IMG/VR virus record: IMGVR_UViG_3300027861_000011
Location: 129,839 to 193,838 of that record
Origin: a virus
Length of the DNA stretch: 64,000 nucleotides
Direction: 5' to 3' (one strand)
Shown here: piece after piece, positions 1 through 64,000 of the stretch
How positions within the stretch are numbered: the stretch's first letter is position 1
Layout: each line of letters begins with the position of its first letter
Translations under genes and position numbers: made by a program
Notes under the pieces: model-generated
What the model saw: only the letters and a program-made list of their open reading frames with translations
Databases searched by the model: none
Told to the model about the DNA's origin: nothing

Positions 1-63
1 TTATAAGTACCTTCAAGTAGACAGAGAAGAGAAAAGGAAATTATTAGTAGAAAATTTAAATAA

Positions 64-969
64 ATGAGTAAAGAAACGACACATATATGTATAGGATGTA
101 AAATAGAATTACCAAAAACTACTGAGTTTTATAGGTTTAGAAAAGATAGGGGTAGGTTTAGTACCAAATGTATAACGTGTGAAAGGGTTTATGGTAAGAA
201 ACACCATGAAAAAAATAAAGAAAGAAATTTAGCACTTGGTAAGGAAAGATACCATGAAAATATAGAGCAAGAAAGGTTAAGAAGTAAGAAATATTATGAA
301 AATAATAAGGAAAAAATATCAGAACAAGCTAAACAGTATTATGAAAATAATAAGGAAAAAATATCAGACTATCAAAAAAAACGTAGGGTAGAAAATAGTG
401 AACACTATAAGAATATCGCTAAAAAAAGTTATGATAAATGTGTTGAAAGTCGTAAACGATATTATGAAAATAATAAAGAAAAAATAAGTGAGGCTAATAA
501 AAAGTGGAGAGAAAATAATGTAGAAGGTAATAGAGAATATCAAAAAGAGTGGAGAGAAAATAACGCAGAAAGTCAGAGAGAATATCAGAGAGAATATTAT
601 AAAAAAAGAAAAAGTATAGACCCAACCTTTTCTTTAGGGATTAAGGTTAGGTCAACAATTAAAAATGCCTTTATATATAAAGGTTATAAAAAAAATGGTA
701 AATCAAGTGAAATATTAGGTTGTTCATTTAAATTTTTTAGGGAATATATTGAAGAACAATTTGAAGAATGGATGAATTGGGATAATAGGGGTTTATATAA
801 TGGTGAAGAAAATTTTGGATGGGATGTTGACCACATAATACCGATATCACACGCTGAATCTGAGGAAGATGTAGTTAGATTAAGTCATTATCTTAATTTA
901 AGACCTTTATGTAGTTATAAAAATAGAGTTGGTAGAAGGGGTGAAGCAAAAAGAAAAAAGAAAAAATGA
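64..969 (+). CDS. HNH endonuclease with N-terminal Cys cluster and YYENNKEKI-type helical repeats
   Basis: C-terminal WDVDHIIP...HYLNLRPL...N HNH motif; ATGA overlap with next gene. Confidence 0.75.
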   Translation: MSKETTHICIGCKIELPKTTEFYRFRKDRGRFSTKCITCERVYGKKHHEKNKERNLALGKERYHENIEQERLRSKKYYENNKEKISEQAKQYYENNKEKISDYQKKRRVENSEHYKNIAKKSYDKCVESRKRYYENNKEKISEANKKWRENNVEGNREYQKEWRENNAESQREYQREYYKKRKSIDPTFSLGIKVRSTIKNAFIYKGYKKNGKSSEILGCSFKFFREYIEEQFEEWMNWDNRGLYNGEENFGWDVDHIIPISHAESEEDVVRLSHYLNLRPLCSYKNRVGRRGEAKRKKKK

Positions 970-1778
970 AGATAAAGAAAGTAATACACATTGCTGATAT
1001 ACATATCAGAACATTTAGAATGCACGATGAGTACGGTGCGGCTTTTAAGACGTTTCTAAAGAAGATTAGAGAATTAGTGAAGGATTATGATAGAGAAGAG
1101 ATTCGTATCGTTATAGCTGGTGATTATGTTCACCAAAAGATAACCATATCCAACGAGTTACTGATACTTGGTACTTGGTTCCTTAGAAAGTTAGAGAAGA
1201 TTGCTCCAGTTGTTATTATAGCTGGTAATCATGACCTTTTAGAGAATAACAAAGATAGGGTTGATTCTATCACCCCAATGGTACAGTTACTTCCTGGATT
1301 AGATATTAAGTACCTTAAGGATTCTATTTGCTATCCAGACGAAAACATTGTTTGGGCTAATTACTCTATTTTTGAGGAAAACGCTAGACCAGACATTGAA
1401 ACTAGTAGGGTTGACCATGACGATAAGACTTATGTAGGTCTTTACCATGCACCGATAATGGGTGCTACAACCGATATAGGTTATGAGTTCGATGAATCAA
1501 CTTCATTAGAACATTTTGAAGGTTGTGACATTGTAATGATGGGTGATATTCATAAAAGACAGATATTCAACTATAAGGGTATTCCTATTGCTTATCCGTC
1601 TAGTCTTATTCAACAAAATTTTGGAGAGACAGTTTCAAAGCATGGTTTCTTGTGGTGGGATATTGAAAGTAAGACATATGAGGAATTTGATATTGATACA
1701 GACTATGGTTTCTATCAATTTAAGATTGATTCATTAGATGATTTAGAAAATGGTACAGAAAGACTCACTAACGCCTAA
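966..1778 (+). CDS. sbcD: Mre11/SbcD-like nuclease (T4 gp47-like metallophosphoesterase)
   Basis: HIADIH, AGD, GNHD, YH, GDIH phosphoesterase motifs; upstream of SbcC-like ATPase. Confidence 0.9.
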   Translation: MKIKKVIHIADIHIRTFRMHDEYGAAFKTFLKKIRELVKDYDREEIRIVIAGDYVHQKITISNELLILGTWFLRKLEKIAPVVIIAGNHDLLENNKDRVDSITPMVQLLPGLDIKYLKDSICYPDENIVWANYSIFEENARPDIETSRVDHDDKTYVGLYHAPIMGATTDIGYEFDESTSLEHFEGCDIVMMGDIHKRQIFNYKGIPIAYPSSLIQQNFGETVSKHGFLWWDIESKTYEEFDIDTDYGFYQFKIDSLDDLENGTERLTNA

Positions 1779-2482
1779 TGGAATTACCAAAGAACATAAA
1801 AGATGAAATCTGGGAATATTGTCGTGTAAATGATATTTCTGGTGTTGATGACTTTATCACAAAGATGGTGAAGCAAGGTTTTACAGCTGAAAAGTTCGGT
1901 TCAACACCATGGGAGAAAGAACCAGAAATCAAAGAAGTAATTAAAGAAGTTATAAAAGAAGTACCAGTTGAAAAGATTGTGGAAGTTGAAAAGATTGTAG
2001 AAGTCATTAAGGAAGTTACGGTTGAAAAAGAAGTAGTTAAAGAAGTTATAAAAGAAGTGCCAATTGAAAAGGAAGTTTATATAACTAATGACGATGAAGT
2101 TAAGAAGTTAACAGAACTTTTAGAATCCCATAAAAAAAATGAAAGTGTACATAAGAAATCACTACTTGAAAAAGTACAGGAGTTAACTGAAATAAATGAA
2201 GTGATTGATAGTAAAGATTTGGAGATAAATAATTTATATAAAGACTTAGAAACAAGAAAAAATAAAATATCTGGTTTAAATCTTAAAGTAGGTAGGTTAG
2301 AAGCTAACATTATAAAGCTAGACGAAGAACTAGACGTAATCAAGACGGAGTTAGAAGAAAGTAAAAAACAATTAGAAGAAGAGGTTAAGAAACCAAAACA
2401 AAAAGAAGATGATATTTACGGGGAAAATAAAAAAGGTTTATTCGGGTCAAACACAAGTGATATATGGAAAAAGAAGAAATAA
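1778..2482 (+). CDS. coiled-coil protein with EVIKEV/VEKIVEV repeats
   Basis: 234-aa ORF overlapping both neighbours; repetitive E/K/V segment then heptads. Confidence 0.7.
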   Translation: MELPKNIKDEIWEYCRVNDISGVDDFITKMVKQGFTAEKFGSTPWEKEPEIKEVIKEVIKEVPVEKIVEVEKIVEVIKEVTVEKEVVKEVIKEVPIEKEVYITNDDEVKKLTELLESHKKNESVHKKSLLEKVQELTEINEVIDSKDLEINNLYKDLETRKNKISGLNLKVGRLEANIIKLDEELDVIKTELEESKKQLEEEVKKPKQKEDDIYGENKKGLFGSNTSDIWKKKK

Positions 2483-4833
2483 AAAAAATGGTAACTGTAC
2501 CACCATACGCAAAGATAAAGGTCTATTGGGACGATTCTCCAGAAAACTATTCAAGAGAGTCTAGAAATAGGGTAAAGAAATATTTCTCAACCAAGTACGG
2601 TATACCACCACAAAGCGTTAATGTTGTCTATAGACCAGTTAAGATTAATAAGAGTGGTGAAGTAATACAAATTGATGGTGCTACCATTGATAATATTATG
2701 AATTCATCTCACCAAAGAGAATTATTCAAAGAATGGTTAACTAGAGAAAATAAAGACGTAGATTTTACTAGAATAGTTGCGTTAGACAATAAGGTTAATT
2801 CTGAATTAAATATTGACCTAGAAGAGAAGATGCATAGGAAGTATAGACTTAAATGGCTTATGATAAATAACTTCCTATCCTATGGTGAAGGTAATTTCTT
2901 CCCCGTTGATAAATTTAAAGGGTTTACAGTTGTAAATTCAAATCCAGCTAATCAAGGAGGTAAAACGACACTTACGATTGATGCTGTAAAATTTCTTTTC
3001 TTTGGTAAAACCACTAAGACAGATAAGAATGAAGAAGTGTTCAATACATATAATGACTCTGAAGAAATGACCGTTAAAGGTCTTATAGAGATTGAAGGTG
3101 AGGAAGATATTATTATTGAAAGATTATTAACTAGAAAACCTAAAAGAAAGGGTGGGTGGAATATAAGTAATAAATTATCTTTTTATAAGCTACTTCCAGA
3201 TGGTGAAGAAGAAGAGTTGAATGAAGCTGATGCAATTAAGACAACACAATTAATTAAAGATACGGTTGGTACTGAATCTGATTTTGACCTTGTAGTGTTA
3301 GCAACATCTAGAAATTTAGATAGTCTTATTGATTCTACTGCTGGTGAGAGTGGTAAATTACTTACTAGATTTATTGGGTTGGAAATAATAGCACTTAAGG
3401 AAGAGGCGGCTAGAAAGATGTCTAACACCTTCAGCAAGACCATGAAGTCAAATCTTTATGATACTGAAACACTTAAAGAAGAAATCGGTGAACATAATAT
3501 TACCTTAGAATATCTAAGTAAAGAAACGATTGAAATTAATGCTAAATTAAAAACTGAGAAAGCGATACAAAAGAAATATAACGATGATAAGATTAAATTA
3601 GTTTCATCAAAGGATAAAATTGATGCTAATATACTTTCCATGAACCCATCTAAGTTAGAAGGTGAAATTAAAACTATTATAGGTAAGGGCGTTACAGCTA
3701 AGAAAGATATTGAAGATATTAAGGCTATAGTTAGAGATATTGGTAAAATTGAATTCGATGAAGATAGAGATTTCCAATTAGGTAAAGACAAGGGTGTTTT
3801 AGTTAGTGATGTAGCTGTTAAGGAAGCTGAAGTAGTTAGACTCACTAAGGTAATTGATGATTTAATTGCTGGGGGCATCTGTAAGGCTTGTAATAGAGCT
3901 TTAGATAATATTGATAATACAGAACACGTCAATAAACACAATGACCAGATAAAGGTTATTAATGATGAATTATTAACTCTTAATAATAAATTAAAGGTTG
4001 TTATTACTGAAATAACATCTATGGCAGACACTAAGAAGAAGATTGAGAATAAAAACAATCAAGAACTTAAAAAAGATAGACTTGAAGTAGAAATGGATAG
4101 TTTAAGGGTTAAATTAAAAGAGAAAAAAGGTGATTTAAAGAAGTATAATCATAATTTAGATGCTATTGAAGGTAATAAGAAGATTGATATTGAAATAAGT
4201 GCCATTGATACTAAGATTGCTGTTTGTGATAATAAAAAAGATGAGTTAACTGCTACCTTACAACAATTTGCAATAGACACAAGCTTTAATACTAAAGAAA
4301 TAGTTAAAAAAAAAGGTCTTATAGTAACTATAAATAAGGAAAAGGAAGTAGATACTTTATTTAAGATTTATATTGATATGGTTGGTAAAAAGGGTATTAG
4401 TAAACTAGTACTTAGGTCAGTACTACCAATAATCAATAGTGAACTACAAAGACTACTAGAGGACATAACTGATTTTGAGGTTGAAGTTTTTATTGACGAT
4501 AAGAATGAAGTTAGATATTTATTAGTTAAAGATGAAAAAGAAAAACCACTTAAGTCTGGTAGTGGGTTTGAGTTGACAACTGCTAGTATTGCTTTAAGAT
4601 GTGTCTTAGGTAAGATGTCATCGCTACCGACACCTAACTTTGTGACATTTGATGAAGTACTAGGTAGGGTAGCACCAGAGAACATCTCAAAGATGAAACC
4701 ATTATTCGAAAGAATATCGGACATGTTTGATATTGTGTTCTTTATAACCCAAATCACAGAGGTAAAAGATTGGAGTGATAACATCATAACGGTGAATAAG
4801 GATAAAAATATTTCACAAATTAATATAGTTTAA
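2464..4833 (+). CDS. sbcC: Rad50/SbcC-like ATPase (T4 gp46-like) with N-terminal extension
   Basis: Walker A NQGGKTT, zinc hook CKAC in coiled coil, signature SGSGFE, Walker B FVTFDE; start may be 2488. Confidence 0.9.
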   Translation: MEKEEIKKMVTVPPYAKIKVYWDDSPENYSRESRNRVKKYFSTKYGIPPQSVNVVYRPVKINKSGEVIQIDGATIDNIMNSSHQRELFKEWLTRENKDVDFTRIVALDNKVNSELNIDLEEKMHRKYRLKWLMINNFLSYGEGNFFPVDKFKGFTVVNSNPANQGGKTTLTIDAVKFLFFGKTTKTDKNEEVFNTYNDSEEMTVKGLIEIEGEEDIIIERLLTRKPKRKGGWNISNKLSFYKLLPDGEEEELNEADAIKTTQLIKDTVGTESDFDLVVLATSRNLDSLIDSTAGESGKLLTRFIGLEIIALKEEAARKMSNTFSKTMKSNLYDTETLKEEIGEHNITLEYLSKETIEINAKLKTEKAIQKKYNDDKIKLVSSKDKIDANILSMNPSKLEGEIKTIIGKGVTAKKDIEDIKAIVRDIGKIEFDEDRDFQLGKDKGVLVSDVAVKEAEVVRLTKVIDDLIAGGICKACNRALDNIDNTEHVNKHNDQIKVINDELLTLNNKLKVVITEITSMADTKKKIENKNNQELKKDRLEVEMDSLRVKLKEKKGDLKKYNHNLDAIEGNKKIDIEISAIDTKIAVCDNKKDELTATLQQFAIDTSFNTKEIVKKKGLIVTINKEKEVDTLFKIYIDMVGKKGISKLVLRSVLPIINSELQRLLEDITDFEVEVFIDDKNEVRYLLVKDEKEKPLKSGSGFELTTASIALRCVLGKMSSLPTPNFVTFDEVLGRVAPENISKMKPLFERISDMFDIVFFITQITEVKDWSDNIITVNKDKNISQINIV

Positions 4834-4865
4834 TTTGCAAAATATTAAAATTATTAGTATATTTG
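4834..4865 (+). promoter_or_regulatory. Bacteroidota sigma70-type promoter (-33 TTTG, -7 TATATTTG)
   Basis: TTTG-N20-TATATTTG upstream of 4890. Confidence 0.75.
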
Positions 4866-4889
4866 TATTATAATAAAAAAAAAAGAAAG

Positions 4890-5426
4890 ATGAAATTTAA
4901 AAATTACTGTATTATAGTGTTAGGTAAAACTGAAGGTTGTTTAACGGAAATTAATAAAATTGCTGAAGGAAAAGTAAAAATCTTACCAGCTAAAGGAATT
5001 ACAATCGGAACCTTTAATAGCGTATTTAAAGTTATGGAATTAGATGATTATTTTAAATCACTTGGAAGAAACTTCTTTGTATTTGAATTAAACCCTAAAA
5101 CATCTGGTTATAATATAAATAATGAAGAAGTTCGACATGAATTATTTGGGAAATCAAAAGATATCAATCTTGAATTGGAGAGGATGTCTGATAACCTTAT
5201 AGATGATATTAAATCCACCATATCTGGGTTTAATCCAAGACCAATAACTGGTTCTAGTAAAAGCTTTATAATAGGAGACGATGATTCAGATATTTCCAGT
5301 GATTTTTACGAAACACTAAATCCTAAAGAAAAACAAACCTTAATGGACAATATTATAGATAAGGGTGTTGATAATTTAACAGACGCTGATAAAGAAATAT
5401 TAGTTATTCTATCAAAAAAGCAATAA
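4890..5426 (+). CDS. hypothetical protein
   Basis: ORF directly after promoter; ATG at 4890. Confidence 0.65.
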   Translation: MKFKNYCIIVLGKTEGCLTEINKIAEGKVKILPAKGITIGTFNSVFKVMELDDYFKSLGRNFFVFELNPKTSGYNINNEEVRHELFGKSKDINLELERMSDNLIDDIKSTISGFNPRPITGSSKSFIIGDDDSDISSDFYETLNPKEKQTLMDNIIDKGVDNLTDADKEILVILSKKQ

Positions 5427-5517
5427 AAAGCAATAAAAAGTAAACTTTTTAATATTAATACGTATACTTATATGTCCTTATGGATGTAAATAACGAGTTT
5501 TTATATGAATAGTAAAA

Positions 5518-6354
5518 ATGACAAAAGTATATGTTAATGTAAGTGGAGATGATAGCATCTCAAAGTATTTTAAAGATGTAAGAAAGTCTGAACTATTAAC
5601 TTCAGAAGAGGAAGTTAATTTAGCAATAAGAATAAAAAACGGTGATGATAAAGCAATTGAAATATTAGTTAATTCAAATCTAAAGTTTGTTATATCGGTA
5701 GCCAAGGAGTATCAAGGCCAAGGTCTTGCTCTTCCAGATTTAATCAATGAAGGTAATTATGGTTTAATCAAAGCGGCAACACGTTATGACCACACCAGAG
5801 GTTTCCGTTTTATATCATACGCTGTATGGTGGATTAAACAATCGATTATCCAAAGTCTTAATGACAACTCAAGAACGATTAGGTTACCATCTAATGTGAT
5901 TAGTAAAGTTTCTAGTACTAGGAAAGAAATTGAGAGATTCAAGTTAGAAAACGAAAGAGAGCCAATTTACGGTGATTTATTTGATGATGACGGTAATCTA
6001 ATAGATATTTTGTCCACCCCTAGATGTACGTCATTAAATCAAACAATCAATGATGAGGGTGATGAGTTATGTCTTCTTTTAGAAGATAAAGACGCACTTA
6101 AGGAAGAAAACTTCTACGATGTTGATGAAAGGGTTAAATATGAAATAGATAAAGTATTATCTTCTTTAAGTGATAGAGAAAGGGAAATTGTTGAATGTTA
6201 TTATGGTATTAATAAGGATTTTGATAGTATGACTCTTGAAGCTATTGGGGATAAATATAATCTAACTAAAGAGAGAATTAGACAAATCAAAGAAAAGGCA
6301 ATAAGAAAAATAAGACACAACGCTCATGGTTTATTTGATGCGTTAAATGAATAG
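5518..6354 (+). CDS. rpoD: RpoD/sigma70-family sigma factor, Bacteroidota type lacking region 1.1
   Basis: Region 2 PDLINEGNYGLIK...RGFRFISYAVWWIKQSI; region 4 TLEAIG...TKERIRQIKEKA. Confidence 0.92.
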   Translation: MTKVYVNVSGDDSISKYFKDVRKSELLTSEEEVNLAIRIKNGDDKAIEILVNSNLKFVISVAKEYQGQGLALPDLINEGNYGLIKAATRYDHTRGFRFISYAVWWIKQSIIQSLNDNSRTIRLPSNVISKVSSTRKEIERFKLENEREPIYGDLFDDDGNLIDILSTPRCTSLNQTINDEGDELCLLLEDKDALKEENFYDVDERVKYEIDKVLSSLSDREREIVECYYGINKDFDSMTLEAIGDKYNLTKERIRQIKEKAIRKIRHNAHGLFDALNE

Positions 6355-6359
6355 CCTAA

Positions 6360-6367
6360 TATTTATA
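6360..6367 (+). promoter_or_regulatory. putative late-gene motif TATTTATA
   Basis: Same octamer shortly upstream of many structural/lysis/leader-bearing genes. Confidence 0.5.
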
Positions 6368-6374
6368 TAATACT

Positions 6375-7634
6375 ATGAAAAAAATATTATTATATTTTAT
6401 ATTGATTATGGCTGTAGGTATGGCTGGAATAGTGGCTTATGTATCAGTTAGTGGTCTATTAAAAGTGTTTACTGGAGCTGGTACCCTAGGGCTTTTATTG
6501 TTCTCATCAATAGAAATTTCTAAAATTATTGCTACGTCAGCTATACACACCTATAGTAACCGAATAGGTTGGTTCTACAAATTACTTCTATCGTTAGGTA
6601 TATTAATCGCTATGGTTATTACATCGATGGGTATATACGGATTCCTATCATCAACATATAAGGAAAGCTTCAGTAAGTTTGAAAATATGAATTCTCAAAT
6701 AGAATTGCTTGAAAAAAAGAGAGATGGTTACCAAGAACAATTTAATTATGTAATCGAGGAAAAGACATCAGTTAATACAACTATTAATGAATTAAGTTCT
6801 GGTCTATCAAACAATGTTATTCAATATAGAGATGAAGTAAGTGGTGAAATAATAACAACAACTTCATCATCAACTAGACGAGCTCTTGAGAAACAATTAG
6901 ATAATGCAATCATAAGACAAAATGGCCTTAATGTTAAAGCGGATTCAATAGGAGCACTAGTTTTTGACCTGGAAAACCAAATACTTGAAACTAAGTTAGG
7001 TGATGAAACATCATCAGAGTTAGGTCCATTAAAATATTTAGCAGAGGTAACTGGTAAATCAATGGATGAAGTAATGAAATGGTTTATACTTCTTTTAATC
7101 GTTATAGGTGACCCTATGGCAGTTCTTATGGTTATAGTATTCAATAAAGTTATTAATTATAATAAATACGATAGACCAAAAGAACTTTTAAAACCTATAA
7201 TAACCACCTCTAATGACTCATCAACAAATCTACATTCAGAAATAATAGAGGATAGTATAGAAGTTAATAACGAACCAGAAGAGGAACCAATAAAAGAGGA
7301 ACCAATAAAAGAGGAATTACAAGTTTATATTGCACCAGAGGCTATAGAACCAGAGGTAGAGGCTATAGAACCAGAGGTAGAGGTTATAGAACCAGAGGTA
7401 GGGGTTATAGAACCAGAATTCGAGGTTCCAGATGAAATTATAGTTACTAATATTAAATCTAAATCAGATAAAATAACATTAGATGAAATTAAAGAGGTTA
7501 AAGAACGTGAAAGAGGTTTCTCAGTAACAATACCCTCTAGAAAAAATAAAAGTAATACCGTTAGTAGAATAGGTAGTAATAAAGAAGTTAGAGATAGTGA
7601 TAACAATACTATTTATTTTAAAAGGAGAAGATGA
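6375..7634 (+). CDS. multi-pass membrane protein with coiled coil and acidic tail
   Basis: Three N-terminal and one internal hydrophobic segments flanking heptad region. Confidence 0.7.
   Translation: MKKILLYFILIMAVGMAGIVAYVSVSGLLKVFTGAGTLGLLLFSSIEISKIIATSAIHTYSNRIGWFYKLLLSLGILIAMVITSMGIYGFLSSTYKESFSKFENMNSQIELLEKKRDGYQEQFNYVIEEKTSVNTTINELSSGLSNNVIQYRDEVSGEIITTTSSSTRRALEKQLDNAIIRQNGLNVKADSIGALVFDLENQILETKLGDETSSELGPLKYLAEVTGKSMDEVMKWFILLLIVIGDPMAVLMVIVFNKVINYNKYDRPKELLKPIITTSNDSSTNLHSEIIEDSIEVNNEPEEEPIKEEPIKEELQVYIAPEAIEPEVEAIEPEVEVIEPEVGVIEPEFEVPDEIIVTNIKSKSDKITLDEIKEVKERERGFSVTIPSRKNKSNTVSRIGSNKEVRDSDNNTIYFKRRR
7338..7421 (+). repeat. 21-bp coding tandem repeat x4 (EAIEPEV)
   Basis: gaggctatagaaccagaggta, two exact plus two diverged copies. 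Confidence 0.9.
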
Positions 7635-8245
7635 TAATTGATGATGAAACACATAAATTGAGTAAAGATAATTTTATTCAACAAGGTACTAAGAAAACTA
7701 GGATAATAATAGGTAATAGTTTCACGAGTGGTATGAAACATTGTATTGGTTGGGTGAATAGATGGAATGGCAACTACACTAAGACGGCAATGTTTACAAT
7801 AGATATCAAAGGTAAGGTATTCCAACACTTCTCCCCCATATACTTTTCAAACTTTTTAGGTGATGAAAAATTAAAAGAAAGTAGTATAACAATACTGTTA
7901 GAGAATGAAGGTTGGTTAACGAAAGATTTAAGTGATGAAAATAAGTACATTAACTATATCGGACATATTTATAATAGAAAGGATTCAGTTTTTGAGAAAA
8001 GGTGGAGAAACCATACGTATTGGGCACCATATACTAATAAACAAGAAGAATCACTTTATAATTTAGTTAAGGAATTATGTAATGAATTTGATATCCCTTT
8101 AAAAGTGATACCTCACAACACTAATTTTTATGACGCTTATGATTATGAGGGGGTTCTTTATAGGAGTAATTTTGATAAACATCATACTGACATTAGTCCA
8201 GCTTGGGACTGTCTTTCTTTTAAAAATAAAATAGAATTAAATTAA
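7631..8245 (+). CDS. Amidase_2-like protein with degenerate zinc ligands
   Basis: Aligns by eye with the endolysin at 15299 but HHT is replaced by GNS and THTN by YRSN. Confidence 0.6.
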   Translation: MIIDDETHKLSKDNFIQQGTKKTRIIIGNSFTSGMKHCIGWVNRWNGNYTKTAMFTIDIKGKVFQHFSPIYFSNFLGDEKLKESSITILLENEGWLTKDLSDENKYINYIGHIYNRKDSVFEKRWRNHTYWAPYTNKQEESLYNLVKELCNEFDIPLKVIPHNTNFYDAYDYEGVLYRSNFDKHHTDISPAWDCLSFKNKIELN

Positions 8246-8250
8246 TAATT

Positions 8251-8769
8251 ATGAGTAACGAACACGACATAACAAAAATGATGCTTGAGACAATTAGATT
8301 TCAAACATCAAAAAATAAGAGATTTATTACAGAGAATGAGGAAATGGGCACGACTGATGTGCCAGTTGTTGGTTCTGACGTTGAAGTAGATGCTGAAACT
8401 GAAGAAATGGGTGCTGAAGTAGACACAGAACAAGAAGGTACTGAAGGTATTGAATCAAGTTCTGATGTAAATAGTCAAGAAGCTAAGGAAGAAGAAAGTA
8501 AATTCATGGACACGGTAACACCTAGAGTTACATTCACATCATTCAAGGTTTATCCAGATACGGCAAATGTAGAGTTTTCTGGTAAGTTCGATAACGGTAT
8601 TGAATGGCAAATGTCTAAAACAGATGGTCTTTTCTTAAATACATCTAATATTGAATTAGATGATGAAATACTAATATTACTTAAGAAATTAAACGGTTAT
8701 TATGTAAATTGGACAGATGAATGGTCAAAGAAGATGAACACTGAGTATAAAAAGAGTGATGAGGAATAA
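8251..8769 (+). CDS. hypothetical acidic protein
   Basis: 172-aa ORF, E/D-rich linker, FITE motif near N-terminus. Confidence 0.65.
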   Translation: MSNEHDITKMMLETIRFQTSKNKRFITENEEMGTTDVPVVGSDVEVDAETEEMGAEVDTEQEGTEGIESSSDVNSQEAKEEESKFMDTVTPRVTFTSFKVYPDTANVEFSGKFDNGIEWQMSKTDGLFLNTSNIELDDEILILLKKLNGYYVNWTDEWSKKMNTEYKKSDEE

Positions 8770-9121
8770 AATAGATATAAAGATTATATTTATTCTAATA
8801 TTAGCTATTGGTTTAATTCTTAGTTTAATCTTTAGACCATCCAAAGGTATTGACATACATAAAGATGAACTTAAACAATTAGAATTAGATAATAAGATTT
8901 TAAAAAATGAATATGATAGTATAAAGCTTGATAACGAAAAGTTGAATCAAGAAATACAAATATTAATAATAAGTATTGACAGTACTGAATCCGTACTAAT
9001 TGATACTGAAGGTAGATTAAACGATTTAGAAAATGAAGACAGTAAAGTTTCTGATTATGTTAGGGATTTGGATGCTGATGGCATCTCAAGGTCTCTCACA
9101 GAATTCCTCAACAAACAGTAA
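8756..9121 (+). CDS. inner-membrane spanin-like protein
   Basis: N-terminal TM helix plus coiled coil; 3' end overlaps next gene in another frame. Confidence 0.55.
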   Translation: MMRNKIDIKIIFILILAIGLILSLIFRPSKGIDIHKDELKQLELDNKILKNEYDSIKLDNEKLNQEIQILIISIDSTESVLIDTEGRLNDLENEDSKVSDYVRDLDADGISRSLTEFLNKQ

Positions 9122-9506
9122 TAGAGTAAGAACTATTATTACAAGTGCTGGTGATACATTAGTACAGATGCACTACGAGGACGCTAGAACCCTTTTAAAG
9201 TTCGTTCTACATTGTGAGTACAGTGATAGTATTTTATCCGTTTATAAGGAACGAGACAGCCTTAATACAAGAACAATCACACTCCAGAAAGAAGTATTAA
9301 TGAAAATGGGTAAAGAAAAGTTAAATCTTGAGGTTATGTTATCTAATTTAGATGAGATAATTCTTAATAAGGAAAAAGCCCTACTTTTAAAGGATAATAC
9401 TATTAAACAACAAAAGAAAGAGATTAGAAAACAAAAGTTTTTAAAGATATTGGGTTTCACTGGCTCAATAATATTACCTATAGTGGTATTAATAGCAATG
9501 TTATAA
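9033..9506 (+). CDS. second spanin-like component (signal peptide, coiled coil, C-terminal hydrophobic helix)
   Basis: Starts inside previous gene (89-bp overlap); signal MKTVKFLIMLGIWMLMASQGLSQ. Confidence 0.5.
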   Translation: MKTVKFLIMLGIWMLMASQGLSQNSSTNSNRVRTIITSAGDTLVQMHYEDARTLLKFVLHCEYSDSILSVYKERDSLNTRTITLQKEVLMKMGKEKLNLEVMLSNLDEIILNKEKALLLKDNTIKQQKKEIRKQKFLKILGFTGSIILPIVVLIAML

Positions 9507-9784
9507 TGGGGAGTAATCACATGCACAATATGTTAAGAACATCAAAACAGAAGTACGAAATTCCAGAGTATGACCCACAAACTGGGGAAATAAATCCATA
9601 TTGGAATGAATTAATAACAAAGGAAAAGGTAGAAGGTATCACCAACCAACCAGATGCTATTAATATGAATGAAATGTCATTAGATATCTTAGTTGATATG
9701 CTTGAGGAAAAATACACACTTCAATCAATAGGTGATGGTTTTGCTATAATGAAGTTAGTAGAATTCTACAGAAAAAATAAATAA
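9506..9784 (+). CDS. hypothetical protein
   Basis: 92-aa ORF coupled to previous stop. Confidence 0.6.
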   Translation: MGSNHMHNMLRTSKQKYEIPEYDPQTGEINPYWNELITKEKVEGITNQPDAINMNEMSLDILVDMLEEKYTLQSIGDGFAIMKLVEFYRKNK

Positions 9785-9838
9785 AATGGTATTAGTATTT
9801 TAAAGAACTCATTAATGGGTTTTTTTGTTATTATTTTA

Positions 9839-9846
9839 TATTTATA
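9839..9846 (+). promoter_or_regulatory. putative late-gene motif TATTTATA
   Basis: After a hairpin/T-tract, 14 nt before ATG 9861. Confidence 0.55.
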
Positions 9847-9860
9847 ATAAAAGGTAAAAG

Positions 9861-10115
9861 ATGAAAGATTTAATTAGACAACGTTTAAATGAAGAAATGA
9901 ACAAATCTGACGTAAAGAGTGAGGTTAAGAAATATATGGATTCTTCTGACTTTAAAGTAAAGGTTGAGAAGATAGTTAAAGATAGAATTAAAAACGATAA
10001 AGTATTAGAAGATAAGGTGGTGGAAATATCTAAGAATGTGTTAAGTCAATTATTCAAACAATTATGGGTTAAGAGGTCAGCATATATTAATGGCATAACA
10101 AATAAAGCTAATTAA
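9861..10115 (+). CDS. small protein with leader MKDLIRQRLNEE
   Basis: Leader ending L-x-E; TATTTATA upstream. Confidence 0.65.
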   Translation: MKDLIRQRLNEEMNKSDVKSEVKKYMDSSDFKVKVEKIVKDRIKNDKVLEDKVVEISKNVLSQLFKQLWVKRSAYINGITNKAN

Positions 10116-10116
10116 G

Positions 10117-11940
10117 ATGAAGAAGATAAAAATAAACGAAACTCAAGCTAATATGCTTAAAGAAATTGGGGTATCAAAAGTACTTAAGGTAACCCAAGAA
10201 CAATACAATAGAATTGTTGAGATGGAGCAATTAAGTGAAAAAATTGATTTAGTTAGTAATGAAGGTGATAACTTCGATATAATTAAAACCGACACTGATT
10301 ATTATATTAGTAATAGAACAACAAATTATAACCCAAAAGACACTGCACATATTGGCAGCATTCAAGAAATAGGTAATGATAAGAAAAAAATATGTATTAT
10401 GGCTGATAGAGCATTTGAACTTTTTGAAGAAATGGGGTCAGATGGAAATAAACAGTCCGACTTTGAAAACTTAGAAGCTAGAGCTATTTTTAAAACACCA
10501 TTTATCTCTGCTTGTAAAAGCAATATATCTGAAAAATTTATATCCAATCCAGCTCACCCAATATCTATGTCTTTTCGTAGGGAACTAGATGAAGCTAAAA
10601 CTAGCGTAAGAGAAATGTATGAAGAATTCGTTAATGAACTTTATAATGTTAACGAAGGTGGTGAAAGAAAATACGAAAGTCTTATTAGTCTAATGGAAAC
10701 TGTAGGACTTATTGAAAATAGAAGAATTAAAAAAGAATCATTTAGAAATGACAAAGCTATTGTTGAAAAAGTAATAAGTGCTGGTCTTCACGAAATTAGT
10801 AATGGTGGTAGTAAGTATAAAGCAATGGAAGCTATTGAAGAAGCATTAAGAAAAGGCCCAACTGGCATTGACCCTAATGTAGATGTTGAGCCTAGCTTTG
10901 TAAGTTCTAAAACTGGTACATCACCAGAAGCGTTATTACAAAAGATTAAGGATGCGAGAGCAGAGTCAAATAGGTTAGTAACTAAGAATGATATTGAAAG
11001 AGATAGAATGAATAGTAAAATGGTTTATGACCCAGAATCTAAAGATGTTCGAGATGAAGCTGTTGATGCTTTAGTTGATGGAATGAAAGGTGACCAACAA
11101 GAAATGAAGAAGGAAACTATTACTAAGATAAAGGAAGAAGGTAATAGAGATAATTGGAAAGGTGATGAGATACTAAATCACCCAATGTTAGCTAAGTTAC
11201 CAACAGATGTTATGAAGGCAGACAATAGTATTTATTTTAAATTACCAAGTCTTGATGGTGGACATTCAGCTACACTTGCTACACATATAGGACATGTTAT
11301 GGATTGGATTAGTGACTTAAAGAGTATTGTTCAAGAAATTCCAGTAGTTGATTCTGAAATGAATGTATTGAATAAGGGATACGTAGGTAGAGATATTGAA
11401 AAACTTAGAGCAATTTCTAACCATGAAAGGGAGTATGGGGACAGAAAGTTTAATACTGACGAAACAACTGCTGATTCATCTGGACAATCAACTGGTCCTT
11501 TAGGAGGTCCATCACATAAATCAAATGTGGTATCAAACCTTGATGTTGACGAAATGACATCTATGGGTGGTACAAATGGTGTGGGTGGTTTACAAGCTAA
11601 TGGAAATAGTATGGCATATGATGCACCAGGACTTAAGAAGAATAATTTTATGATGGCTGGGAATAAAGAAAATAAATCTGAGAGTGTGATTGATAATACT
11701 AATGAGGAAATTACAGAAGATGCTTTTAGTAGTACACAATATCCAGGCGGTACAATAGTAACACCAAAAGAGAAGTGTAAAAAATTCCCTTACTGTGATG
11801 AAGGTCCAGGAAACTTCGATGAAAAGAAGACAAAAGAATCAGTAATATCAAACGATACTAATGTATATGAAACGATAGCTAAAAAGACTGGTAGAACTAT
11901 TAGTGAGATAAAAGAAATAATAGAAAATAGTATTAATTAA
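10117..11940 (+). CDS. large acidic protein, probable prohead core/internal virion protein
   Basis: Many I/L-x-E motifs, low-complexity acidic linkers, KCKKFPYC motif; function inferred. Confidence 0.55.
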   Translation: MKKIKINETQANMLKEIGVSKVLKVTQEQYNRIVEMEQLSEKIDLVSNEGDNFDIIKTDTDYYISNRTTNYNPKDTAHIGSIQEIGNDKKKICIMADRAFELFEEMGSDGNKQSDFENLEARAIFKTPFISACKSNISEKFISNPAHPISMSFRRELDEAKTSVREMYEEFVNELYNVNEGGERKYESLISLMETVGLIENRRIKKESFRNDKAIVEKVISAGLHEISNGGSKYKAMEAIEEALRKGPTGIDPNVDVEPSFVSSKTGTSPEALLQKIKDARAESNRLVTKNDIERDRMNSKMVYDPESKDVRDEAVDALVDGMKGDQQEMKKETITKIKEEGNRDNWKGDEILNHPMLAKLPTDVMKADNSIYFKLPSLDGGHSATLATHIGHVMDWISDLKSIVQEIPVVDSEMNVLNKGYVGRDIEKLRAISNHEREYGDRKFNTDETTADSSGQSTGPLGGPSHKSNVVSNLDVDEMTSMGGTNGVGGLQANGNSMAYDAPGLKKNNFMMAGNKENKSESVIDNTNEEITEDAFSSTQYPGGTIVTPKEKCKKFPYCDEGPGNFDEKKTKESVISNDTNVYETIAKKTGRTISEIKEIIENSIN

Positions 11941-11959
11941 CTTTTTACTAAAAACTTAG

Positions 11960-11967
11960 TATTTATA
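11960..11967 (+). promoter_or_regulatory. putative late-gene motif TATTTATA
   Basis: 15 nt before ATG 11983. Confidence 0.55.
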
Positions 11968-11982
11968 ATAAACGCAATAATT

Positions 11983-13854
11983 ATGAACAAAAATATAATT
12001 AAACAACATCTTAGTAAGACTTTTATATCTGAAGATACAGCACATAAAGCAACTAGTGAAACAAAGAAAGTTCAAGACCTCTCAGGAGCGACAAATAAGG
12101 ATGCAATGAATAATGTTGCAAAAGAAATGAAAGACTATGATAAGTCTTCCAAAGAATCTGAAAAAGAAAATGCAGATTCTGTAAAGAAATACGAAAACGA
12201 TAATAAACAAGATGAGTTACATGATTTAGGTGAATTACAAAATGGTAGCCTTGCAGCTACTAAGTACGGTAACGAGCCTGGTAAGGATTTTGAAGCTATG
12301 CAAAAAGCTGCAATTACTGGTACTGACTCTAAACTAGGTAATAGTAAGGACTATGCTAATGTAATACCAGCTGACCAAGCTGGATTCACTGGGCCAGAGT
12401 TCGGTGAGAACTTATATAGTGATATTAAAAAATCTGCTAAACTTAGAGCTGACGCTGAAAGTAAATATAATAGATTATCAACTGGGGTTAGTGGTGCTGA
12501 TTTCGATGATAAAAAAATAAATGAACCTAAAAAGATTAATGAAGGTTTAAAGCCAGATAATATTGCGTTAATTAAGAAATGGGTTGATGAACTTGGTTGT
12601 AGAAAAGCGGGAATAAAGTTAATTGATACGTTTCTAAATAAAATGATAGCCATGTCAAGCTCAGATTTAGGTGACACGTATATTTTTGTAGATGGTTTGG
12701 ATGCTGTAGAGGAAGACCTAATTGTTGGTGAATATGATAATGCATTTGATAATGCCAAAGAAACAGCAAGAGAAATGATTGCTGATGAATTTGGTACATT
12801 AACTGGAGGTATAAAACATTTTAATGAAAATAAAGTAATAAAAAAAGAAAAAATGAAAAGACTTGTATTTAACAAACCATTCAACGGTGTAACGAACGCA
12901 TTAAATCTTATTCCAGAATCTTATAAAATTAATAATAAAGAATTTCACATGACTGATGGTGATGAGAAATATGAAATCAGATGGGAAGGAAACCTTAATG
13001 AAGGTAAAGCTATCATTACTAAAGCGTCCGATAAGACGATTATGAATGAGGACATGGTACAGATGAAACATCTTATGGGATATAAATCAGAGAATACTCT
13101 TGGTAACCTTAAAGGTTCCGAAAGAATTAATGAAAACGCATCATTCAATGATATATGGAATAAAACTAAAGGACTATTAAATGAAGATGAACAAGAAGTA
13201 CAGAGAATTAAAGATTATTTGATAAAAAAAATGAGTGTTGATGGAATTGATAAAAGAGAATTCTTAATGAAGTTTTTAAAAGGGCAAGCACCTGTTGGGT
13301 ATAATGGTCGTGAAAGAATGGAAGATAGAACTACAGCTGCTAAATCTTTATTAAATGCGTTAGATTCAGAATCTTACGAAGAAAACCAAACATTAAGTGA
13401 ATCTTGGGAATCAGAATACTTAAGCAACACTCTATTCAAAAAGTTAGAGGATGAAAAAGGTGTAGGAAGAGGTAGTGACGAAGGTCGAAAACTAGTAAAA
13501 AACGTATTGGACCCCTTTGAAGTTGAGATGAATAAATTTAAAAAATTCATCACAAAAAGTTATAATAACCCCGATGAGAACGAGGTAAAGCGTAAGCTAA
13601 AAGGTGAGATTGAAAGAATAGTAAACGGTGGTAAAGAATTAGGAATAGAAGAAGATGTGATGATGGATGCTATTATTGGACAAATATATTCTGAATACTT
13701 TAATAGAGGTAGTGGTTCTTTCGTAAGGTTATATGATAGTAACCATGTCATGTTTATGTTAAATGTCGTAAAAGAGGTGTTAGTAGAGCTACAATATAAC
13801 GATAAAACATTTGGTATTACATCAAGAATTGATAGATATTTAAAATCAGCCTAA
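11983..13854 (+). CDS. probable prohead core/internal virion protein
   Basis: Repeated INE/LNE/LSE motifs; shares a ~110-aa domain with 13888 gene. Confidence 0.55.
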   Translation: MNKNIIKQHLSKTFISEDTAHKATSETKKVQDLSGATNKDAMNNVAKEMKDYDKSSKESEKENADSVKKYENDNKQDELHDLGELQNGSLAATKYGNEPGKDFEAMQKAAITGTDSKLGNSKDYANVIPADQAGFTGPEFGENLYSDIKKSAKLRADAESKYNRLSTGVSGADFDDKKINEPKKINEGLKPDNIALIKKWVDELGCRKAGIKLIDTFLNKMIAMSSSDLGDTYIFVDGLDAVEEDLIVGEYDNAFDNAKETAREMIADEFGTLTGGIKHFNENKVIKKEKMKRLVFNKPFNGVTNALNLIPESYKINNKEFHMTDGDEKYEIRWEGNLNEGKAIITKASDKTIMNEDMVQMKHLMGYKSENTLGNLKGSERINENASFNDIWNKTKGLLNEDEQEVQRIKDYLIKKMSVDGIDKREFLMKFLKGQAPVGYNGRERMEDRTTAAKSLLNALDSESYEENQTLSESWESEYLSNTLFKKLEDEKGVGRGSDEGRKLVKNVLDPFEVEMNKFKKFITKSYNNPDENEVKRKLKGEIERIVNGGKELGIEEDVMMDAIIGQIYSEYFNRGSGSFVRLYDSNHVMFMLNVVKEVLVELQYNDKTFGITSRIDRYLKSA

Positions 13855-13887
13855 TGAAAATTTAGTATTAAAAAAAAAAAGAAAAAA

Positions 13888-15213
13888 ATGAAAAAAGCTA
13901 CATTTAAAAAACCATTTAATGGTATGAACAACGCTTTAAAGCTTATTCCAGAATCTTATAAGATTGATGGTAATGAATTTGAAGTAACAGATGGAATCGA
14001 ATCTTACAGAGTAAGATGGGATGGTTCTTTAACTGAAGGTAAAGGCGCTATACTTATAGCTTCTGATGAGAAAATGATTAATGAAGATATGGATAAGATT
14101 AAACACCTTATGAACTTCAGCTCAAAAGAGACTCTTGGCAACCTTAAAGGTTCTGAAAGAATTGATGAAGACAAATCATTTAAAAACGTATGGGGTAAAA
14201 CTAAAAAGATTTTATCTGAATCAAAAGAAGATAGAGATGTCATCAATGAAATGGATGGTGGATACGGATTCACAAGTGAAAACAATTTCAATGGTAATGA
14301 AATCGAAGTAAAAGAGATTAAAACAATGGACATGCCAGGTAGTAATAACTTAGTTGGTGAAATGGATGATGCTGGTGGTGGTGTTATGAGTGTTGCTGAG
14401 ATTAGAAAACAAATGAAAGATTTGCTTTACACTTTAAATAAAGCAGATTTTACAGCTAAAGAGAGAATGGTTGTTGGTCTTCTAATAGATATGATTAAAC
14501 AACTTGGTGGTGAGGAAGACTCTTTCAGTCCAAGATTACTTAGTAAACTAAAGTTAGTACAACAGGCAATTAACGATAAAACCCCAGAGTCAGAAGAATT
14601 TGCTGGTGATGGTACTGATAATGGTTCCACTGAAGCACAACCAGGTGAAGCACCAATGGGAGAAGGTTCAATTAACGAAGGTTGTAAAGAAGATTGTGAA
14701 GAAGATTGTGAAGACCATATTAATATAAAAAAATCGGAAATTATAGCTGCTAAATTAGGAGATGAACAAAAGGAAATATCTAAGAGTGCACAACCAACAT
14801 CTGGTCCAAATGAATCAATTGAAGAAACCGATAGATTTAATGAAATATTTGAAGGTATGTATGAATCTGACATTAAACCAGTAAAAAAAAAATTACTAAC
14901 TGAAAATGGTGAAATGTGGGATAGAGATGCATCACACAGAGATGATAGCGGATATAATGACTTTGACCCATCAGACCCGTCAATGGCTGGTGATAACGAT
15001 ATGGGTGATGATGAACTAATTGACAAACAAGCCAGAGAATTACTTATCAGTGCAATGGCTGAAGAAGGTCTTAATGATAATCCACTAGCAAGACACACAA
15101 CTTTCTACGTTGATGGGTTAAACAATATAACTGCTATGTTATATGATGGTAGAGATGAAGAGGCTAGACAACATGCTGGAGCAATTGCTAACCAAATTAC
15201 TAATTTATTTTAA
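13888..15213 (+). CDS. probable prohead core/internal virion protein, paralogous domain to 11983
   Basis: N-terminal KPFNG...LIPESYKI...TLGNLKGSERI domain matches internal domain of previous gene. Confidence 0.55.
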   Translation: MKKATFKKPFNGMNNALKLIPESYKIDGNEFEVTDGIESYRVRWDGSLTEGKGAILIASDEKMINEDMDKIKHLMNFSSKETLGNLKGSERIDEDKSFKNVWGKTKKILSESKEDRDVINEMDGGYGFTSENNFNGNEIEVKEIKTMDMPGSNNLVGEMDDAGGGVMSVAEIRKQMKDLLYTLNKADFTAKERMVVGLLIDMIKQLGGEEDSFSPRLLSKLKLVQQAINDKTPESEEFAGDGTDNGSTEAQPGEAPMGEGSINEGCKEDCEEDCEDHINIKKSEIIAAKLGDEQKEISKSAQPTSGPNESIEETDRFNEIFEGMYESDIKPVKKKLLTENGEMWDRDASHRDDSGYNDFDPSDPSMAGDNDMGDDELIDKQARELLISAMAEEGLNDNPLARHTTFYVDGLNNITAMLYDGRDEEARQHAGAIANQITNLF

Positions 15214-15237
15214 TTAAAAATAGTTAATAATAAAATA

Positions 15238-15266
15238 AAAAAAGCCCTACTAATAGGGCTTTTTTT
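15238..15266 (+). terminator. intrinsic terminator (A-tract/T-tract flanked)
   Basis: GCCCTA-CTAA-TAGGGC followed by T7. Confidence 0.85.
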
Positions 15267-15277
15267 ATTTATGGATA

Positions 15278-15285
15278 TATTTATA
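15278..15285 (+). promoter_or_regulatory. putative late-gene motif TATTTATA
   Basis: 13 nt before endolysin ATG. Confidence 0.55.
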
Positions 15286-15298
15286 ATAAAAGAAAGAT

Positions 15299-16180
15299 AT
15301 GGTGTTGAAGAAAGGTTCAAAAGGGAAAGAAGTAAAAGAATTACAAGAGTTTTTAGCAATATCCGCTGACGGTGATTTCGGTCCAAACACAGAGAAACAT
15401 GTTAAAAAATGGCAGACTGAGAATAATTTAACACCCGATGGTATAGTAGGCCCTAAAACATGGGATGCTATGGGATTAGCCACCACAGATAATTCTGAAT
15501 TATCATATATAACAGAAAATGGGTTAGAGGTAGAAAGATACCTTTTACCTAAAGGTGAATATAAATCTGGTCCCACAAAGAAAGAATATTTATTTCTGCA
15601 CCATACGGCTGGTTGGCAAAGCCCATATAAAACAATTGACAGTTGGGGTAGAGATGATAGAGGTACTATTGCAACTGAATTTGTAATGGGAGGGCAATCT
15701 GTTAAAGGTAATGATAATAAATATGATGGAAAGACACTCCAATGTATGCCAGAGGGTGCTTATGGTTGGCACTTAGGTAAGAACGGTTCACAACATATGC
15801 ACACACACTCAGTAGGTATTGAAGTATGTAATTTCGGTTATATTGAGAACGGTAAAACATATGCTGGAACAACAGCAGACAAATCACAAATAGTTACACT
15901 TAATGAAGAGTTTAGAGGTCACAAGGAGTGGCATAAGTATTCCGATATGCAAATAAAAGAATTACAAAAGTTTATACTTCATATAGCATCTAGAGATAAT
16001 ATAGACGTAAGAGCTGGCCTAGTTGAAGCTATTAAGAAAAATGGTGCTGGTGGATTTGATTTTAATAAAGATGCTTACTATGGTAAGGTAAAGGGCATGT
16101 GGACGCATACCAATACAAGAAAAGATAAATCAGATATGTTCCCTCAACAGGAGTTATTAGATATGTTATTAAGTTTATAA
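15299..16180 (+). CDS. endolysin: PG-binding domain plus N-acetylmuramoyl-L-alanine amidase
   Basis: DGDFGPNTE...DGIVGPKTW PG_binding_1; LHHTAG, SVGIEVC, THTN..KSD amidase motifs. Confidence 0.88.
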   Translation: MVLKKGSKGKEVKELQEFLAISADGDFGPNTEKHVKKWQTENNLTPDGIVGPKTWDAMGLATTDNSELSYITENGLEVERYLLPKGEYKSGPTKKEYLFLHHTAGWQSPYKTIDSWGRDDRGTIATEFVMGGQSVKGNDNKYDGKTLQCMPEGAYGWHLGKNGSQHMHTHSVGIEVCNFGYIENGKTYAGTTADKSQIVTLNEEFRGHKEWHKYSDMQIKELQKFILHIASRDNIDVRAGLVEAIKKNGAGGFDFNKDAYYGKVKGMWTHTNTRKDKSDMFPQQELLDMLLSL

Positions 16181-16216
16181 TATTTATTTTTCCATTGTAT
16201 GTAGTATATTAACGTT

Positions 16217-16696
16217 ATGATGGATAATAAGAATAAAAAAAGGGATTTTTTGAGCTATATTAAAACACCATTAAGTGAAAACAGTATTACTGTATTATAC
16301 AGTGCTAATAACGTAAGATATGAGCGTTGCCAGTTATACAGTGATTATATTCAGTCGTTATTATTTATAATATTTGATACTTATATGGGTGATGATATAA
16401 TGTCAGATAAAGAAAAGGTAGAACATTTTAATTGGTGTTGGAATAAGAATATTGAGAACTTTAAAGAAGAGGGTATTATATTCAACGCTAGTGATATAGC
16501 GTTTAATTATTTTCTTGAATTTATTGTTGAGATTTTCTACAGTGTCAATGATAAAGAAAGTAAACCACACATAGCTGTAACCATTAGAGCACTTTGGTTA
16601 TCATTATTTTCTTACAATAGTGTAAAGACTCGTTCTGATGTTGATAATTTCATAGAAATATATGGAATTTTAGATAAATCACTTAAAAAAGGGTAA
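16217..16696 (+). CDS. hypothetical protein
   Basis: 159-aa ORF. Confidence 0.65.
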   Translation: MMDNKNKKRDFLSYIKTPLSENSITVLYSANNVRYERCQLYSDYIQSLLFIIFDTYMGDDIMSDKEKVEHFNWCWNKNIENFKEEGIIFNASDIAFNYFLEFIVEIFYSVNDKESKPHIAVTIRALWLSLFSYNSVKTRSDVDNFIEIYGILDKSLKKG

Positions 16697-16747
16697 TAAA
16701 AGGTGTTTACACTTGATTTATATTTTTTTACCCTTATACTTAACCCC

Positions 16748-16972
16748 ATGAGAATTATTAGTATAATAATAACAGATTTAGCTAAAGATAAATTAATAGC
16801 TGAAGAAAAATTACAAAGACTTATTAATGATAAGGGTGATTTAGAAACGAACATTGTTCACATCAAAGACCAATTACGTGAAGTAGTAAATCTTGATAGA
16901 ATGATTATTAAATGGAAAGATTACACTAACATGGATGAACTTAGTAATAATAACGATAACGAAGACAAATAA
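16748..16972 (+). CDS. small coiled-coil protein
   Basis: ATG at 16748 in listed frame. Confidence 0.55.
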   Translation: MRIISIIITDLAKDKLIAEEKLQRLINDKGDLETNIVHIKDQLREVVNLDRMIIKWKDYTNMDELSNNNDNEDK

Positions 16973-16982
16973 ATTTTAAAAG

Positions 16983-17156
16983 ATGGAAATGTATGAAAAT
17001 TTAAAAGCTTTAGTAGAAAGTATGGAAGGTGATGTTACCAAGTTTTACGAAAACGGTAATAAAGCTGCTGGAACTAGAGTAAGACAATTATGTCAAGAAG
17101 GAAAAAAAGTACTTCAAGATATTAGAGTTGATATTTCGAGCAAGAAAAAAGCTTAA
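16983..17156 (+). CDS. histone H1-like (Hc1-type) nucleoid protein, 57 aa, not in ORF track
   Basis: MEMYENLKALVESMEGDVTKFYENGNKAAGTRVRQLCQEGKK...; GNKAAGTRxR is characteristic of the Bacteroidota Hc1-like family. Confidence 0.8.
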   Translation: MEMYENLKALVESMEGDVTKFYENGNKAAGTRVRQLCQEGKKVLQDIRVDISSKKKA

Positions 17157-17185
17157 TAATAACAATAATAACAATAATAAAAATT

Positions 17186-17398
17186 ATGTATATGGACGTA
17201 CTCAATAAGATATTACTAATTGTGTTATTCATGTCTTCACTCAATGTAGTTAGACATGGATATTATTTTATTCAAGCTTGGTTTTCATCAAGTGACGATA
17301 ATCCACAAAAGTATAGAATTAATAATTCTTCTTTATGGATTTTGAGTATGTCTCTTGCATATATTTTAACATCGATATTTAATGGTGTTTATTTATAA
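17186..17398 (+). CDS. small two-helix membrane protein
   Basis: Two hydrophobic segments. Confidence 0.6.
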   Translation: MYMDVLNKILLIVLFMSSLNVVRHGYYFIQAWFSSSDDNPQKYRINNSSLWILSMSLAYILTSIFNGVYL

Positions 17399-17409
17399 AT
17401 AAAAGACAT

Positions 17410-18066
17410 ATGTCAAATATACAAGAAAAATTAGACTCACTACAACCTCATGTTGTTGGTATTAGATATATTCAAAAAATACAGATAGTAGATGCTGTAT
17501 TTAAAGAAGGATGGACAGTACCAAACTCAGATGTAATTAAAAAAGAGTTCGTAGATGAAGCACAAAATTATTACATGTTCTATACAGAAAAAGAAGGTGT
17601 AACAATTGATGACCTTTTGGACTATGTTGAAGGTATTATCAATATCAATATAGAAAGAGAGAAAAAACACACCCTACTTAAACTTAAGGTTAAAGAATTA
17701 CAAAAAATATTTAAAGATAGTACCCTTTCTAAATTAGAAAGACTTAAGTTCTCATTTGGGGAAGATGATATAGTACCATCCCTCATGGATATGGATATTG
17801 ATTTAGAAGAAGACTTTTCGGTAGTTACTGAAGAACCAGTAATCGAAGAACCAGTATCTGAAAGTAAATCAAGGTCAGGTAAAAATAAAAAAAAGGTGGG
17901 TAAAGCTAATACCGCTAATATAAAAGGTCAAACTATAGAGCTACCACCAAAGGATGAAAAGATAGTGGTAGAGGAATATGACGCACCAACTAATATTATA
18001 TGTAACTGCGAAGGTCCAGACCAAGTATGTCCAGTCTGTCAAGAAGAAAAAATAGGAGCGTACTAA
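17410..18066 (+). CDS. hypothetical protein with C-terminal CxC-x5-CxxC
   Basis: CNCEGPDQVCPVC at C-terminus. Confidence 0.65.
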   Translation: MSNIQEKLDSLQPHVVGIRYIQKIQIVDAVFKEGWTVPNSDVIKKEFVDEAQNYYMFYTEKEGVTIDDLLDYVEGIININIEREKKHTLLKLKVKELQKIFKDSTLSKLERLKFSFGEDDIVPSLMDMDIDLEEDFSVVTEEPVIEEPVSESKSRSGKNKKKVGKANTANIKGQTIELPPKDEKIVVEEYDAPTNIICNCEGPDQVCPVCQEEKIGAY

Positions 18067-18158
18067 TAGGTTTTCAGTACATACTCAAATAATAAATGAA
18101 AAGACTCTTAATTGGGTCTTTTTTGTTTTTAAGTATATTTATAATAAAGGAATTTACC

Positions 18159-18692
18159 ATGAAAAAGAATAGAATACTTACGGAGTCTGAAAAGAAAGAA
18201 ATATTAAATAACAAGGAACAATTAATTATTGAGAGTTTCAGAGAAGAGTTTAATAAGATTAAAAGAACTAATGAATCTAATTTAAATGAAACTCCATGGA
18301 ATGGTAATCCAGAAAGTAATTGGGTTCCATTTGATGATAAAGTAGAAGTAGAGCTTTACGGACTTAAAGACGTTACAATCACCCTACCTTTTAATGGAGA
18401 GTATTCTATTGATGGTGAAACAAGTGGTAACGGAAGTTTTAGTTTATCGGCTGAAGATTTAGCTAATATTTTTCCAGAAGGGTATGAAGAAATTAAAGCG
18501 TTTGGAATTGAAATAGCTGACGCAATGAAAGCTAAAGCAGTTAACTCACATGAAATAAGCCGACCACATACGGTAACAATTAACGCTAATAAATTAAGAA
18601 ATTTACCACACTATAATGATGTCGAAGGGTATATGAGTCATTATTTTGATAATGGATTAGAGCACGGTAATATTACATACGACAGAGATTAA
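18159..18692 (+). CDS. leader family A protein (MKKNRILTESEKKEILNNKEQLIIESF...NE)
   Basis: First ~39 aa nearly identical to 30160 gene; TATTTATA at 18136. Confidence 0.7.
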   Translation: MKKNRILTESEKKEILNNKEQLIIESFREEFNKIKRTNESNLNETPWNGNPESNWVPFDDKVEVELYGLKDVTITLPFNGEYSIDGETSGNGSFSLSAEDLANIFPEGYEEIKAFGIEIADAMKAKAVNSHEISRPHTVTINANKLRNLPHYNDVEGYMSHYFDNGLEHGNITYDRD

Positions 18693-18693
18693 G

Positions 18694-19254
18694 GTGAGAA
18701 GATTTGATAAGAAAAATAACATAAGTAAGGTTAATCTATTAGCCGAACAAAGATATCTTAAATCGAAGAGTGAGTCTAACTCTAATCAAGAGATATACGA
18801 TGCTCTATCAGACAACCCAAATAACTATAAGGTTGTTATGAGTAATAATTCAGAAGTTAATTTTACCCCGATATCAACGCAAAAACCAGGTATGAAACCA
18901 AAGGGTCTTTGGTATGGTATCAATACATCATGGATTGATTGGGTTAGAAGTGAAATGCCATCATGGGAAAGTGAGTTTATTCATATTATAACTCTAGATT
19001 CATCCAATATGTTACAAATTAACAATATTGAAGAGTTAAGCGAATTCACTTCAATATATACTTATGAGGATAGTGAATATATTAACTGGCAAGAAGTAGC
19101 TAATAAATATAACGGTATTGAAATTAGTCCTTATATTTGGGAAGCTAGAATGAAATTTATGTGGTATTATGGGTGGGATATAGCATCTGGATGTATATGG
19201 GGTAACGGAACCATTGTAGGTTCGAAATTAATCACTACCGCAGAAGGATTATAA
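18694..19254 (+). CDS. leader family B protein with Trp-rich cargo domain
   Basis: MRRFDKKNNISKVNLLAEQR leader shared with 37745 and 38814; GTG start. Confidence 0.7.
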   Translation: MRRFDKKNNISKVNLLAEQRYLKSKSESNSNQEIYDALSDNPNNYKVVMSNNSEVNFTPISTQKPGMKPKGLWYGINTSWIDWVRSEMPSWESEFIHIITLDSSNMLQINNIEELSEFTSIYTYEDSEYINWQEVANKYNGIEISPYIWEARMKFMWYYGWDIASGCIWGNGTIVGSKLITTAEGL

Positions 19255-19593
19255 TTACCCTTCTAGTTTTTCTTGTATTGTGTGGATAAACCATACACCA
19301 CCAGAAGCCAAACAACCATCAAAGAAAGTACCTAAAATTTCTTTAGGGAATGTAAACCCTTTTATTACTATATCTTGTATCCCAGTAGATAATGCTGGTG
19401 AAAACATAAGAAGTGAAAGTATTACTCCCCACCAAAACGGTAAACACATCATACACCCAAATAACTTCCCAGAGAACCCAGGATTTGTCGAACCAACCTT
19501 AAAGAAGGTTCTCCACTTCGAAAAAATAGTACTAAACACCATTATATTACTAGCTCCATAAGCCACTAACATGAAAATAAATAAATTTGTCAT
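19255..19593 (-). CDS. membrane protein with CxxCxxFW motif
   Basis: Three hydrophobic segments, GCMMCLPFW; own minus-strand promoter. Confidence 0.7.
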   Translation of the reverse strand: MTNLFIFMLVAYGASNIMVFSTIFSKWRTFFKVGSTNPGFSGKLFGCMMCLPFWWGVILSLLMFSPALSTGIQDIVIKGFTFPKEILGTFFDGCLASGGVWFIHTIQEKLEG

Positions 19594-19609
19594 AATCTTT
19601 AATTTTATA

Positions 19610-19640
19610 CAAATATACGTATTATTAATCAATAAGTCAA
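19610..19640 (-). promoter_or_regulatory. Bacteroidota sigma70-type promoter on minus strand
   Basis: Reverse complement reads TTG-N20-TATATTTG. Confidence 0.75.
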
Positions 19641-19652
19641 TATTTATATTAT

Positions 19653-19813
19653 ATGAGAGTATTACTAATAAATAATATTAACAAACAGTCTTTACAAAGT
19701 CCGAATTTTTATCTACATTAGATGAAGAAAATCTAGATTATAGATGGTGTGATAAGAATTACCTTCCATTACCATTATATCCAGAGCTAATCAATAATAT
19801 TAATAAGATATGA
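19653..19813 (+). pseudogene. small gene apparently broken by a 1-bp deletion near 19683-19685
   Basis: TATTTATA then ATG 19653; frame stops at 19721 but the -1 frame is open to a TGA overlapping the next ATG. Confidence 0.45.
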
Positions 19814-20119
19814 GTGATAAATCAAAAATAATACCACTAGAAGAAGTTCTAGTTAGATTTGAAGACCATAAGAAGGGTTTTAAGCAAGAATTAGAGCGAG
19901 AAGAAGGTACTGAAAGAATAGAATCGTTAGATGCCATACAAAACGATATAAAGAGTGTTAGACAAAACACCGAACTAAAAAAAAAAGAAATACATTTATG
20001 AATTAAAAAATGGATTAGGTGAAAAAGTTAAGAATAACCCAACAACAATAAAGAAGATTAATAATAAATGGTATCAAAGATTTGGGTTAGTGATAAAAAG
20101 AATATTTACAAAGTTTTAA
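19810..20119 (+). pseudogene. gene split by +1 shift at an A10 run (19977-19986)
   Basis: First frame stops at 20001; +1 frame (KKYIYELKNGLGEKVKNNP...) fills the gap to 20119. Confidence 0.6.
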
Positions 20120-20122
20120 TAT

Positions 20123-20347
20123 ATGAAATACGAAGATTTAATAGCGACAGTTTCTGAAATTGTGGAAAACGATAACATTTACAAACCAGGTTTAGTGTTG
20201 TTATATGAACTGGATGAAAAAAGACATATAGAAATGGATGAACATTTATTCTACAAAGCTAATCCAGAAGACACTGAATTTGTACATAAAGATGTGGTTG
20301 AAGTAGAGATTGGTGGTGTAATTGTAAGATTTGTTAAAAAAGATTAG
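20123..20347 (+). CDS. hypothetical protein
   Basis: 74-aa ORF. Confidence 0.65.
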   Translation: MKYEDLIATVSEIVENDNIYKPGLVLLYELDEKRHIEMDEHLFYKANPEDTEFVHKDVVEVEIGGVIVRFVKKD

Positions 20348-20397
20348 GTTAATTGAAATATTATTCTTATCTTTGTAATGAATTAAAAAAAAACGTT

Positions 20398-20886
20398 ATG
20401 AAAATTTTATTATTATTATTAGTTATTGTGTTAAGTTTCGCTGCTTGTAATAAGCAAGAGCCATTAGTTCCAATGGAACAAGTTCCAGACGCACAATACC
20501 AAGACTCAATTACTAATCCATATATTAATGGTGGCACACTACCAACTGGTACTAGTAATGGAGATAATCAATTAGTAGGTACATCATGGGTATTAACTAA
20601 GATGGTATCTTCATTCGCAACAGAATACCCTAACGATACAATTAACTTTGTTAGTAATACGGAATACACACTTAATGGTGGGGCAGTTAGACCTTACCAG
20701 TTAAATAGTCTTCCATCATCAACCAATTATGATTTATCACTTTACTACTTCATGTCATTCGGTGGGAGTCACTACTCAGCAAATGTCGGTTTCTACTTTG
20801 TAGATGATGCAGAGATTAACAATGTAGAGTTTACTGATATACAAAGTACAAGTACAACAATTAGAGCTTGGTTCACAAAATTATAA
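20398..20886 (+). CDS. predicted lipoprotein
   Basis: MKILLLLLVIVLSFAA-C lipobox; TATCTTTG -7 element upstream. Confidence 0.75.
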   Translation: MKILLLLLVIVLSFAACNKQEPLVPMEQVPDAQYQDSITNPYINGGTLPTGTSNGDNQLVGTSWVLTKMVSSFATEYPNDTINFVSNTEYTLNGGAVRPYQLNSLPSSTNYDLSLYYFMSFGGSHYSANVGFYFVDDAEINNVEFTDIQSTSTTIRAWFTKL

Positions 20887-20887
20887 T

Positions 20888-21067
20888 ATGAAAAAGATAT
20901 TATTTTTAATTTTATTAGGTAGTTTAATAACATGTGGTAAAAGTATAGATAGTCCAGGGTATCAGCATTTTGATGACACGAAAGAGTCTCCATATATTAA
21001 ATCTTATGATGTTGAGCGTGATACACACGTAATATGTATAGATATGTCAGAAGATACCAATTCATAA
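20888..21067 (+). CDS. small predicted lipoprotein, 59 aa, not in ORF track
   Basis: MKKILFLILLGSLIT-CGK. Confidence 0.6.
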   Translation: MKKILFLILLGSLITCGKSIDSPGYQHFDDTKESPYIKSYDVERDTHVICIDMSEDTNS

Positions 21068-21105
21068 AGAAGATAATTAAATAAAATATTAAAAAAATAA
21101 AATAT

Positions 21106-21294
21106 ATGAAAAGTGAAGATAAAGGACAACTATATGATGATTACATAAGACAAGGTGATGTACTACAAAGAGAAATTTCTAAAATTAAATCAGAATACCC
21201 AGTAAATATCCCAGAAGATAAACAAAAGATTATTAATGTTAATCAGAATAAAATCAACATATTAGAATCAAAGTTAATGAATTTATTTAAATAA
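21106..21294 (+). CDS. hypothetical protein
   Basis: 62-aa ORF. Confidence 0.6.
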   Translation: MKSEDKGQLYDDYIRQGDVLQREISKIKSEYPVNIPEDKQKIINVNQNKINILESKLMNLFK

Positions 21295-21317
21295 CTTTAA
21301 AAAAGTTATAAAAGTAC

Positions 21318-21348
21318 TTGACATGTAATTTGTTTTATGGTATATTTG
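21318..21348 (+). promoter_or_regulatory. Bacteroidota sigma70-type promoter
   Basis: TTG-N20-TATATTTG. Confidence 0.78.
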
Positions 21349-21390
21349 TGCTAACTTTAAGAAAAATTTTAATAACTAAATTTTAACACT

Positions 21391-22839
21391 ATGAATAAAT
21401 TAATCGATACCCTAAGAACTAAAGATACCACTACAACCAATGGTATGACAACTAATTCAACAACACTTAATAGCTGCGTGGATTTATTTTTCCAAATTGG
21501 AGCTTTAAGAGGTCAAGATAAACAAAAGAAAATTAACGCCTTTTCGAAAGCATTTGCTGAAGATTCATTGACAGCAATGAGGATACTTTTCTGGGTTAGA
21601 GATATTAGAGGCGGTGCTGGTGAAAGGGGTACATTCAGAGATATAATTACTTACCTTGCTAATTCTAGAACAGAGACTCTTAGAAAGAGCCTTCCACTTA
21701 TATCAGAGTATGGTAGATGGGATGATTTACTTGTTTTAATTGATACTAAACTTGAGAAGGACGCACTCACTGAAATAGCTTCTGCTCTTGAGAATGGTAA
21801 TTCATTAGCGGCTAAATGGATGCCAAGGGGTAATGGTAAGAATAGAGAAAAGAAAAGATGGGCTAACGCCTTAAGAAAACACTTAGGTCTTACACCTAAG
21901 ACTTATAGAAAAATGCTTTCTGAATTATCTAACACTGTTGAGCAATTGATGTGCGCTAAGAAGTTCGATACAATTACATATTCACACGTACCATCAAAAG
22001 CTATGTCTGATTATATGAGAGCATTCTCTAAGAATGATGGTGAGAGATTCCAAACTTATATTGAATCCTTATCCAAGGGTGAAACTAAGATTAATACTGG
22101 TGCAATATATCCGTATGATGTTACTAAGAATCTTAGACTTGGACATGCAGCTGGTGCTATTGAACAATGGAAATCTTTACCTAATTATATGAAAGATAGT
22201 AAGGAAAGAGTTCTACCAGTGGTAGATGTTTCTGGCTCTATGGAATGTCCAGCTGGTAATAATGATAATATTAGCTGCATGGATGTTGCTATATCATTAG
22301 GTCTTTATATTTCAGAAAGAAATGAAGGACCATTTAAAGATGCGTTCTTTACGTTTCATAGTTCGCCAGAACTAGAATATTTAAGAGGAAACCTACAAGA
22401 GAGGGAGAATCAATTAAGTAAAGCTAAGTGGGGTGGTAATACTAATTTAGAAGCGACATTCAAAGTCCTTTTAGATAAGGCTAAGGGTGGTGGTGTCTTG
22501 AAAGAAGAAATGCCAACAATGATTCTAATCCTTTCGGATATGCAATTTAATCAAGCAACTAGTGATGGTTGGACCAATTCAGATTGGAACCCAACGGCAC
22601 ATGATATGATTAAGCAAATGTATATTAATGCTGGGTATGAAATACCAAAGGTTGTGTATTGGAATATACATGCGTCTAGTAGGAATAACCCCATTACGTT
22701 TAACGAAACCAAGACATGTTTAGTCAGTGGGTTCTCACCTTCACTATTAACTAGCTTATTAAGTGGTAGTGAAATGACCCCACTTAGTATGATGATGAAT
22801 ATTATAAATAGTGAAAGATATACGCCAGTAATGGTGTAA
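21391..22839 (+). CDS. TROVE/Ro60-like helical domain plus vWA domain protein (DUF2828-like)
   Basis: RDIRGGAGER, YGRWDDL, AKWMPR motifs; MIDAS DVSGS...TN...LSDMQF. Confidence 0.8.
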   Translation: MNKLIDTLRTKDTTTTNGMTTNSTTLNSCVDLFFQIGALRGQDKQKKINAFSKAFAEDSLTAMRILFWVRDIRGGAGERGTFRDIITYLANSRTETLRKSLPLISEYGRWDDLLVLIDTKLEKDALTEIASALENGNSLAAKWMPRGNGKNREKKRWANALRKHLGLTPKTYRKMLSELSNTVEQLMCAKKFDTITYSHVPSKAMSDYMRAFSKNDGERFQTYIESLSKGETKINTGAIYPYDVTKNLRLGHAAGAIEQWKSLPNYMKDSKERVLPVVDVSGSMECPAGNNDNISCMDVAISLGLYISERNEGPFKDAFFTFHSSPELEYLRGNLQERENQLSKAKWGGNTNLEATFKVLLDKAKGGGVLKEEMPTMILILSDMQFNQATSDGWTNSDWNPTAHDMIKQMYINAGYEIPKVVYWNIHASSRNNPITFNETKTCLVSGFSPSLLTSLLSGSEMTPLSMMMNIINSERYTPVMV

Positions 22840-22845
22840 CAATAT

Positions 22846-22978
22846 AAAGAATGTATACTGCAAATTTAACTAAAAAAGAAAAATCAAATATGGTTAAGTT
22901 GGGGATATTCAACCCCTATTAAAAAATCGGATAAACTTCTAACTGGGTTTTATAGAAGCAAACGCCCCCACATTCTGA
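22846..22978 (+). ncRNA. putative structured RNA motif, copy 1
   Basis: AGAATGT(22848-54) pairs with ACATTCT(22970-76); TACTGCAA after 5' strand; internal hairpins; between stop codon and terminator. Confidence 0.55.
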
Positions 22979-22984
22979 AAAATT

Positions 22985-23023
22985 AAAAGGTTTATGTATT
23001 TTATTTTGCATAAACCTTTTTTT
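22985..23023 (+). terminator. intrinsic terminator
   Basis: AAAAGGTTTATG / CATAAACCTTTT stem then T-tract. Confidence 0.75.
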
Positions 23024-23094
23024 ATGCTTTACACTTTCATTTATTTTCATTAGATTTAGGATATATAAAATAATAGATGTTTTAAACAAGAAAT

Positions 23095-23325
23095 ATGAAG
23101 ATAGTTTCAAAAGAAATTAAAAGAGATGGTTCACAATCAATAATATATCTGATTGATGAAAATGGTAACCCACTTAAGGGTGAGATTGTATCAGAAGGAG
23201 AAAAGTCAGAGTTAATTAATAATTTACTTAGTGAACACTTCACACCAGAAGACTGGGTGAATAATAAAAATAATCTACTAAATAATGTAGAGGAAATAAC
23301 ATATGAAGAATATATAAATCAATAA
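23095..23325 (+). CDS. hypothetical protein
   Basis: 76-aa ORF. Confidence 0.6.
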   Translation: MKIVSKEIKRDGSQSIIYLIDENGNPLKGEIVSEGEKSELINNLLSEHFTPEDWVNNKNNLLNNVEEITYEEYINQ

Positions 23326-23328
23326 ATT

Positions 23329-23685
23329 ATGAAAAAAGAAATAAATGAAGGACATCCTTTACTCATTGTATTTTATCTCGACAGAGAAATGATGAGTAAC
23401 CCAGATATAATACAACCATTCGCTGAATCAGTTAATCAAGCAATAACACAAAGAGAAGCTAATGCAATGGCATTCTTCATACCGACAGATGGTGAAGAAA
23501 GAATCGAATGTATTAACCCAATTCAAGTTGAAGAAACTGAAATGGAAAGAATAAATGGAATTATTGGGGATATTGTTAAGAATTTTGATATAGGTCAAGG
23601 TGCTGATAAAGGAAAGAACAATCCTGATTCTGAAATTGACATAGATACTCCAAGCGAAGAAGCTGACGTAGTTAAAGAAGATTAA
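23329..23685 (+). CDS. hypothetical protein
   Basis: 118-aa ORF. Confidence 0.65.
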   Translation: MKKEINEGHPLLIVFYLDREMMSNPDIIQPFAESVNQAITQREANAMAFFIPTDGEERIECINPIQVEETEMERINGIIGDIVKNFDIGQGADKGKNNPDSEIDIDTPSEEADVVKED

Positions 23686-23689
23686 TAAA

Positions 23690-23857
23690 ATGGGAAATGA
23701 CAACAGAGAACATCAATTACTAGCACTCTTATATCGGGTAGAAGAACTTCTACTCGAATTAAGGGTGGGCGGTAAAGACTCTAAGGATTATAAGAACTTA
23801 ATTATTATAATTAATAATCTTGAGAATCATATTCAAAATAATCAAGATATATTATAA
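23690..23857 (+). CDS. small helical protein, 55 aa, not in ORF track
   Basis: MGNDNREHQLLALLYRVEELL...; fills gap exactly. Confidence 0.5.
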   Translation: MGNDNREHQLLALLYRVEELLLELRVGGKDSKDYKNLIIIINNLENHIQNNQDIL

Positions 23858-23858
23858 T

Positions 23859-24125
23859 ATGGGTAAGTTATTAGGGGATGTTTGGTTTGTTTACATTGTT
23901 AAATGTTCAGATGATTCACTATATACTGGGATAGCTAAGAACGTAGATAAACGAATTGAGAAACATAATAATGGTACTGGGTCAAAGTACTGCCATAGTA
24001 GGGGACCCGTGGTCTTAGAATGCTTTAAAATAGTATTCAGTAGGTCTGAAGCGTTGAGGTTAGAACTTAAGGTTAAAAAGAAGAGTAAAAATAAAAAGGT
24101 AGAATTTTTAATGAATTACAGTTAA
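23859..24125 (+). CDS. GIY-YIG nuclease family protein
   Basis: VYIVKCSDDSLYTGIA...R...HN.G.GSKY...RGP. Confidence 0.85.
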   Translation: MGKLLGDVWFVYIVKCSDDSLYTGIAKNVDKRIEKHNNGTGSKYCHSRGPVVLECFKIVFSRSEALRLELKVKKKSKNKKVEFLMNYS

Positions 24126-24254
24126 AATAAAAAAAATTATAAGAAAAATAGTTTTTAGCGGAATACCTACATATTTATATAAGCTTAGGTAGTATAACTA
24201 TTTAATAGTTTTTTTTATTAGTATAATCATTGAAAAGTTTTTTTTATAAATCTT

Positions 24255-24632
24255 ATGATTATGATTTTTTATATAAAAAACGAAGTAACACCAGAAGTTA
24301 ATTTTGATAAACATTCCAGAACACTTAATATTACAGGTATCTCATACCCAGAATACCCAAGAATATTTTTCGATAAATTATTAATATTAATACATGATTT
24401 ACAAAAAATTAATAATGAACACTTTGATTTCAAGATACAACTAGATTATCTCAACGCATCTTCAGTAAAAACATTATATAATATATTTAAGGAAATAATT
24501 CTTAAAAGTAAAATTATTTGGTTACATGACGAAGAAGATGAATATATAAAAGAGCTTGGGTTGATATTTCAAACGTTATTAGGTGAAAATTTTAAAGTAG
24601 AATTGTTTGTTAGGGGTGAGTCGAAGTCCTAG
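24255..24632 (+). CDS. SiaC/DUF1987 family protein, copy 1
   Basis: TPEVNFD...GISYPE...YLNASS...W.HDEEDE pattern. Confidence 0.75.
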   Translation: MIMIFYIKNEVTPEVNFDKHSRTLNITGISYPEYPRIFFDKLLILIHDLQKINNEHFDFKIQLDYLNASSVKTLYNIFKEIILKSKIIWLHDEEDEYIKELGLIFQTLLGENFKVELFVRGESKS

Positions 24633-24739
24633 TTATCCTTCTTAATGAATCTATTATAATAACCACATAATGGTTATAAATTAGTATGATGGTTCAGTCT
24701 TATCATATCTTCCTCAGTTTTGGACGAGGAAGGGGTATT

Positions 24740-25402
24740 TTATGGTCTAGTCGATGTCCTTCTAATCTTTGTCATTAACCATCCAGTCTTTTCTTGAATT
24801 ATTTCATACATCCTACTAACTGTACTCGGACTAGCGGTACCCATAAAGATAACACTTTTTATTTTATGTTTCTTACAAGCCTTATGTAGTGCATGGTGAA
24901 GTCTTTGAGCATCCTTCTTACACTTACAAATAACCATTTCAAATTGGTCTTCATTATGAAGTATTAATTTATTATGTACTACAATCATTTGTTTTACCAT
25001 CTTCTTTTGGTAAGCACCCTCCATCATTGGTTTAACGATATCGTGAATTGTTACTCTATCTACTTTTGGGTCTTTTGGCCACATCCAGAAGGTCTCTTCC
25101 TTTTGGTATTCATGGTCATTTAAAATAGTCCAATCCCCTAATGGCTTTTCTATATAGGTTCTACCTAACTTATCCCTAAGAGCTCTAAATTCATCCCCCT
25201 CTTCAGTATCTTTGATAACTAGTATTTTATATTTAACTGGTTTAATACCATTATTATTAACATATTGTTTGGGGAACACAACTTCCTTATTATTATCAAT
25301 CAATAACCTATAATTAATAAAAGAAGTCTCTTTAGTCATACACCTATGTAGTGTTTTTTGATATTTTCCGTTCTTTGTTACAATTACCCTGTACATATTC
25401 AA
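24740..25402 (-). CDS. hypothetical basic protein
   Basis: 220-aa ORF; TATTTATT on its sense strand just upstream. Confidence 0.7.
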   Translation of the reverse strand: MNMYRVIVTKNGKYQKTLHRCMTKETSFINYRLLIDNNKEVVFPKQYVNNNGIKPVKYKILVIKDTEEGDEFRALRDKLGRTYIEKPLGDWTILNDHEYQKEETFWMWPKDPKVDRVTIHDIVKPMMEGAYQKKMVKQMIVVHNKLILHNEDQFEMVICKCKKDAQRLHHALHKACKKHKIKSVIFMGTASPSTVSRMYEIIQEKTGWLMTKIRRTSTRP

Positions 25403-25436
25403 TAAATATACTTATATTTATTTTAAATTAAACACT

Positions 25437-25628
25437 ATGTATGAAGAGAATCCAACACCACTTAGAGAATTAAAAGATGGTGATAGATTTATAACAAAAT
25501 CTGGTTCGGAATTAATCTATAATTATGCTATAGATGATGATAGACATAATATAGGTATAATAAATGGAAGTTCTTGGGATGTACCTAATGGGAACTACCC
25601 AAGTTTTAAATACAAAGGAAATGAGTAA
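25437..25628 (+). CDS. hypothetical protein
   Basis: 63-aa ORF overlapping dnaJ start. Confidence 0.5.
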
Positions 25629-26682
25629 AAGGGATTACTATAAAGTTTTAGGTCTTGATAAATCAGCTAGTGATAGTGAGGTTAAGAAAGCCTATAGAAA
25701 GATGGCTATTAAATATCATCCAGATAAGAATCCAGATGATAAAGAATCAGAAAATAAGTTTAAAGAAGCTGCTGAAGCATATGAAACTTTATCTAACAAA
25801 GAGAAGAGAGAAGTATATGATGCGTATGGTCATAATGGTCCAGGTAACCAAGGTCACCAAGGTGGTCAAAATATGAATGACATATTCAGTTCTATGTTTG
25901 GTGGTAGAGACCCATTTAATAGACAAAGAGAAAGACAAAGAAAGGGACAAGATTTAATACTTAATATTAGAATTAGTCTTGAAGATATATTTAATGGCTC
26001 AACTAAGAAATTTAAATATAAAAGAAATACACCTTGTGGTACCTGTGATGGTGCTGGCGGTAAAAATGAACGAAATTGCCCAACCTGTCAAGGTAGAGGT
26101 CACGTTATAACCCACATCAATACCCAAATGGGTGTTATGCAACAAATGACCGAATGTGGTAATTGTAAAAGTATTGGTAAGATTGTAGATGATGTATGTA
26201 ATACTTGTAATGGTCATGGTGTTAATCTAAAGGAAGAAGTTATTGAAGTTAAAACACCACATGGGGTTAGTGATTCAGACACCTTACAATACGTAGGGAT
26301 GGGTCATGGAATTAAGAGTGGTCCATCTGGTAACTTATTAATTAGACTTACAACCACAAACCATAAAGACTTTATTAGAAATGGTTATGACTTAAGATAC
26401 ACACTTAAATCATCTTACCATCAATTAGTATTAGGTGATAAGATAGAGGTACCAACAATTGAAGGTAGAAATATAAAAATTACTATACCAGAATATAGTA
26501 AAATAGGTGATGCACTTAGGATAACCAATAAGGGGTTAAAACATAAAAAAAGTCAAAAAAGGGGTGATATGATAATTATTTTAGATATAGAAATGCCAAC
26601 AAAATTAAGTGATGTAGAGAGAGAGACTATAGAAAAATTAAAAAAAATAGGTGAAGGGGTTGAAACTTTGGAAAATGAATAA
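25621..26682 (+). CDS. dnaJ: chaperone DnaJ
   Basis: J-domain with HPD, four CxxC zinc-finger repeats, C-terminal domain; ATG 25621. Confidence 0.95.
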
Positions 26683-26708
26683 TATATTTGGGTAATTAAA
26701 ACAACAAA

Positions 26709-26921
26709 ATGAGTAAAGAAAATACGGCATCAACAGGAATAGGATTAGGTGGATTATTATTCATCGTATTCTTAATCCTTAAGTTAGCTGAAATTGGTCA
26801 AGTATCTGATTGGTCATGGTGGTGGGTTACATCTCCATTATGGTTACCAGTAGCATTAGTTTTAGGTATGTTTGGTATTGTCTTTATATTTTTGGGGCTA
26901 GTAATGATTTTCGAAGAGTAA
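26709..26921 (+). CDS. small membrane protein (WSWWWV-PLW type)
   Basis: Two TM helices flanking WSWWWVTSPLW. Confidence 0.7.
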   Translation: MSKENTASTGIGLGGLLFIVFLILKLAEIGQVSDWSWWWVTSPLWLPVALVLGMFGIVFIFLGLVMIFEE

Positions 26922-26955
26922 ATTAATAAACATAAATAAATAAATAAAAAGAAGT

Positions 26956-27387
26956 ATGGCAAATTTTGAAGTACCTTACCCAGACACCGCAAAGATTTTT
27001 GAAGGTGCAATCGCTAAAGTTAATCTTGATAGAGTTATCAATATTGAGCTTTTAGCTGACGTTAAATCTAAAGATGTTTATAAAATCGTTAAAGCTAACG
27101 AGATTACAAAGTACGCAACTAAGAACGATGTCTATATAATAATCAATGACACAATCTTTGATGGACTAGAAGAGTGGCAACAACTTATTATTGCTGAGGA
27201 AGCAATTACATGTATTATATTTAATGATGAGAAAGATAAGGTAGAAATTAAAAAGGGTGATGTAGGTATCACTAAGGTAGGTGCATTTTCTGGAATCCTT
27301 TCTAAATATGGTGCTGAAAGATATGAAGCAATTCAAGAAAGTGTTAAAACACTTTATAATGTTGAACAAGAAGAAGCTGAAGTATAA
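26956..27387 (+). CDS. hypothetical protein
   Basis: 143-aa ORF in operon. Confidence 0.65.
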   Translation: MANFEVPYPDTAKIFEGAIAKVNLDRVINIELLADVKSKDVYKIVKANEITKYATKNDVYIIINDTIFDGLEEWQQLIIAEEAITCIIFNDEKDKVEIKKGDVGITKVGAFSGILSKYGAERYEAIQESVKTLYNVEQEEAEV

Positions 27388-27680
27388 TGACTATTGAGGA
27401 AGTATCAGAATACAACGAAGAAGCATTAATCTGTGATGGCTTAGATGAAGCCATTATAGGTGTTGCTGAAAGGATAAACCTTGGACCCGTTGCTGCGTAT
27501 AGTGTGGAAAAGATATTAGATATCTTAATTCCACAAATGGAACTTGACGAAGAAGACTTAAAGTTACCTATAGAAGAGCAAGAGAGTGTTTTATATGGAA
27601 TGGCTATGGAACACTTTGAATATAATATTAAAGGAGCATGGATGGGAGAATTTACCCCAGTGTTTATATATACAAATTAA
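27387..27680 (+). CDS. hypothetical protein
   Basis: 97-aa ORF; DGLDEAIIG...GAWMGEFTP. Confidence 0.65.
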   Translation: MTIEEVSEYNEEALICDGLDEAIIGVAERINLGPVAAYSVEKILDILIPQMELDEEDLKLPIEEQESVLYGMAMEHFEYNIKGAWMGEFTPVFIYTN

Positions 27681-27683
27681 GAT

Positions 27684-28412
27684 ATGATAGATTTTTATAA
27701 TGAATTTCAGAACTATGCTACAAAGCACATGGGAATTAGTTCAGTCCAGTTTCATTACTGGGAGACACTACAAGCTAGTTTATATAATAACGTACAAGTA
27801 AGTGGACAAGTAAGTGGACAAGTAAGTGGTAGTATGACACCATATATCTTAGAAGAAAGAGAAATGAGGGTAACCCAAATGGATATATTTTCTAGACTTA
27901 TGATGGACAGGATTCTTTGGGTTGCTGGACCAGTTAATGACCAAATGAGTACTGTTGTGGCAGCACAATTAATGTTTTTAGATAACATGGAACCAGGAAA
28001 ACTTATTACTATGCACGTTGATTCCCCAGGTGGTTCAGTTAAGTCTGGGTTAAGTATGGTGGATGTTATGAACTACGTATCATGTGATATATCAACTATT
28101 AATACTGGTATGGCCGCATCAATGGGTTCAATACTATTAGGAGCTGGAACAAAGGGCATGAGATATTCTTTACCTAATTCAAAGGTAATGTTACATCAAG
28201 TATCTTCTGGAGCTCAAGGACATGTTGAAGACATGAAGATTAGTATTTCTGAAGCTGATAAGTACAATCAAAAACTGTTTAAGATGCTTGGTGAGTATTG
28301 CGGTAAAAGTAAGAAGCAAGTTCTTTTAGATTGTACTAGAGATAATTGGTTAGGAGCAGAAGAAGCTCTTGAGTATGGTATTATCGATGGTATTGTAAAG
28401 ACAAAGAAATAA
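27684..28412 (+). CDS. clpP: ATP-dependent Clp protease proteolytic subunit
   Basis: DSPGGSV, GMAASMGS (Ser), MLHQ (His), RDNW (Asp). Confidence 0.95.
   Translation: MIDFYNEFQNYATKHMGISSVQFHYWETLQASLYNNVQVSGQVSGQVSGSMTPYILEEREMRVTQMDIFSRLMMDRILWVAGPVNDQMSTVVAAQLMFLDNMEPGKLITMHVDSPGGSVKSGLSMVDVMNYVSCDISTINTGMAASMGSILLGAGTKGMRYSLPNSKVMLHQVSSGAQGHVEDMKISISEADKYNQKLFKMLGEYCGKSKKQVLLDCTRDNWLGAEEALEYGIIDGIVKTKK
27795..27830 (+). repeat. 12-bp coding tandem repeat x3 (QVSG) in ClpP N-terminus
   Basis: caagtaagtgga x2 plus caagtaagtggt. Confidence 0.9.
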
Positions 28413-28486
28413 AACTAAATAACCTCTTGACTATTATTTAGTTTTAATTATATTTATTATTAAGCGTTACTTCATTAAAAATAACA

Positions 28487-28822
28487 ATGCTTATGGAAAC
28501 AATAATAGTATCAGTGTTGTCAACACTAGGTGCAGTTGCTTTAGTCTCGACTATTGTGGTTGCGTTTATAAAACTGACAAAAAAAGTTGATGTTACTATT
28601 TTCGATAGAGAAATAGAAAACATTTATAATGAAGTAAATAAGAGGTTTGATAATTTGAATCGTGATTTAGAACATAATGTCACGGAAATATATCAACAAA
28701 TTAATGAAGAAAATGAAGAAATAAAACGATTCATTGATTCTAGGTGTGATAAGTTAGACACTAAAATAAAAGACTTAAATAACAATAAGGTATCAAACAG
28801 TAAGCAATTACTGACTGATTAA
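28487..28822 (+). CDS. membrane-anchored coiled-coil protein
   Basis: N-terminal TM then heptads. Confidence 0.65.
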   Translation: MLMETIIVSVLSTLGAVALVSTIVVAFIKLTKKVDVTIFDREIENIYNEVNKRFDNLNRDLEHNVTEIYQQINEENEEIKRFIDSRCDKLDTKIKDLNNNKVSNSKQLLTD

Positions 28823-28897
28823 ATAATAAAATAAAAAAAAGAAGTAACGCATAAAAAGAGGATTTCTAATGATTTCCTCTTTTTTTATTTAAAAAAC

Positions 28898-28928
28898 TTG
28901 ACAATTAAGTAAAGTTTATGTATATTTG
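28898..28928 (+). promoter_or_regulatory. sigma70-type promoter of tmRNA
   Basis: TTG-N20-TATATTTG; ACTTGACAATTAAGTAAA also at 31987. Confidence 0.8.
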
Positions 28929-28960
28929 GATATATATTAATAATAAGTTCTTTAAAATAT

Positions 28961-29328
28961 GGGAATGCCTGGCTATTGACTGTTTATAGTCGTGATTAGT
29001 AAGCATACAGTGTTAGATTGGAAACACTTAAATCATCTATCACCAAGTTTAAATGACAACGAGTTTGACATTGACGAAAACTTCCTTAATACTGCTTCTG
29101 TAGAAGTAAGTGAAGGAGAGGTAGCATTTGCCTAACGAATAATGCGATGGTGGTAATCCACCGACAGCTCTTTGACATAGAGTTAAATAAATGTTCAGAA
29201 GAATAGTTATCAGTAAACCGAACTGCAATAAGGGAACTGTTAAACTTTGCTAGAATTAGAAACTAGATAAGTATGTAGAAAGCTCTTTATGAGTAAGCAA
29301 GACGTGAGTTCGAATCTCACCATTTCCA
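28961..29328 (+). ncRNA. ssrA: tmRNA; CCA not encoded
   Basis: GGGAATG/CATTTCC acceptor with G3:U, ...TTGAC 5' motif, T-arm GTGAG-TTCGAAT-CTCAC, GCATAC/GTATGT helix, tag ORF 29055-29135. Confidence 0.9.
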
Positions 29329-29520
29329 GACTACCGAAATTAACTCACTTGCACGTAGTGGTAGTTGCACACCAGAAATGGTGACTAGGAAGTTAATAAA
29401 AAATGTGGAGACTAGGGTCTTTTCGTGGAGATGGAATTACAGAGCATTGGAAATAAGGTGAATCTCACCATTTCTACTTGACTTTTTTGTACTTTTGTAC
29501 GGAAAATAAAACAACAATTA

Positions 29521-29550
29521 AAAAAAGCTTCCAATTCGGAGGCTTTTTTT
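29521..29550 (+). terminator. intrinsic terminator
   Basis: AAGCTTCC-AATTC-GGAGGCTT then T-tract. Confidence 0.8.
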
Positions 29551-29560
29551 ATTTTATTAC

Positions 29561-29591
29561 TTGACAAATTAAAATATAAGTAGTATATTTG
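29561..29591 (+). promoter_or_regulatory. sigma70-type promoter
   Basis: TTG-N20-TATATTTG. Confidence 0.78.
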
Positions 29592-29622
29592 TGCTATAAT
29601 AAAAAATTAAAAAAAAATTAAT

Positions 29623-30069
29623 ATGTCAGTAGTAACAGAAAAAAGTAAAGTAAAAGTACATTACACAGGTAGATTTCCAGATGGTGAGATTTTCGATTCT
29701 TCAAAAGCAGTTGAGGGTAATGACCAATATTCAGATAAAGACCCATTAGATGTTGAATTAGGAAAGGGGTTGCTTATCCCAGGTTTTGAAAAAGGATTAC
29801 AAGGTATGAAAGAAGGTGATACAAAAACAATTACCATTTCTTCTGAAGATGCGTATGGTCCAATTCAAGAAGACCGCCTACAAGAAGTTGAAAAGTCGTT
29901 TGTACCAGATACGGTAAAAGAAGGTGAGATGCTTCAATCACAATCAGAAGAAGGGCCTATGACCGTTACGGTTAAAGAAGTAAAAGAAAAAACAGTTGTA
30001 TTGGATGCTAACCACCCACTAGCTGGTAAGGATTTAGTTTTTGAATTGGAAGTAGTAGCCATTTCATAA
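29623..30069 (+). CDS. FKBP-type peptidyl-prolyl isomerase (SlyD/FkpB-like, no His-rich tail)
   Basis: VHYTG...FDSS...LIPGFE.GL...DANHPLAGKDLVF. Confidence 0.92.
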   Translation: MSVVTEKSKVKVHYTGRFPDGEIFDSSKAVEGNDQYSDKDPLDVELGKGLLIPGFEKGLQGMKEGDTKTITISSEDAYGPIQEDRLQEVEKSFVPDTVKEGEMLQSQSEEGPMTVTVKEVKEKTVVLDANHPLAGKDLVFELEVVAIS

Positions 30070-30093
30070 ACTATTGTTTAGTTAAGTTTTATC

Positions 30094-30122
30094 AAAAAAC
30101 CCACTTAATAGTGGGTTTTTTT
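30094..30122 (+). terminator. intrinsic terminator
   Basis: AAAAAACCCACT-TAAT-AGTGGGTTTTTT. Confidence 0.85.
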
Positions 30123-30159
30123 AGTTATGGGTATATATTTATAATAAACGATTTTAATT

Positions 30160-30738
30160 ATGAAAAATAATAAAATACTTACAGAGTCTGAAAAGAAAGA
30201 AATATTAAACAATAAAGAACAATTAATAATTGAAAGCTTTAGAGAACAATTCAATAAGATTAAGCGAATTAATGAAAACGAACTTAAGGAGGAAGATGGT
30301 GCTAACGCAAAGTACATCTTGGACCAAGTAAAGAATTTTGTTGATGATACTTCAGCTATTGCCTCTGGTTGGTACATTTCAAACGGGATGAAACCAGAGG
30401 AAGATTGGCTAAATCAAATAAACTATACGAAAGGTGAAGTTATGCGTAAGGTTAATTCACAAAGGGGTGATTCTTTAGAAGAAAAATTAAAAGGATTTTT
30501 TGAACAAAGTAAATCACACTTTGGGTTAGAAGAACCACCATATGGTTCTAAATCTTCAGATTTTCGAACGGTAATGAAAAAAATGAGAGATAAAAATGGA
30601 ATTATTAACGCAACTAGAGTAGACGCTCACGAAGCATTTAAAGTGGGTGATAAATACAGTACCCAAGTTTCTAATATAATTTTTAGTGTTTCTGGAATGA
30701 AACCATTTGATTTTATGTCATTAATGTTTAAAGGATGA
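30160..30738 (+). CDS. leader family A protein
   Basis: Leader shared with 18159; TATTTATA at 30136. Confidence 0.7.
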   Translation: MKNNKILTESEKKEILNNKEQLIIESFREQFNKIKRINENELKEEDGANAKYILDQVKNFVDDTSAIASGWYISNGMKPEEDWLNQINYTKGEVMRKVNSQRGDSLEEKLKGFFEQSKSHFGLEEPPYGSKSSDFRTVMKKMRDKNGIINATRVDAHEAFKVGDKYSTQVSNIIFSVSGMKPFDFMSLMFKG

Positions 30739-30790
30739 TAATTGTAATTTTTCGATTTATATAGATATTTATATATAAAACTTATATACT

Positions 30791-31024
30791 ATGAATAAAT
30801 TTATTAAAGACATCTTCACAGAAGATAAAAATGACGGCAAATACTCATCTAAGAAAACAATGGGTATTATTGGTACGATGTTAGCGTTTGGGGCGTTTGT
30901 TGTGGACGGATTCCATTGGTACGAGATTAATATTGATATGTTTAACGCAATGCTAATTTTCTCTGGTACTATGTTAGGCGCATCAATTGTTAAGGCATTT
31001 GGTAAAGGAACACCAAAGGTTTAA
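30791..31024 (+). CDS. holin-like two-TM protein
   Basis: Two hydrophobic helices, basic C-terminus, TATTTATA at 30766. Confidence 0.5.
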   Translation: MNKFIKDIFTEDKNDGKYSSKKTMGIIGTMLAFGAFVVDGFHWYEINIDMFNAMLIFSGTMLGASIVKAFGKGTPKV

Positions 31025-31040
31025 TATTAAATAATTAACT

Positions 31041-31082
31041 AACAAAAAAAAAAAGGTCAACATATGTTGACCTTTTTTTTGT
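31041..31082. terminator. bidirectional terminator
   Basis: A-tract GGTCAAC-ATAT-GTTGACC T-tract between convergent genes. Confidence 0.85.
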
Positions 31083-31148
31083 TTACTTACTAGTCGTTGT
31101 AGTGTTAGTATTAGTTGGCTTTATCTTTTTTTTACATCCACATCCCAT
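31083..31148 (-). CDS. 21-aa microprotein MGCGCKKKIKPTNTNTTTTSK
   Basis: TATTTAT motifs upstream on its strand; ends at bidirectional terminator. Confidence 0.55.
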   Translation of the reverse strand: MGCGCKKKIKPTNTNTTTTSK

Positions 31149-31308
31149 GATTCAAAGTTTTATTTTAATTGTTATCTTATATAAATAAATATAAAAAAAT
31201 ATTAAAATAAACACTTATTAGTTTTTTTTTTTAATATAATTCACTATATTTATATATATGGGTATAGCAATAACAAATAATTATATACCATAACATTAAA
31301 AAAGTAAT

Positions 31309-31581
31309 ATGAAAAAAATAAAAGAATTTTTAAGTCCAGTTAAAGGTGGACATTATGATGGGTTACAATTTGGTAAATGGTTTATGGATATGAGTAGAGC
31401 TGGATTGATATCAATATTCAGTATAATCATGTTAACACTAGGTGAATTTTCACCGATTGAAGAGTGGGACCCAGAGTGGGGTTTTTGGGGCGCTGAAGTA
31501 TTTTTAGGTTTAATCCTAATACTCATTATTTTTAAAACGCTACAACACTGGAGTGATTTAAAAAAACACACAAGTAGGTAA
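31309..31581 (+). CDS. small membrane protein
   Basis: Two hydrophobic helices. Confidence 0.65.
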   Translation: MKKIKEFLSPVKGGHYDGLQFGKWFMDMSRAGLISIFSIIMLTLGEFSPIEEWDPEWGFWGAEVFLGLILILIIFKTLQHWSDLKKHTSR

Positions 31582-31979
31582 TGGTTTGGTTAATATTTAG
31601 TTTTATATTTCTAATACTAGCATCAATATGTAACGCTATAATGGATACGTCAGTACACCATTACGATTCATCAATCTTCACTAATTATAATATGCTTTGG
31701 TGGGATGGTGAGATATCATGGAAGAATAAGTATGTGGATGGTGATACAGAGAAAGGAAGAGTTAAGTGGTTTTTTGGTATTAATAAACCAGTTCAGTTAA
31801 CGGATGCGTTTCATTTCTTTAAGATGTTTATGATTATATTCATTTGTCTTGCTATTGTTTGTGGTGTTTTTGGTGTTATAGAACATCAATGGTACACATT
31901 TTTATCACTATTTATTGGTTACGGAATCACCTGGAATGTAGTTTTCTCAAGGTTTTATGATAAAATTTTAATAAATTAA
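31581..31979 (+). CDS. membrane protein
   Basis: Three hydrophobic segments; TDAFHFFK motif. Confidence 0.65.
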   Translation: MVWLIFSFIFLILASICNAIMDTSVHHYDSSIFTNYNMLWWDGEISWKNKYVDGDTEKGRVKWFFGINKPVQLTDAFHFFKMFMIIFICLAIVCGVFGVIEHQWYTFLSLFIGYGITWNVVFSRFYDKILIN

Positions 31980-31988
31980 TAAAAATAC

Positions 31989-32019
31989 TTGACAATTAAG
32001 TAAAATAGTAGTATATTTA
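31989..32019 (+). promoter_or_regulatory. sigma70-type promoter of the small-RNA/tRNA transcript
   Basis: TTG-N20-TATATTTA; 18-bp identity with tmRNA promoter. Confidence 0.7.
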
Positions 32020-32034
32020 GATATAATTAATTAT

Positions 32035-32087
32035 AAAGAAAGGGTTCAGCAATTCATAGAACTAAAAAGTAAAAAAAACCTTTCTGA
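32035..32087 (+). ncRNA. putative structured RNA motif, copy 2
   Basis: AGAAAGG(32037-43)/CCTTTCT(32079-85) stem, TTCAGCAA, ends TCTGA as in copy 1. Confidence 0.55.
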
Positions 32088-32113
32088 TAGTTATGTTAAA
32101 TTATCTTATACAT

Positions 32114-32163
32114 GGGTCGGTCATCCACCAATGATAGAAAGTTAAGTCTTTCCCGACCCACCA
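32114..32163 (+). ncRNA. 50-nt tRNA-like mini-RNA ending ACCA
   Basis: GGGTCGG/CCGACCC 7-bp stem + ACCA; TCAT/ATGA hairpin; GAAAG/CTTTC T-arm-like hairpin. Confidence 0.7.
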
Positions 32164-32240
32164 GGGGGATTAGCTCAGATGGCTAGAGCGCTTGCCTTGC
32201 ACGTAAGAGGTCAACGGTTCGACTCCGTTATTCTCCACCA
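32164..32240 (+). tRNA. tRNA-Ala(UGC)
   Basis: Full cloverleaf, anticodon TGC, G3:U70, encoded CCA. Confidence 0.97.
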
Positions 32241-32368
32241 TAGTTTTTTGTTGGGGATTTATTAATCTCCGTTTAAATTTTAAAAATCCTTACTTCGGTA
32301 GGGATTTTCTTGTTAAAACTTATTATATATTAAAATTTATATAGTATATTTGTTAAAAATTATAATAT

Positions 32369-32995
32369 ATGAAAAATAGGGTTATAGGTATATCGGGTAA
32401 AATCGGTTCAGGTAAAGACACCTTTGCTGAATTATTAGCTGAACAGTTAAATGGTAAAGTAGAAAGATATGCGTTAGCTGATAAATTAAGATTAATTACT
32501 GAAATAATTAGTGGTATACGTATGACCACAACTCACGAAGTTAATAAACCATTTTGTAATGAGATTCGTAATTACACCCAAGACCAAAAAAATATAGTTA
32601 TTAAAGAGTTTAATAAAACTATTGGTGAAACATTACAATTAGTTGGTACTGATTTATTCAGAGATAATTACGATACCGACATTTGGGTTAAGTCGTTCTT
32701 CAATGAAGAATTAGATGGTAAGTTAAATGATGGTAAAATTATTGTGGTACCAGATGTTAGATTTGTTAATGAAGCTAACTATATTTTACAAGAAGGTGGT
32801 TATTTAATTAGATTAGAAGGTGACCCAATGAGTGTTAGGGAAAATAGTTTACGTGATTTAAACCATATCTCCGAAACTGATTTAGATGATTACACTAATT
32901 TTAGTAAAGTTATCTATAATGATAAAAGAGATATTCAAGTATTAAAAAAAGTTATAAATGATTTAATTATTGAATTATCTTTAGATGCAAGATAG
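32369..32995 (+). CDS. deoxynucleoside monophosphate kinase (T4 gp1-like)
   Basis: GISGKIGSGKDT P-loop, LQLVGTD, DVRFVNE. Confidence 0.88.
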   Translation: MKNRVIGISGKIGSGKDTFAELLAEQLNGKVERYALADKLRLITEIISGIRMTTTHEVNKPFCNEIRNYTQDQKNIVIKEFNKTIGETLQLVGTDLFRDNYDTDIWVKSFFNEELDGKLNDGKIIVVPDVRFVNEANYILQEGGYLIRLEGDPMSVRENSLRDLNHISETDLDDYTNFSKVIYNDKRDIQVLKKVINDLIIELSLDAR

Positions 32996-33056
32996 GGGTT
33001 AGATTGGTGAGTGTATAAAAGAGGGTTTTTTATTTATAGTTAGATATTTATATTAT

Positions 33057-34571
33057 ATGACAAAGAATGATATTAAACATTTTCTTAATGAGGATGTCCA
33101 AAATATATTTGAATCTTCTTACGTTTCAAACGTTTTAGGGATAACTACAACCCTAAATGAAAGTTATGGTGTCTTAGATAAAAGACTAATTATTGAAGAA
33201 CAATTACTATTAGAAGGTTGGTGGGATGACCTTAAAAATTTACCTGGTAAATTAAAAGAAATTTTTAGTGTATTAAAAAAAGTAGTTACAGAACCAAAAT
33301 ATATAAATAAATGGGTTACAGGTATTAAATGGAGTATATTCGATGGGGATAGTGATAAAATTATAAAATTTCTAGAAGAATTATCTAGTTCTTCTGAAAA
33401 TAAATTAAGTGGGTTAGCTAAACAATTATTAAATAAATTAAAAGGTTTTTTCGATAAGATTTTATCAATGTCTGGGTGGAAATTAGGTATTGGCATTACT
33501 GCTCTAGGTTTAATGGTACAATGGTTATGGAAAAAATTTGGTAAGATGATTACTAGTGGTATTAAAAATTTGAATGGTAAAGCAATAAAAGAACTATTAA
33601 CTAGTCTTGGTCAAGAAGCAACAAAATCAATAGGGTCAATGTTAATTTCGTTTAGTGGTATTGGTGCCTTAGTTAATTGGGCTATTAAAGCATTTGGGGG
33701 GGCTAAATTCATAATAGATAAGTTAAGTCCAGCTGTAGATGGATTTAATGACCATGACAATACTATCTACACCAAAAAACATGAAAACGTGAACATAGTT
33801 AAAACATTACTTAAAGAGAACCTTCACGTTGAGAGTTCTCTTAACGAGTTAAAAGACGAATTAGACTTCTCATCTTTTAAGATGAACCCAACACTAAATC
33901 CATATGTGTGGAAAAATGTAGAATTAATTAGGAAACCAATAAAAGATGTTCTTATTAAGATTGCTGATGAATATTGGGAGTCATTGGAATTAGGTTTTCC
34001 TTATAAAGACATTACAATGACTGGTTCATTAGCCAATTTCAATTGGTCTAAGTATTCTGATTTAGATTTACATATTATTTTTGATATGGATGAACTTGGG
34101 GAAGATGCTGAACTAATAAAATCATTATTAGATGTTAGTACTAGAAAATGGAACTATGACCACAATATATCCATAAAAGGATTTGATGTTGAAATATATC
34201 TCCAACCAGAACACATAACTCACTATTCAACTGCCGTTTATTCACTTATTAACGATGAATGGATTGTTGAACCAACAAAACAAACAGTAAGACTTGATAA
34301 GGATAGTATTAGAAAGAAATATAAGACTTATGTTAAGACTGTAGAGGACATTAAGAAATTAGAAAGTAATGAAGAGAAGATTAGTAGACTTGATAAACTA
34401 AAGGATAGGATTAGTAAGATGAGGAAATCTGGTCTTGAAGCTAATGGTGAATTCTCAGTTGAGAACATTGTTTTCAAATTACTTAGAAGAAACGAAATAA
34501 TAGAAACTATTAACGATATACTTACAAAAGCCTATGATGATTCAGTTAGTATTGACGAGAAATACAAATGA
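33057..34571 (+). CDS. leader-bearing two-domain protein: amphipathic N-domain plus Pol-beta-type nucleotidyltransferase
   Basis: TGSLANFNWSKYSDLDLH and DVEIY; TATTTATA at 33045. Confidence 0.75.
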   Translation: MTKNDIKHFLNEDVQNIFESSYVSNVLGITTTLNESYGVLDKRLIIEEQLLLEGWWDDLKNLPGKLKEIFSVLKKVVTEPKYINKWVTGIKWSIFDGDSDKIIKFLEELSSSSENKLSGLAKQLLNKLKGFFDKILSMSGWKLGIGITALGLMVQWLWKKFGKMITSGIKNLNGKAIKELLTSLGQEATKSIGSMLISFSGIGALVNWAIKAFGGAKFIIDKLSPAVDGFNDHDNTIYTKKHENVNIVKTLLKENLHVESSLNELKDELDFSSFKMNPTLNPYVWKNVELIRKPIKDVLIKIADEYWESLELGFPYKDITMTGSLANFNWSKYSDLDLHIIFDMDELGEDAELIKSLLDVSTRKWNYDHNISIKGFDVEIYLQPEHITHYSTAVYSLINDEWIVEPTKQTVRLDKDSIRKKYKTYVKTVEDIKKLESNEEKISRLDKLKDRISKMRKSGLEANGEFSVENIVFKLLRRNEIIETINDILTKAYDDSVSIDEKYK

Positions 34572-34753
34572 AAGAAAGAATAAGAATATTATTAAAAGAA
34601 TCTACTAAAAAAGATAAAATTAAATATCAAATTAGATACGTAGATGGACCATTATTCTATAAAAAGAATAAAGATAAATGGCAGTTTATAACTGCTGAAG
34701 AGTTTATTGATAATGTTTGTGATGGTGAGATAATTAAGTGGGATAAAAAATAA
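34568..34753 (+). CDS. small leader-bearing protein
   Basis: MKERIRILLKES. Confidence 0.6.
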   Translation: MKERIRILLKESTKKDKIKYQIRYVDGPLFYKKNKDKWQFITAEEFIDNVCDGEIIKWDKK

Positions 34754-34759
34754 TACACA

Positions 34760-35218
34760 ATGAAACTAACCAACCTATACGAAGAGATTACGGAAAAATT
34801 ATATTTTAATGAAGCAAGTGATGGTGGTAGAATGATATTTATCCTCATGAATGATAGAACAAGTGTTGGTTATATTAATATTGATTATATACCTAATGGT
34901 TATGATAAGTTTGAAGAGTATATGGGTGAGGATGAGTACTTACATTTATTTAGAGGTGATAGCTTTTACGAAATAGAACATATTGAAGTAGATAAGAAAT
35001 ATGGTAATGAGGGTTATGGTGGTAAGCTTATGGAAAAGGCTATTGAAGCTGTAAGGAGCAAGGGCGGTAAAGCAATATACTTAAACGCCTCACCAATAAA
35101 ACATGAATCTTTAGACTTAGATACACTTATTAATTTTTACGGTAAGTTTGGGTTTAAAATAATACCCGACATTGATGATGGCAATAATGATAATAAGGAA
35201 ATGATGCTTAGGTTATGA
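34760..35218 (+). CDS. GNAT acetyltransferase with leader MKLTNLYEEITE
   Basis: IEVDKKYGNEGYGGKLM motif A; LINFYGKFGF. Confidence 0.8.
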   Translation: MKLTNLYEEITEKLYFNEASDGGRMIFILMNDRTSVGYINIDYIPNGYDKFEEYMGEDEYLHLFRGDSFYEIEHIEVDKKYGNEGYGGKLMEKAIEAVRSKGGKAIYLNASPIKHESLDLDTLINFYGKFGFKIIPDIDDGNNDNKEMMLRL

Positions 35219-36420
35219 ATATAAAGAAATTATTAAAAGAATCGTTAATTAGTGTTTACAACAATGAAGTATTAAATAATAACGCTATTAATGAAGCTGA
35301 TGGTCACGAAGACTCTAAATCTACTTGTGTTACACCACAAGCGTTAGCGGATGACATGACTAAAGAATTGTTAAGGATTAATACTGCGGCTAAAGATAGA
35401 ACTAGTAGAGGTACTAAAGATGTTATATATCACAGGAAACAAATCCAAGCAGTAATAAATAAAGAAGGTGGTCTTGATGTTGATGGATTTAAGAAGTTAA
35501 TCACGACACCACCTAAAGTTATTTTCGACAAGAATCCTAAGATGGAAAAGAGTGATAAGGGTAAATCACAATATACAGTTAACACTGGACTACCAGCAAT
35601 ATCTGGTATTGTATGGGATAAGTCTGATAGTACATTTAAACATGTTAACACTTGCCCTGGTGCTGGCTCTTGTCAATTAGTATGTTATGCTAGAAAAGGT
35701 TTCTACGGAATGAATGATGGTAAAATACTTAAACTAATTAGAAGACTTAATCTATTATGGAACGACACTGAAGAATATTATAATATGATAATGGATGAAT
35801 TAGAACCATTAGCTGTTAAGTTAAAAAGGCAAGGTAGAAGAAGCGGTGAAGTAGACCAGTTAGTTATTAGATGGAATGATGCTGGTGATTTCTTTAGTGA
35901 AGATTATTTTAAAATAGCGCAGAGAGTGACGGCTGACTTATTAGAAGATGGTTATGATGTTAAGTCCTATGCTTATACTAAACAAGCTAAGTTCGTTGAT
36001 TTAGCTAGTGAGAAGTTTATTATGAATTTTTCTAAAGGTTCGGCACCAGCTGAATTAAGAAAGGTGGATATTGATAATGTAAAATACTCCGATATAGTTC
36101 AAAGAGTAGATACTGAAGGTAACCCAATGTTTAAAGATTTATTCGCTAAAGGTGTTGACCCAGAAACTGGTGGTAGAAAGAAATATGATATAAACCCAGA
36201 AACTGGTTTACCTAATTTTATAGATGGTGGTGCTAAAGAACTTAAGATGAGAATATCTAAAGAATACGGTGTACCATTTGAAAGACTCAGATACCAATTC
36301 GAATTACCACCCGAAGAAGGTGAAAAGTTTCAATACGATGTTATAGTACTACCAACTGGTGATACAGACATAGGGGCTCAAAGACATGATGTTCAAAAAA
36401 CATATTTATTAATCCATTAA
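35215..36420 (+). CDS. Gp88-like (radical-SAM-like Cys cluster) protein with leader
   Basis: CPGAGSCQLVCYA, IRWNDAGDF, YAYTK. Confidence 0.65.
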   Translation: MNIKKLLKESLISVYNNEVLNNNAINEADGHEDSKSTCVTPQALADDMTKELLRINTAAKDRTSRGTKDVIYHRKQIQAVINKEGGLDVDGFKKLITTPPKVIFDKNPKMEKSDKGKSQYTVNTGLPAISGIVWDKSDSTFKHVNTCPGAGSCQLVCYARKGFYGMNDGKILKLIRRLNLLWNDTEEYYNMIMDELEPLAVKLKRQGRRSGEVDQLVIRWNDAGDFFSEDYFKIAQRVTADLLEDGYDVKSYAYTKQAKFVDLASEKFIMNFSKGSAPAELRKVDIDNVKYSDIVQRVDTEGNPMFKDLFAKGVDPETGGRKKYDINPETGLPNFIDGGAKELKMRISKEYGVPFERLRYQFELPPEEGEKFQYDVIVLPTGDTDIGAQRHDVQKTYLLIH

Positions 36421-36452
36421 TTTGGATAATTGAAAAAATAGTTATATATTTG
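36421..36452 (+). promoter_or_regulatory. sigma70-type promoter
   Basis: TTTG-N20-TATATTTG. Confidence 0.7.
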
Positions 36453-36456
36453 TAAA

Positions 36457-37635
36457 ATGAAAGATTTTATCAGAAATAAAGTAAGGAAAGGTTTAATCAA
36501 CGAAAATAGAGTTAAAGTGGATATTCCAATCCCAGAAAACATTATAAAGATTAAAGATATCTTTATTAAGAACGGACACAAACTATTTGTCGTTGGTGGT
36601 GCGGTTAGAGACGCTTTATTAGGTAAGACTCCAAAGGATTGGGATTTAGCAACTGATGCATTACCAGACAAGGTAGAATCAATGATGGCAAAAGCTGATT
36701 TAAGAACAATCCCAACTGGAAAAGCTTTTGGTGTAATCAACGTATTCGTTGACGAAGAAGAATTTGAAATCGCAACTTTTAGAACCGATGTGGGTAGCGG
36801 TAGAAGACCAGATTCAGTAGAGTTTACAGATATAGAAACTGACGTTAAAAGGCGTGACCTTACGGTCAATGCACTTTTCTTTGACATAGACACCAAAGAG
36901 GTTGTTGACCTTGTGGGTGGTATTGACGATATTAAGAATGGTGTTATTAGAACTGTTGGTAAACCAGAAGAAAGATTTGGAGAGGATAGACTTAGAATTC
37001 TTAGAGCAATTAGATTTGCTGCTAGATTCGGAAGTGAATTAGAGCCAGATGTAGAAGCTGCCCTTAAGAACGATTCTAGTCTTGAAGGTATATCACCAGA
37101 AAGAATCAGAGATGAATTCCTTAAGGGTCTTAAAACAGCTAAGAGAGTAAGACACTTCTTATCATTAATAGATAAGTTTGGATTATTCGATTGGGTATTC
37201 AGAGGTCTTAATATAGATAAGGACTTCATTGAAGATAAAGACCCAATGGTTGTTATTGCAACACTATTAAAGAGTAATCATTTCACCGATTTACCAAAAG
37301 CACTTAATAAGTTAAAATATAGTGCTGATGAAACTAATATTATTACTTTCTTAGTGTCATTACTTGAATTCAATAAGGTTGGTGCGGATGATGTATCTAG
37401 TTTAGGTGTTAAGTTAAATAAGATGATGAAGAAAACTAAAGTTACTTCAGACCAAATCAGAAACTTCGGTGGTAGAGCTGGTATCATGACTCAAATACTT
37501 GACGCATTAGAACAATTTGAATTAAGCGTTTCTGGACAACAAGTTCAAGATGAAACTGGACTTAAGCCAGGTATCGAACTTGGACAAGAAATACAAAGAA
37601 GAGAAGTAGCTAACTTCAATAGTTTACTTAGTTAG
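36457..37635 (+). CDS. cca: class II tRNA nucleotidyltransferase (CCA-adding type) with leader MKDFIRNKVRKGLINE
   Basis: VGGAVRD, DWDLATD, RRDLTVNA, EDRLR, ERIRDE; GKAFG rather than the PAP GRRF signature. Confidence 0.85.
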   Translation: MKDFIRNKVRKGLINENRVKVDIPIPENIIKIKDIFIKNGHKLFVVGGAVRDALLGKTPKDWDLATDALPDKVESMMAKADLRTIPTGKAFGVINVFVDEEEFEIATFRTDVGSGRRPDSVEFTDIETDVKRRDLTVNALFFDIDTKEVVDLVGGIDDIKNGVIRTVGKPEERFGEDRLRILRAIRFAARFGSELEPDVEAALKNDSSLEGISPERIRDEFLKGLKTAKRVRHFLSLIDKFGLFDWVFRGLNIDKDFIEDKDPMVVIATLLKSNHFTDLPKALNKLKYSADETNIITFLVSLLEFNKVGADDVSSLGVKLNKMMKKTKVTSDQIRNFGGRAGIMTQILDALEQFELSVSGQQVQDETGLKPGIELGQEIQRREVANFNSLLS

Positions 37636-37744
37636 CTTAACCTTAAATTTATTTAACGTATATTTAAAAAACTAACAGACAATAAAAGCACATTTAGGTG
37701 TTTTTTTTGTTTATACTAGATATTTATATATAAATTAATCCATT

Positions 37745-38737
37745 ATGCGAAGGTTTGATAAGAAAAAGAATATAAGTAAAGTTAATTTATTAGCTGAACA
37801 AAGGCACCTCAATAGTAAGGGGTTAATAAAAGAGGGCATAAATGAATTAGATATTGACACATACGCCAAACAACTAGATAATACTGGTGACTATGGCCAA
37901 ACAACATTCTCAAGCAACGAACCAAACAAGTACGATAACCCAAGACAAAAGGGTAATAAACAAAAGAGAGTTAATCGTTTATCAAGAGAAGGTTTTGAAA
38001 AAGAATTTTATAAAGCATACCCAGTAGACGTTACTAAATTAGTTTCTGAGACTGGTACATATTTTTTTAAGAATATTAAGTGGGAATCAAACTACTCAAG
38101 TTATTCATTACAATTTATTAGTGAAAGTGGTGAAAGTCATCTATATATTAAATCGGATACATCTTCACCAAAAGGTTATTATATTGAATTCAATAAGAAA
38201 CCAAACCTTTCTCCAGGTGCTGAAGAATTAATCAGAAAAATGTTTTCACACAATATGAATTACAGAAACAAGTCCTCAGATAGTTTAGTTAAAGAGGAAG
38301 AGTATGATTTCATAAGAGACTTTAAAGCGACACATGGTAGAAATCCAAGTTCATCTGAACTTAGACGTGGTAGTATGGATATAAACAAGGGTATGGAAAA
38401 CCCACTACCAACACCTCAAGACACCCAGGATGTTATTAAACTACCTAATAAAGAACTAATTGCTAAAACAATTAATCAACCATATAGATTTAAATTTGAA
38501 TACTTAAATGATGAAGAGCAACAACTTTATAATGAATTTAAGGAACAAGTTAATATGATAACTAAAGCTTTGATTAAAAACGGGTTGTTTAGTGAAGAAT
38601 CTTATACAGATGGTATGTTAAATTCTTTCAATAAAGGTAAGTTAAAACATAACCAAACTATAAGAAAATTTATTGACCAATTTAAAGAAAAGGTTAACCT
38701 TTTTGTATATAAAGAATATTGGGGTAATTTCTATTAA
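37745..38737 (+). CDS. leader family B protein
   Basis: MRRFDKKKNISKVNLLAEQR...INE; TATTTATA at 37721. Confidence 0.7.
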   Translation: MRRFDKKKNISKVNLLAEQRHLNSKGLIKEGINELDIDTYAKQLDNTGDYGQTTFSSNEPNKYDNPRQKGNKQKRVNRLSREGFEKEFYKAYPVDVTKLVSETGTYFFKNIKWESNYSSYSLQFISESGESHLYIKSDTSSPKGYYIEFNKKPNLSPGAEELIRKMFSHNMNYRNKSSDSLVKEEEYDFIRDFKATHGRNPSSSELRRGSMDINKGMENPLPTPQDTQDVIKLPNKELIAKTINQPYRFKFEYLNDEEQQLYNEFKEQVNMITKALIKNGLFSEESYTDGMLNSFNKGKLKHNQTIRKFIDQFKEKVNLFVYKEYWGNFY

Positions 38738-38813
38738 TATATAAAATACGATAAGAACGAATTAATAAAAATAAGTAATACTCCGAATATTGTTGGAGGT
38801 AAAAAAATAAGTT

Positions 38814-39944
38814 ATGAGAAAATCAGATAAGAAAAAAAACATGGGCAAGGCTAATCTATTAGCTGAAACAAGATACCTTGAATCAAAAGGTATATTAAAT
38901 GAAGATAGAAAAGAAAATATGGGGAGTAGATTTAGTGGTAATATGAATGAACACCAGTATTTGAATAGTTGGATAGACTCAGCATTAGAATTGGAAATCG
39001 ACCCTAATGACATGAACGCCAAACAGGATTATGTATTAAATTTCCGAATCCAAAATGACAGCCTTGGTAAGGTGGATAAAAATAGTGATTATTATAGAGA
39101 TTTACTAAAGAAAGTAACAGAGTTAAAAGAAAAAGGTCATCAACTCTGGCCTGGTCAATTGGATTTTATGCCAGAGGTATTGGAAGAAAGTTCAGCAGTA
39201 GATTATGAAAAGGTAGAATCAAATATTAATACTAATAATCTTAATTTTACTTATAAGTACGATGCTGCTGAAGGGCCTACTGAATCAGAGTATATTACTG
39301 GTCCGATTAAAGTTGAGTTCGTTAAGGGTATGGGTTCAAACCTAATAATGGCTGAAATTCCATTATTTAATTTCGAAACCCGCAAAAAAGGCGGCTCAAG
39401 ATTAAGATACATGTTTAACAATAAAGACAAAGAAAGTAGCTTGAGTTTTAATTATAGAGGTAATCGTTGGGAAAACTTCTTTGATGTAATTGACACTCAA
39501 TATCATTCAAGTTTTGAGAAAGTTAAAAAAGAGTTAGATGATATGGCTCATGGCGACAGAGGGTGGAATACAAATGAAGATGTAAGACCTTTGGTTACAG
39601 AAGATTCTGGTGGTGAATTAGACTTATTTAATCCACCTAATTGGCATAGTTTAGCTAGTTCAGTTTTTGATTCTCGTATCCCACAATTCAACTCCCAAAA
39701 AACTAACAGTAAAGCAATGGCTAATGATAATAAGGTACTATTTCTATATAGAGTTTTAACAGAAGAACAACTTGGCCAGAGTATGGGTTATATAAGTCTT
39801 GATTATGGGCATAGTAGTTATGAAATATGGACCAACAACGAACCATTCATGGCTAAATATTTAAAAAGAAACGGTAAAGACCCAGATGCTTATTCATTTA
39901 TAAACTCGAATGGTGAATACAGTGGTACTGAACCTAAAAACTAA
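38814..39944 (+). CDS. leader family B protein
   Basis: MRKSDKKKNMGKANLLAETRYLESKGILNE. Confidence 0.7.
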   Translation: MRKSDKKKNMGKANLLAETRYLESKGILNEDRKENMGSRFSGNMNEHQYLNSWIDSALELEIDPNDMNAKQDYVLNFRIQNDSLGKVDKNSDYYRDLLKKVTELKEKGHQLWPGQLDFMPEVLEESSAVDYEKVESNINTNNLNFTYKYDAAEGPTESEYITGPIKVEFVKGMGSNLIMAEIPLFNFETRKKGGSRLRYMFNNKDKESSLSFNYRGNRWENFFDVIDTQYHSSFEKVKKELDDMAHGDRGWNTNEDVRPLVTEDSGGELDLFNPPNWHSLASSVFDSRIPQFNSQKTNSKAMANDNKVLFLYRVLTEEQLGQSMGYISLDYGHSSYEIWTNNEPFMAKYLKRNGKDPDAYSFINSNGEYSGTEPKN

Positions 39945-39988
39945 AATATTACGAAAATATTTTACAATAAAAATAACTAAACAATAAC

Positions 39989-40018
39989 AAGCTCGACTCG
40001 AAAGATTCGAGCTTTTTT
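39989..40018 (+). terminator. intrinsic terminator
   Basis: AAGCTCGA...GAAA...TCGAGCTT then T-tract. Confidence 0.8.
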
Positions 40019-40030
40019 ATACTTTAAAAT

Positions 40031-40222
40031 ATGGATAAATTAGTTAGAAAATTAGGAATGGAAAGTATAAAGGACTTTAAAGAAAGGTTTGATGAAATTT
40101 GTGACCAGTATCAAACCAAAGCAATTTCACAAGGCTATGATGGGGACTTAATCTTCAAAAAAGAAAAAGGTAAGATGGTTGTATTTGTAACTGTCGAATC
40201 TAAAAACGGTGCGTTAAAATAA
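40031..40222 (+). CDS. hypothetical protein
   Basis: 63-aa ORF. Confidence 0.55.
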   Translation: MDKLVRKLGMESIKDFKERFDEICDQYQTKAISQGYDGDLIFKKEKGKMVVFVTVESKNGALK

Positions 40223-40255
40223 TTATTTTACTATGTTTCGATATATTTATATAAT

Positions 40256-41173
40256 ATGAAAGGGTTTATAAAAAAATTACTTAGAGAGGGATTAAATGAA
40301 GCTAATTTCGGTGAACATTCTGTTGATAGATTTAAAGAACGTTTTAGTGAATTCAGTGATGAAGATATTCCACAAAGTGTAAAGCAAGGGATAATAAAAA
40401 ATCTTGATACTATTGAGAGAACAGATTTCCCAATTAATAAATCATACGGTGTAATGCTTGGGTCAATCCCAGTTAATAAAGAGTCACAATACTACAAGGC
40501 TTATCTTGAAACTGTTAAGGCTGGTAATACAATGGGTAAAGGTGGTTCTTATTATAGTATTATTGGTGATAAAAAACGTATCATTAAAGATTCAACAGGT
40601 AATCAATTCTGGGTTGTGATAAGAAACAACGAAGTAACTACATTCATGCTTAGAAAAGATGTTCAAACTAATGACTCTAATTATACTATTGAGAAGTTAA
40701 GGGTTGATAGTGTTATTAAGAACTTAAAAACGTATCTTGAGAAGAAAGAACCAGCTCCACGAAGAACAGATAAGTTCAAACCACTTAAATTAAGTAATAA
40801 TGAAAAGGTTAGGTACTATAAAGACCTAAATAAGTTTGAAACTCTTAAAAGTGGTGAACCAATAAATTTAGTTGATATTTTTGACTTATTACCAAATGAT
40901 GAAATGATGTTAGATATATTCTCTAAAGCATCTAAAGAAGAAAAAAACGAATTAATTGATAAAATGCCAGAACATTTAGAAGATAAGGTGATGGAGTTAA
41001 TGGAATCAATAGAATTACCAGTTGAAATAGGTGATACTGTCTTAATGGGTAAGTTTAAAAACAAAAAGGTTGTTGTTAAAGACATTAAATGGGATGAAGA
41101 AAAAGGTGATTTACATATCAATGGTAAACCAGCACTTAAGATGAGATTAATAAAGAAACTTGAAGATAAGTAG
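40256..41173 (+). CDS. leader-bearing multidomain protein
   Basis: MKGFIKKLLREGLNE; TATTTATA at 40244; HSVDRFKER motif. Confidence 0.7.
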   Translation: MKGFIKKLLREGLNEANFGEHSVDRFKERFSEFSDEDIPQSVKQGIIKNLDTIERTDFPINKSYGVMLGSIPVNKESQYYKAYLETVKAGNTMGKGGSYYSIIGDKKRIIKDSTGNQFWVVIRNNEVTTFMLRKDVQTNDSNYTIEKLRVDSVIKNLKTYLEKKEPAPRRTDKFKPLKLSNNEKVRYYKDLNKFETLKSGEPINLVDIFDLLPNDEMMLDIFSKASKEEKNELIDKMPEHLEDKVMELMESIELPVEIGDTVLMGKFKNKKVVVKDIKWDEEKGDLHINGKPALKMRLIKKLEDK

Positions 41174-41175
41174 AT

Positions 41176-41673
41176 ATGAAATTAGTATTATGTAAGCAGT
41201 GTGATGATGTAGTAAGACTAATCCACACAAAATGGAGAAAATGTGAATGTGGTAAATCTGGTGGTCAATACAATGAAGACCTAATGAGTGCCACTATTGG
41301 TGGTGATTGTGAGGTTATTGGTATTAGGAATGATTGGGTTAAGGCTGGTAAACAAAAAAGAAAGGAAGTTGACCTAAATAAAATAATCCAAGGTGAATAT
41401 TTAGGGGATGTTCAAATTCATAGAATTAAATCTGGTGATGGACCTAGATTAAAGATGGAAATTAAGAAATTCGATAATGAGTTTAATGAAATCACATTTA
41501 AAGATAAAAGAAAATATACAGTTAATTTAAAGGGTAGTAATAAATCACCAAAAACACTTAAGGTTCCAATTAATAAGGTAGGTCCAAGTTTTAAAAGTAA
41601 AGAAACTAAAAATGAAGGTATTGAAAGACTTGGTAAGATTATGTTAGAACATTTCAAATTAGGGGGTAAATAA
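41176..41673 (+). CDS. zinc-ribbon protein
   Basis: CKQC...CECG. Confidence 0.65.
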   Translation: MKLVLCKQCDDVVRLIHTKWRKCECGKSGGQYNEDLMSATIGGDCEVIGIRNDWVKAGKQKRKEVDLNKIIQGEYLGDVQIHRIKSGDGPRLKMEIKKFDNEFNEITFKDKRKYTVNLKGSNKSPKTLKVPINKVGPSFKSKETKNEGIERLGKIMLEHFKLGGK

Positions 41674-41674
41674 A

Positions 41675-41705
41675 TTGATTTATTCATTTTTTATTCGTAT
41701 ATTTG
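41675..41705 (+). promoter_or_regulatory. sigma70-type promoter
   Basis: TTG-N20-TATATTTG. Confidence 0.72.
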
Positions 41706-41709
41706 GATT

Positions 41710-42159
41710 ATGAAGGAAAATATTAAAAATATACTTAGGGAAGACGTATCTAAAAACGTCTTAGGTGACCCACCATCAAGCACTAATAAGATTGCTATGC
41801 TTGTGTTGGATTCAAATTCACAAAATAAATTGATTAACGTTACAAAGGAATATATTCCAGAGGGGTGGAAGTTATATGCTCATCATATGACAATTAACTT
41901 TGGTAAAGGGTTACCAGAAGAGTTAAGGGGTGACTTGGGTACTACTAAGTCGGTTAGGGCTGTAGAGATAGGCGTAAGTGACATGGCTGTTGCTATAAGG
42001 GTTGAGGGTTATCATTCAGATAATGATATACCACATGTTACTATTGCGGTCAACCCTAATGGAGGAAAACCTGTTATGTCTAATAAGATTACAAATTGGG
42101 AAAAGTTAGAGAATTATATTAATCTTTCTGGTGTAGTATCAGAAGAAAAACTAAATTAA
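41710..42159 (+). CDS. 2H phosphoesterase (tRNA-ligase CPD-like) with leader MKENIKNILRE
   Basis: HHMTI and PHVTI HxT motifs. Confidence 0.75.
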   Translation: MKENIKNILREDVSKNVLGDPPSSTNKIAMLVLDSNSQNKLINVTKEYIPEGWKLYAHHMTINFGKGLPEELRGDLGTTKSVRAVEIGVSDMAVAIRVEGYHSDNDIPHVTIAVNPNGGKPVMSNKITNWEKLENYINLSGVVSEEKLN

Positions 42160-42638
42160 TGGTAAAAACGGAAATAGAAACAGAAAGAAGATTTCTGTTA
42201 AAACGTGCGCCTAGAGTTAAGTGGGATTTAGTCAAAAGTATTGAGCAATATTACTTATCGGATAGGGGTGGTATCAGAACTGAAAGAATACGAAGTATTA
42301 GTGATTTGAATGTTAGTAAAAAGTTTTTTCACACTATTAAGGAACCTATCGAAGGAAGTGATATGTCTGTTCATGAAACTGAAAGAGAGATAACGGAATC
42401 AGAGTACTTAAAGTTTTGGGAAAAGAAAGATAGAATGATTACTAAGGATAGATATATTTTACTTGATGGTGATTTAAAATGGGAAGTGGATATTTTCAAT
42501 AATAATCACTTAATAATTGCTGAAGTTGAATTACCTAATGAGAGTTATGATTTAAAGATTCCAGAAGAGTTAAACGATATGATTATAATGGAGATAACAG
42601 GATTAAAAGAATTTAGTAATTCGGAATTAGCATATTAA
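42159..42638 (+). CDS. CYTH domain protein
   Basis: EIETERRFL, WEVDIF, IAEVEL. Confidence 0.85.
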   Translation: MVKTEIETERRFLLKRAPRVKWDLVKSIEQYYLSDRGGIRTERIRSISDLNVSKKFFHTIKEPIEGSDMSVHETEREITESEYLKFWEKKDRMITKDRYILLDGDLKWEVDIFNNNHLIIAEVELPNESYDLKIPEELNDMIIMEITGLKEFSNSELAY

Positions 42639-42655
42639 AAAAAAAATAAATAATA

Positions 42656-43006
42656 ATGAAAGTAGGTAACGAAGAAAGACGCATGGAATTAAGTAGTAAG
42701 ATATTTGATATGGGTACAGCCTTGATAAATGAAGGTGAAAGTAAGGAAGACTATATGATAAGTAATACTGGTAACATAATGATGTTAATTAGTGGGTTAT
42801 TGTATGATTCGAAAGATATGGTTTTTTTTAGTGAGTTATGTGATATGTTCTCAGCTAAAAAACTATTAGATAACCAAATGGAACTTGGACCTTTAAGTGA
42901 TATGGATGAAGATGAATTATATAGGATGATGTCCAACTTAAATGATGAAATTGATAAAGATTTAGGTGATGAAGATTCAGATGATGAAGATTTAGATTAT
43001 GAGTAA
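42656..43006 (+). CDS. hypothetical acidic protein
   Basis: 116-aa ORF. Confidence 0.6.
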   Translation: MKVGNEERRMELSSKIFDMGTALINEGESKEDYMISNTGNIMMLISGLLYDSKDMVFFSELCDMFSAKKLLDNQMELGPLSDMDEDELYRMMSNLNDEIDKDLGDEDSDDEDLDYE

Positions 43007-43310
43007 ACCTAAACTAATAAAAGAGTACAAAGAATCAAAGCCAAAGGAAATATGGATTGATGGGGTACTATCTAATTTTACATACGGATTATTAGGTTCT
43101 ATGGTAATTGTAGCTATAACGTCTAGGGTAGATATAGCGGTTCTACTATCATACTTAACGTATTATTTTTACCTAGGTAAGGTAATTAATCGACCTAAAT
43201 ATGTGACATCATTAGGAAAGTTCATAGTATTTCCAATACCAACAGCAATTGGGGCGTTTACTGGGTATAAGTTAGCACCCCTATTAATTGATTTAATAGG
43301 TAGGATGTGA
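42999..43310 (+). CDS. membrane protein
   Basis: Three hydrophobic segments. Confidence 0.6.
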   Translation: MSKPKLIKEYKESKPKEIWIDGVLSNFTYGLLGSMVIVAITSRVDIAVLLSYLTYYFYLGKVINRPKYVTSLGKFIVFPIPTAIGAFTGYKLAPLLIDLIGRM

Positions 43311-43422
43311 AAAATAAATATGAAATTATTTGCTTGTTTCATTTTTATTTCGTATATTTGTATTTGATATATAAAATATATGAAAAAGTTTCGAAAAATA
43401 AATTATTATAATGTTGTAGGTA

Positions 43423-43713
43423 ATGGAAGAGATATTAGAAAATAAATATTATTCTTCATTAGTTGTTTTGATAAGTCAAATAGTTTTCTTATATCTAAGA
43501 ACTCTTAATGTGATTTATACAGCAGACAAGAAAATAATACCAGCAATAATAACTCAGAATGGCGTTGGATTAATGTGGCTTATATCAATATCAATTGGTA
43601 TAAAGTCAATAATGGGTGGTGATACATTACCAATTATAATGTATTTAATCGGTGGTTCATTAGGAACATACTGGGGAATGAAAAAAGAATCTAAAAATAA
43701 AAAAAATAATTAA
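43423..43713 (+). CDS. small membrane protein (DUF5698/DUF2179-like)
   Basis: FLYLRTLN...YLIGGSLGTYWG. Confidence 0.55.
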   Translation: MEEILENKYYSSLVVLISQIVFLYLRTLNVIYTADKKIIPAIITQNGVGLMWLISISIGIKSIMGGDTLPIIMYLIGGSLGTYWGMKKESKNKKNN

Positions 43714-43724
43714 AGTAAAAACAC

Positions 43725-43755
43725 TTGCATCTTAAATATAAAGGATGTATATTTG
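43725..43755 (+). promoter_or_regulatory. sigma70-type promoter
   Basis: TTG-N20-TATATTTG. Confidence 0.75.
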
Positions 43756-43791
43756 CAGTATAAATAAATAAATAATATAAAAATAAAGATT

Positions 43792-44148
43792 ATGATTTAC
43801 ACGTTTGAAGGAACAATCAAAGAAATTTTTGACACTATTACATTTGATAGTGGGTTTAGTAAAAGAGAAATTGTTTTAACATCGGATGAGCAATATCCAC
43901 AAGATGTTAAATTCGAATTCATTAAAGAAGCTTCATCTTCTTTAGATGCGTTTACAACTGGTGAAGCTGCGAAGATTTCATTTGCACTTAGAGGTAACGA
44001 ATACAACGGAAAGTATTTTGTAAACTTAAAAGGTATTAGCATTGCTAAGATGAGTGGAACACCGACTGCATCAGTCCCAACTCCAGCACCAGCCGTAGTA
44101 ACGGAACCAACTGGTGGGGGTACTGAAACAGATGACTTACCGTTTTAA
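43792..44148 (+). CDS. DUF3127-family OB-fold single-stranded DNA-binding protein
   Basis: FSKREIVL...YPQDVKFEF...LRGNEYNGKYF; acidic tail TDDLPF. Confidence 0.8.
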   Translation: MIYTFEGTIKEIFDTITFDSGFSKREIVLTSDEQYPQDVKFEFIKEASSSLDAFTTGEAAKISFALRGNEYNGKYFVNLKGISIAKMSGTPTASVPTPAPAVVTEPTGGGTETDDLPF

Positions 44149-44213
44149 TAGGTAACCAATAAATTAGCAATTCACGTAAAAGGTCTTGCTAATTCAATTT
44201 TAAAAAATAAAAG

Positions 44214-44444
44214 ATGGGAATACAAAAGAATTCAAATAGAGTGTTTAGACTTAAACATGGAAAAGAAACAATGGTGCCTGGGGTATCAGATGTGTTATCT
44301 CTTAAAGATGGTGAAGAATTCCATATCGTTGCCGATATGATGTATATGAGTGGATTCCCATTACCACCTGGTTTACAGAAACCAATTATGGATTGGGTAT
44401 TAGGTAATCCAATTTTATTCGTTGAGGATACCAGAAACTTTTAA
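44214..44444 (+). CDS. hypothetical protein
   Basis: 76-aa ORF. Confidence 0.6.
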   Translation: MGIQKNSNRVFRLKHGKETMVPGVSDVLSLKDGEEFHIVADMMYMSGFPLPPGLQKPIMDWVLGNPILFVEDTRNF

Positions 44445-44785
44445 TGAGGTCTGATTTCATATTTCGTAGTGGAAAATATAAAGGCAAGACATATAGATGG
44501 GTTATTGTCCATAACCCTAAATATATTGCTTGGATAAAGGAGAATAAACCACAAATGCTTGTAGATAAACTGAAACCTAAAAAAGAGGTCAAGGTTACCA
44601 ATCTAAAAGAAGATGATGGTAAATTCAAGATGCCCTTAAATCTGAATTTCGATAATGAGCCACCACATGAACAATGTATTCCTTATATGCTTGACCACCC
44701 AGAACAGTATGTTGAACAATTAATGGAATTTGAGAAACACCATAAGACTAGGTTTAGACTTATTAAAAAAGAATGTGGAAAATGA
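44444..44785 (+). CDS. protein with F.SGKYKG...P.YI.W small domain
   Basis: FRSGKYKGKT...NPKYIAWI (DUF3820/ExoX C-terminal-like). Confidence 0.55.
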   Translation: MRSDFIFRSGKYKGKTYRWVIVHNPKYIAWIKENKPQMLVDKLKPKKEVKVTNLKEDDGKFKMPLNLNFDNEPPHEQCIPYMLDHPEQYVEQLMEFEKHHKTRFRLIKKECGK

Positions 44786-45510
44786 AAGAAATTGATAAAT
44801 GTACACCATATTACTGGTGTTCAGAGGCTAATATTAGAATATTAGACCTGGAAGAATTAGAAGAAAAATGGTATTTTACGCACACAGTTACTAAAGATGA
44901 ATTTTCTTCTTGGTTATTAGGAAAGAAAGTAAAACCTAATTCAATGCCCAGAAAGACATCACCTTATTTAGAGTATAGAATGTATGGTCTTGTACCTTAC
45001 AATATTAGCTCCATACAAGGTGCTATTCAGTATGGTCACGCATTACAAGAATACAACAATTTAATGTTTGACGCTATTGATTCTATTTTTGTTAAACCTA
45101 TTGAATATGTAGGTTTTAATAAGTGGAGAAAAGAAGATAAGACCTTCATTATACTTAATGGTGGAACAACCAATGAAAATAAGGATGATAAATGGTACGG
45201 AACACTACAACAAAGTAGAGATATACTTATTGAAAAGAAAATCCTATTTGGTGAGTTCAAAGAACCAGACCTTAATAACTCATTGACCGCAATCGTATTT
45301 CTTGTTGATGAAAGAGTGTTTGATAGAGAAACATATCCAGATTATGTTGACACACCTTATGACAGATTCAAGGATGGTAAGAATGAGGAAACAATAAGGC
45401 AATGGGAAGATAATAATAATATGAATAGAGCTTTTTGGGTTGATAAGATTGGTGGTGAAACTAACGATTGGTTAAGAACTTGGTTAAAAAACTTCAGATT
45501 AGCTAATTAA
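44782..45510 (+). CDS. peptidyl-tRNA hydrolase PTH2-like protein
   Basis: MYGLV...QGAIQYGHA, F.EPDLNNSLTAI. Confidence 0.6.
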   Translation: MKEIDKCTPYYWCSEANIRILDLEELEEKWYFTHTVTKDEFSSWLLGKKVKPNSMPRKTSPYLEYRMYGLVPYNISSIQGAIQYGHALQEYNNLMFDAIDSIFVKPIEYVGFNKWRKEDKTFIILNGGTTNENKDDKWYGTLQQSRDILIEKKILFGEFKEPDLNNSLTAIVFLVDERVFDRETYPDYVDTPYDRFKDGKNEETIRQWEDNNNMNRAFWVDKIGGETNDWLRTWLKNFRLAN

Positions 45511-45523
45511 TTATTATATAAGT

Positions 45524-46348
45524 ATGGGTAAAATATACCAGATATTTAAAGAATATAAATATAAATTATTATTAATGTATATGTTTATGTTAATAGTGGA
45601 AGTATCTATAGTACTTCAACCCTTCTTATTAGGTAAAAGTATTGATGATTTAATTAATGGTAATTATTTATGGTTGTTTTTACTTTCTATTTCTTATTTT
45701 ACCTCAGATTTTTTTCATTATAAAAGTATGGTTTATGATACTAAAGTATATACGGAGATATATAACGATATTGTTTTAAGGTTTCTAAAGAAAACAGATG
45801 TAGATATTTCAACTAAGATAGCAAGGACTGATATGGCCAAAGACATTGTAGGTGTACTTGAAGGTTATGTTCATTATTATATATCAACCATTATAACTAT
45901 TATTGGTTCAATTTGGTTTATATACTCAATTAATTACAGTGTTGGGATTTCTGTAACTATTGCTTTATTTTTTATATTAAGTGCCGTTATGATTCATTAT
46001 AAAAAAATAAGACAATCTATAAAGGTTAAACATAACCATTCAGAGAATAGAGTTAAACGTTTAGAAGGCGGTTATCTTAAATCTAGACTTTTCTTTGAAA
46101 GGAAACGCAAATTAGATATATATGCATCCACTTTACAGGGTAAGAATTGGGTTCTCGTAGGTACAATAAAACACATCTTCTTGATAGTATCAATAGTATT
46201 ATTAATTTTAAATTCTGAAAACATAACCATTGGTAGTGTTATTACTACATATTCATATGTTAATACTTTCTTAATGTCAATGATGTCAATACCCGTTGGG
46301 GTTGAAATGTATTCAAGAATAACTGATATATCAAAAAGATTCAATTAA
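45524..46348 (+). CDS. ABC transporter transmembrane-domain protein (no ATPase)
   Basis: PFLLGKSIDDLI, YDTKVYTEIY; 5-6 TM helices. Confidence 0.7.
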   Translation: MGKIYQIFKEYKYKLLLMYMFMLIVEVSIVLQPFLLGKSIDDLINGNYLWLFLLSISYFTSDFFHYKSMVYDTKVYTEIYNDIVLRFLKKTDVDISTKIARTDMAKDIVGVLEGYVHYYISTIITIIGSIWFIYSINYSVGISVTIALFFILSAVMIHYKKIRQSIKVKHNHSENRVKRLEGGYLKSRLFFERKRKLDIYASTLQGKNWVLVGTIKHIFLIVSIVLLILNSENITIGSVITTYSYVNTFLMSMMSIPVGVEMYSRITDISKRFN

Positions 46349-46411
46349 ATAAAAACAAAGTTTAAAATAATAACCTCTTAATAAGTTTTATATTATTATT
46401 CATATATTTGC

Positions 46412-46636
46412 ATGGTACAAAATAAAAGACATATAGTAAAGGCTTTTACTTGGAGGATAGTAGCCTCAATAACTACATTTATAATTAGTTGGTTAGCAAC
46501 TGGTAATATAGAGACAGGGTTATCAATTGGTTCTTTTGATTTCGCATTAAAGTTACTATTGTATTATGGACATGAAAGAGTTTGGTATAAATCCAAATAT
46601 GGTATTAATGAAACAGACAATAAAAATAAAGGGTAA
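46412..46636 (+). CDS. DUF2061 small membrane protein
   Basis: KAFTWRIVAS...YYGHERVW. Confidence 0.8.
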   Translation: MVQNKRHIVKAFTWRIVASITTFIISWLATGNIETGLSIGSFDFALKLLLYYGHERVWYKSKYGINETDNKNKG

Positions 46637-47102
46637 GATTAAATTCGACCCTATAAATAGGACAACCAAGCATCATAAACAAGGTAGTTGGAAAAAACTA
46701 GCTATGGTTATTTTTGACGGAGATTTATCCGAATACTATGCATGGTTTCTTAAAAAGAGATATAACTTAACACTTAATAAACCACTTCGAAATTCACACA
46801 TAACATTCATTAATGATAGAGAATCTGATATGAATGGTAAGTGGGGAGAAATGAAAGAAAAATACCAATCTAAAGAGATAGAGATTGTATTAAGTATTGA
46901 CCCTATAACACACTCAAGAAGTTCTGGTCATTGGTGGCTTAACATACCAGAAGAAGATAGATGTGAATTACACAACTTAAGAGGTGAGTTAGGACTTAGT
47001 AGACCATATTGGGGACTTCACATGAGCTTGGGATATGCAAATGATAATAACCTGGCACATTCAAAGTATATTCACAAACTTATAAGTAAATATGGCTATT
47101 AA
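46608..47102 (+). CDS. 2H-phosphoesterase-like protein, second copy
   Basis: SHITFI and LHMSLG HxT/S motifs. Confidence 0.55.
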   Translation: MKQTIKIKGKIKFDPINRTTKHHKQGSWKKLAMVIFDGDLSEYYAWFLKKRYNLTLNKPLRNSHITFINDRESDMNGKWGEMKEKYQSKEIEIVLSIDPITHSRSSGHWWLNIPEEDRCELHNLRGELGLSRPYWGLHMSLGYANDNNLAHSKYIHKLISKYGY

Positions 47103-47108
47103 TTATCT

Positions 47109-47420
47109 TCATAAAAACGGGTTATCATAATCCGATAATGCTTTAAAGTTGTCGTGAATTTTTTTACATTCGGTTAAGAAGTTCGTAACATCTTCAGGAC
47201 CTAAAACAAACCACTCTCCCTCTAGTCTTTTTGATTTATATTTTCTATGTAATGTCCTTTCTATTTTACTATGAAAGTCTGATTCAAATACAGACACTAT
47301 ATCAATAGGTATTGAATTCCCCGTTTGTAAGGATTTAACCCTTTTTGAAACTTCACCGCTGGTGATTCCTATTTTATAATGACCATCATCTAGGTTGGCT
47401 AACAAATAAACTTTCTTCAT
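47109..47420 (-). CDS. GIY-YIG-like (T5orf172/MUG113) protein
   Basis: VYLL...YKIGIT...RVKSLQTGN...GEWF. Confidence 0.85.
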   Translation of the reverse strand: MKKVYLLANLDDGHYKIGITSGEVSKRVKSLQTGNSIPIDIVSVFESDFHSKIERTLHRKYKSKRLEGEWFVLGPEDVTNFLTECKKIHDNFKALSDYDNPFL

Positions 47421-47488
47421 ATTTAAAAATACAGTTTTTAGTTGAATTTGTAAATAATTAACATTATATTTGTGTAAAATAAAGTATT

Positions 47489-47950
47489 ATGAGTAGACCA
47501 TTTAACCAAAAAGCGTATGATGCTTTCGATTTAAAAAATAAAGAAGCTCTAGTTGAATTGATGAAAGAAAAAGATTATACCTTAGTCGGGGATATTAATG
47601 AAGAACACTATAAAAAATATGACGTTAAATTTAGTAAAGGTAATGATGAAATCTCATTTGAAAATGAGACAAGGGTTAATTTCAATTCTATAAGAGATTT
47701 TTTTAATACGATTCACATACCAGCCAGAAAAAAGAATACTGAAGCTAATTATTATGTTGTCTGGAAACCAGATATGAATGAATTCTTTTTAATACCAAAT
47801 AACGTAATCAAAGATTGTGCTAAGGATTTAATTGAAATTGTTTGTAATGAATTTGATGAAGATAAAAAATATTTAGACTCTTTTATAGATATCCCAAAAG
47901 AAAGGGCAACTCACTTTACCAAGATTAATGGTAAATGGAAAAATAAATGA
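47489..47950 (+). CDS. PD-(D/E)XK-like nuclease
   Basis: YDVK...ENETR pattern. Confidence 0.5.
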   Translation: MSRPFNQKAYDAFDLKNKEALVELMKEKDYTLVGDINEEHYKKYDVKFSKGNDEISFENETRVNFNSIRDFFNTIHIPARKKNTEANYYVVWKPDMNEFFLIPNNVIKDCAKDLIEIVCNEFDEDKKYLDSFIDIPKERATHFTKINGKWKNK

Positions 47951-48044
47951 CTTAATTGTTAGGTAGTTAAAAATAATTAAAAAACTTGACAATTCTAAGT
48001 TTTTTGTTATGTTTGAGCATATATATATAGAAGAATGAGAACTA

Positions 48045-48212
48045 ATGAAAGAAAGTGAATGGGATTTATTGCTGTTAGAAGCAACCCAAGAAATTACGGT
48101 TATAAAGCGTAGAGCTAAGTCCATAAAGAAAATAAAAAGGAAATCTAATTTAAAGTCTAAGATAACTAAATGGTGGCCAAATAAATTAGATGCGGTAAAT
48201 AATCATACTTAA
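48045..48212 (+). CDS. small basic protein, 55 aa, not in ORF track
   Basis: MKESEWDLLLLEATQEITVIKRRAKSIKK... Confidence 0.5.
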   Translation: MKESEWDLLLLEATQEITVIKRRAKSIKKIKRKSNLKSKITKWWPNKLDAVNNHT

Positions 48213-48266
48213 TATAAGAATTCTTATATTAAGTTCTTTTTAATTTGTTATAATATTTATATATGA

Positions 48267-49079
48267 ATGAAATTATCTAATCTATATAAGGACATATTAA
48301 AAGAAGAATACGAGGATGGTAAATTATATGGCTACCACGTAACAAGTTCGAATAATTTAGAAACAATTAACAATAATGGCTTTAAAGTAGGTCATAGGTC
48401 TATGCAAGGTAAAGGTGTTTATTCATTTTACGATTTGTATGATGCAATACGTTACGCTAACAAGGGTGAAGTCTCAAGTCCAGTAATAGTTAAGTTCAAA
48501 ATAACCAATCCACATTCCTTAATGATTATCAAGACCGATATAGCTAAAGAAGTATTTGGTTCAGACTATCATATTGTAGACCAAATAAGTAGAAAGTATT
48601 GGAACGGTGAAAGGGGTGTGGAAGGTTTCTTATTGGGAGCTCAAAAAGTATATAAACAAGATTACACTATGGAGGCACTAATAGCGGAACTTAATGAAAT
48701 CGAAACCAATAATACAGAAAGTAACCAAAGAATCTTTTGGTCTTATATGATGCCTAAGACAGAATCCGATAGATTAAATCTCTTACATAATGGTAATTAT
48801 GGTATAGAATATAGAATCAATTATACAAACCTAATGTACCCAATGGGTTATTATTCTCTTAATTCAGAACGTAATTTTAGTGATTATAATGAATTTGAAA
48901 AGGATAATGAAATCCCACCTGGTGAAGAATATGATGATTTAAGAAGAGCTAAGGGTAATTTAGATTTACACACACTTAAGGTAAAATTAGAAGCTCAACA
49001 ATATAAAGTAAGAAATAATCGTGACTATGATTTATTAAGTAAACTAATAAGTCAAATAACAGACTTAACGGGATATTAA
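48267..49079 (+). CDS. ADP-ribosyltransferase-like (H-Y-E type) protein with leader MKLSNLYKDILKEE
   Basis: YGYHVT...I...GF...GKGVYS...A.RYA...GIEY; TATTTATA at 48254. Confidence 0.6.
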   Translation: MKLSNLYKDILKEEYEDGKLYGYHVTSSNNLETINNNGFKVGHRSMQGKGVYSFYDLYDAIRYANKGEVSSPVIVKFKITNPHSLMIIKTDIAKEVFGSDYHIVDQISRKYWNGERGVEGFLLGAQKVYKQDYTMEALIAELNEIETNNTESNQRIFWSYMMPKTESDRLNLLHNGNYGIEYRINYTNLMYPMGYYSLNSERNFSDYNEFEKDNEIPPGEEYDDLRRAKGNLDLHTLKVKLEAQQYKVRNNRDYDLLSKLISQITDLTGY

Positions 49080-49083
49080 TAAG

Positions 49084-49317
49084 ATGAAATCACTAATCAA
49101 AAAATTACTTAAAGAAGCTCTAGAACCAAACACAATAGGTATTGGTTATTTAAGAGGAATATTAAAGAATACAACTAATAAGACAGCTCAAAAGTATTTG
49201 AATAGTTGGATAAGTAAGGGGACTGACATAATTAAATTATCACCAAAACAATACGCAATGCTTAAGGTAATTGAAAAAGGTGGACCTAGTTCTAAATTTT
49301 ACGACTCAAAAAATTAA
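49084..49317 (+). CDS. small leader-bearing protein
   Basis: MKSLIKKLLKEALE. Confidence 0.6.
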   Translation: MKSLIKKLLKEALEPNTIGIGYLRGILKNTTNKTAQKYLNSWISKGTDIIKLSPKQYAMLKVIEKGGPSSKFYDSKN

Positions 49318-49388
49318 ATAACGCACACTAAAAAATAGTATATACCATTTATACTGTTTTTTTATCGTAAATGTTTATATTTATATAT

Positions 49389-51686
49389 ATGAAACTTTCT
49401 AGTATATATCAGAATATAATAAATGAAAATTTTAAGACTCAAACAAAGCGTTTTATAGGTCAAGGATTTGAAGCGGATATCGTTAAAAGTTATATAGATA
49501 AATTCAAACATATTAGTAAGAATAAATACAAAGAAGCTAAAAGTGAATTACAAGGTGTTAATGTACCACTAGAACGTAGATTTGATATTGACGCTTATAA
49601 GAGTTTTCGAGAATTGGAAATACTTGTTGATTATGTTGGTGGTCAAAGGTCTGTTGCTACTAATATGAAGAGTAATATTGAAGTAAGTGGTGAAGCGGTA
49701 TATAAAGATAATGGTATAGAAGTTTTCTACGCTGACAATCCAAGGGCATGTGTTAAATATAAGGGCAATATACCGTATAGTTGGTGTGTTTCTAGGTCCG
49801 ATTCATCTAATATGTTCTACACATATAGATTCAAACCATATGAACCAGCATTCTATTTTGTTAAAGATTTAAAAGCTACCGAAAAAGAGTTTAAGGTGTG
49901 GAATATAGGTAAAAATATATTCAAGGGGTCATTTTCAAACCCATATCACTTTTTTGTTATACAAGTACCAAAAAATCTAAACCCAGAAGATAATGAAACT
50001 CCACAATATATTGTAACATCAGCTAATAATGACGGTGATAAACAAATGAGCTGGAATGATATCATTAAAACAAACCCAGAGTTAAAATCGATAAAAGAGG
50101 TTTTAAAACCTAAACCATTTACGCCAGATGAAAGAAATCAACACCAGAGGTTTAAAAATGGTATTAGTGATAGTGAATTTATCAAACTATCATACGAAGA
50201 TAAAAGAAATTATTTAGACATATACCCAACAATTGGTAAAGCAATAACACCTGAACAATTAAAGTCTCTTCCAGATGATTTACTTAACCTATATGTTTCT
50301 TTTGGTATTGGTTTAGATAATGACCAACACGAATACGTGTCCACAGAAAAAAGAAAAGCTTTCAGAAGATATACTCAGATTACTAAACGTAAATTTGATG
50401 AGTATATTAAAAATGATAGTTATAGTCGCTCACAACTAAAATTAAACTGGAGCGAGTTAACATCTTTACCAGACGATAATGTTGGTGAGTATTTAAAAAC
50501 TTTAACAACTTCCGATATTAATAACTTTGTACAAAATAATGGGTGGGAATCAATGGAGCTAATCAAGAAGCATTTTCCAGAAAAATTTGATAAAGAGGAT
50601 GTTGATATTGTCCCATTAATTACAAACGCAAACACTAGTATAGAAGCTGAAGAAAAATTAAACGCTCTAACCCCAGAATCAGTAGAGGTTAGAGCCAATA
50701 GCCATTATATAGAATTTGATATAAGTGGGATGGTTGATGATTTTTACGATAATTTAGGTATCACTTGGGAAATTTCGGGATTACACGATAAAATTTATTA
50801 TGGTGACTATGATTATGAGTTACATTACGGAGCAGACTATTTCGATGGATATGAAGAAGGTTTAGATATAGAATTGAAAAGTAGAATTGATGAAATCGTT
50901 AGAAGTAATTTGGAATTAAAAGATGATTTTATTAACTCAGGTTTAGAGTTTAACTTTACCACTATTAAGGAGTTATTAGAAACTTATGACGTATTAGATG
51001 ACATAGCTAATGAAATATCAACTGAGTTTGGTGAAGCTGAAAATAGAGGAGTTGCGAAAGAAGGTGAGAAAATTGGTAATAAAATGGGTAAAATAATGAA
51101 TGTTGATGCATCTCAAAATGAGATTAGTATTCACCCAAGAGCGTTAATAATGTATATTCATGGTAATGAATTCTTCACTACAGACCCAGATGATTTTAAA
51201 GATAATATAACAAACCTTTTAAATGAACTTTACTCAGACTATGATTTTCCAGAAAATACAGACGATTTTTTTGAGTGGACTAGAGATGCTGGTTATGGGG
51301 CCGAAGATATTGACGAAGATTACTTAAACAGAACCATAATATCCAAGATTGAATACGCATTAAATGAATACCTTAAGGCATCATATGAAGGGGAAGAAGA
51401 CGATACTAACATAGCGAAACTTAAATCTGAAATCATATCACACCTTAACGATACCCTAGTTAAATTAGGTGAGAGTCCAAACGCAAAAGTAATACAAAAT
51501 GATGTTGCTAGAATTTTTATAGATAGAGATAAATTTAAATTAAATGGTCAAGTCTATATCACGTTAACAACTAGCGATGGTAAAAGTCAAGAGGGGTATG
51601 TTAATATTAATGACATACCAACCTACTTCACTAACTATAAGCTATTTGAAGCGATACAAAGGTTCAATTCATTAATACCACGCTAA
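49389..51686 (+). CDS. large leader-bearing protein
   Basis: MKLSSIYQNIINE; TATTTATA at 49378; C..Y....SWCVS...FYF motif. Confidence 0.75.
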   Translation: MKLSSIYQNIINENFKTQTKRFIGQGFEADIVKSYIDKFKHISKNKYKEAKSELQGVNVPLERRFDIDAYKSFRELEILVDYVGGQRSVATNMKSNIEVSGEAVYKDNGIEVFYADNPRACVKYKGNIPYSWCVSRSDSSNMFYTYRFKPYEPAFYFVKDLKATEKEFKVWNIGKNIFKGSFSNPYHFFVIQVPKNLNPEDNETPQYIVTSANNDGDKQMSWNDIIKTNPELKSIKEVLKPKPFTPDERNQHQRFKNGISDSEFIKLSYEDKRNYLDIYPTIGKAITPEQLKSLPDDLLNLYVSFGIGLDNDQHEYVSTEKRKAFRRYTQITKRKFDEYIKNDSYSRSQLKLNWSELTSLPDDNVGEYLKTLTTSDINNFVQNNGWESMELIKKHFPEKFDKEDVDIVPLITNANTSIEAEEKLNALTPESVEVRANSHYIEFDISGMVDDFYDNLGITWEISGLHDKIYYGDYDYELHYGADYFDGYEEGLDIELKSRIDEIVRSNLELKDDFINSGLEFNFTTIKELLETYDVLDDIANEISTEFGEAENRGVAKEGEKIGNKMGKIMNVDASQNEISIHPRALIMYIHGNEFFTTDPDDFKDNITNLLNELYSDYDFPENTDDFFEWTRDAGYGAEDIDEDYLNRTIISKIEYALNEYLKASYEGEEDDTNIAKLKSEIISHLNDTLVKLGESPNAKVIQNDVARIFIDRDKFKLNGQVYITLTTSDGKSQEGYVNINDIPTYFTNYKLFEAIQRFNSLIPR

Positions 51687-51945
51687 TCAAATATTAACAT
51701 TCTCTAAAATAATCATTAAAAAACTTGCGTAAGTTAAATAAAGGTTATATATTATGTAATATAGACATAAAGTCAGGTTAAAACTGACCTAAACTATGTT
51801 AAAAGTATATTATAATGCGCTAAAACAAATAATATTATTTATTTGATTTGGGATATTATTTTTAATGTCAAATTGACATAGTATAAAGACTTGGTTTATC
51901 TTTTGATACACACCTAAGTATAACAACAAAATAAAAGAATATAGT

Positions 51946-52350
51946 ATGGGCAAAGATTTTGATGAATTATTTAATAACTTCTTTAACAACGAAGGAGATA
52001 ACAACGAAGGTAATAAAGATAAAAAATCAAGAAACTTAATTGATAGACTTAATAACTTTGAGGATGAAAACTTTCCTGGGTTTAATCCACATGAAAATGA
52101 GTTAGGTGAACCAGATAAAGTTGAGACCTATAAAGATAAGGGGTACACCTTTAAAAGGAGTACTTGGGAACTTGAGTCTGGCTCTATAGTAAAGATGGAA
52201 ATGATATCCGCACCAATGGATATAGGGGTAAATCCAAGAGTAAAGAAAAAACTAACCCTTGATGCTAAGTTAGAAATAGCTTTAGAAGATGAGGATTATG
52301 AGGAAGCAATAAGGATAAGAGATAAAATAAATAAAAAAGATAAGAAATGA
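51946..52350 (+). CDS. protein with C-terminal UVR (UvrB/UvrC) coiled-coil motif
   Basis: LEIALEDEDYEEAIRIRDKI. Confidence 0.7.
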   Translation: MGKDFDELFNNFFNNEGDNNEGNKDKKSRNLIDRLNNFEDENFPGFNPHENELGEPDKVETYKDKGYTFKRSTWELESGSIVKMEMISAPMDIGVNPRVKKKLTLDAKLEIALEDEDYEEAIRIRDKINKKDKK

Positions 52351-52499
52351 GAAACTTTTTTGAAACAGAGACATTCAAATGGATTGGTATGACCCTATTA
52401 ACAAGTATTATTGTTATAGGACACTTTATTACAAAATAAAAGTATTATAAATAATAAATAAAACTTTACATTTAAATGAATAGATAGTATATTTGCGAT

Positions 52500-52787
52500 A
52501 TGAAGAACACACTTATGATAGATTTAGATACTGAAAGAGAAGACTCAATCAGAATCACAAAACCAGAGGACATTGTTAAGGGAATCAACGATGAGGATAC
52601 AGCAAAGAAAATGGTATTAAATGATATGACTACTATATGCAATGCATTAGGTACCCTAATCCAATTAGGGGAAGATAGCGGATACTTTAATGGTCAAGTA
52701 TCCGCAAAACTGTGTATAGATTATTTGGAAGAGAATTTTATGCAAGTTAAAGTTAACGAAGACACAGAGGAAAAACTACCTAAATAG
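52500..52787 (+). CDS. hypothetical protein
   Basis: 95-aa ORF after TATATTTG. Confidence 0.6.
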   Translation: MKNTLMIDLDTEREDSIRITKPEDIVKGINDEDTAKKMVLNDMTTICNALGTLIQLGEDSGYFNGQVSAKLCIDYLEENFMQVKVNEDTEEKLPK

Positions 52788-52802
52788 GTGAAAAAATTAA
52801 AT

Positions 52803-53762
52803 ATGAGGCAGTTATTAATATTCCTATTACCAATTATATTATTTATTGGTAACGTACAAGCTGGTACTTTCATTACAACCATTTCTGGTGATTGGGAAAC
52901 TGGTGGTACTTGGACTAACGGAATAATTTGGCCAGTAACCAACCCAACTAATAATAGTGATAATATTACCATATCACACAATGTAACTCTAACTGGAAAC
53001 ATAAGTGTTAAGGGTGGTACTGTTCTAACAGTCGATGTCGGGGATACACTTACCATTAATGGTGATGTAACATTTCAAAATAACTCAAATGTGAACATTA
53101 ATGGGGTGTTGGTAATTAATGGTGATGTAACAAATAATAATAATTCGGATGAGGTTGTAATAAACGGTCTAATAATCATTAATGGTGATTTTTGGGGTGG
53201 TAATGGAAGTGACATTGTTGGTGCTGGTGGAATGAATATCACAGGGACAGTAACTACAGATGGTACAGGTGCAGTATTTGGTAGTGAATTAGATTGTGTA
53301 ATACCTGGCACATGTAATAGTTCATATAACTCACCGTTACCAATCGAATTAATTAATTGGTATGGTCACAATAAAAATGATATAAATCACCTATCTTGGG
53401 TAACTATTTCTGAAATTAATAACTCTCATTTCTTAATTGAAAGAAGTGTTGATGTTATAAGTTGGCAAATTATTACTGAAATTAGTGGTGCTGGTACTTC
53501 AACCTCACCAATATTTTATGAATATAAAGATAGTGATTATGAAAATACTATTAATTATTATAGGTTAATGCAGATTGATTTTAATGGTGAAAGTGAAACA
53601 TTTAATATATTAGTTATAGATAATTCCTTAAAGTCACCACTTAAAATAATTAAGACTATAAATTTAATGGGCCAAGAAGTAAATAAAAATTACAATGGAC
53701 TTAGAGTTTTAATGTATGAAGATGGTTCTAGAAAAATAATTCAACCCTTATTAATAAAATAG
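52803..53762 (+). CDS. secreted beta-rich protein with T9SS-substrate-like C-terminal region
   Basis: Signal peptide; PLPIEL...W.T.SEINNSHF.IERS.D...Y.Y.D...YYRL.Q.DFNG; tail INLMGQEV...YEDG. Confidence 0.7.
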   Translation: MRQLLIFLLPIILFIGNVQAGTFITTISGDWETGGTWTNGIIWPVTNPTNNSDNITISHNVTLTGNISVKGGTVLTVDVGDTLTINGDVTFQNNSNVNINGVLVINGDVTNNNNSDEVVINGLIIINGDFWGGNGSDIVGAGGMNITGTVTTDGTGAVFGSELDCVIPGTCNSSYNSPLPIELINWYGHNKNDINHLSWVTISEINNSHFLIERSVDVISWQIITEISGAGTSTSPIFYEYKDSDYENTINYYRLMQIDFNGESETFNILVIDNSLKSPLKIIKTINLMGQEVNKNYNGLRVLMYEDGSRKIIQPLLIK

Positions 53763-53793
53763 AATGTTAGGCATTTCCATAGTATTTATTATT

Positions 53794-54579
53794 ATGGAAA
53801 TGCTTAACATTATAATACTATCATTTATTCCAGCAGCACTTTATGCTTTTATTATTTATATTAGTGTACCTTATAAAACCATAAAACTAAAAACTGGATT
53901 AACCTATTTAATCGGTGGATTTATATCTGTTGGTATATTACTTTACTTCTTTCAATTATTCCCTTGGTGGACCAATTTATCTGATTATATTGTCAGTAAA
54001 TACCAATACCCCCTTCATTATTTACATATAGAAAACTTTATACAAGTTGGCCTAATTGAGGAACTATCCAAATTAATTACATTCTTTATTATTGAATGGT
54101 ATATAAGAAGTAAAGGTGATATAGAAGCACATCCACTAGCAACAATGTTTTACGTTGGGATGGTGTCGCTAGGTTTTGCTATGATAGAAAACGTATCATA
54201 TGGTATTAATTCGACAACACCATTAGATACGATAATGTGGCGTTCAATAACTGCCGTTATAGGTCACATGGTCTTTGGTATGTTTATGGGTTACTGGATA
54301 TCTCTTGGTAGGGTTGGTACAAGACTTAAAAATAGGTCAATAGTTGATATTATAATACTTAAGAATAATAAGTTAAGGAGAAGAGTATTCATACTTATAG
54401 GTCTATTAGCGGCCACAATACTTCATGGTTTATATGATTTACATATAAGTATCACTGGTATAAGTGGTATTACAACACTTTATATGCTTTTAATTATATC
54501 TGTGTTAGGTGTGTTTTGGTGTTTTAAAAACTTAACGAAATTACATAATAATAAATTATATAAAAAGTTTGATAATTAA
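53794..54579 (+). CDS. prsW: PrsW-family intramembrane metalloprotease
   Basis: IEELSK, GFAMIEN, GH, HGLYD motifs in TM helices. Confidence 0.85.
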   Translation: MEMLNIIILSFIPAALYAFIIYISVPYKTIKLKTGLTYLIGGFISVGILLYFFQLFPWWTNLSDYIVSKYQYPLHYLHIENFIQVGLIEELSKLITFFIIEWYIRSKGDIEAHPLATMFYVGMVSLGFAMIENVSYGINSTTPLDTIMWRSITAVIGHMVFGMFMGYWISLGRVGTRLKNRSIVDIIILKNNKLRRRVFILIGLLAATILHGLYDLHISITGISGITTLYMLLIISVLGVFWCFKNLTKLHNNKLYKKFDN

Positions 54580-54599
54580 CTTTAAAATTAGTATATTTG
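54568..54599 (+). promoter_or_regulatory. sigma70-type promoter
   Basis: TTTG-N20-TATATTTG. Confidence 0.72.
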
Positions 54600-54603
54600 T
54601 AAT

Positions 54604-54996
54604 ATGACTGAGTTCCAATTAATATCTACACACCCAATTAAAAAATCAGATTTAGGGTTTCATGGTAATTTGTTTGGGGGTAAACTATTAGCGTGGTTGG
54701 ATGCTGCTGGTGCATCTTTTGCAACGCAAGTATGTGACACACCAAGAATGGTTACTATAAAAATAGATGAATGTTTATTTAAAAAAGCTTCTAAAGAGGG
54801 TCAACTACTAAAAATATATGGTAAAGTTTTTGAGATTGGTAACACTTCAGTAACTCTATTAATAGAATGTAGAGCCCATAATGTTTATACTGGTAGACAA
54901 ACAGCAGTCTTAACCACAAACATAAAGTTTGTGAGGGTGGATGAGAACGGAGATGCAATACCCATATCAGATAGGGTAAGAGATAAATATAAATGA
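54604..54996 (+). CDS. hotdog-fold acyl-CoA thioesterase (YciA-like)
   Basis: DLGFHGNLFGGKLLAWLD...FVRVD. Confidence 0.9.
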   Translation: MTEFQLISTHPIKKSDLGFHGNLFGGKLLAWLDAAGASFATQVCDTPRMVTIKIDECLFKKASKEGQLLKIYGKVFEIGNTSVTLLIECRAHNVYTGRQTAVLTTNIKFVRVDENGDAIPISDRVRDKYK

Positions 54997-55020
54997 AAGT
55001 ATAGTTGAGATTAAATATAA

Positions 55021-55209
55021 TCACACCTCACGGTTAATCCACTTTTCTCTTTGGTCTTTTAATGTATATTCTACGATGTCATTTTTACCACAATGTGGGC
55101 AGTTAAGTCTATCTAATTCAACGGCCTCATTTATTTTCCACTCTCCCTTACATTCAGAATTAGAACATTTATAGATATAGGTGTGGCGTATAAATACTTT
55201 ATGAGACAT
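55021..55209 (-). CDS. small zinc-ribbon protein
   Basis: CSNSEC...CPHC; TATTTAT upstream on its strand. Confidence 0.65.
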   Translation of the reverse strand: MSHKVFIRHTYIYKCSNSECKGEWKINEAVELDRLNCPHCGKNDIVEYTLKDQREKWINREV

Positions 55210-55391
55210 AATTTACTAGTTTATAAAAATAAATATAAAATAATTAGGAATAATCAAATATATATAGTATATTTGTAATTAATAAGATGAGTATAGAAGA
55301 TAAAATATTTCGTATAGGGTTATTATTTGGGTTTGTTATAGGTATAATAGTAACAGTATCTATAAATTATATTTTTTTTTAAATAAAGCCG

Positions 55392-55766
55392 ATGATAATA
55401 AAAAAGACAAATAACACACCTAAAGTTATATTCGATAAAGAAAATCGTGAATTAAGTTTCGATGGGGCAACATACCCCGATGACGCTGATTCATTTTTTA
55501 TACCAATTATAAGTTACCTACATAATTACCTTAAAGAGTTAAAAGGAAATGAGGTTATAGTTAAATGTAAATTTACATTATTGAATTCATCATCAGCTCA
55601 ATACATGTTCTCATTATTTGATAAACTTAATACTAATGGTAATGTAAGTATTAATTGGTACTATGAGGAAGATGATGAGTGTATGTTTGAAGAGGGAGTA
55701 ATGTATAAAGATGGGTTTAGTAATCTTAATTTTAATCTTATAGGGGTTGATGATTTTGATTTTTAA
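55392..55766 (+). CDS. SiaC/DUF1987 family protein, copy 2
   Basis: TPKVIFD...GATYPDD...FF.PI...LLNSSS...WYYEEDDE. Confidence 0.8.
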   Translation: MIIKKTNNTPKVIFDKENRELSFDGATYPDDADSFFIPIISYLHNYLKELKGNEVIVKCKFTLLNSSSAQYMFSLFDKLNTNGNVSINWYYEEDDECMFEEGVMYKDGFSNLNFNLIGVDDFDF

Positions 55767-55779
55767 AAAGAATATAGAT

Positions 55780-56022
55780 ATGAAAATAATTTATTTAAGT
55801 TTAACGGTAATGCTATTTTTTGCTATTCACAAATATTCTGATTTGAAAATAGCTTACGTAAAAGCCGAATCAGAAAAGTTAGAATTTTGTGAGAAATATC
55901 ACAAGGAAAAAGATTTGAACCAAGAGCTTAATTATGAGCTCCTAATGCAAGATACTGTAATTGACTTCTTAAACGAAGATAATCAGATATTATCATCTTA
56001 CTTAGCAGAAATGGAGAACTAA
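55780..56022 (+). CDS. membrane-anchored coiled-coil protein
   Basis: N-terminal hydrophobic helix. Confidence 0.6.
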   Translation: MKIIYLSLTVMLFFAIHKYSDLKIAYVKAESEKLEFCEKYHKEKDLNQELNYELLMQDTVIDFLNEDNQILSSYLAEMEN

Positions 56023-56146
56023 TCTAAAACAAAAACCAAAACAAAGAATTATGATTGAGGTAGTAATATTTAGCTGGTGTTTAGCAGTATTTGTAATATC
56101 TTATATTTTTGTCAAAGACTGGGTGGACAGATAAAATAAAATAGTT

Positions 56147-56638
56147 ATGTATTGGATAAAGAGAAAAAAAAGTCAAATTAAAAATGTAATCAAATGGTTA
56201 CCTACTATATGGAATCAGTTTGATTTTGATTATAACTACTCTATTGATGTTTTTAAATTTCAATTAGAGAAACAAGCAGAGTATCTTGAGTCGGAGAAAG
56301 CACGTACTATGGATGCTAAAGATAATGCAAAGAGAATCAGAACAACCCTTAAATTAATGAAGAAGGTATATGATGAAGATTACGCCATAGAATACATCGA
56401 TAAGATGGAGGAACTATATGGTGAAGACCTAATGGAACATGAACTTATAGATACTGGAAGAGGAGATGGTACTTCATATTATCAGAAAAAGTATGAACGT
56501 ACAGAAACACCAGAGCGCATTAAAGAAATAAGCGATATGAGTAATAAGCTATGGTCCGAATCAAATCTTAAACAAGAAAAAGCCCACAGAATATTGTGGT
56601 TAATGGTTGAAAGAAATATACAAAGATGGTGGGACTAA
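56147..56638 (+). CDS. hypothetical protein
   Basis: 163-aa ORF ending IQRWWD. Confidence 0.65.
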   Translation: MYWIKRKKSQIKNVIKWLPTIWNQFDFDYNYSIDVFKFQLEKQAEYLESEKARTMDAKDNAKRIRTTLKLMKKVYDEDYAIEYIDKMEELYGEDLMEHELIDTGRGDGTSYYQKKYERTETPERIKEISDMSNKLWSESNLKQEKAHRILWLMVERNIQRWWD

Positions 56639-56648
56639 AACATATAAG

Positions 56649-56924
56649 ATGATAAAGATTGTATTTGAAGAAAACGTACCTGTTGGTGAGGTATTAATCA
56701 ACCTTTTAGATGAAAAAATATGTTGTTGGGAGAAATATAAATGTAACTGGACTTTCAGTACTTTAGATAGTTTTAACAATCGTATTAATCAAATAGAAAT
56801 GGACCAAGAAAATAAAGATAAGGTATTAGTGATAGTAAATGATAGTAGTAAACACCCATATACAATGAGGAGTTCTATTAGAATATACTCAAAAGATTAT
56901 TTAAAACTAAAACAAATAAGATGA
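56649..56924 (+). CDS. hypothetical protein
   Basis: ATG 56649 in listed frame. Confidence 0.55.
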   Translation: MIKIVFEENVPVGEVLINLLDEKICCWEKYKCNWTFSTLDSFNNRINQIEMDQENKDKVLVIVNDSSKHPYTMRSSIRIYSKDYLKLKQIR

Positions 56925-57208
56925 ATAAAGAAAAAATAATTACTATTATAGATAAAGAAGATATTCCTTCTTTACGCTTTCCATCGGAACCTATTAAAAG
57001 AACGGAAAAACAAATAAAATTACTAAAACATAAATTTTCAAGGTCTATGATATTAGGAAATATTCATCGTGTTAAAATGAAAATTACATTTGAAGACGAT
57101 GAATGCACCAAGCAAGTGCGAACCACTATTTGGGCTGTTGGAGATAAAAATATTGTTTTAAAGAAGGGTATAGTCATTCCCATACATCGCATTATAGATA
57201 TCACATAA
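56921..57208 (+). CDS. hypothetical protein
   Basis: LGN...KI.FED......TTIW pattern. Confidence 0.65.
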   Translation: MNKEKIITIIDKEDIPSLRFPSEPIKRTEKQIKLLKHKFSRSMILGNIHRVKMKITFEDDECTKQVRTTIWAVGDKNIVLKKGIVIPIHRIIDIT

Positions 57209-57229
57209 TAAATTAAATAAATAAATAAG

Positions 57230-57643
57230 ATGGATAAAGTTATAGAAATAGATGGTAAGAAGTATAAGTTATTACCAATAGATAGTGAAGGTACGGATAC
57301 CTATGGAGAAGAAGTTGATAACCCAGATATTGTTACATTCTATTTAGGGTGTGATAGTGACTGTGGATACTTTGAATTCAATATATTAATAGACCAGTTT
57401 AATCAAGGAGAAATACTGAAAGACACTAGTTCGGTAACGTATTATCCAAATGGTGTGTGGCTAAAAAATGAATCAAACTATTCTGAATCTTGGGATAGCC
57501 ACTCTTTTTTAAAAGATATATTAGATGACCCATTAAATAAACATGTCATTGAAGTTAAAGAACAAATATTATCGGATGGTAAAGCAAATTATAATGACCT
57601 AGTTAACTTGTTAATCCAAGTTAGAAAAAGAGGTTGGATTTAA
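57230..57643 (+). CDS. hypothetical protein
   Basis: 137-aa ORF. Confidence 0.6.
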   Translation: MDKVIEIDGKKYKLLPIDSEGTDTYGEEVDNPDIVTFYLGCDSDCGYFEFNILIDQFNQGEILKDTSSVTYYPNGVWLKNESNYSESWDSHSFLKDILDDPLNKHVIEVKEQILSDGKANYNDLVNLLIQVRKRGWI

Positions 57644-57697
57644 ATAAATCGACATCAAAGATTCAATAGTATATAAACTTAAATACTAAACATCATA

Positions 57698-58261
57698 ATG
57701 ACAAGACCAGTTAATATTATAGTAGCACAAGCTACCGATACAAGAGTAATAGGTAAAGAAGGTAAAATGCCATGGCACCTACCATCTGATTTGAAATACT
57801 TCAAGGCTAGGACTGAGAATCAAATTGTAATAATGGGTAGGAAGACTTATGAATCAATAGGTAAACCTTTACCAAATAGAATCAACATTGTTATTAGTAA
57901 TAATAAAGAGTTCAAGATAAAGATATCTAAAGACCCAAACCCTAATATAGCTGAGATATGGGTTGTTCCAGATTACGAGACAGCATTAAAGATGGCTAGT
58001 CCATTTATGGATAGAGAGATATTTGTTATTGGTGGTGGTCAAGTATACGAGAAAGCAATGAAAGGACCTATCCAATATCTGTACGTTACTTGGGTTAGTA
58101 ATAAAATGGGTGGTCTTATTAAAGGTGATATATTCTTTCCAGATATAGATTATGATATATTTAAAGCTATTGATACTTACGATAATACGAATGATAAGGA
58201 ATACGATTTAACTTTTATAACATACACACAAGATGGAGATAATAAAACAAATAACGACTAA
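57698..58261 (+). CDS. folA: dihydrofolate reductase
   Basis: IG..GKMPWHLPSDL.YF...IMGRKTYESIGKPLPNR.N...IGGGQVY. Confidence 0.95.
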   Translation: MTRPVNIIVAQATDTRVIGKEGKMPWHLPSDLKYFKARTENQIVIMGRKTYESIGKPLPNRINIVISNNKEFKIKISKDPNPNIAEIWVVPDYETALKMASPFMDREIFVIGGGQVYEKAMKGPIQYLYVTWVSNKMGGLIKGDIFFPDIDYDIFKAIDTYDNTNDKEYDLTFITYTQDGDNKTNND

Positions 58262-58430
58262 GAATATAGCCTTCAGCGTAATTGATAGTTGTGAGACTAT
58301 GGAACAATGTAATTCAGCAGAGAATTATGCGTACCTTTACTTCAATAAGTTCGAAGATATGATTGGTCTTGAAGAATTAAAAAGACACTTAAAAGAACAT
58401 AAGTTAATTCTATTAAACCACAATAAATAG
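58233..58430 (+). CDS. hypothetical protein
   Basis: 65-aa ORF overlapping folA end. Confidence 0.55.
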   Translation: MEIIKQITTKNIAFSVIDSCETMEQCNSAENYAYLYFNKFEDMIGLEELKRHLKEHKLILLNHNK

Positions 58431-58487
58431 AAATTTAATTTGGTTTCTACTTTATTTTTAGGTATATTTAAGTATATTTATTAGATA

Positions 58488-58853
58488 ATGACCAAAAGAA
58501 TAAAAAAGGTAACTACTGCAAAAAGGAAAACTACACCTAAAAAAGTAGCCACTAAGAAAACTCCAACTAAAAAAACCTTATCTAATAAATCCACAACCAC
58601 TTCAAAACCAATAAATAATAAGAAAAAGACTACAAAAAAACGCATTCCATCTGCTAAAAAAGTTGGATTAACTAATAAAAAAAAGATTGTAAAAGCTAAG
58701 AGAACGGCTCGTGAATATATAAGGGTAAGTGAGAAGTCCAAGAAGAGTAAGTTTAATGAGATGGGTGAAAAAGTGCAGAGGGGTGAGGTAAAATGGGCTT
58801 ATTATGCAATTGATGGTAATATAGGTTACCACCATTATTTAATTATAAAATAA
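58488..58853 (+). CDS. Lys/Thr-rich basic histone-like protein
   Basis: KK/TT-rich N-terminal 80 aa; TATTTATT at 58475. Confidence 0.65.
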   Translation: MTKRIKKVTTAKRKTTPKKVATKKTPTKKTLSNKSTTTSKPINNKKKTTKKRIPSAKKVGLTNKKKIVKAKRTAREYIRVSEKSKKSKFNEMGEKVQRGEVKWAYYAIDGNIGYHHYLIIK

Positions 58854-58855
58854 GT

Positions 58856-59446
58856 ATGAGTAGAGAAGATATTATAAAAAAATTAGATGAGATTTTTGCT
58901 AATAATAAAGCAAAAAGTTTCCTTAACCACTTAATTAGGTCTTATGTACCAAACAATAATGTAGATAAAATATTTATCAAACCAAAGGGTGATTTTAAAT
59001 GCGTTCTTACTAATGATAAATTAATTTCAGTTAATGAAATTCTTGAAGGTGTTACTACTGATGAGTTCAAGGATGATGTGTTTAGGTATCTTCATGTTAT
59101 GCTTAGTCCAGAAGAGAAAGCATCTACACCTATTCAGAACTTAATGAAGGGTAAAGACATAGCCATTCAAGGTGAGAATACTGATACCTTTATGTCGTTA
59201 GAAACTTATAAGGTTTTTTATGATTGGGTTATAACTAAATTATTAAGTGGTGATAAACACATATCATGGCTTATGGGTAATATTGATAGAAGTCAGTTTA
59301 CGAATAGTGTTAAGGGCATTAATAACCCAACAACTCAAAAAGCTATTAATAAGCAAGATAAAAAGGATATGGATAATCGAGCTACATATAGTCTTGGGGA
59401 CATGAGTGTTCTACAAGCATTAAAAGCTAAAATGGAAGGTAAGTAA
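58856..59446 (+). CDS. hypothetical protein
   Basis: 196-aa ORF; ends ATYSLGDMSVLQALK. Confidence 0.7.
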   Translation: MSREDIIKKLDEIFANNKAKSFLNHLIRSYVPNNNVDKIFIKPKGDFKCVLTNDKLISVNEILEGVTTDEFKDDVFRYLHVMLSPEEKASTPIQNLMKGKDIAIQGENTDTFMSLETYKVFYDWVITKLLSGDKHISWLMGNIDRSQFTNSVKGINNPTTQKAINKQDKKDMDNRATYSLGDMSVLQALKAKMEGK

Positions 59447-59725
59447 ACCGAAACACCATGAGTAAAACCACAGAAAAATTGAAAGAAATGTATTTAGAAT
59501 TAGTTGTAATTAATTTTAATCTAGATGACCCTTATTATTATTGTAATGATGATACTAAAAGAGATTTGAATAAAGTATTAATCCAAATGGAAGAGATATT
59601 TAATGAAGAAGATGAACAGTAAATTAACAAAGTGGGATAAGTCATGGATTGAATCCTTGATAATACTTAAGGAATGTGGTGTTGAGGTTGTATAGATAAA
59701 TATAAATAAATAAATAAAGTTAAAT

Positions 59726-59923
59726 ATGAGTAATTTAAAATCAGTAATCACAGTTGGTATGGCAAACGAAGGTGAGATGAACATAAAAGTAGATGTAATT
59801 AAGGGTTGGGAGCCTAAGAAGATATCCTATATGGGTGGTTCAGTATTTTTTGAAGTTGACGGTTCATTCGTTTCAATGAAGAGGTTAGAGTTTACTGAAA
59901 TCTTTGGGAATAGATACCTGTAA
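59726..59923 (+). CDS. hypothetical protein
   Basis: 65-aa ORF. Confidence 0.55.
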   Translation: MSNLKSVITVGMANEGEMNIKVDVIKGWEPKKISYMGGSVFFEVDGSFVSMKRLEFTEIFGNRYL

Positions 59924-60024
59924 ACTACCCAACTATTATTGTACTTTATAAAATAATTGGTTAATTATTTGGTAATGTGGATTATTTGTTCTATCTTTGT
60001 ATCGAACAAATAAAAAAAAATATT

Positions 60025-60507
60025 ATGAATTGGTTTAAAAGTATAAGTGATGGTAGAGGTGGTTTCGACTCCTACAATTGGAATGTTGGTGATATGGGAA
60101 TGGGTTTTGCTATTGGTGCATTACAAAATATCGCCACGGTATTACTATTCTCAATGTTATTACCAATATTTAATTTAATATTCTACCCAATTCAAAATGA
60201 CCAGGATAAGTTAGGTGGTGTAATAACTACAATATTAGCTAATATATATATTGTATTAGATTTTTCACAAGGGTGGATTTTAGATTTTGCCTTCACTGAT
60301 TCTGGAGATGAAAACCTACTTAAGGCTCAAAGTGTATTCTTGATATTTAATCTAGCTTTAGTGCCAATTAACATAATAATATTCTTTTTTAATGGTTTTG
60401 TGTCAAAGTTACCACCACCTATATTTTACGTGGTATGTATTACAACAACTTACTTTATCTGGTACCCATTAATGTCGGTAATTGTAAGTCAATTCTATGC
60501 GGCATAA
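60025..60507 (+). CDS. four-helix membrane protein
   Basis: Four hydrophobic segments; TATCTTTG upstream. Confidence 0.65.
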   Translation: MNWFKSISDGRGGFDSYNWNVGDMGMGFAIGALQNIATVLLFSMLLPIFNLIFYPIQNDQDKLGGVITTILANIYIVLDFSQGWILDFAFTDSGDENLLKAQSVFLIFNLALVPINIIIFFFNGFVSKLPPPIFYVVCITTTYFIWYPLMSVIVSQFYAA

Positions 60508-60573
60508 AAAATATAAAAATATAAAAATTAAAGATTTCTTGATTAACTAAAGTATTAATAGTATATTTGTAGT

Positions 60574-60921
60574 ATGAGTATTTTAAAATTTAAATTAAAA
60601 AAAACCCACCTAGATTTATTAAAACACGTAGAGTGGAAAGAAGTGACCGATACTAAAGATATTGTTACAAACGGTAACTCCTCACCTTTTGGTGGTCTTG
60701 ACCACTATGAGGATATGGGGGTGATACTATTCGGTATGCCAGAAGACTTCGACCCATTTGAGGGTAACCCATTTTTGTGGACTCCTGAACAGAAAGTGGA
60801 GATGGATGAATTATTAACTGAATTGCCATTAGCTTTAGAGATAGTACTTAGTACACAGACATTTACCCCTGGGAATTACAAAACACGTTATCACAACCGA
60901 GAGTGGAAAAAAATTAAATAA
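60574..60921 (+). CDS. hypothetical protein
   Basis: After TTG-N20-TATATTTG (60539-60569). Confidence 0.65.
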   Translation: MSILKFKLKKTHLDLLKHVEWKEVTDTKDIVTNGNSSPFGGLDHYEDMGVILFGMPEDFDPFEGNPFLWTPEQKVEMDELLTELPLALEIVLSTQTFTPGNYKTRYHNREWKKIK

Positions 60922-60925
60922 TAAT

Positions 60926-61486
60926 ATGTTAGATTTCGAGATAGTATGTGATGGTTGTATTCAAGGCGATAGAACACATCAAAAGTTAATTTACGAGAAG
61001 TTTTATTCATCTGTATATAGAATTTGTATAAAGTATTCTAAATCAAAACAACAGACAGAAGACCTAACCCAAGATATATTCATAAAGTTATTCGCTAATA
61101 TAAAAAAATTCAAAGGTTCTACTTATAACGAATTTAGTGGTTGGGCTAATAAATTATCTAATAATCACTGTATTGATGTTTTTAGGAAAAAAAAGATAGT
61201 AACCATTAGTGGTTCTGGTAGTTATAATGATGGTTTAAATATAGAGAATATTAGTGAAAATTACGATGAACATTTTAACGAAAATCTATATGATTTAGAC
61301 GATATTATTGTTGCGGTACAAGGGTTAAGTCCAAGATATAAAATGGTATTTAACATGTATGTCATGGATGGACTTACTCATCATGAGATTTCCGATAAAT
61401 TAGATATATCTGTCGGGTCTTCAAAATCAAATCTATTTAAGGCTAAGATTAAGTTAAGAGAAATATTAAGAAATATTAAGAAATAA
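60926..61486 (+). CDS. ECF-type sigma70 factor
   Basis: EDLTQDIFIK region 2; LSPRYKMVF...DGLTHHEISDKL.IS.GSSKSNLFKAK region 4. Confidence 0.92.
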   Translation: MLDFEIVCDGCIQGDRTHQKLIYEKFYSSVYRICIKYSKSKQQTEDLTQDIFIKLFANIKKFKGSTYNEFSGWANKLSNNHCIDVFRKKKIVTISGSGSYNDGLNIENISENYDEHFNENLYDLDDIIVAVQGLSPRYKMVFNMYVMDGLTHHEISDKLDISVGSSKSNLFKAKIKLREILRNIKK

Positions 61487-61555
61487 TAAGGTTGTGAGTT
61501 AAAATATATTATAGTATATTTGTAAAATAATAACGTTTTTATATAAAACAAGAAT

Positions 61556-63133
61556 ATGAAATTTAAAAAATTAACAGATAAAGAGATTAACAAGATAACC
61601 GAAATTTATACGGATAAAACAATATCTTGGGATGATAAAGAAAAAGCATTAAGTGATTATACTGGTGTTTCGTCTAGAACAGCAAGACGTTGGTGTGAAG
61701 ATTTAGGACTTACAAAACCAACTGAAATTATATCACCTCAATACGAGGAAGCAAAGAAAAAGAAGTTAGATAAGAAATCAAAAGTACTTATTATTGGTTG
61801 GGCTCAAAACGATACGCCAGTACATGAGGGTCTTATGGACCAAATGGAGGCTTACGCTAAGTTCCATGATGCTAGTATCCATATTATTGCTGGTAGGTAT
61901 AAGAACCCCACATCAATACATAGTGCTGAAGCAGATACATGGGCCAATAGAGTAATGCCCTACTTAGATGCCAATCGACACGATGTACACAAGTACATGT
62001 CTATTATGTCTGATGTAAAGATACAACCTACAGCTGTTCATCCATTATCTGGTATGAGAAGTATGTCCAAAGGTAATTCGTGTATCTATGGTCATCCAAA
62101 GGTTCATATGGAATCAATTCCAGTACTTGAAGGGCATGAACCAAAGATTATGCTTACAACTGGCGCAGTAACGGTAGATAATTATACTGATTCAAAGGCT
62201 GGTAAGAAAGGTGAGTTCTATCACACACTTGGGTTTGTTGTTGTTGAGATAAAGGATAAAGATAGATTCTTCGTTAGACAAGTAACAGCTACTGATGATG
62301 GTAGTTTTAATGACCTTTACTATAACGTTAAGGGCGGTAAGGTTAAGAAGAATAAGACAGTTGATAGTGCTGTATTAGGTGACATACATTACGGTCATCA
62401 TGACCAACCAGTACTTGATACAACATTCAATATATTACTAAAAAAATTAAAACCAAATAACCTTGTATTACATGATGTGTTCGATGGTCATTCGATATCT
62501 CACCATGAGGTTAAGAACCCATTTTCTCAATATAAAAAAGAGATGGATGGTAGTAATTCACTTAAGAAAGAAATAGATAACCTATTAGAATGGTTTGAAT
62601 CACTTAAGAAGATGAACTTTAATAATATTATAGTAGCTAGAGCTAATCATGATGATTTTATTGATAGGTGGCTCGTTGATACTGATTGGAGAAAAACAGT
62701 TACACCGAAGAATTCGCTAGAGTATATGGAGTATTCATTAGCCATCCTTAAAGGTGATGCTAATAACGGTATAATTCCTTGGATACTACATAATCACTCA
62801 CCAAAGGTAATGGCATTTGGTAGAAATGATAGTCATACATCACTAGGTTGGGAATTAGCTCAACACGGAGATAGAGGTACAAACGGTTCTAGAGGTTCAT
62901 TGGTTCAATTCCATAACTTAGCTACTAAGATTATAGTTGGTCACTATCACTCCCCAGGTAGAAAGGATGGTGCATTAGCAGTAGGTACATCAACCTTACT
63001 TAGACTACCTTATAACATTGGCCCTAGTAGTTGGATGCATGCACACGTAATAACACATCACGATGGTAAAGCACAACATGTATTCTTCCATCCAAATAAA
63101 GATGGTGTATCAGAATACACAACATTCAAATAA
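61556..63133 (+). CDS. N-terminal HTH plus calcineurin-like metallophosphoesterase
   Basis: GVSSRTARRW HTH; GDIH, HDVFDG, ANHD, QHGD, GHYH. Confidence 0.75.
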   Translation: MKFKKLTDKEINKITEIYTDKTISWDDKEKALSDYTGVSSRTARRWCEDLGLTKPTEIISPQYEEAKKKKLDKKSKVLIIGWAQNDTPVHEGLMDQMEAYAKFHDASIHIIAGRYKNPTSIHSAEADTWANRVMPYLDANRHDVHKYMSIMSDVKIQPTAVHPLSGMRSMSKGNSCIYGHPKVHMESIPVLEGHEPKIMLTTGAVTVDNYTDSKAGKKGEFYHTLGFVVVEIKDKDRFFVRQVTATDDGSFNDLYYNVKGGKVKKNKTVDSAVLGDIHYGHHDQPVLDTTFNILLKKLKPNNLVLHDVFDGHSISHHEVKNPFSQYKKEMDGSNSLKKEIDNLLEWFESLKKMNFNNIIVARANHDDFIDRWLVDTDWRKTVTPKNSLEYMEYSLAILKGDANNGIIPWILHNHSPKVMAFGRNDSHTSLGWELAQHGDRGTNGSRGSLVQFHNLATKIIVGHYHSPGRKDGALAVGTSTLLRLPYNIGPSSWMHAHVITHHDGKAQHVFFHPNKDGVSEYTTFK

Positions 63134-63154
63134 AACTATTAAACCAAAACAAAG

Positions 63155-63310
63155 ATGAAGATAAGCATACATAAAATATCATGTCAATTTTATATAACAC
63201 CATTTGTTAAAGTAACATATGATAAGGTACTTAACGGTGATTACGAATTGATAATAGGATGGTTCAATATTGGACTATCAATATCATATAAACCAAAACA
63301 AAGAAGATGA
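63155..63310 (+). CDS. 51-aa minigene, not in ORF track
   Basis: MKISIHKISCQFYITPF...; starts in repeat 1, stops in repeat 2. Confidence 0.6.
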   Translation: MKISIHKISCQFYITPFVKVTYDKVLNGDYELIIGWFNIGLSISYKPKQRR

Positions 63311-63537
63311 GTAAAGAAACACAACCACATTGGTATAAGATAAAAGGGATATGGTATCATTGTATCACCACAGAAAATGGAGATAGATATGTTAACGGAG
63401 AAAAACAAAACGTAGATGATTACTCATTTACACGAGTTTCTGTTGAAGAGAGACAAAGAGAGCGTAGTGATAAGTACGATTACTTAATTGGGGATGATGA
63501 TGACATAAAAATAAACCAAAACAAAGATGAGAATTGA
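63307..63537 (+). CDS. 76-aa minigene
   Basis: Starts in repeat 2, runs through repeat 3. Confidence 0.6.
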   Translation: MSKETQPHWYKIKGIWYHCITTENGDRYVNGEKQNVDDYSFTRVSVEERQRERSDKYDYLIGDDDDIKINQNKDEN

Positions 63538-63643
63538 ATGGTTAATTAATAAAACATACCAAGTTACTGATGGTTCTACCGTATGGTTTCAAGGTAGTTT
63601 ATCAGATTGTAAGTCATATTTAAACCAAAACGAAGATGATTAA
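63527..63643 (+). CDS. 38-aa minigene, not in ORF track
   Basis: MRIEWLINKTYQVTDG...; starts in repeat 3. Confidence 0.55.
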   Translation: MRIEWLINKTYQVTDGSTVWFQGSLSDCKSYLNQNEDD

Positions 63644-63887
63644 GAAAATATTAAAAAGATTTGGATATGTAAAACAAACCTCTTATAGGTTTTATATAAA
63701 AGATACTAATTGGATTCAAATAGTAGTATCACCAAAAGGAATATATAACAAAACAGTAGAGGGACATACACTACCAATAAGTGAACTTGCCATCTATGAA
63801 GGTGAATGTTTAAAACTAGAAGATACATATAACCCAGACAGAACTAAAGAAAGAGATTTACTTCACTGGTATAATATGGGGGATTGA
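63636..63887 (+). CDS. 83-aa minigene
   Basis: Starts in repeat 4. Confidence 0.6.
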   Translation: MIKKILKRFGYVKQTSYRFYIKDTNWIQIVVSPKGIYNKTVEGHTLPISELAIYEGECLKLEDTYNPDRTKERDLLHWYNMGD

Positions 63888-63907
63888 GAACTAATATAAA
63901 TAAGAAG

Positions 63908-64000
63908 ATGAAAAATGAATTAATAGAATTCCTTGATTGGTTATCAGAAGAAGGTATTTGTAGATGGTACTCCATAGAAAAAGAATATGGTGGTGAAGGA
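63908..64000 (+). CDS. 5' end of a gene truncated by the window edge
   Basis: AAGAAGATG then MKNELIEFLDWLSEE... open to the end. Confidence 0.55.
   Translation, partial: MKNELIEFLDWLSEEGICRWYSIEKEYGGEG

What the first reader, a model, noticed from the sequence alone, without database searches (positions are those of the whole stretch)
9861..51686. Candidate capsid-addressing system: short (I/L)-x-E leaders fused to many unrelated enzymes
Seen: about 16 ORFs start with 10-40 aa basic/amphipathic leaders ending in L/I-x-E. Examples are MKDLIRQRLNEE 9861, MTKNDIKHFLNED 33057, MKERIRILLKES 34568, MKLTNLYEEITE 34760, MNIKKLLKES 35215, MKDFIRNKVRKGLINE 36457, MKGFIKKLLREGLNE 40256, MKENIKNILRED 41710, MKLSNLYKDILKEE 48267, MKSLIKKLLKEALE 49084, MKLSSIYQNIINE 49389, plus families A and B. 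Recognisable domains start right after the Glu: nucleotidyltransferase, GNAT, Gp88-like, CCA-adding, 2H phosphoesterase, ART-like. Many have TATTTATA upstream or lie in operons that do; host-like genes (DnaJ, ClpP, DHFR, sigmas) lack such leaders. Established: T4 internal proteins carry a ~10-aa capsid-targeting leader removed by the gp21 protease, which cuts after (I/L)-x-E, and are injected with the DNA. Inference: a modular leader lets this phage load and inject RNA-repair and host-modifying enzymes before its own transcription.
Basis: partly seen in the sequence, partly recalled or inferred. Interest (0 to 1): 0.85.

Follow-up and report, generated by a model that had tools for sequence, protein, structure and literature searches.

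The report
Capsid-targeting-like leaders on phage enzymes
A large marine phage puts the same short N-terminal tag, ending in Leu/Ile-x-Glu, on about 16 unrelated proteins (a tRNA CCA-adding enzyme, acetyltransferase, ADP-ribosyltransferase-like proteins and others). This looks like the T4 system that loads proteins into the capsid for injection, but nobody has yet shown the proteins in virions.

Summary
The cargoes share no similarity beyond residue 20.

The tag is conserved as a peptide, not as DNA. It forms an amphipathic helix and ends in (L/I)-x-E.

The phage is T4-like. The contig lacks head genes, but an overlapping contig of a near-identical strain carries them:
- a gp21-type prohead protease, 32% identical to T4 gp21;
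- a scaffold protein;
- a gp23-type capsid protein with an LLTE site where T4 has FLTE.

T4's own leaders, read from its genome, look alike (gp24, IPII/III, Alt).

Orthologues of one cargo swap leader types but keep the x-E junction. A 30-residue leader family sits at residue 1 of 588 distinct protein clusters. Two cultured Tenacibaculum jumbo phages with gp21 proteases each have their own leader family.

Verdict: most likely a T4-type capsid-targeting and cleavage system, expanded to enzymes. It is a new member of a known kind. Cleavage, packaging and injection are untested. The CCA and 2H genes carry host-type promoter motifs.

The parts
9861..10115 (+). 84-aa protein with a short leader MKDLIRQRLNE|E. 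TATTTATA at 9839-9846.
33057..34571 (+). 504-aa protein with leader MTKNDIKHFLNE|D. A nucleotidyltransferase-like domain occupies aa 271-498. First gene of a late unit (TATTTATA at 33031 and 33045).
   Evidence: (NTP_transf_2 E=0.0016, below cut-off; phrog_36119 E=1e-38)
34568..34753 (+). 61-aa protein with leader MKERIRILLKE|S. Overlaps the stop of the previous gene, so same unit.
34760..35218 (+). GNAT acetyltransferase with leader MKLTNLYEEITE|K.
   Evidence: Acetyltransf_1 E=9e-10, above cut-off
35215..36420 (+). 401-aa protein with leader MNIKKLLKE|S. The GP88 domain spans aa 109-296.
   Evidence: PF17338 E=2e-21
36457..37635 (+). Class II CCA-adding enzyme with a ~20-aa leader MKDFIRNKVRKGLINE|N. 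TAnnTTTG at 36445-36452.
40256..41173 (+). 305-aa protein with leader MKGFIKKLLRE|GLNE|A. TATTTATA at 40244-40251. The C-terminal ~50 aa form a mobile module.
41710..42159 (+). 149-aa 2H-phosphoesterase-like protein with leader MKENIKNILRE|D. Two H-x-T motifs. TAnnTTTG at 41698-41705.
   Evidence: (tRNA_lig_CPD E=4e-4, below cut-off)
48267..49079 (+). 270-aa ADP-ribosyltransferase-fold protein (H24, Y52 and E181 invariant in 35 orthologues) with leader MKLSNLYKDILKE|E. TATTTATA at 48254-48261.
49084..49317 (+). 77-aa protein with leader MKSLIKKLLKE|ALE|P.
49389..51686 (+). 765-aa protein of unknown family with leader MKLSSIYQNIINE|N. TATTTATA at 49378-49385, only 3 nt before the ATG.
37745..38737 (+). 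330-aa protein with the 30-aa MRRFDK-type leader ending LIKE|G. TATTTATA at 37721-37728.
38814..39944 (+). 376-aa protein with the MRRFDK-type leader ending ILNE|D.
18694..19254 (+). 186-aa protein with the MRRFDK-type leader (GTG start).
18159..18692 (+). 177-aa protein with the MKKNRILTESEKK-type leader of about 40 aa. TATTTATA at 18136-18143 supports this start over the ORF start 18096.
30160..30738 (+). 192-aa protein with the MKNNKILTESEKK-type leader. TATTTATA at 30136-30143.
11983..13854 (+). Possible further member: 623-aa late protein starting MNKNIIKQHLSKTFISE|D. TATTTATA at 11960-11967.
   Evidence: Weaker match to the cluster.
30791..31024 (+). Possible further member: 77-aa late protein starting MNKFIKDIFTE|D. 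TATTTATA at 30766-30773.

Best explanation
The short N-terminal peptides are capsid-targeting propeptides of the T4 type.

Proposed steps:
1. A leader of 9-16 residues (or ~30 residues in the MRRFDK family) forms an amphipathic helix that brings the attached protein into the scaffolding core of the assembling prohead.
2. The phage's gp21-family serine protease then cuts after the Glu of (L/I)-x-E at the leader/cargo junction. The same motif lies at the end of the capsid-protein propeptide and throughout the scaffold.
3. The trimmed cargo stays in the head with the DNA and enters the next host cell with it.

Cargo includes two ADP-ribosyltransferase-type proteins, a GNAT, a nucleotidyltransferase, a CCA-adding enzyme, a 2H phosphoesterase and many small proteins of unknown family.

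Shown here: the leaders are real, modular, under peptide-level selection and interchangeable, and the lineage has T4-type head machinery.

Inferred: binding to the core, cleavage, packaging, injection and what the cargo does in the host.
For: 1. Leaders cluster far above chance and the cargoes are unrelated.

2. Conserved residues use different synonymous codons, so selection acts on the peptide. The helical hydrophobic moment is 0.51 against 0.30 for other N-termini (p=7e-6), in the range of T4 leaders at 0.39-0.49. In AlphaFold models the leader is a detached low-confidence helix, and the body is confident from about the junction onward.

3. The sheath is gp18-like. Contig NODE_527 is 99.8% identical to genome 1-3130. 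It carries a terminase, a Peptidase_S77 protease, a scaffold and a Gp23 capsid protein.
- The protease is 32% identical to T4 gp21 (E=1e-21), and the ELxHP and GVSSRGxGS segments align.
- The capsid protein has LLTE 14 residues before the VxxxVRR block that aligns with T4, where FLTE lies.

4. T4 N-termini read from NC_000866 are IPII/III MKTYQEFIAE, gp24 MAKINELLRE, Alt MELITELFDE and gp22 MLKEQLIAE. These are described as 10-20-residue CTS propeptides removed by gp21 (PMC5694885, PMC3012670).

5. Thirty-five orthologues of the 48267 protein carry at least four leader types, 11-35 aa long. All end in x-E-E/S-(Y/F/L) just before the conserved domain, and E13 is invariant.

6. Seventeen CCA orthologues (63-81% identity, on contigs up to 331 kb) all keep the leader.

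7. The MRRFDK leader profile finds 588 clusters at 50% identity. In nearly all of the 150 best-scoring hits the match starts at residue 1 or, with over-called starts, residue 23. Glu30 is nearly invariant and nothing is conserved after it. Two such genes lie next to the capsid gene.

8. Tenacibaculum phages pT24 and PTm1 both have a gp21 protease and a gp23 capsid protein. Each has its own leader cluster ending in (I/L/V)-x-E.

9. One leader protein, at genome 128161(-), is an ART-PolyVal domain (E=1e-10). That family is typical of proteins injected with DNA (PMC7824862).

10. Leader genes are enriched for TATTTATA (6/13 against 21/193, p=0.003). Eleven of the 13 lie in units headed by that motif.
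Against: - There are no proteomic, N-terminal-sequence or expression data for this phage or any relative with these leaders.
- The protease and capsid genes are not on the contig itself. They are on an overlapping contig of a near-identical strain, which diverges to 80-97% identity further into the glycan island.
- The CCA and 2H genes have the host-type TAnnTTTG motif directly upstream and no TATTTATA. The same holds for the CCA gene of a 331-kb relative. A HAD-like gene with the leader lies among small early-looking genes.
- That TATTTATA is a late promoter is inferred only from the genes it precedes.
- (L/I)-x-E is a short motif in a Lys/Glu/Ile/Leu-rich proteome: 8.7% of internal 10-residue windows contain it.
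- In the GNAT the Pfam alignment starts at aa 9, so part of that leader may belong to the fold.
Confidence: 0.6

Rival explanations
1. The leader is an N-terminal amphipathic helix that localises or assembles the proteins somewhere other than the capsid. Candidates are the inner membrane, a replication or assembly compartment, or a non-covalent multi-enzyme complex. It is not cleaved.
For: The short leaders are cationic and amphipathic. Two leader genes have host-type promoter motifs, which would suit proteins that act inside the producing cell.
Against: - The invariant feature across exchanged leader types is the x-E junction, not the charge or the hydrophobic face.
- The 30-aa MRRFDK leader is highly charged rather than membrane-like, yet it also ends in L-x-E followed by unconserved cargo.
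- Internal partial copies ending in LLKE punctuate longer proteins, which suits a cleavage site.
- The parallel with T4 gp24, IP and Alt leaders holds in a lineage with the same protease.
Confidence: 0.15
2. The leader is a degradation or chaperone tag, read for example by the phage's ClpP-like protease or DnaJ, that times the turnover of potentially toxic enzymes.
For: The window encodes a DnaJ-like protein at 25564 (N-terminus). The syntenic region of a 331-kb relative carries DnaJ and CLP_protease genes. Some cargoes are toxin-like ART folds.
Against: - No unfoldase partner or known degron pattern was identified.
- This does not explain the enrichment for the structural-gene promoter motif, the leader genes beside the capsid gene, or the shared motif with the capsid and scaffold propeptides.
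Confidence: 0.07
3. The similarity reflects constraints on translation starts of mRNAs that are leaderless or lack a Shine-Dalgarno sequence (A-rich early codons), or recombination between gene 5' ends. It is not a protein signal.
For: No Shine-Dalgarno sequences are evident. Several TATTTATA motifs end only 3-5 nt before the ATG. MK starts are common throughout the genome.
Against: - Conserved Ile, Leu, Phe, Arg and Glu positions use varied synonymous codons.
- Shuffled N-termini of the same composition do not cluster.
- The hydrophobic periodicity and the terminal Glu are conserved across 35-63% diverged orthologues.
- Partial leader copies occur inside proteins.
Confidence: 0.05
4. The leader is a structural part of each protein, such as a capping helix or dimerisation helix, that is alike by convergence in an AT-rich proteome.
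For: In the GNAT the Pfam alignment begins at aa 9.
Against: - Solved cellular CCA enzymes lack the segment, and the PTm1 homologue of the 40256 protein lacks it.
- The leaders are low-confidence, undocked helices in both models.
- Orthologues exchange leader types and lengths freely.
Confidence: 0.05

Closest known systems
Phage T4 capsid-targeting sequences on internal proteins IPI-III, Alt and gp24, removed by the gp21 prohead protease
   Same: - N-terminal leaders of about 10-20 residues ending in (L/I/F)-x-E on otherwise unrelated proteins.
- A gp21-family protease, a gp22-like scaffold and a gp23-type capsid protein in the same lineage.
- An ADP-ribosyltransferase among the cargo, as with Alt.
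- Highly diverse small cargo behind a conserved leader (PMC3012670, PMC5694885).
   Different: - The leader sequences are basic, not the acidic or neutral MKTYQEFIAE type.
- There are at least four leader families, interchangeable among orthologues.
- About 16-20 tagged genes lie in 194 kb, against a handful in T4.
- Cargo includes a CCA-adding enzyme, 2H, GNAT, NTase and HAD-like enzymes.
- The host is Bacteroidota-type (TAnnTTTG promoters, no Shine-Dalgarno).
- Nothing here has been shown biochemically.
Propeptides of phiKZ, 201phi2-1 and SPN3US head and ejection proteins, cut at (S/A/G)-x-E by a gp21-related protease
   Same: These are jumbo phages. Many head-internal proteins are processed C-terminal to Glu, and paralogues share conserved N-termini (PMC5694885).
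   Different: Those propeptides are mostly longer than 100 residues and the motif has a small residue at P3. Here the leaders are short and T4-like with L/I at P3, and the head genes match T4 families directly.
Polyvalent proteins (Iyer et al. 2017): giant multidomain proteins injected with phage or plasmid DNA
   Same: The domain repertoire overlaps: ART-PolyVal, GNAT, nucleotidyltransferase and RNA-repair-type domains (PMC7824862).
   Different: Here each domain is a separate ORF with its own leader rather than one fused polypeptide. Some metagenomic relatives do show internal leader copies.
Phage P1 Dar system (DarA, DarB, Hdf, Ddr, Ulx): head-packaged anti-restriction proteins
   Same: Multiple non-structural proteins are loaded into the head and delivered with the DNA (PMC9024508 and PMC12810830; titles and abstracts only).
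   Different: As I recall, P1 loading is hierarchical and depends on DarA and Hdf rather than on a shared short cleavable leader. This was not tested here.

Membership tests
T4-type CTS / gp21-processed head proteins | The phage encodes a gp21-family (Peptidase_S77) prohead protease | tested here: met
   Absent from the 194-kb record. Present at L053:7649-8347 on a contig 99.8% identical over the shared 3.1 kb. It is 32% identical to T4 gp21, E=1e-21.
T4-type CTS / gp21-processed head proteins | The gp23-type capsid protein has an N-terminal propeptide ending in (L/I)-x-E | tested here: met
   LLTE at aa 57-60 lies 14 aa before the block aligned to T4 aa 95-125. T4 FLTE was read. Cleavage itself is inferred.
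T4-type CTS / gp21-processed head proteins | A short N-terminal leader ending in (L/I)-x-E is shared by otherwise unrelated proteins | tested here: met
T4-type CTS / gp21-processed head proteins | The leader is an add-on that homologues outside the system lack | tested here: met
   Solved cellular CCA enzymes align from query aa 23-38 to chain aa 3-16. The PTm1 homologue of the 40256 protein starts at the domain.
T4-type CTS / gp21-processed head proteins | Expression at the time of head assembly | tested here: inconclusive
   TATTTATA is enriched (p=0.003) and 11 of 13 genes lie in such units, but the CCA and 2H genes carry TAnnTTTG. There are no transcript data.
T4-type CTS / gp21-processed head proteins | The leader is removed after Glu in mature virions | not testable with these tools
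   Needs virion mass spectrometry or N-terminal sequencing.
T4-type CTS / gp21-processed head proteins | The cargo is present inside the capsid and ejected into the host | not testable with these tools
   Needs purified virions and an ejection assay.
Class II CCA-adding enzyme (36457-37635) | PolyA_pol head domain plus RNA-binding domain above the Pfam cut-offs | tested here: met
   PF01743 E=6e-37 and PF12627 E=8e-8. phrog_2244 E=5e-61.
ADP-ribosyltransferase fold (48267-49079) | ART fold with an H-Y-E type triad | tested here: inconclusive
   No Pfam hit. H24, Y52 and E181 are invariant in 35 orthologues. Model pLDDT is 86.6. The top VIA rows are almost all ART toxins, PARPs or Tpt1 at Z 5.5-7.5, rmsd 2.7-5.6 over 87-149 residues, which is below the Z of 8 taken as clear. 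The best Foldseek E-value is 0.027.
ART-PolyVal (genome 128161-128862, minus strand, 955 nt left of the window) | Pfam PF18760 above cut-off | tested here: met
   E=1.3e-10, 42.6 bits against a cut-off of 31.2
2H phosphoesterase (41710-42159) | Two H-x-T/S motifs; Pfam family hit | tested here: inconclusive
   HMTI and HVTI are present. tRNA_lig_CPD scores 20.4 bits, below the cut-off of 23.
Polyvalent protein | Effector domains fused in one very large injected polypeptide | tested here: not met
   The domains lie on separate ORFs of 61-765 aa, each with its own start and leader.

The most novel reading that the evidence does not exclude
A widespread clade of marine Bacteroidota jumbo phages (contigs up to about 331 kb) has a capsid cargo that can be read from sequence. 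Interchangeable short leaders would load some 20 separate proteins per genome into the head. Across the clade this would cover hundreds of unrelated protein families. In effect this is a polyvalent protein taken apart into separate genes. Ready-made tRNA-repair enzymes (CCA-adding, 2H, nucleotidyltransferase) and host-modifying enzymes (two ARTs, a GNAT) would arrive with the DNA, before any phage gene is expressed.
Probability: 0.35. Interest if true: 0.8.

Novelty: new member of a known kind. Interest (0 to 1): 0.6.

Why it matters
If the leaders work as in T4, the injected protein set of uncultured jumbo phages can be listed from sequence alone. The 588 clusters behind the MRRFDK leader and the many proteins behind the MKxxIKxxLxE leader would be a large, pre-sorted pool of candidate anti-defence and host-takeover proteins.

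Packaged CCA-adding and 2H enzymes would be a new way to pre-empt tRNA-targeting host defences.

The interchangeable leaders could also serve as packaging tags for phages of Flavobacteriia, as the T4 CTS does for E. coli.

Tried and rejected
- Megablast of 33057-41173 against cultured phages found nothing.
- Pfam searches of the contig for the gp21 protease, the HK97-type protease, the gp23 capsid protein and the T4 portal found nothing, because the head module lies outside the fragment.
- PHROG scans of ten large structural-looking proteins gave only tail-fibre and generic virion hits.
- The search for related loci with the 40256 protein found no relative in viral contigs.
- Walking right along ENA contig k141_30520 for about 17 kb found only small early-type genes plus RNase R, SmpB and a sigma factor, and no head genes. 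The last ~19 kb were not read.
- A hand-made regular expression for the leader gave 12 of 206 N-termini against 1 of 973 internal Met positions. I replaced it with the unbiased clustering because the expression was designed after seeing the data.
- Only the 40256 protein has homologues in pT24 and PTm1.
- Pfam scans of 125 proteins with the MRRFDK leader found almost no known domains.
- Complex prediction of the protease with the 77-aa leader protein gave no verdict.
- Foldseek against the PDB gave no match at E<=0.001 for the 48267 model.
- The PTm1 description paper (Arch Virol 2020) is not held, so any virion proteome in it could not be checked.

Full report
**What the window is.** The window is the right-hand 64 kb of a 193,838-bp IMG/VR viral contig. 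CheckV rates the contig about 55% complete. It has about 30% G+C and almost all genes are on one strand. No Shine-Dalgarno sequences are evident. Two upstream motifs recur: TAnnTTTG, the Bacteroidota type, and TATTTATA. The sheath is gp18-like and hits T4-superfamily phages. The contig itself has no gp21, gp23 or gp20 genes.

Clustering gives one group of 17. There are two short subtypes: MKxxI(K/R)xxL(K/R/N)E and MKLxN(L/I)YxxIxxE. The DNA pattern of the first occurs four times in the window against 0.01 expected.

Further properties of the leaders:
- Beyond residue 20 none of the 13 short-leader proteins resembles another.
- Conserved positions use different synonymous codons.
- The segment is a strongly amphipathic helix, with hydrophobic moment 0.51 against 0.30 (p=7e-6).

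**Cargo.** Confirmed:
- a class II CCA-adding enzyme, a GNAT and a GP88 domain;
- an ART-PolyVal domain on the leader gene just left of the window.

Weaker:
- the nucleotidyltransferase, where NTP_transf_2 is below cut-off but phrog_36119 scores 1e-38;
- the 2H enzyme, which has two H-x-T motifs but a Pfam score below cut-off.

The 48267 protein has no Pfam hit. Its 35 orthologues keep an invariant H, Y and E. A confident model (pLDDT 86.6) finds almost only ADP-ribosyltransferase folds, at Z 5.5-7.5. That is suggestive but below the level at which a fold match is clear.

Domains do not always begin right after the Glu. GP88 starts near aa 109 and the NTase near aa 271.

The first gene of the contig is also found on ENA contig NODE_527 (69 kb). 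That contig is 99.8% identical over the shared 3.1 kb and continues leftward. In order it carries:
- a large terminase;
- a 674-aa putative portal;
- small head genes;
- a GIY-YIG endonuclease;
- a Peptidase_S77 protease;
- an acidic 502-aa scaffold;
- a Gp23 capsid protein.

The protease is 32% identical to T4 gp21 (E=1e-21). The segments ELDHP/ELNHP and GVSSRG align; from my own recollection of the T4 enzyme, these carry the catalytic His and Ser.

The capsid protein reads LLTE|S 14 residues before the VxxxVRR block that aligns with T4. In T4 the known maturation site FLTE|A precedes the same block. The scaffold and the protease N-terminus also carry (I/L)-x-E sites. Two more MRRFDK-leader genes sit right beside the capsid gene.

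**Comparison with T4, read from the record rather than from memory.** The T4 N-termini are IPII/III MKTYQEFIAE|A, gp24 MAKINELLRE|S, Alt MELITELFDE|D and gp22 MLKEQLIAE|A.

The literature states that T4 internal head proteins join the core through such 10-20-residue capsid-targeting sequences. [quoted passage not shown] The T-even internal proteins are described as a highly diverse set sharing only the CTS (PMC3012670).

**Comparative evidence.**

(a) Seventeen CCA orthologues (63-81% identity, on contigs up to 331 kb) all keep the leader. M1, I5, R10, L13 and E16 are invariant. Solved cellular CCA enzymes lack about the first 20 residues. One 331-kb relative shows the same DnaJ/ClpP/CCA neighbourhood and another gene with the leader and TATTTATA.

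(b) Orthologues of the 48267 protein carry at least four different leader types, 11-35 residues long. Every one ends in x-E-E/S-(Y/F/L) at the start of the conserved domain. The leader is exchangeable; the junction is not.

(c) A profile of the MRRFDK leader finds 588 clusters at 50% identity (240 at E<=1e-10), with listed hits 29-616 aa long. In nearly all of the 150 best-scoring hits the match starts at residue 1 or, with over-called starts, residue 23. In 125 of them Glu30 is nearly invariant and nothing is conserved after it. Almost none has a Pfam domain. Some longer proteins contain internal full or partial leader copies ending in LLKE, as a polyprotein would.

Of 117 distinct matches, 100 open ORFs of >=50 aa, mostly on contigs of about 30% G+C. 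TATTTAT lies within 40 nt upstream of 31% of them, against 16% for background ORFs.

(e) The cultured Tenacibaculum jumbo phages pT24 and PTm1 both encode a gp21 protease and a gp23 capsid protein. Each has its own N-terminal cluster: M-x-x-I-x-x-Y-(L/I)-x-E in pT24 and (I/V)-x-E-(S/N)-F in PTm1. Their capsid proteins also show I-x-E-S sites in the propeptide region. The PTm1 homologue of the 40256 protein lacks a leader, while the pT24 homologue has one ending in YLTE.

**Timing.** Twenty-seven genes have TATTTATA within 50 nt upstream, out of 88 occurrences of the motif on both strands. These include a tail-fibre gene and, on NODE_527, the terminase.

Six of the 13 short-leader genes have their own copy, against 21 of 193 others (odds ratio 7, p=0.003). 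Five more follow such a gene without a gap. The CCA and 2H genes instead have TAnnTTTG directly upstream. They may also be read through from the upstream late units, but this is not shown.

**Mechanism proposed.** The leader helix docks the protein on the scaffolding core. The gp21-type protease cuts after the junction Glu. The cargo stays in the head and enters the next cell with the DNA. Only the sequence anatomy and the presence of the machinery are shown. Each functional step is inferred from T4.

**Rivals** are set out in their own section. The main one is a localisation helix that is not cleaved. It fits the host-type promoters of two genes, but not the invariant junction Glu across swapped leaders or the internal LLKE copies.

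**Novelty.** CTS leaders and gp21 processing are textbook for T4. Long propeptides are known for phiKZ-like phages. Injected ART and GNAT domains are known from polyvalent proteins (PMC7824862). In the papers searched I found no description of such leaders in Bacteroidota phages or huge marine phages; the library is incomplete.

What appears new is the scale, the several interchangeable leader families and the enzyme cargo. I class it as a new member of a known kind.

**Limits.**
- Gene starts were called with a simple longest-ORF rule.
- The head module comes from a near-identical strain, not the same assembly.
- The late-promoter assignment is by association with structural genes.
- No experiment bears on cleavage or packaging.

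Noticed in passing
window 41020-41173 (C-terminal ~50 aa of the 40256 protein): This is a mobile ~50-residue module, starting about ELPVEVGDTVLMGKFKNKK. It recurs at 60-86% identity at the N-terminus, middle or C-terminus of many marine metagenomic proteins, fused to Zeta_toxin/AAA_33 kinases, cytidylyltransferases and others. Several of those proteins start with yet another leader type, M-D-K-L-T-E-(F/W/Y)-L-x-K-P-F-L-x-E.
   Followed up: partly
window 40244-40258, 48254-48269, 49378-49391; also genome 33340(-), 56858 and 120046: The distance from TATTTATA to the ATG is bimodal: 3-5 nt for six genes and mostly 12-20 nt for the rest. If the motif acts like a -10 box, the short spacing implies leaderless late mRNAs.
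   Followed up: no
genome 74683-76143 (+), 55 kb left of the window; also window 10117-11940 and genome 68993: These N-termini begin with a very short K-(I/V)-I-N-E-(S/T/Q)-Q motif. The 486-aa protein at genome 74683 starts with tandem ~17-residue units, each containing (I/V)-x-E-S-Q-Y-N-(K/R)-L-F. It may be a multiply cut core or spacer protein.
   Followed up: no
P0189, P0190 (metagenomic proteins): Proteins of 427 and 616 aa contain a second full MRRFDK-type leader or partial copies (..AEQRYLxSKGLLKE) inside the chain. They could be polyproteins cut at each copy, or fused gene calls.
   Followed up: partly
L017:2294-2851 (beyond the right end of the contig, ENA k141_30520): A HAD-like phosphatase of 185 aa starts MKKNIKRILRE|D, so the tagged set extends past the window. 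L017:8854-9201 starts MSKIYIQNLVKE|S behind a TATTTATT motif.
   Followed up: partly
L053:6949-7647: A GIY-YIG/NUMOD3 homing endonuclease sits immediately upstream of the prohead protease gene. T4 likewise has segD between genes 23 and 24.
   Followed up: no
L053:4698-5450: A 250-aa protein lies between the portal-like gene and the protease, where T4 has core proteins gp67 and gp68. It starts M-R-N-F-G-K-I-K-N-V-F-N-T-M-L-S-E, resembling the CCA leader, behind a TATTTATT motif.
   Followed up: no
window 28961-29328; L016:16667-17143 and 12846-14777: The phage carries a tmRNA with a long acidic tag. Just beyond the contig end it also has SmpB and an RNase R-like gene. Together these form a ribosome-rescue set.
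   Followed up: no
window 18096 vs 18159; 49371 vs 49389; 18694: Mechanical ORF starts are too far upstream for two leader genes. The TATTTATA positions support 18159 and 49389. The 18694 gene starts with GTG.
   Followed up: yes
L010 (Logan SRR22586178) against window 37745-41173: In a strain carrying an identical 40256 protein, the gene after the 330-aa MRRFDK protein is 460 aa rather than 376 aa, and the next small gene is 54 aa rather than 63 aa. This points to cargo turnover within the island.
   Followed up: no

Follow-up and report, generated by a model that had tools for sequence, protein, structure and literature searches.

A Conserved Small RNA Gene with the Shape of a Mini-tRNA, Predicted to Be Non-decoding, in a Giant Phage

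INTRODUCTION

A 50-nucleotide (nt) element found in the genome of a giant phage is, as judged from sequence comparison, a real and evolutionarily conserved small RNA gene that is predicted to be non-decoding. Selection appears to act on its acceptor/T-arm shape and on four loop bases, and not on the extra hairpin that it carries in addition. We tentatively favor, with somewhat less than even confidence, the view that it is a genuine small non-decoding RNA gene belonging to a family of "tRNA-top" mimics and that its product serves as a free tRNA-like ligand, the preferred partner being the phage Ro60-like/Y-like RNA system. The clade in which the family occurs is that of the jumbo phages carrying ClpP and tmRNA genes. 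Clear structural selection is seen on a mini-tRNA in uncultured giant phages that have their own tRNAs, tmRNA, CCA-adding enzyme, and Ro60-like protein. The stretch of DNA analyzed here (64,000 nt; hereafter the window) forms the final 64 kb of an IMG/VR phage record of 194 kb (31% G+C, about 55% complete).

Synthetic minihelices made of an acceptor stem and a T stem are minimal substrates of RNase P, CCA-adding enzymes, EF-Tu, and some aminoacyl-tRNA synthetases. RNase P and CCA-adding enzymes measure the 12-bp acceptor/T helix, and an encoded CCA and a U at position -1 favor cleavage by RNase P. No description of free-standing, anticodon-less mini-tRNA genes in phages was found in the literature searched or in Rfam; the nearest known cases are domains within larger RNAs (YrlA, tmRNA, and MALAT1) or laboratory minihelices. 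The bacterial YrlA Y RNA has a tRNA-like domain, and in M. smegmatis RNase P cleaves YrlA and CCA is added to it (Chen et al. 2014, PMC4201824). A tRNA-like RNA is expected as the partner of the ROT/TROVE proteins in those jumbo phages that encode them (PMC7824862), and the tRNA introns of Lak megaphages may themselves encode tRNA (Devoto et al. 2019, PMC6784885).

RESULTS

Sequence and Fold of the Mini-tRNA

The element lies in a short RNA-only operon between the gene of a 132-amino-acid membrane protein and a dNMP kinase gene. The features of this operon, and the tmRNA gene upstream of it, are as follows.

28961-29328: tmRNA (ARAGORN)
31989-32017, + strand: sigma-70-type promoter-like site, TTGACA, 17 nt, TATATT (11 of 12 consensus matches)
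32037-32085, + strand: "Y-like" hairpin with a 7-bp stem, AGAAAGG/CCTTTCT, and a loop that begins with the motif GTTCAGCAAT
32110-32113, + strand: ACAU leader, with U at -1 and A at -2 (the same ACAT lies 5' of the orthologs in L164, L412, and L426)
32114-32163, + strand: mini-tRNA, 50 nt, made up of the next six features
32114-32120, + strand: acceptor stem, 5' strand, GGGTCGG (perfect pairing with 32153-32159; 4 of the 7 pairs covary in the family)
32121-32134, + strand: variable hairpin, TCAT-CCACCA-ATGA, stacked on the 5' strand of the acceptor stem (fold of the 50-mer)
32135-32136, + strand: UA linker (TA in 5 of 6 family members, TT in one)
32137-32152, + strand: T-like arm, 5-bp stem GAAAG/CTTTC with the 6-nt loop UUAAGU (5 of 5 pairs covary)
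32153-32159, + strand: acceptor stem, 3' strand, CCGACCC (sequence, fold, and pair counts)
32160-32163, + strand: discriminator A and encoded CCA (read from the sequence)
32164-32240, + strand: tRNA-Ala(UGC) with encoded CCA (ARAGORN; Rfam, 62.9 bits)
32252-32271, + strand: trailer hairpin 3' of tRNA-Ala (changes in L162 and L424 preserve pairing)
32283-32308, + strand: stable hairpin followed by a U-rich run, a probable intrinsic terminator (sequence and context fold; conserved in L162, L420, L422, and L424)

When the 50-mer is folded alone, its minimum free energy (MFE) structure and its centroid are both a three-way junction (-17 kcal/mol, 52% of the ensemble). Its stability corresponds to a z score of -3.9, with none of 200 shuffles equally stable, and the fold is unchanged when the whole leader and tRNA-Ala are folded together with it. 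The structure read from the sequence in the first-pass annotation, i.e. a 7-bp acceptor stem, a T-arm-like hairpin, and a 4-bp hairpin, is therefore the MFE structure. That annotation had also placed the CCA end one base before G1 of tRNA-Ala, and both ARAGORN and Rfam agree in putting G1 at 32164, directly 3' of the mini-tRNA CCA. Its further proposal, that an RNase P cut at G1 would release an exact CCA end, holds for the window as far as sequence can tell.

Several features of a canonical tRNA are present, namely the 7-bp acceptor stem, the discriminator base, and the 3' CCA. There is no D arm and no anticodon arm (5-bp stem, 7-nt loop), and the lone extra hairpin has 4 bp and a 6-nt loop. 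A hairpin does stand in place of the D and anticodon arms, as the first-pass annotation had it, but its sequence and length vary freely among relatives and hold no conserved information. The T-like arm has a 5-bp stem, closed by a G-C pair in five of six family members, and a 6-nt loop of the form U-U-N-A-R-U. By sequence, this loop would fit T54, T55, and A58 of a T loop from which one nucleotide has been lost, and is not a canonical T loop. The 7- and 5-bp helices are contiguous on the 3' strand and are followed by the ACCA tail, so that the sequence has the features of an RNase P minihelix substrate. ACAT is the usual spacer preceding tRNA genes in the same phage clade, and U is found at -1 in five of the six family members.

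ARAGORN and Rfam searches, the latter at the gathering threshold and with E values up to 10, returned only tRNA-Ala and tmRNA, and no family matched the mini-tRNA. Decoding by the first hairpin was ruled out by its 6-nt loop and its lack of conservation. Alanine identity was ruled out for want of G3-U70 (pair 3-70 is G-C, G-U, or U-A, depending on the member). The tRNA-like domain of tmRNA was rejected on the same pair; the tmRNA model scores only 5 bits on the element, and the phage's real tmRNA is the one at 28961-29328. Membership of the bacterial Y RNA/YrlA group was rejected, the 50-mer having neither the Ro60-binding end helix nor a D arm. Nor is the element a tRNA-gene intron, since it is intergenic, tRNA-Ala is intact, and L424 has no adjacent tRNA. 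The element lies outside the tRNA, YrlA, tmRNA, and armless-tRNA families, whose defining features fail.

Orthologs, Covariation, and Selection

Orthologs were found in four further related phage contigs (L164, L412, L426, and L424), and the element is also carried by a 99%-identical strain (L162). The routes to the diverged copies were independent: a covariance model for L164, synteny for L412, and BLAST for L426; the L412, L424/L425, and L426 contigs were reached via the Ro60-like and 132-amino-acid proteins. The L164 copy, which was the first diverged one and was found among eighty loci around the phage ClpP gene, is exactly as far from ClpP as is the element of the window. It reads GTGGTGG, a 44-nt hairpin, TA, AGATG-TTAAGT-CGTCT, CCACCGC, A, and CCA, and its MFE structure has the same architecture (z = -4.3). 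The L412 ortholog has the acceptor stem GTGGTGG/CCACTGC, the linker TT, the arm GGAAG-TTCAGT-CTTCC, and the tail ACCA. It is flanked by two paralogs of the same design with the loops TTGAAT and TTGAGT, which makes three mini-tRNAs in tandem. In L426, the acceptor stem and hairpin are as in the window, the arm is GGGAG-TTTAGT-CTTCC, and the tail is ACTA; the L424/L425 copy is the same as that of the window except for the tail ACCT. The ortholog is preceded by another mini-tRNA in both L412 and L426. All have one design in common: the acceptor stem has 7 bp, the hairpin that follows is variable, the linker has 2 nt, the arm has 5 bp and a UUNANU loop (UUNAGU in the orthologs), and the discriminator A is followed by C.

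A core alignment was made of six distinct members, with the variable hairpin omitted because its lengths differ. All 72 of 72 pair cells are standard pairs, a percentage inflated by the fact that L412 a and c entered the alignment because their design fits; it was a model, synteny, or BLAST that led to the copies of the window, L164, L412-b, and L426. Nine of the 12 pairs are changed on both sides, none of 500 shuffles reaches any of five pairing measures, and sliding the partners lowers the paired fraction to 49-63%. A fold supported by covariation in related phages, the first check that had been proposed for the element, was thereby obtained. The stems are only ~50% identical among members, unlike the loop, linker, and discriminator: loop positions 1, 2, 4, and 6 (U, U, A, and U) are invariant in all six, as are the first linker base (T), the discriminator A, and the C that follows it, and the second linker base is A in five. 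G-U pairs, which would be mismatches on the opposite strand, are tolerated only on the plus strand, and the constraint therefore acts on the RNA.

A covariance model built from a single sequence proved insensitive (it misaligned the 5' acceptor strand of L164, which scored only 20 bits, and a genome search with it returned nothing), and Python descriptors with shuffle controls were used in its place. A family descriptor with the 6-nt UUNANU loop retrieved six distinct elements from both strands of 3.0 Mb of related phage DNA, against 0-1 in shuffles, and all six are located in the RNA operon. With a strict structural descriptor, seven elements were found in 2.3 Mb of related phage DNA, two of them ending in NCCA, against 0-3 in shuffles, none with NCCA.

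These data bear on the alternative raised in the first-pass annotation, a relic of a tRNA with an internal deletion. On this view, the element would be a functionless remnant of a decaying full-length tRNA that has lost its D and anticodon arms. The acceptor stem of the window (GGGTCGG...CCGACCC-A-CCA) is the same as that of tRNA-Lys and tRNA(CAU) of unrelated phages, several relatives lack the element, and L418-L423 may hold a form degraded still further. However, no tRNA of related phages has the same ends, and the orthologs carry a different acceptor stem, GTGGTGG, so that the likeness of the window stem to tRNA-Lys is coincidental. A scan of IMG/VR for this acceptor stem enclosing 30-60 nt of any sequence returned full-length tRNA-Lys and tRNA(CAU) genes of unrelated phages and chance matches in GC-rich genes, and hence no parent for a deletion remnant. 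Furthermore, compensatory change in nine of 12 pairs, with none broken and with conserved loop bases, is unlike neutral decay. We consider a remnant extremely improbable, and the claim of a deleted relic is not upheld.

Other searches gave little beyond the relatives already named. A blastn search of the INPHARED phage records matched tRNA-Ala only, and an IMG/VR scan for the junction of mini-tRNA and tRNA-Ala gave one chance match. Scans of IMG/VR and metagenomes with both loops fixed returned L162 only, and scans of IMG/VR and of bacterial and archaeal genomes for TA-N4-GTTAAGTC-N10-CACCA returned only the L164 contig and no cellular homolog. No mini-tRNA was found in four whole relatives reached via the kinase and the 132-amino-acid protein.

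Variation and Patchy Distribution

The variable hairpin is the same in the window, L424, and L426 (14 nt), and unrelated sequences of 25 and 44 nt occupy its place in L412 and L164. A hairpin so freely variable is neither an anticodon arm nor a specific ligand site. An ACCA tail is shared by the window, L162, L164, and L412-b, and CCA is encoded in three of five distinct orthologs. Direct contact with tRNA-Ala is seen in the window and L162 only. In L424 and L425, the same operon is present without tRNA-Ala (a 78-nt difference in L424), and retention of the element there indicates that it is not a leader of tRNA-Ala; in L164, it lies 4 nt past a tRNA-Met remnant. Abutment on tRNA-Ala and an encoded CCA are thus lineage-specific and not general features of the family, with L424 having ACCT and no tRNA-Ala and L426 having ACTA.

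The element is absent from L163, whose ClpP is 84% identical, and from the genomes G007 (complete) and G001-G004. In G007 (380 kb), a tRNA-Ala 88% identical to that of the window is located elsewhere, alone, and without an encoded CCA. L418-L423 have only a hairpin, GAAAG-TTTAGT-CTTTC, and a ...CCA end ahead of tRNA-Ala; this may be a copy that has decayed, or else it belongs to a larger fold in which the Y-like motif takes part. Missing from close relatives and reduced in L418-L423, the element is accessory and dispensable. The family is small and patchy: its members are often lost and are constrained where kept.

Such a pattern might be left by a selfish, tRNA-shaped mobile insert, of the type that occurs within or next to phage tRNA genes, that spreads among tRNA slots and is tolerated since tRNA-processing enzymes excise it. 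Presence and absence at one site in close relatives (an 84-nt insertion in L164 versus L163) and neighbors that differ between phages are in keeping with this idea, as is the homing-endonuclease-like insertion beside the L164 element. In addition, the L424 operon is near letter-identical to that of the window through the mini-tRNA (one extra A), and the whole upstream stretch is 92.7% identical, a difference that suggests module exchange. The Lak phage tRNA introns that may encode tRNA (PMC6784885) offer a parallel. On the other hand, the element was never found within a tRNA gene in the DNA examined, it is without terminal repeats or target duplications, and its 1-3 copies per genome are all in one operon. 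Moreover, the unit order (a, then b) is common to L412 and L426, pointing to vertical descent with loss. A mobile insert is thus decidedly improbable.

The RNA Operon and Its Y-like Hairpins

The same promoter stands ahead of the operon in L412, L415, L424, and L426, and the Y-like hairpin of the window is homologous to hairpin A of L412, L415, and L426. The motif [GA]TTC[AT]GCAA closed by covarying 7-bp stems was found in 42 of 81 sources (the window and 80 loci) by a motif-plus-stem scan so permissive that part of these matches are probably due to chance. The Y-like RNAs of the window and of the related operon gave no match to the Rfam Y RNA families. Downstream of tmRNA, the operon of the clade is a mosaic of small RNAs, consisting of tRNA-Met genes, Y-like RNAs, cloverleaf-like RNAs whose anticodon arm ends in a 4-6-nt loop, and two-armed mini-tRNAs of several kinds. 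The mini-tRNAs occupy tRNA slots, with an ACAT leader and 0-5 nt to the neighboring tRNA or tRNA-like genes, as is the case for the tRNA genes of the clade. Their distance to a Y-like hairpin is 7-29 nt in the window, L164, and L194 (whose mini-tRNAs were confirmed here), and in L412 and L426 they make up a short series of tRNA-like elements with Y-like hairpins at its borders; wherever both neighbors are present, a b ortholog is either no more than about 30 nt away from a Y-like hairpin or part of such a series. In one relative, a tRNA-like RNA carries the Y motif at the position of the anticodon arm. A kissing interaction between the conserved loop and the loops of the Y-like hairpins was considered and rejected, the complementarity not being consistent across phages.

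It is well known that tRNAs punctuate mitochondrial transcripts, and mascRNA does so for MALAT1. By the same token, the mini-tRNA might be nothing but a signal for RNase P and 3' processing that sets the ends of neighboring Y-like RNAs and tRNAs, with no function as a free RNA. Its position is suggestive in this respect, for the elements sit between other RNA units and 0-30 nt from them. In L163, a real tRNA-Met occupies the slot between two Y-like hairpins, and in L164, where an endonuclease-like insertion has displaced the intact tRNA-Met, the mini-tRNA now adjoins hairpin B. The encoded CCA and U(-1) would likewise favor cleavage by RNase P. Against this, tRNA-Ala alone could supply the cut in the window, making the mini-tRNA redundant, and the three tandem mini-tRNAs of L412 exceed what is needed. 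Also, the invariance of four loop bases is not accounted for by RNase P, which requires no particular T-loop sequence. A role in punctuation alone is therefore, in our opinion, unlikely.

The Ro60-like Protein and the CCA-adding Enzyme

Two protein genes of the window are of concern here.

21391-22839, + strand: phage Ro60-like protein, candidate partner of the Y-like RNAs, DUF2828 and DUF7788 (Pfam)
36457-37635, + strand: phage CCA-adding enzyme, PolyA_pol head and RNA-binding domain (Pfam, E = 6e-37)

The first of these proteins is predicted to have a Ro60 fold. Its AlphaFold model (pLDDT 74) gave as best full-length Foldseek matches a TROVE domain, the Ro60 of Thermus phage phiLo, Deinococcus Rsr, and human and Xenopus Ro60 (E = 2e-10 to 5e-5); by sequence, it had no match in the PDB. 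The gene is 9.3 kb upstream of the mini-tRNA and is directly followed by a different Y-like RNA. The Ro60-like protein is conserved in all relatives checked, and a CCA-adding enzyme is conserved in relatives as well. As the Ro60-like gene is found also in phages without a mini-tRNA, co-occurrence does not single out this protein as the partner.

Enzymes that attack the tRNA end include nucleotidyltransferase toxins of the MenT/AbiE type, tRNA 3'-end pyrophosphokinases, and acetyltransferase toxins. A CCA-ended minihelix could conceivably act as a decoy, absorbing host enzymes that attack the acceptor end or top half of tRNA and sparing the real tRNAs. The patchy, accessory distribution in close relatives is typical of counter-defense genes, the features under selection are the acceptor/T-arm shape and the A-C(C)(A) end, and the phage invests in tRNA upkeep with its CCA-adding enzyme, tmRNA, and tRNAs. 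Nonetheless, no defense system or toxin is tied to the element, a decoy would require a high copy number, and CCA is encoded in some members only. The constant neighborhood of Y-like hairpins would also be left unexplained, and a decoy appears improbable.

DISCUSSION

According to the reading that we prefer, in which the product is a free tRNA-like ligand, transcription from the promoter at 31989 would yield the Y-like hairpin, mini-tRNA, tRNA-Ala, and terminator as one short operon. The 7-bp acceptor stem on the 5-bp T-like arm would provide a 12-bp helix for RNase P and CCA-adding enzymes, and the U at -1, the discriminator A, and CCA would make it a good substrate, with RNase P cutting at 32113/32114. 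In the window phage, a second cut at G1 of tRNA-Ala would then free a CCA-ended RNA of 50 nt; where a sibling lacks the encoded CCA or the downstream tRNA, trimming of the 3' end and the conserved phage CCA-adding enzyme could produce the same end. A loop one nucleotide short of a T loop would suit an RNA that has no D loop to contact. Selection on the shape and on four loop bases may mean that the RNA is recognized by a protein specific for the acceptor/T-arm half of tRNA. The mini-tRNA would be the free-standing equivalent of a tRNA-like domain that, in bacterial YrlA Y RNAs, is part of the same molecule. The link to Ro60 and Y RNA is circumstantial; it is suggested by the adjacent Y-like hairpins, the predicted Ro60 fold, and the YrlA precedent. 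Among the roles put forward in the first-pass annotation (decoy, synthetase or T-box mimic, and ligand of the Ro60-like or CCA-adding protein), this link alone gains such circumstantial support.

By analogy, the mini-tRNA may be likened most to the tRNA-like module of YrlA or to laboratory minihelices. YrlA, too, is a non-decoding tRNA mimic with an acceptor-like stem and a T arm, is linked to a Ro60 ortholog and Y RNA, and has phage examples; that of M. smegmatis has a 7-bp acceptor stem as well (PMC4201824). However, YrlA combines a tRNA-like domain and a Ro60-binding helix in one molecule and retains a D arm (PMC4201824), whereas the mini-tRNA stands apart as a 50-nt unit that lacks a D arm and has a 6-nt loop; it is located beside a Y-like hairpin and 9 kb from the Ro60-like gene, and has no Rfam match. 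With synthetic minihelices it shares the 12-bp coaxial acceptor and T helix, the discriminator base, and the CCA end. Those are laboratory constructs trimmed from real tRNAs, whereas the mini-tRNA occurs in nature as a conserved gene, bears an additional variable hairpin, and has a shortened loop.

Three other systems bear a more limited resemblance. In mascRNA/MALAT1, a tRNA-like fold lets RNase P (and RNase Z) cut a longer transcript, and the small RNA gets or carries CCA. However, mascRNA is eukaryotic, has the shape of a cloverleaf, and forms the 3' end of a long RNA, while the mini-tRNA is two-armed and belongs to a tRNA operon of a bacterial virus. Like the Lak tRNA introns, the mini-tRNAs are small tRNA-shaped units tied to the tRNA genes of very large phages, but the Lak introns lie inside tRNA genes, whereas the mini-tRNA is free-standing between genes and persists without an adjacent tRNA (L424). 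The armless mitochondrial tRNAs of nematodes and arachnids are similar in size (42-55 nt) and in having a 7-bp acceptor stem and CCA. Unlike the mini-tRNA, these tRNAs decode and keep a 5-bp anticodon stem with a 7-nt loop; a 6-nt hairpin loop and no conservation exclude decoding by the mini-tRNA.

If the RNA is stable and protein-bound, it would offer a handle on the purpose of the tRNA-like modules of Y RNAs, a question standing since 2014, and on how large phages manage or protect the tRNA pool. If it is a cutting signal only, then phages punctuate their transcripts with miniature tRNA mimics. Given the size of 50 nt and the defined ends, both readings are easily tested.

A more specific form of the preferred reading, which we regard as somewhat unlikely, is that the YrlA design has been split into parts. 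The Y-like hairpin would recruit the Ro60-like ring, and free CCA-ended mini-tRNAs, produced by the tRNA-processing enzymes of the cell, would serve as a handle in trans that brings in a tRNA-binding enzyme (nuclease, CCA-adding, or repair) or competes with damaged tRNAs for such an enzyme. Were this true, the phage would own a ribonucleoprotein for tRNA quality control or anti-defense made of modular small RNAs. In one relative, a tRNA-like RNA carries the Y motif at the position of the anticodon arm.

Y-like RNAs and a Ro60-like protein

The protein encoded at window 21391-22839, which carries DUF2828 and DUF7788, is predicted by fold modeling to adopt the full Ro60 fold, with both the TROVE and the vWA domains. 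Its best matches were a TROVE domain and the Ro60 of Thermus phage phiLo, and more than 7,600 homologs were found in the protein collection.

Y-like RNAs are widespread across the clade of the window phage and occur at many loci. A 7-bp stem, which covaries between phages, closes these RNAs, and the motif [GA]TTC[AT]GCAA comes immediately after its 5' strand. Members fall into two size classes, large (130-270 nt) and small (46-60 nt), and the family was not recognized by Rfam. Examples from the window and from loci of related phages (L numbers) are as follows.

Window 22843-22978, Y-like RNA
Window 32037-32085, Y-like RNA
L191 10642-10876, Y-like RNA
L189 4635-4692, Y-like RNA

The same motif was found inside a tRNA-like RNA of 124 nt, present in two relatives' genomes (G002 and G004).

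G002:C1:45611-45734 = G004:C1:28775-28898, tRNA-like RNA

Its acceptor, D, and T arms are all normal, and a long insert with the Y-like motif (GTTCAGCAA) occupies the site of the anticodon arm. This architecture is similar to that of YrlA, the bacterial Y RNA with a tRNA-like domain.

Cloverleaf-like RNAs and unusual tRNAs

Four relatives carry a cloverleaf-like RNA in the interval that separates tRNA-Met from the large Y-like RNA.

L200 11443-11515, cloverleaf-like RNA
L191 10885-10957, cloverleaf-like RNA
L189 4222-4296, cloverleaf-like RNA
L236 10900-10975, cloverleaf-like RNA

These RNAs begin with a conserved acceptor strand, TAG(A/G)GGA, possess a T arm, and end with a C-rich strand followed by TACA or TACT (e.g., TCCCCTACA and TTCCCTACA). 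Because the "anticodon" stem is closed by a loop of only 4-6 nt, they are unable to decode; ARAGORN either missed them or assigned them two-letter anticodons.

Another relative's genome, G001, contains an enlarged tRNA gene.

G001:C1:360750-360864, minus strand, tRNA gene of 115 nt

The insert in its anticodon region has a T-arm-like hairpin of its own (AGGG-TTCGATT-CCCT) and resembles tRNA-shaped inserts that have been reported in other large phages. In addition, tRNAs with a CUA anticodon (amber suppressors, labeled Pyl by ARAGORN) were found in L001 (3880-3953), L002, L173, L179, L185, L186, and L196, with two copies in some relatives. These genes may mean that some members of the clade translate TAG as an amino acid.

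The same operons also contain two-armed mini-tRNA-like elements of two additional families, whose sites are listed below in two groups, of four and of two.

L164 11198-11277
L163 11715-11808
L412 10334-10430
L415 12833-12930

L164 11470-11521
L412 about 10575-10620

One family reads GGGTCTT ... CTAGG-7 nt-CCTAG-AAGACCC-ACAA, and the other pairs TCTTCGA or TCTCCGA with TCGAAGA or TCGGAGA, a compensatory change included. Loops are 7 nt in both families, and CCA is encoded in neither.

Insertions and recombination

An insertion follows an intact tRNA-Met in one relative.

L164 11603-12418, insertion after tRNA-Met

It contains a reverse-strand open reading frame of 224 aa with a zinc-finger motif, and after the insertion a 20-nt stretch of tRNA-Met, from the T loop to the 3' end, is repeated. 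L197 has a similar insertion with the reading frame forward. Both look like homing-endonuclease-type cassettes targeting the tRNA-Met gene.

The operon of L424 is nearly identical to that of the window, except that tRNA-Ala is absent, a difference of 78 nt (L424 567-620 versus window 32114-32243); the breakpoint coincides with the CCACC(A) that terminates both the mini-tRNA and the tRNA. In L162, a near-identical strain, the dNMP kinase gene contains a 155-nt insert at its P-loop region (9735-9890, versus window 32406-32411). The insert supplies an additional start codon and another stretch coding for a P-loop. This insert, which resembles the alternative 5' end of the kinase gene in L418-L421, is a recombination junction joining two gene heads.
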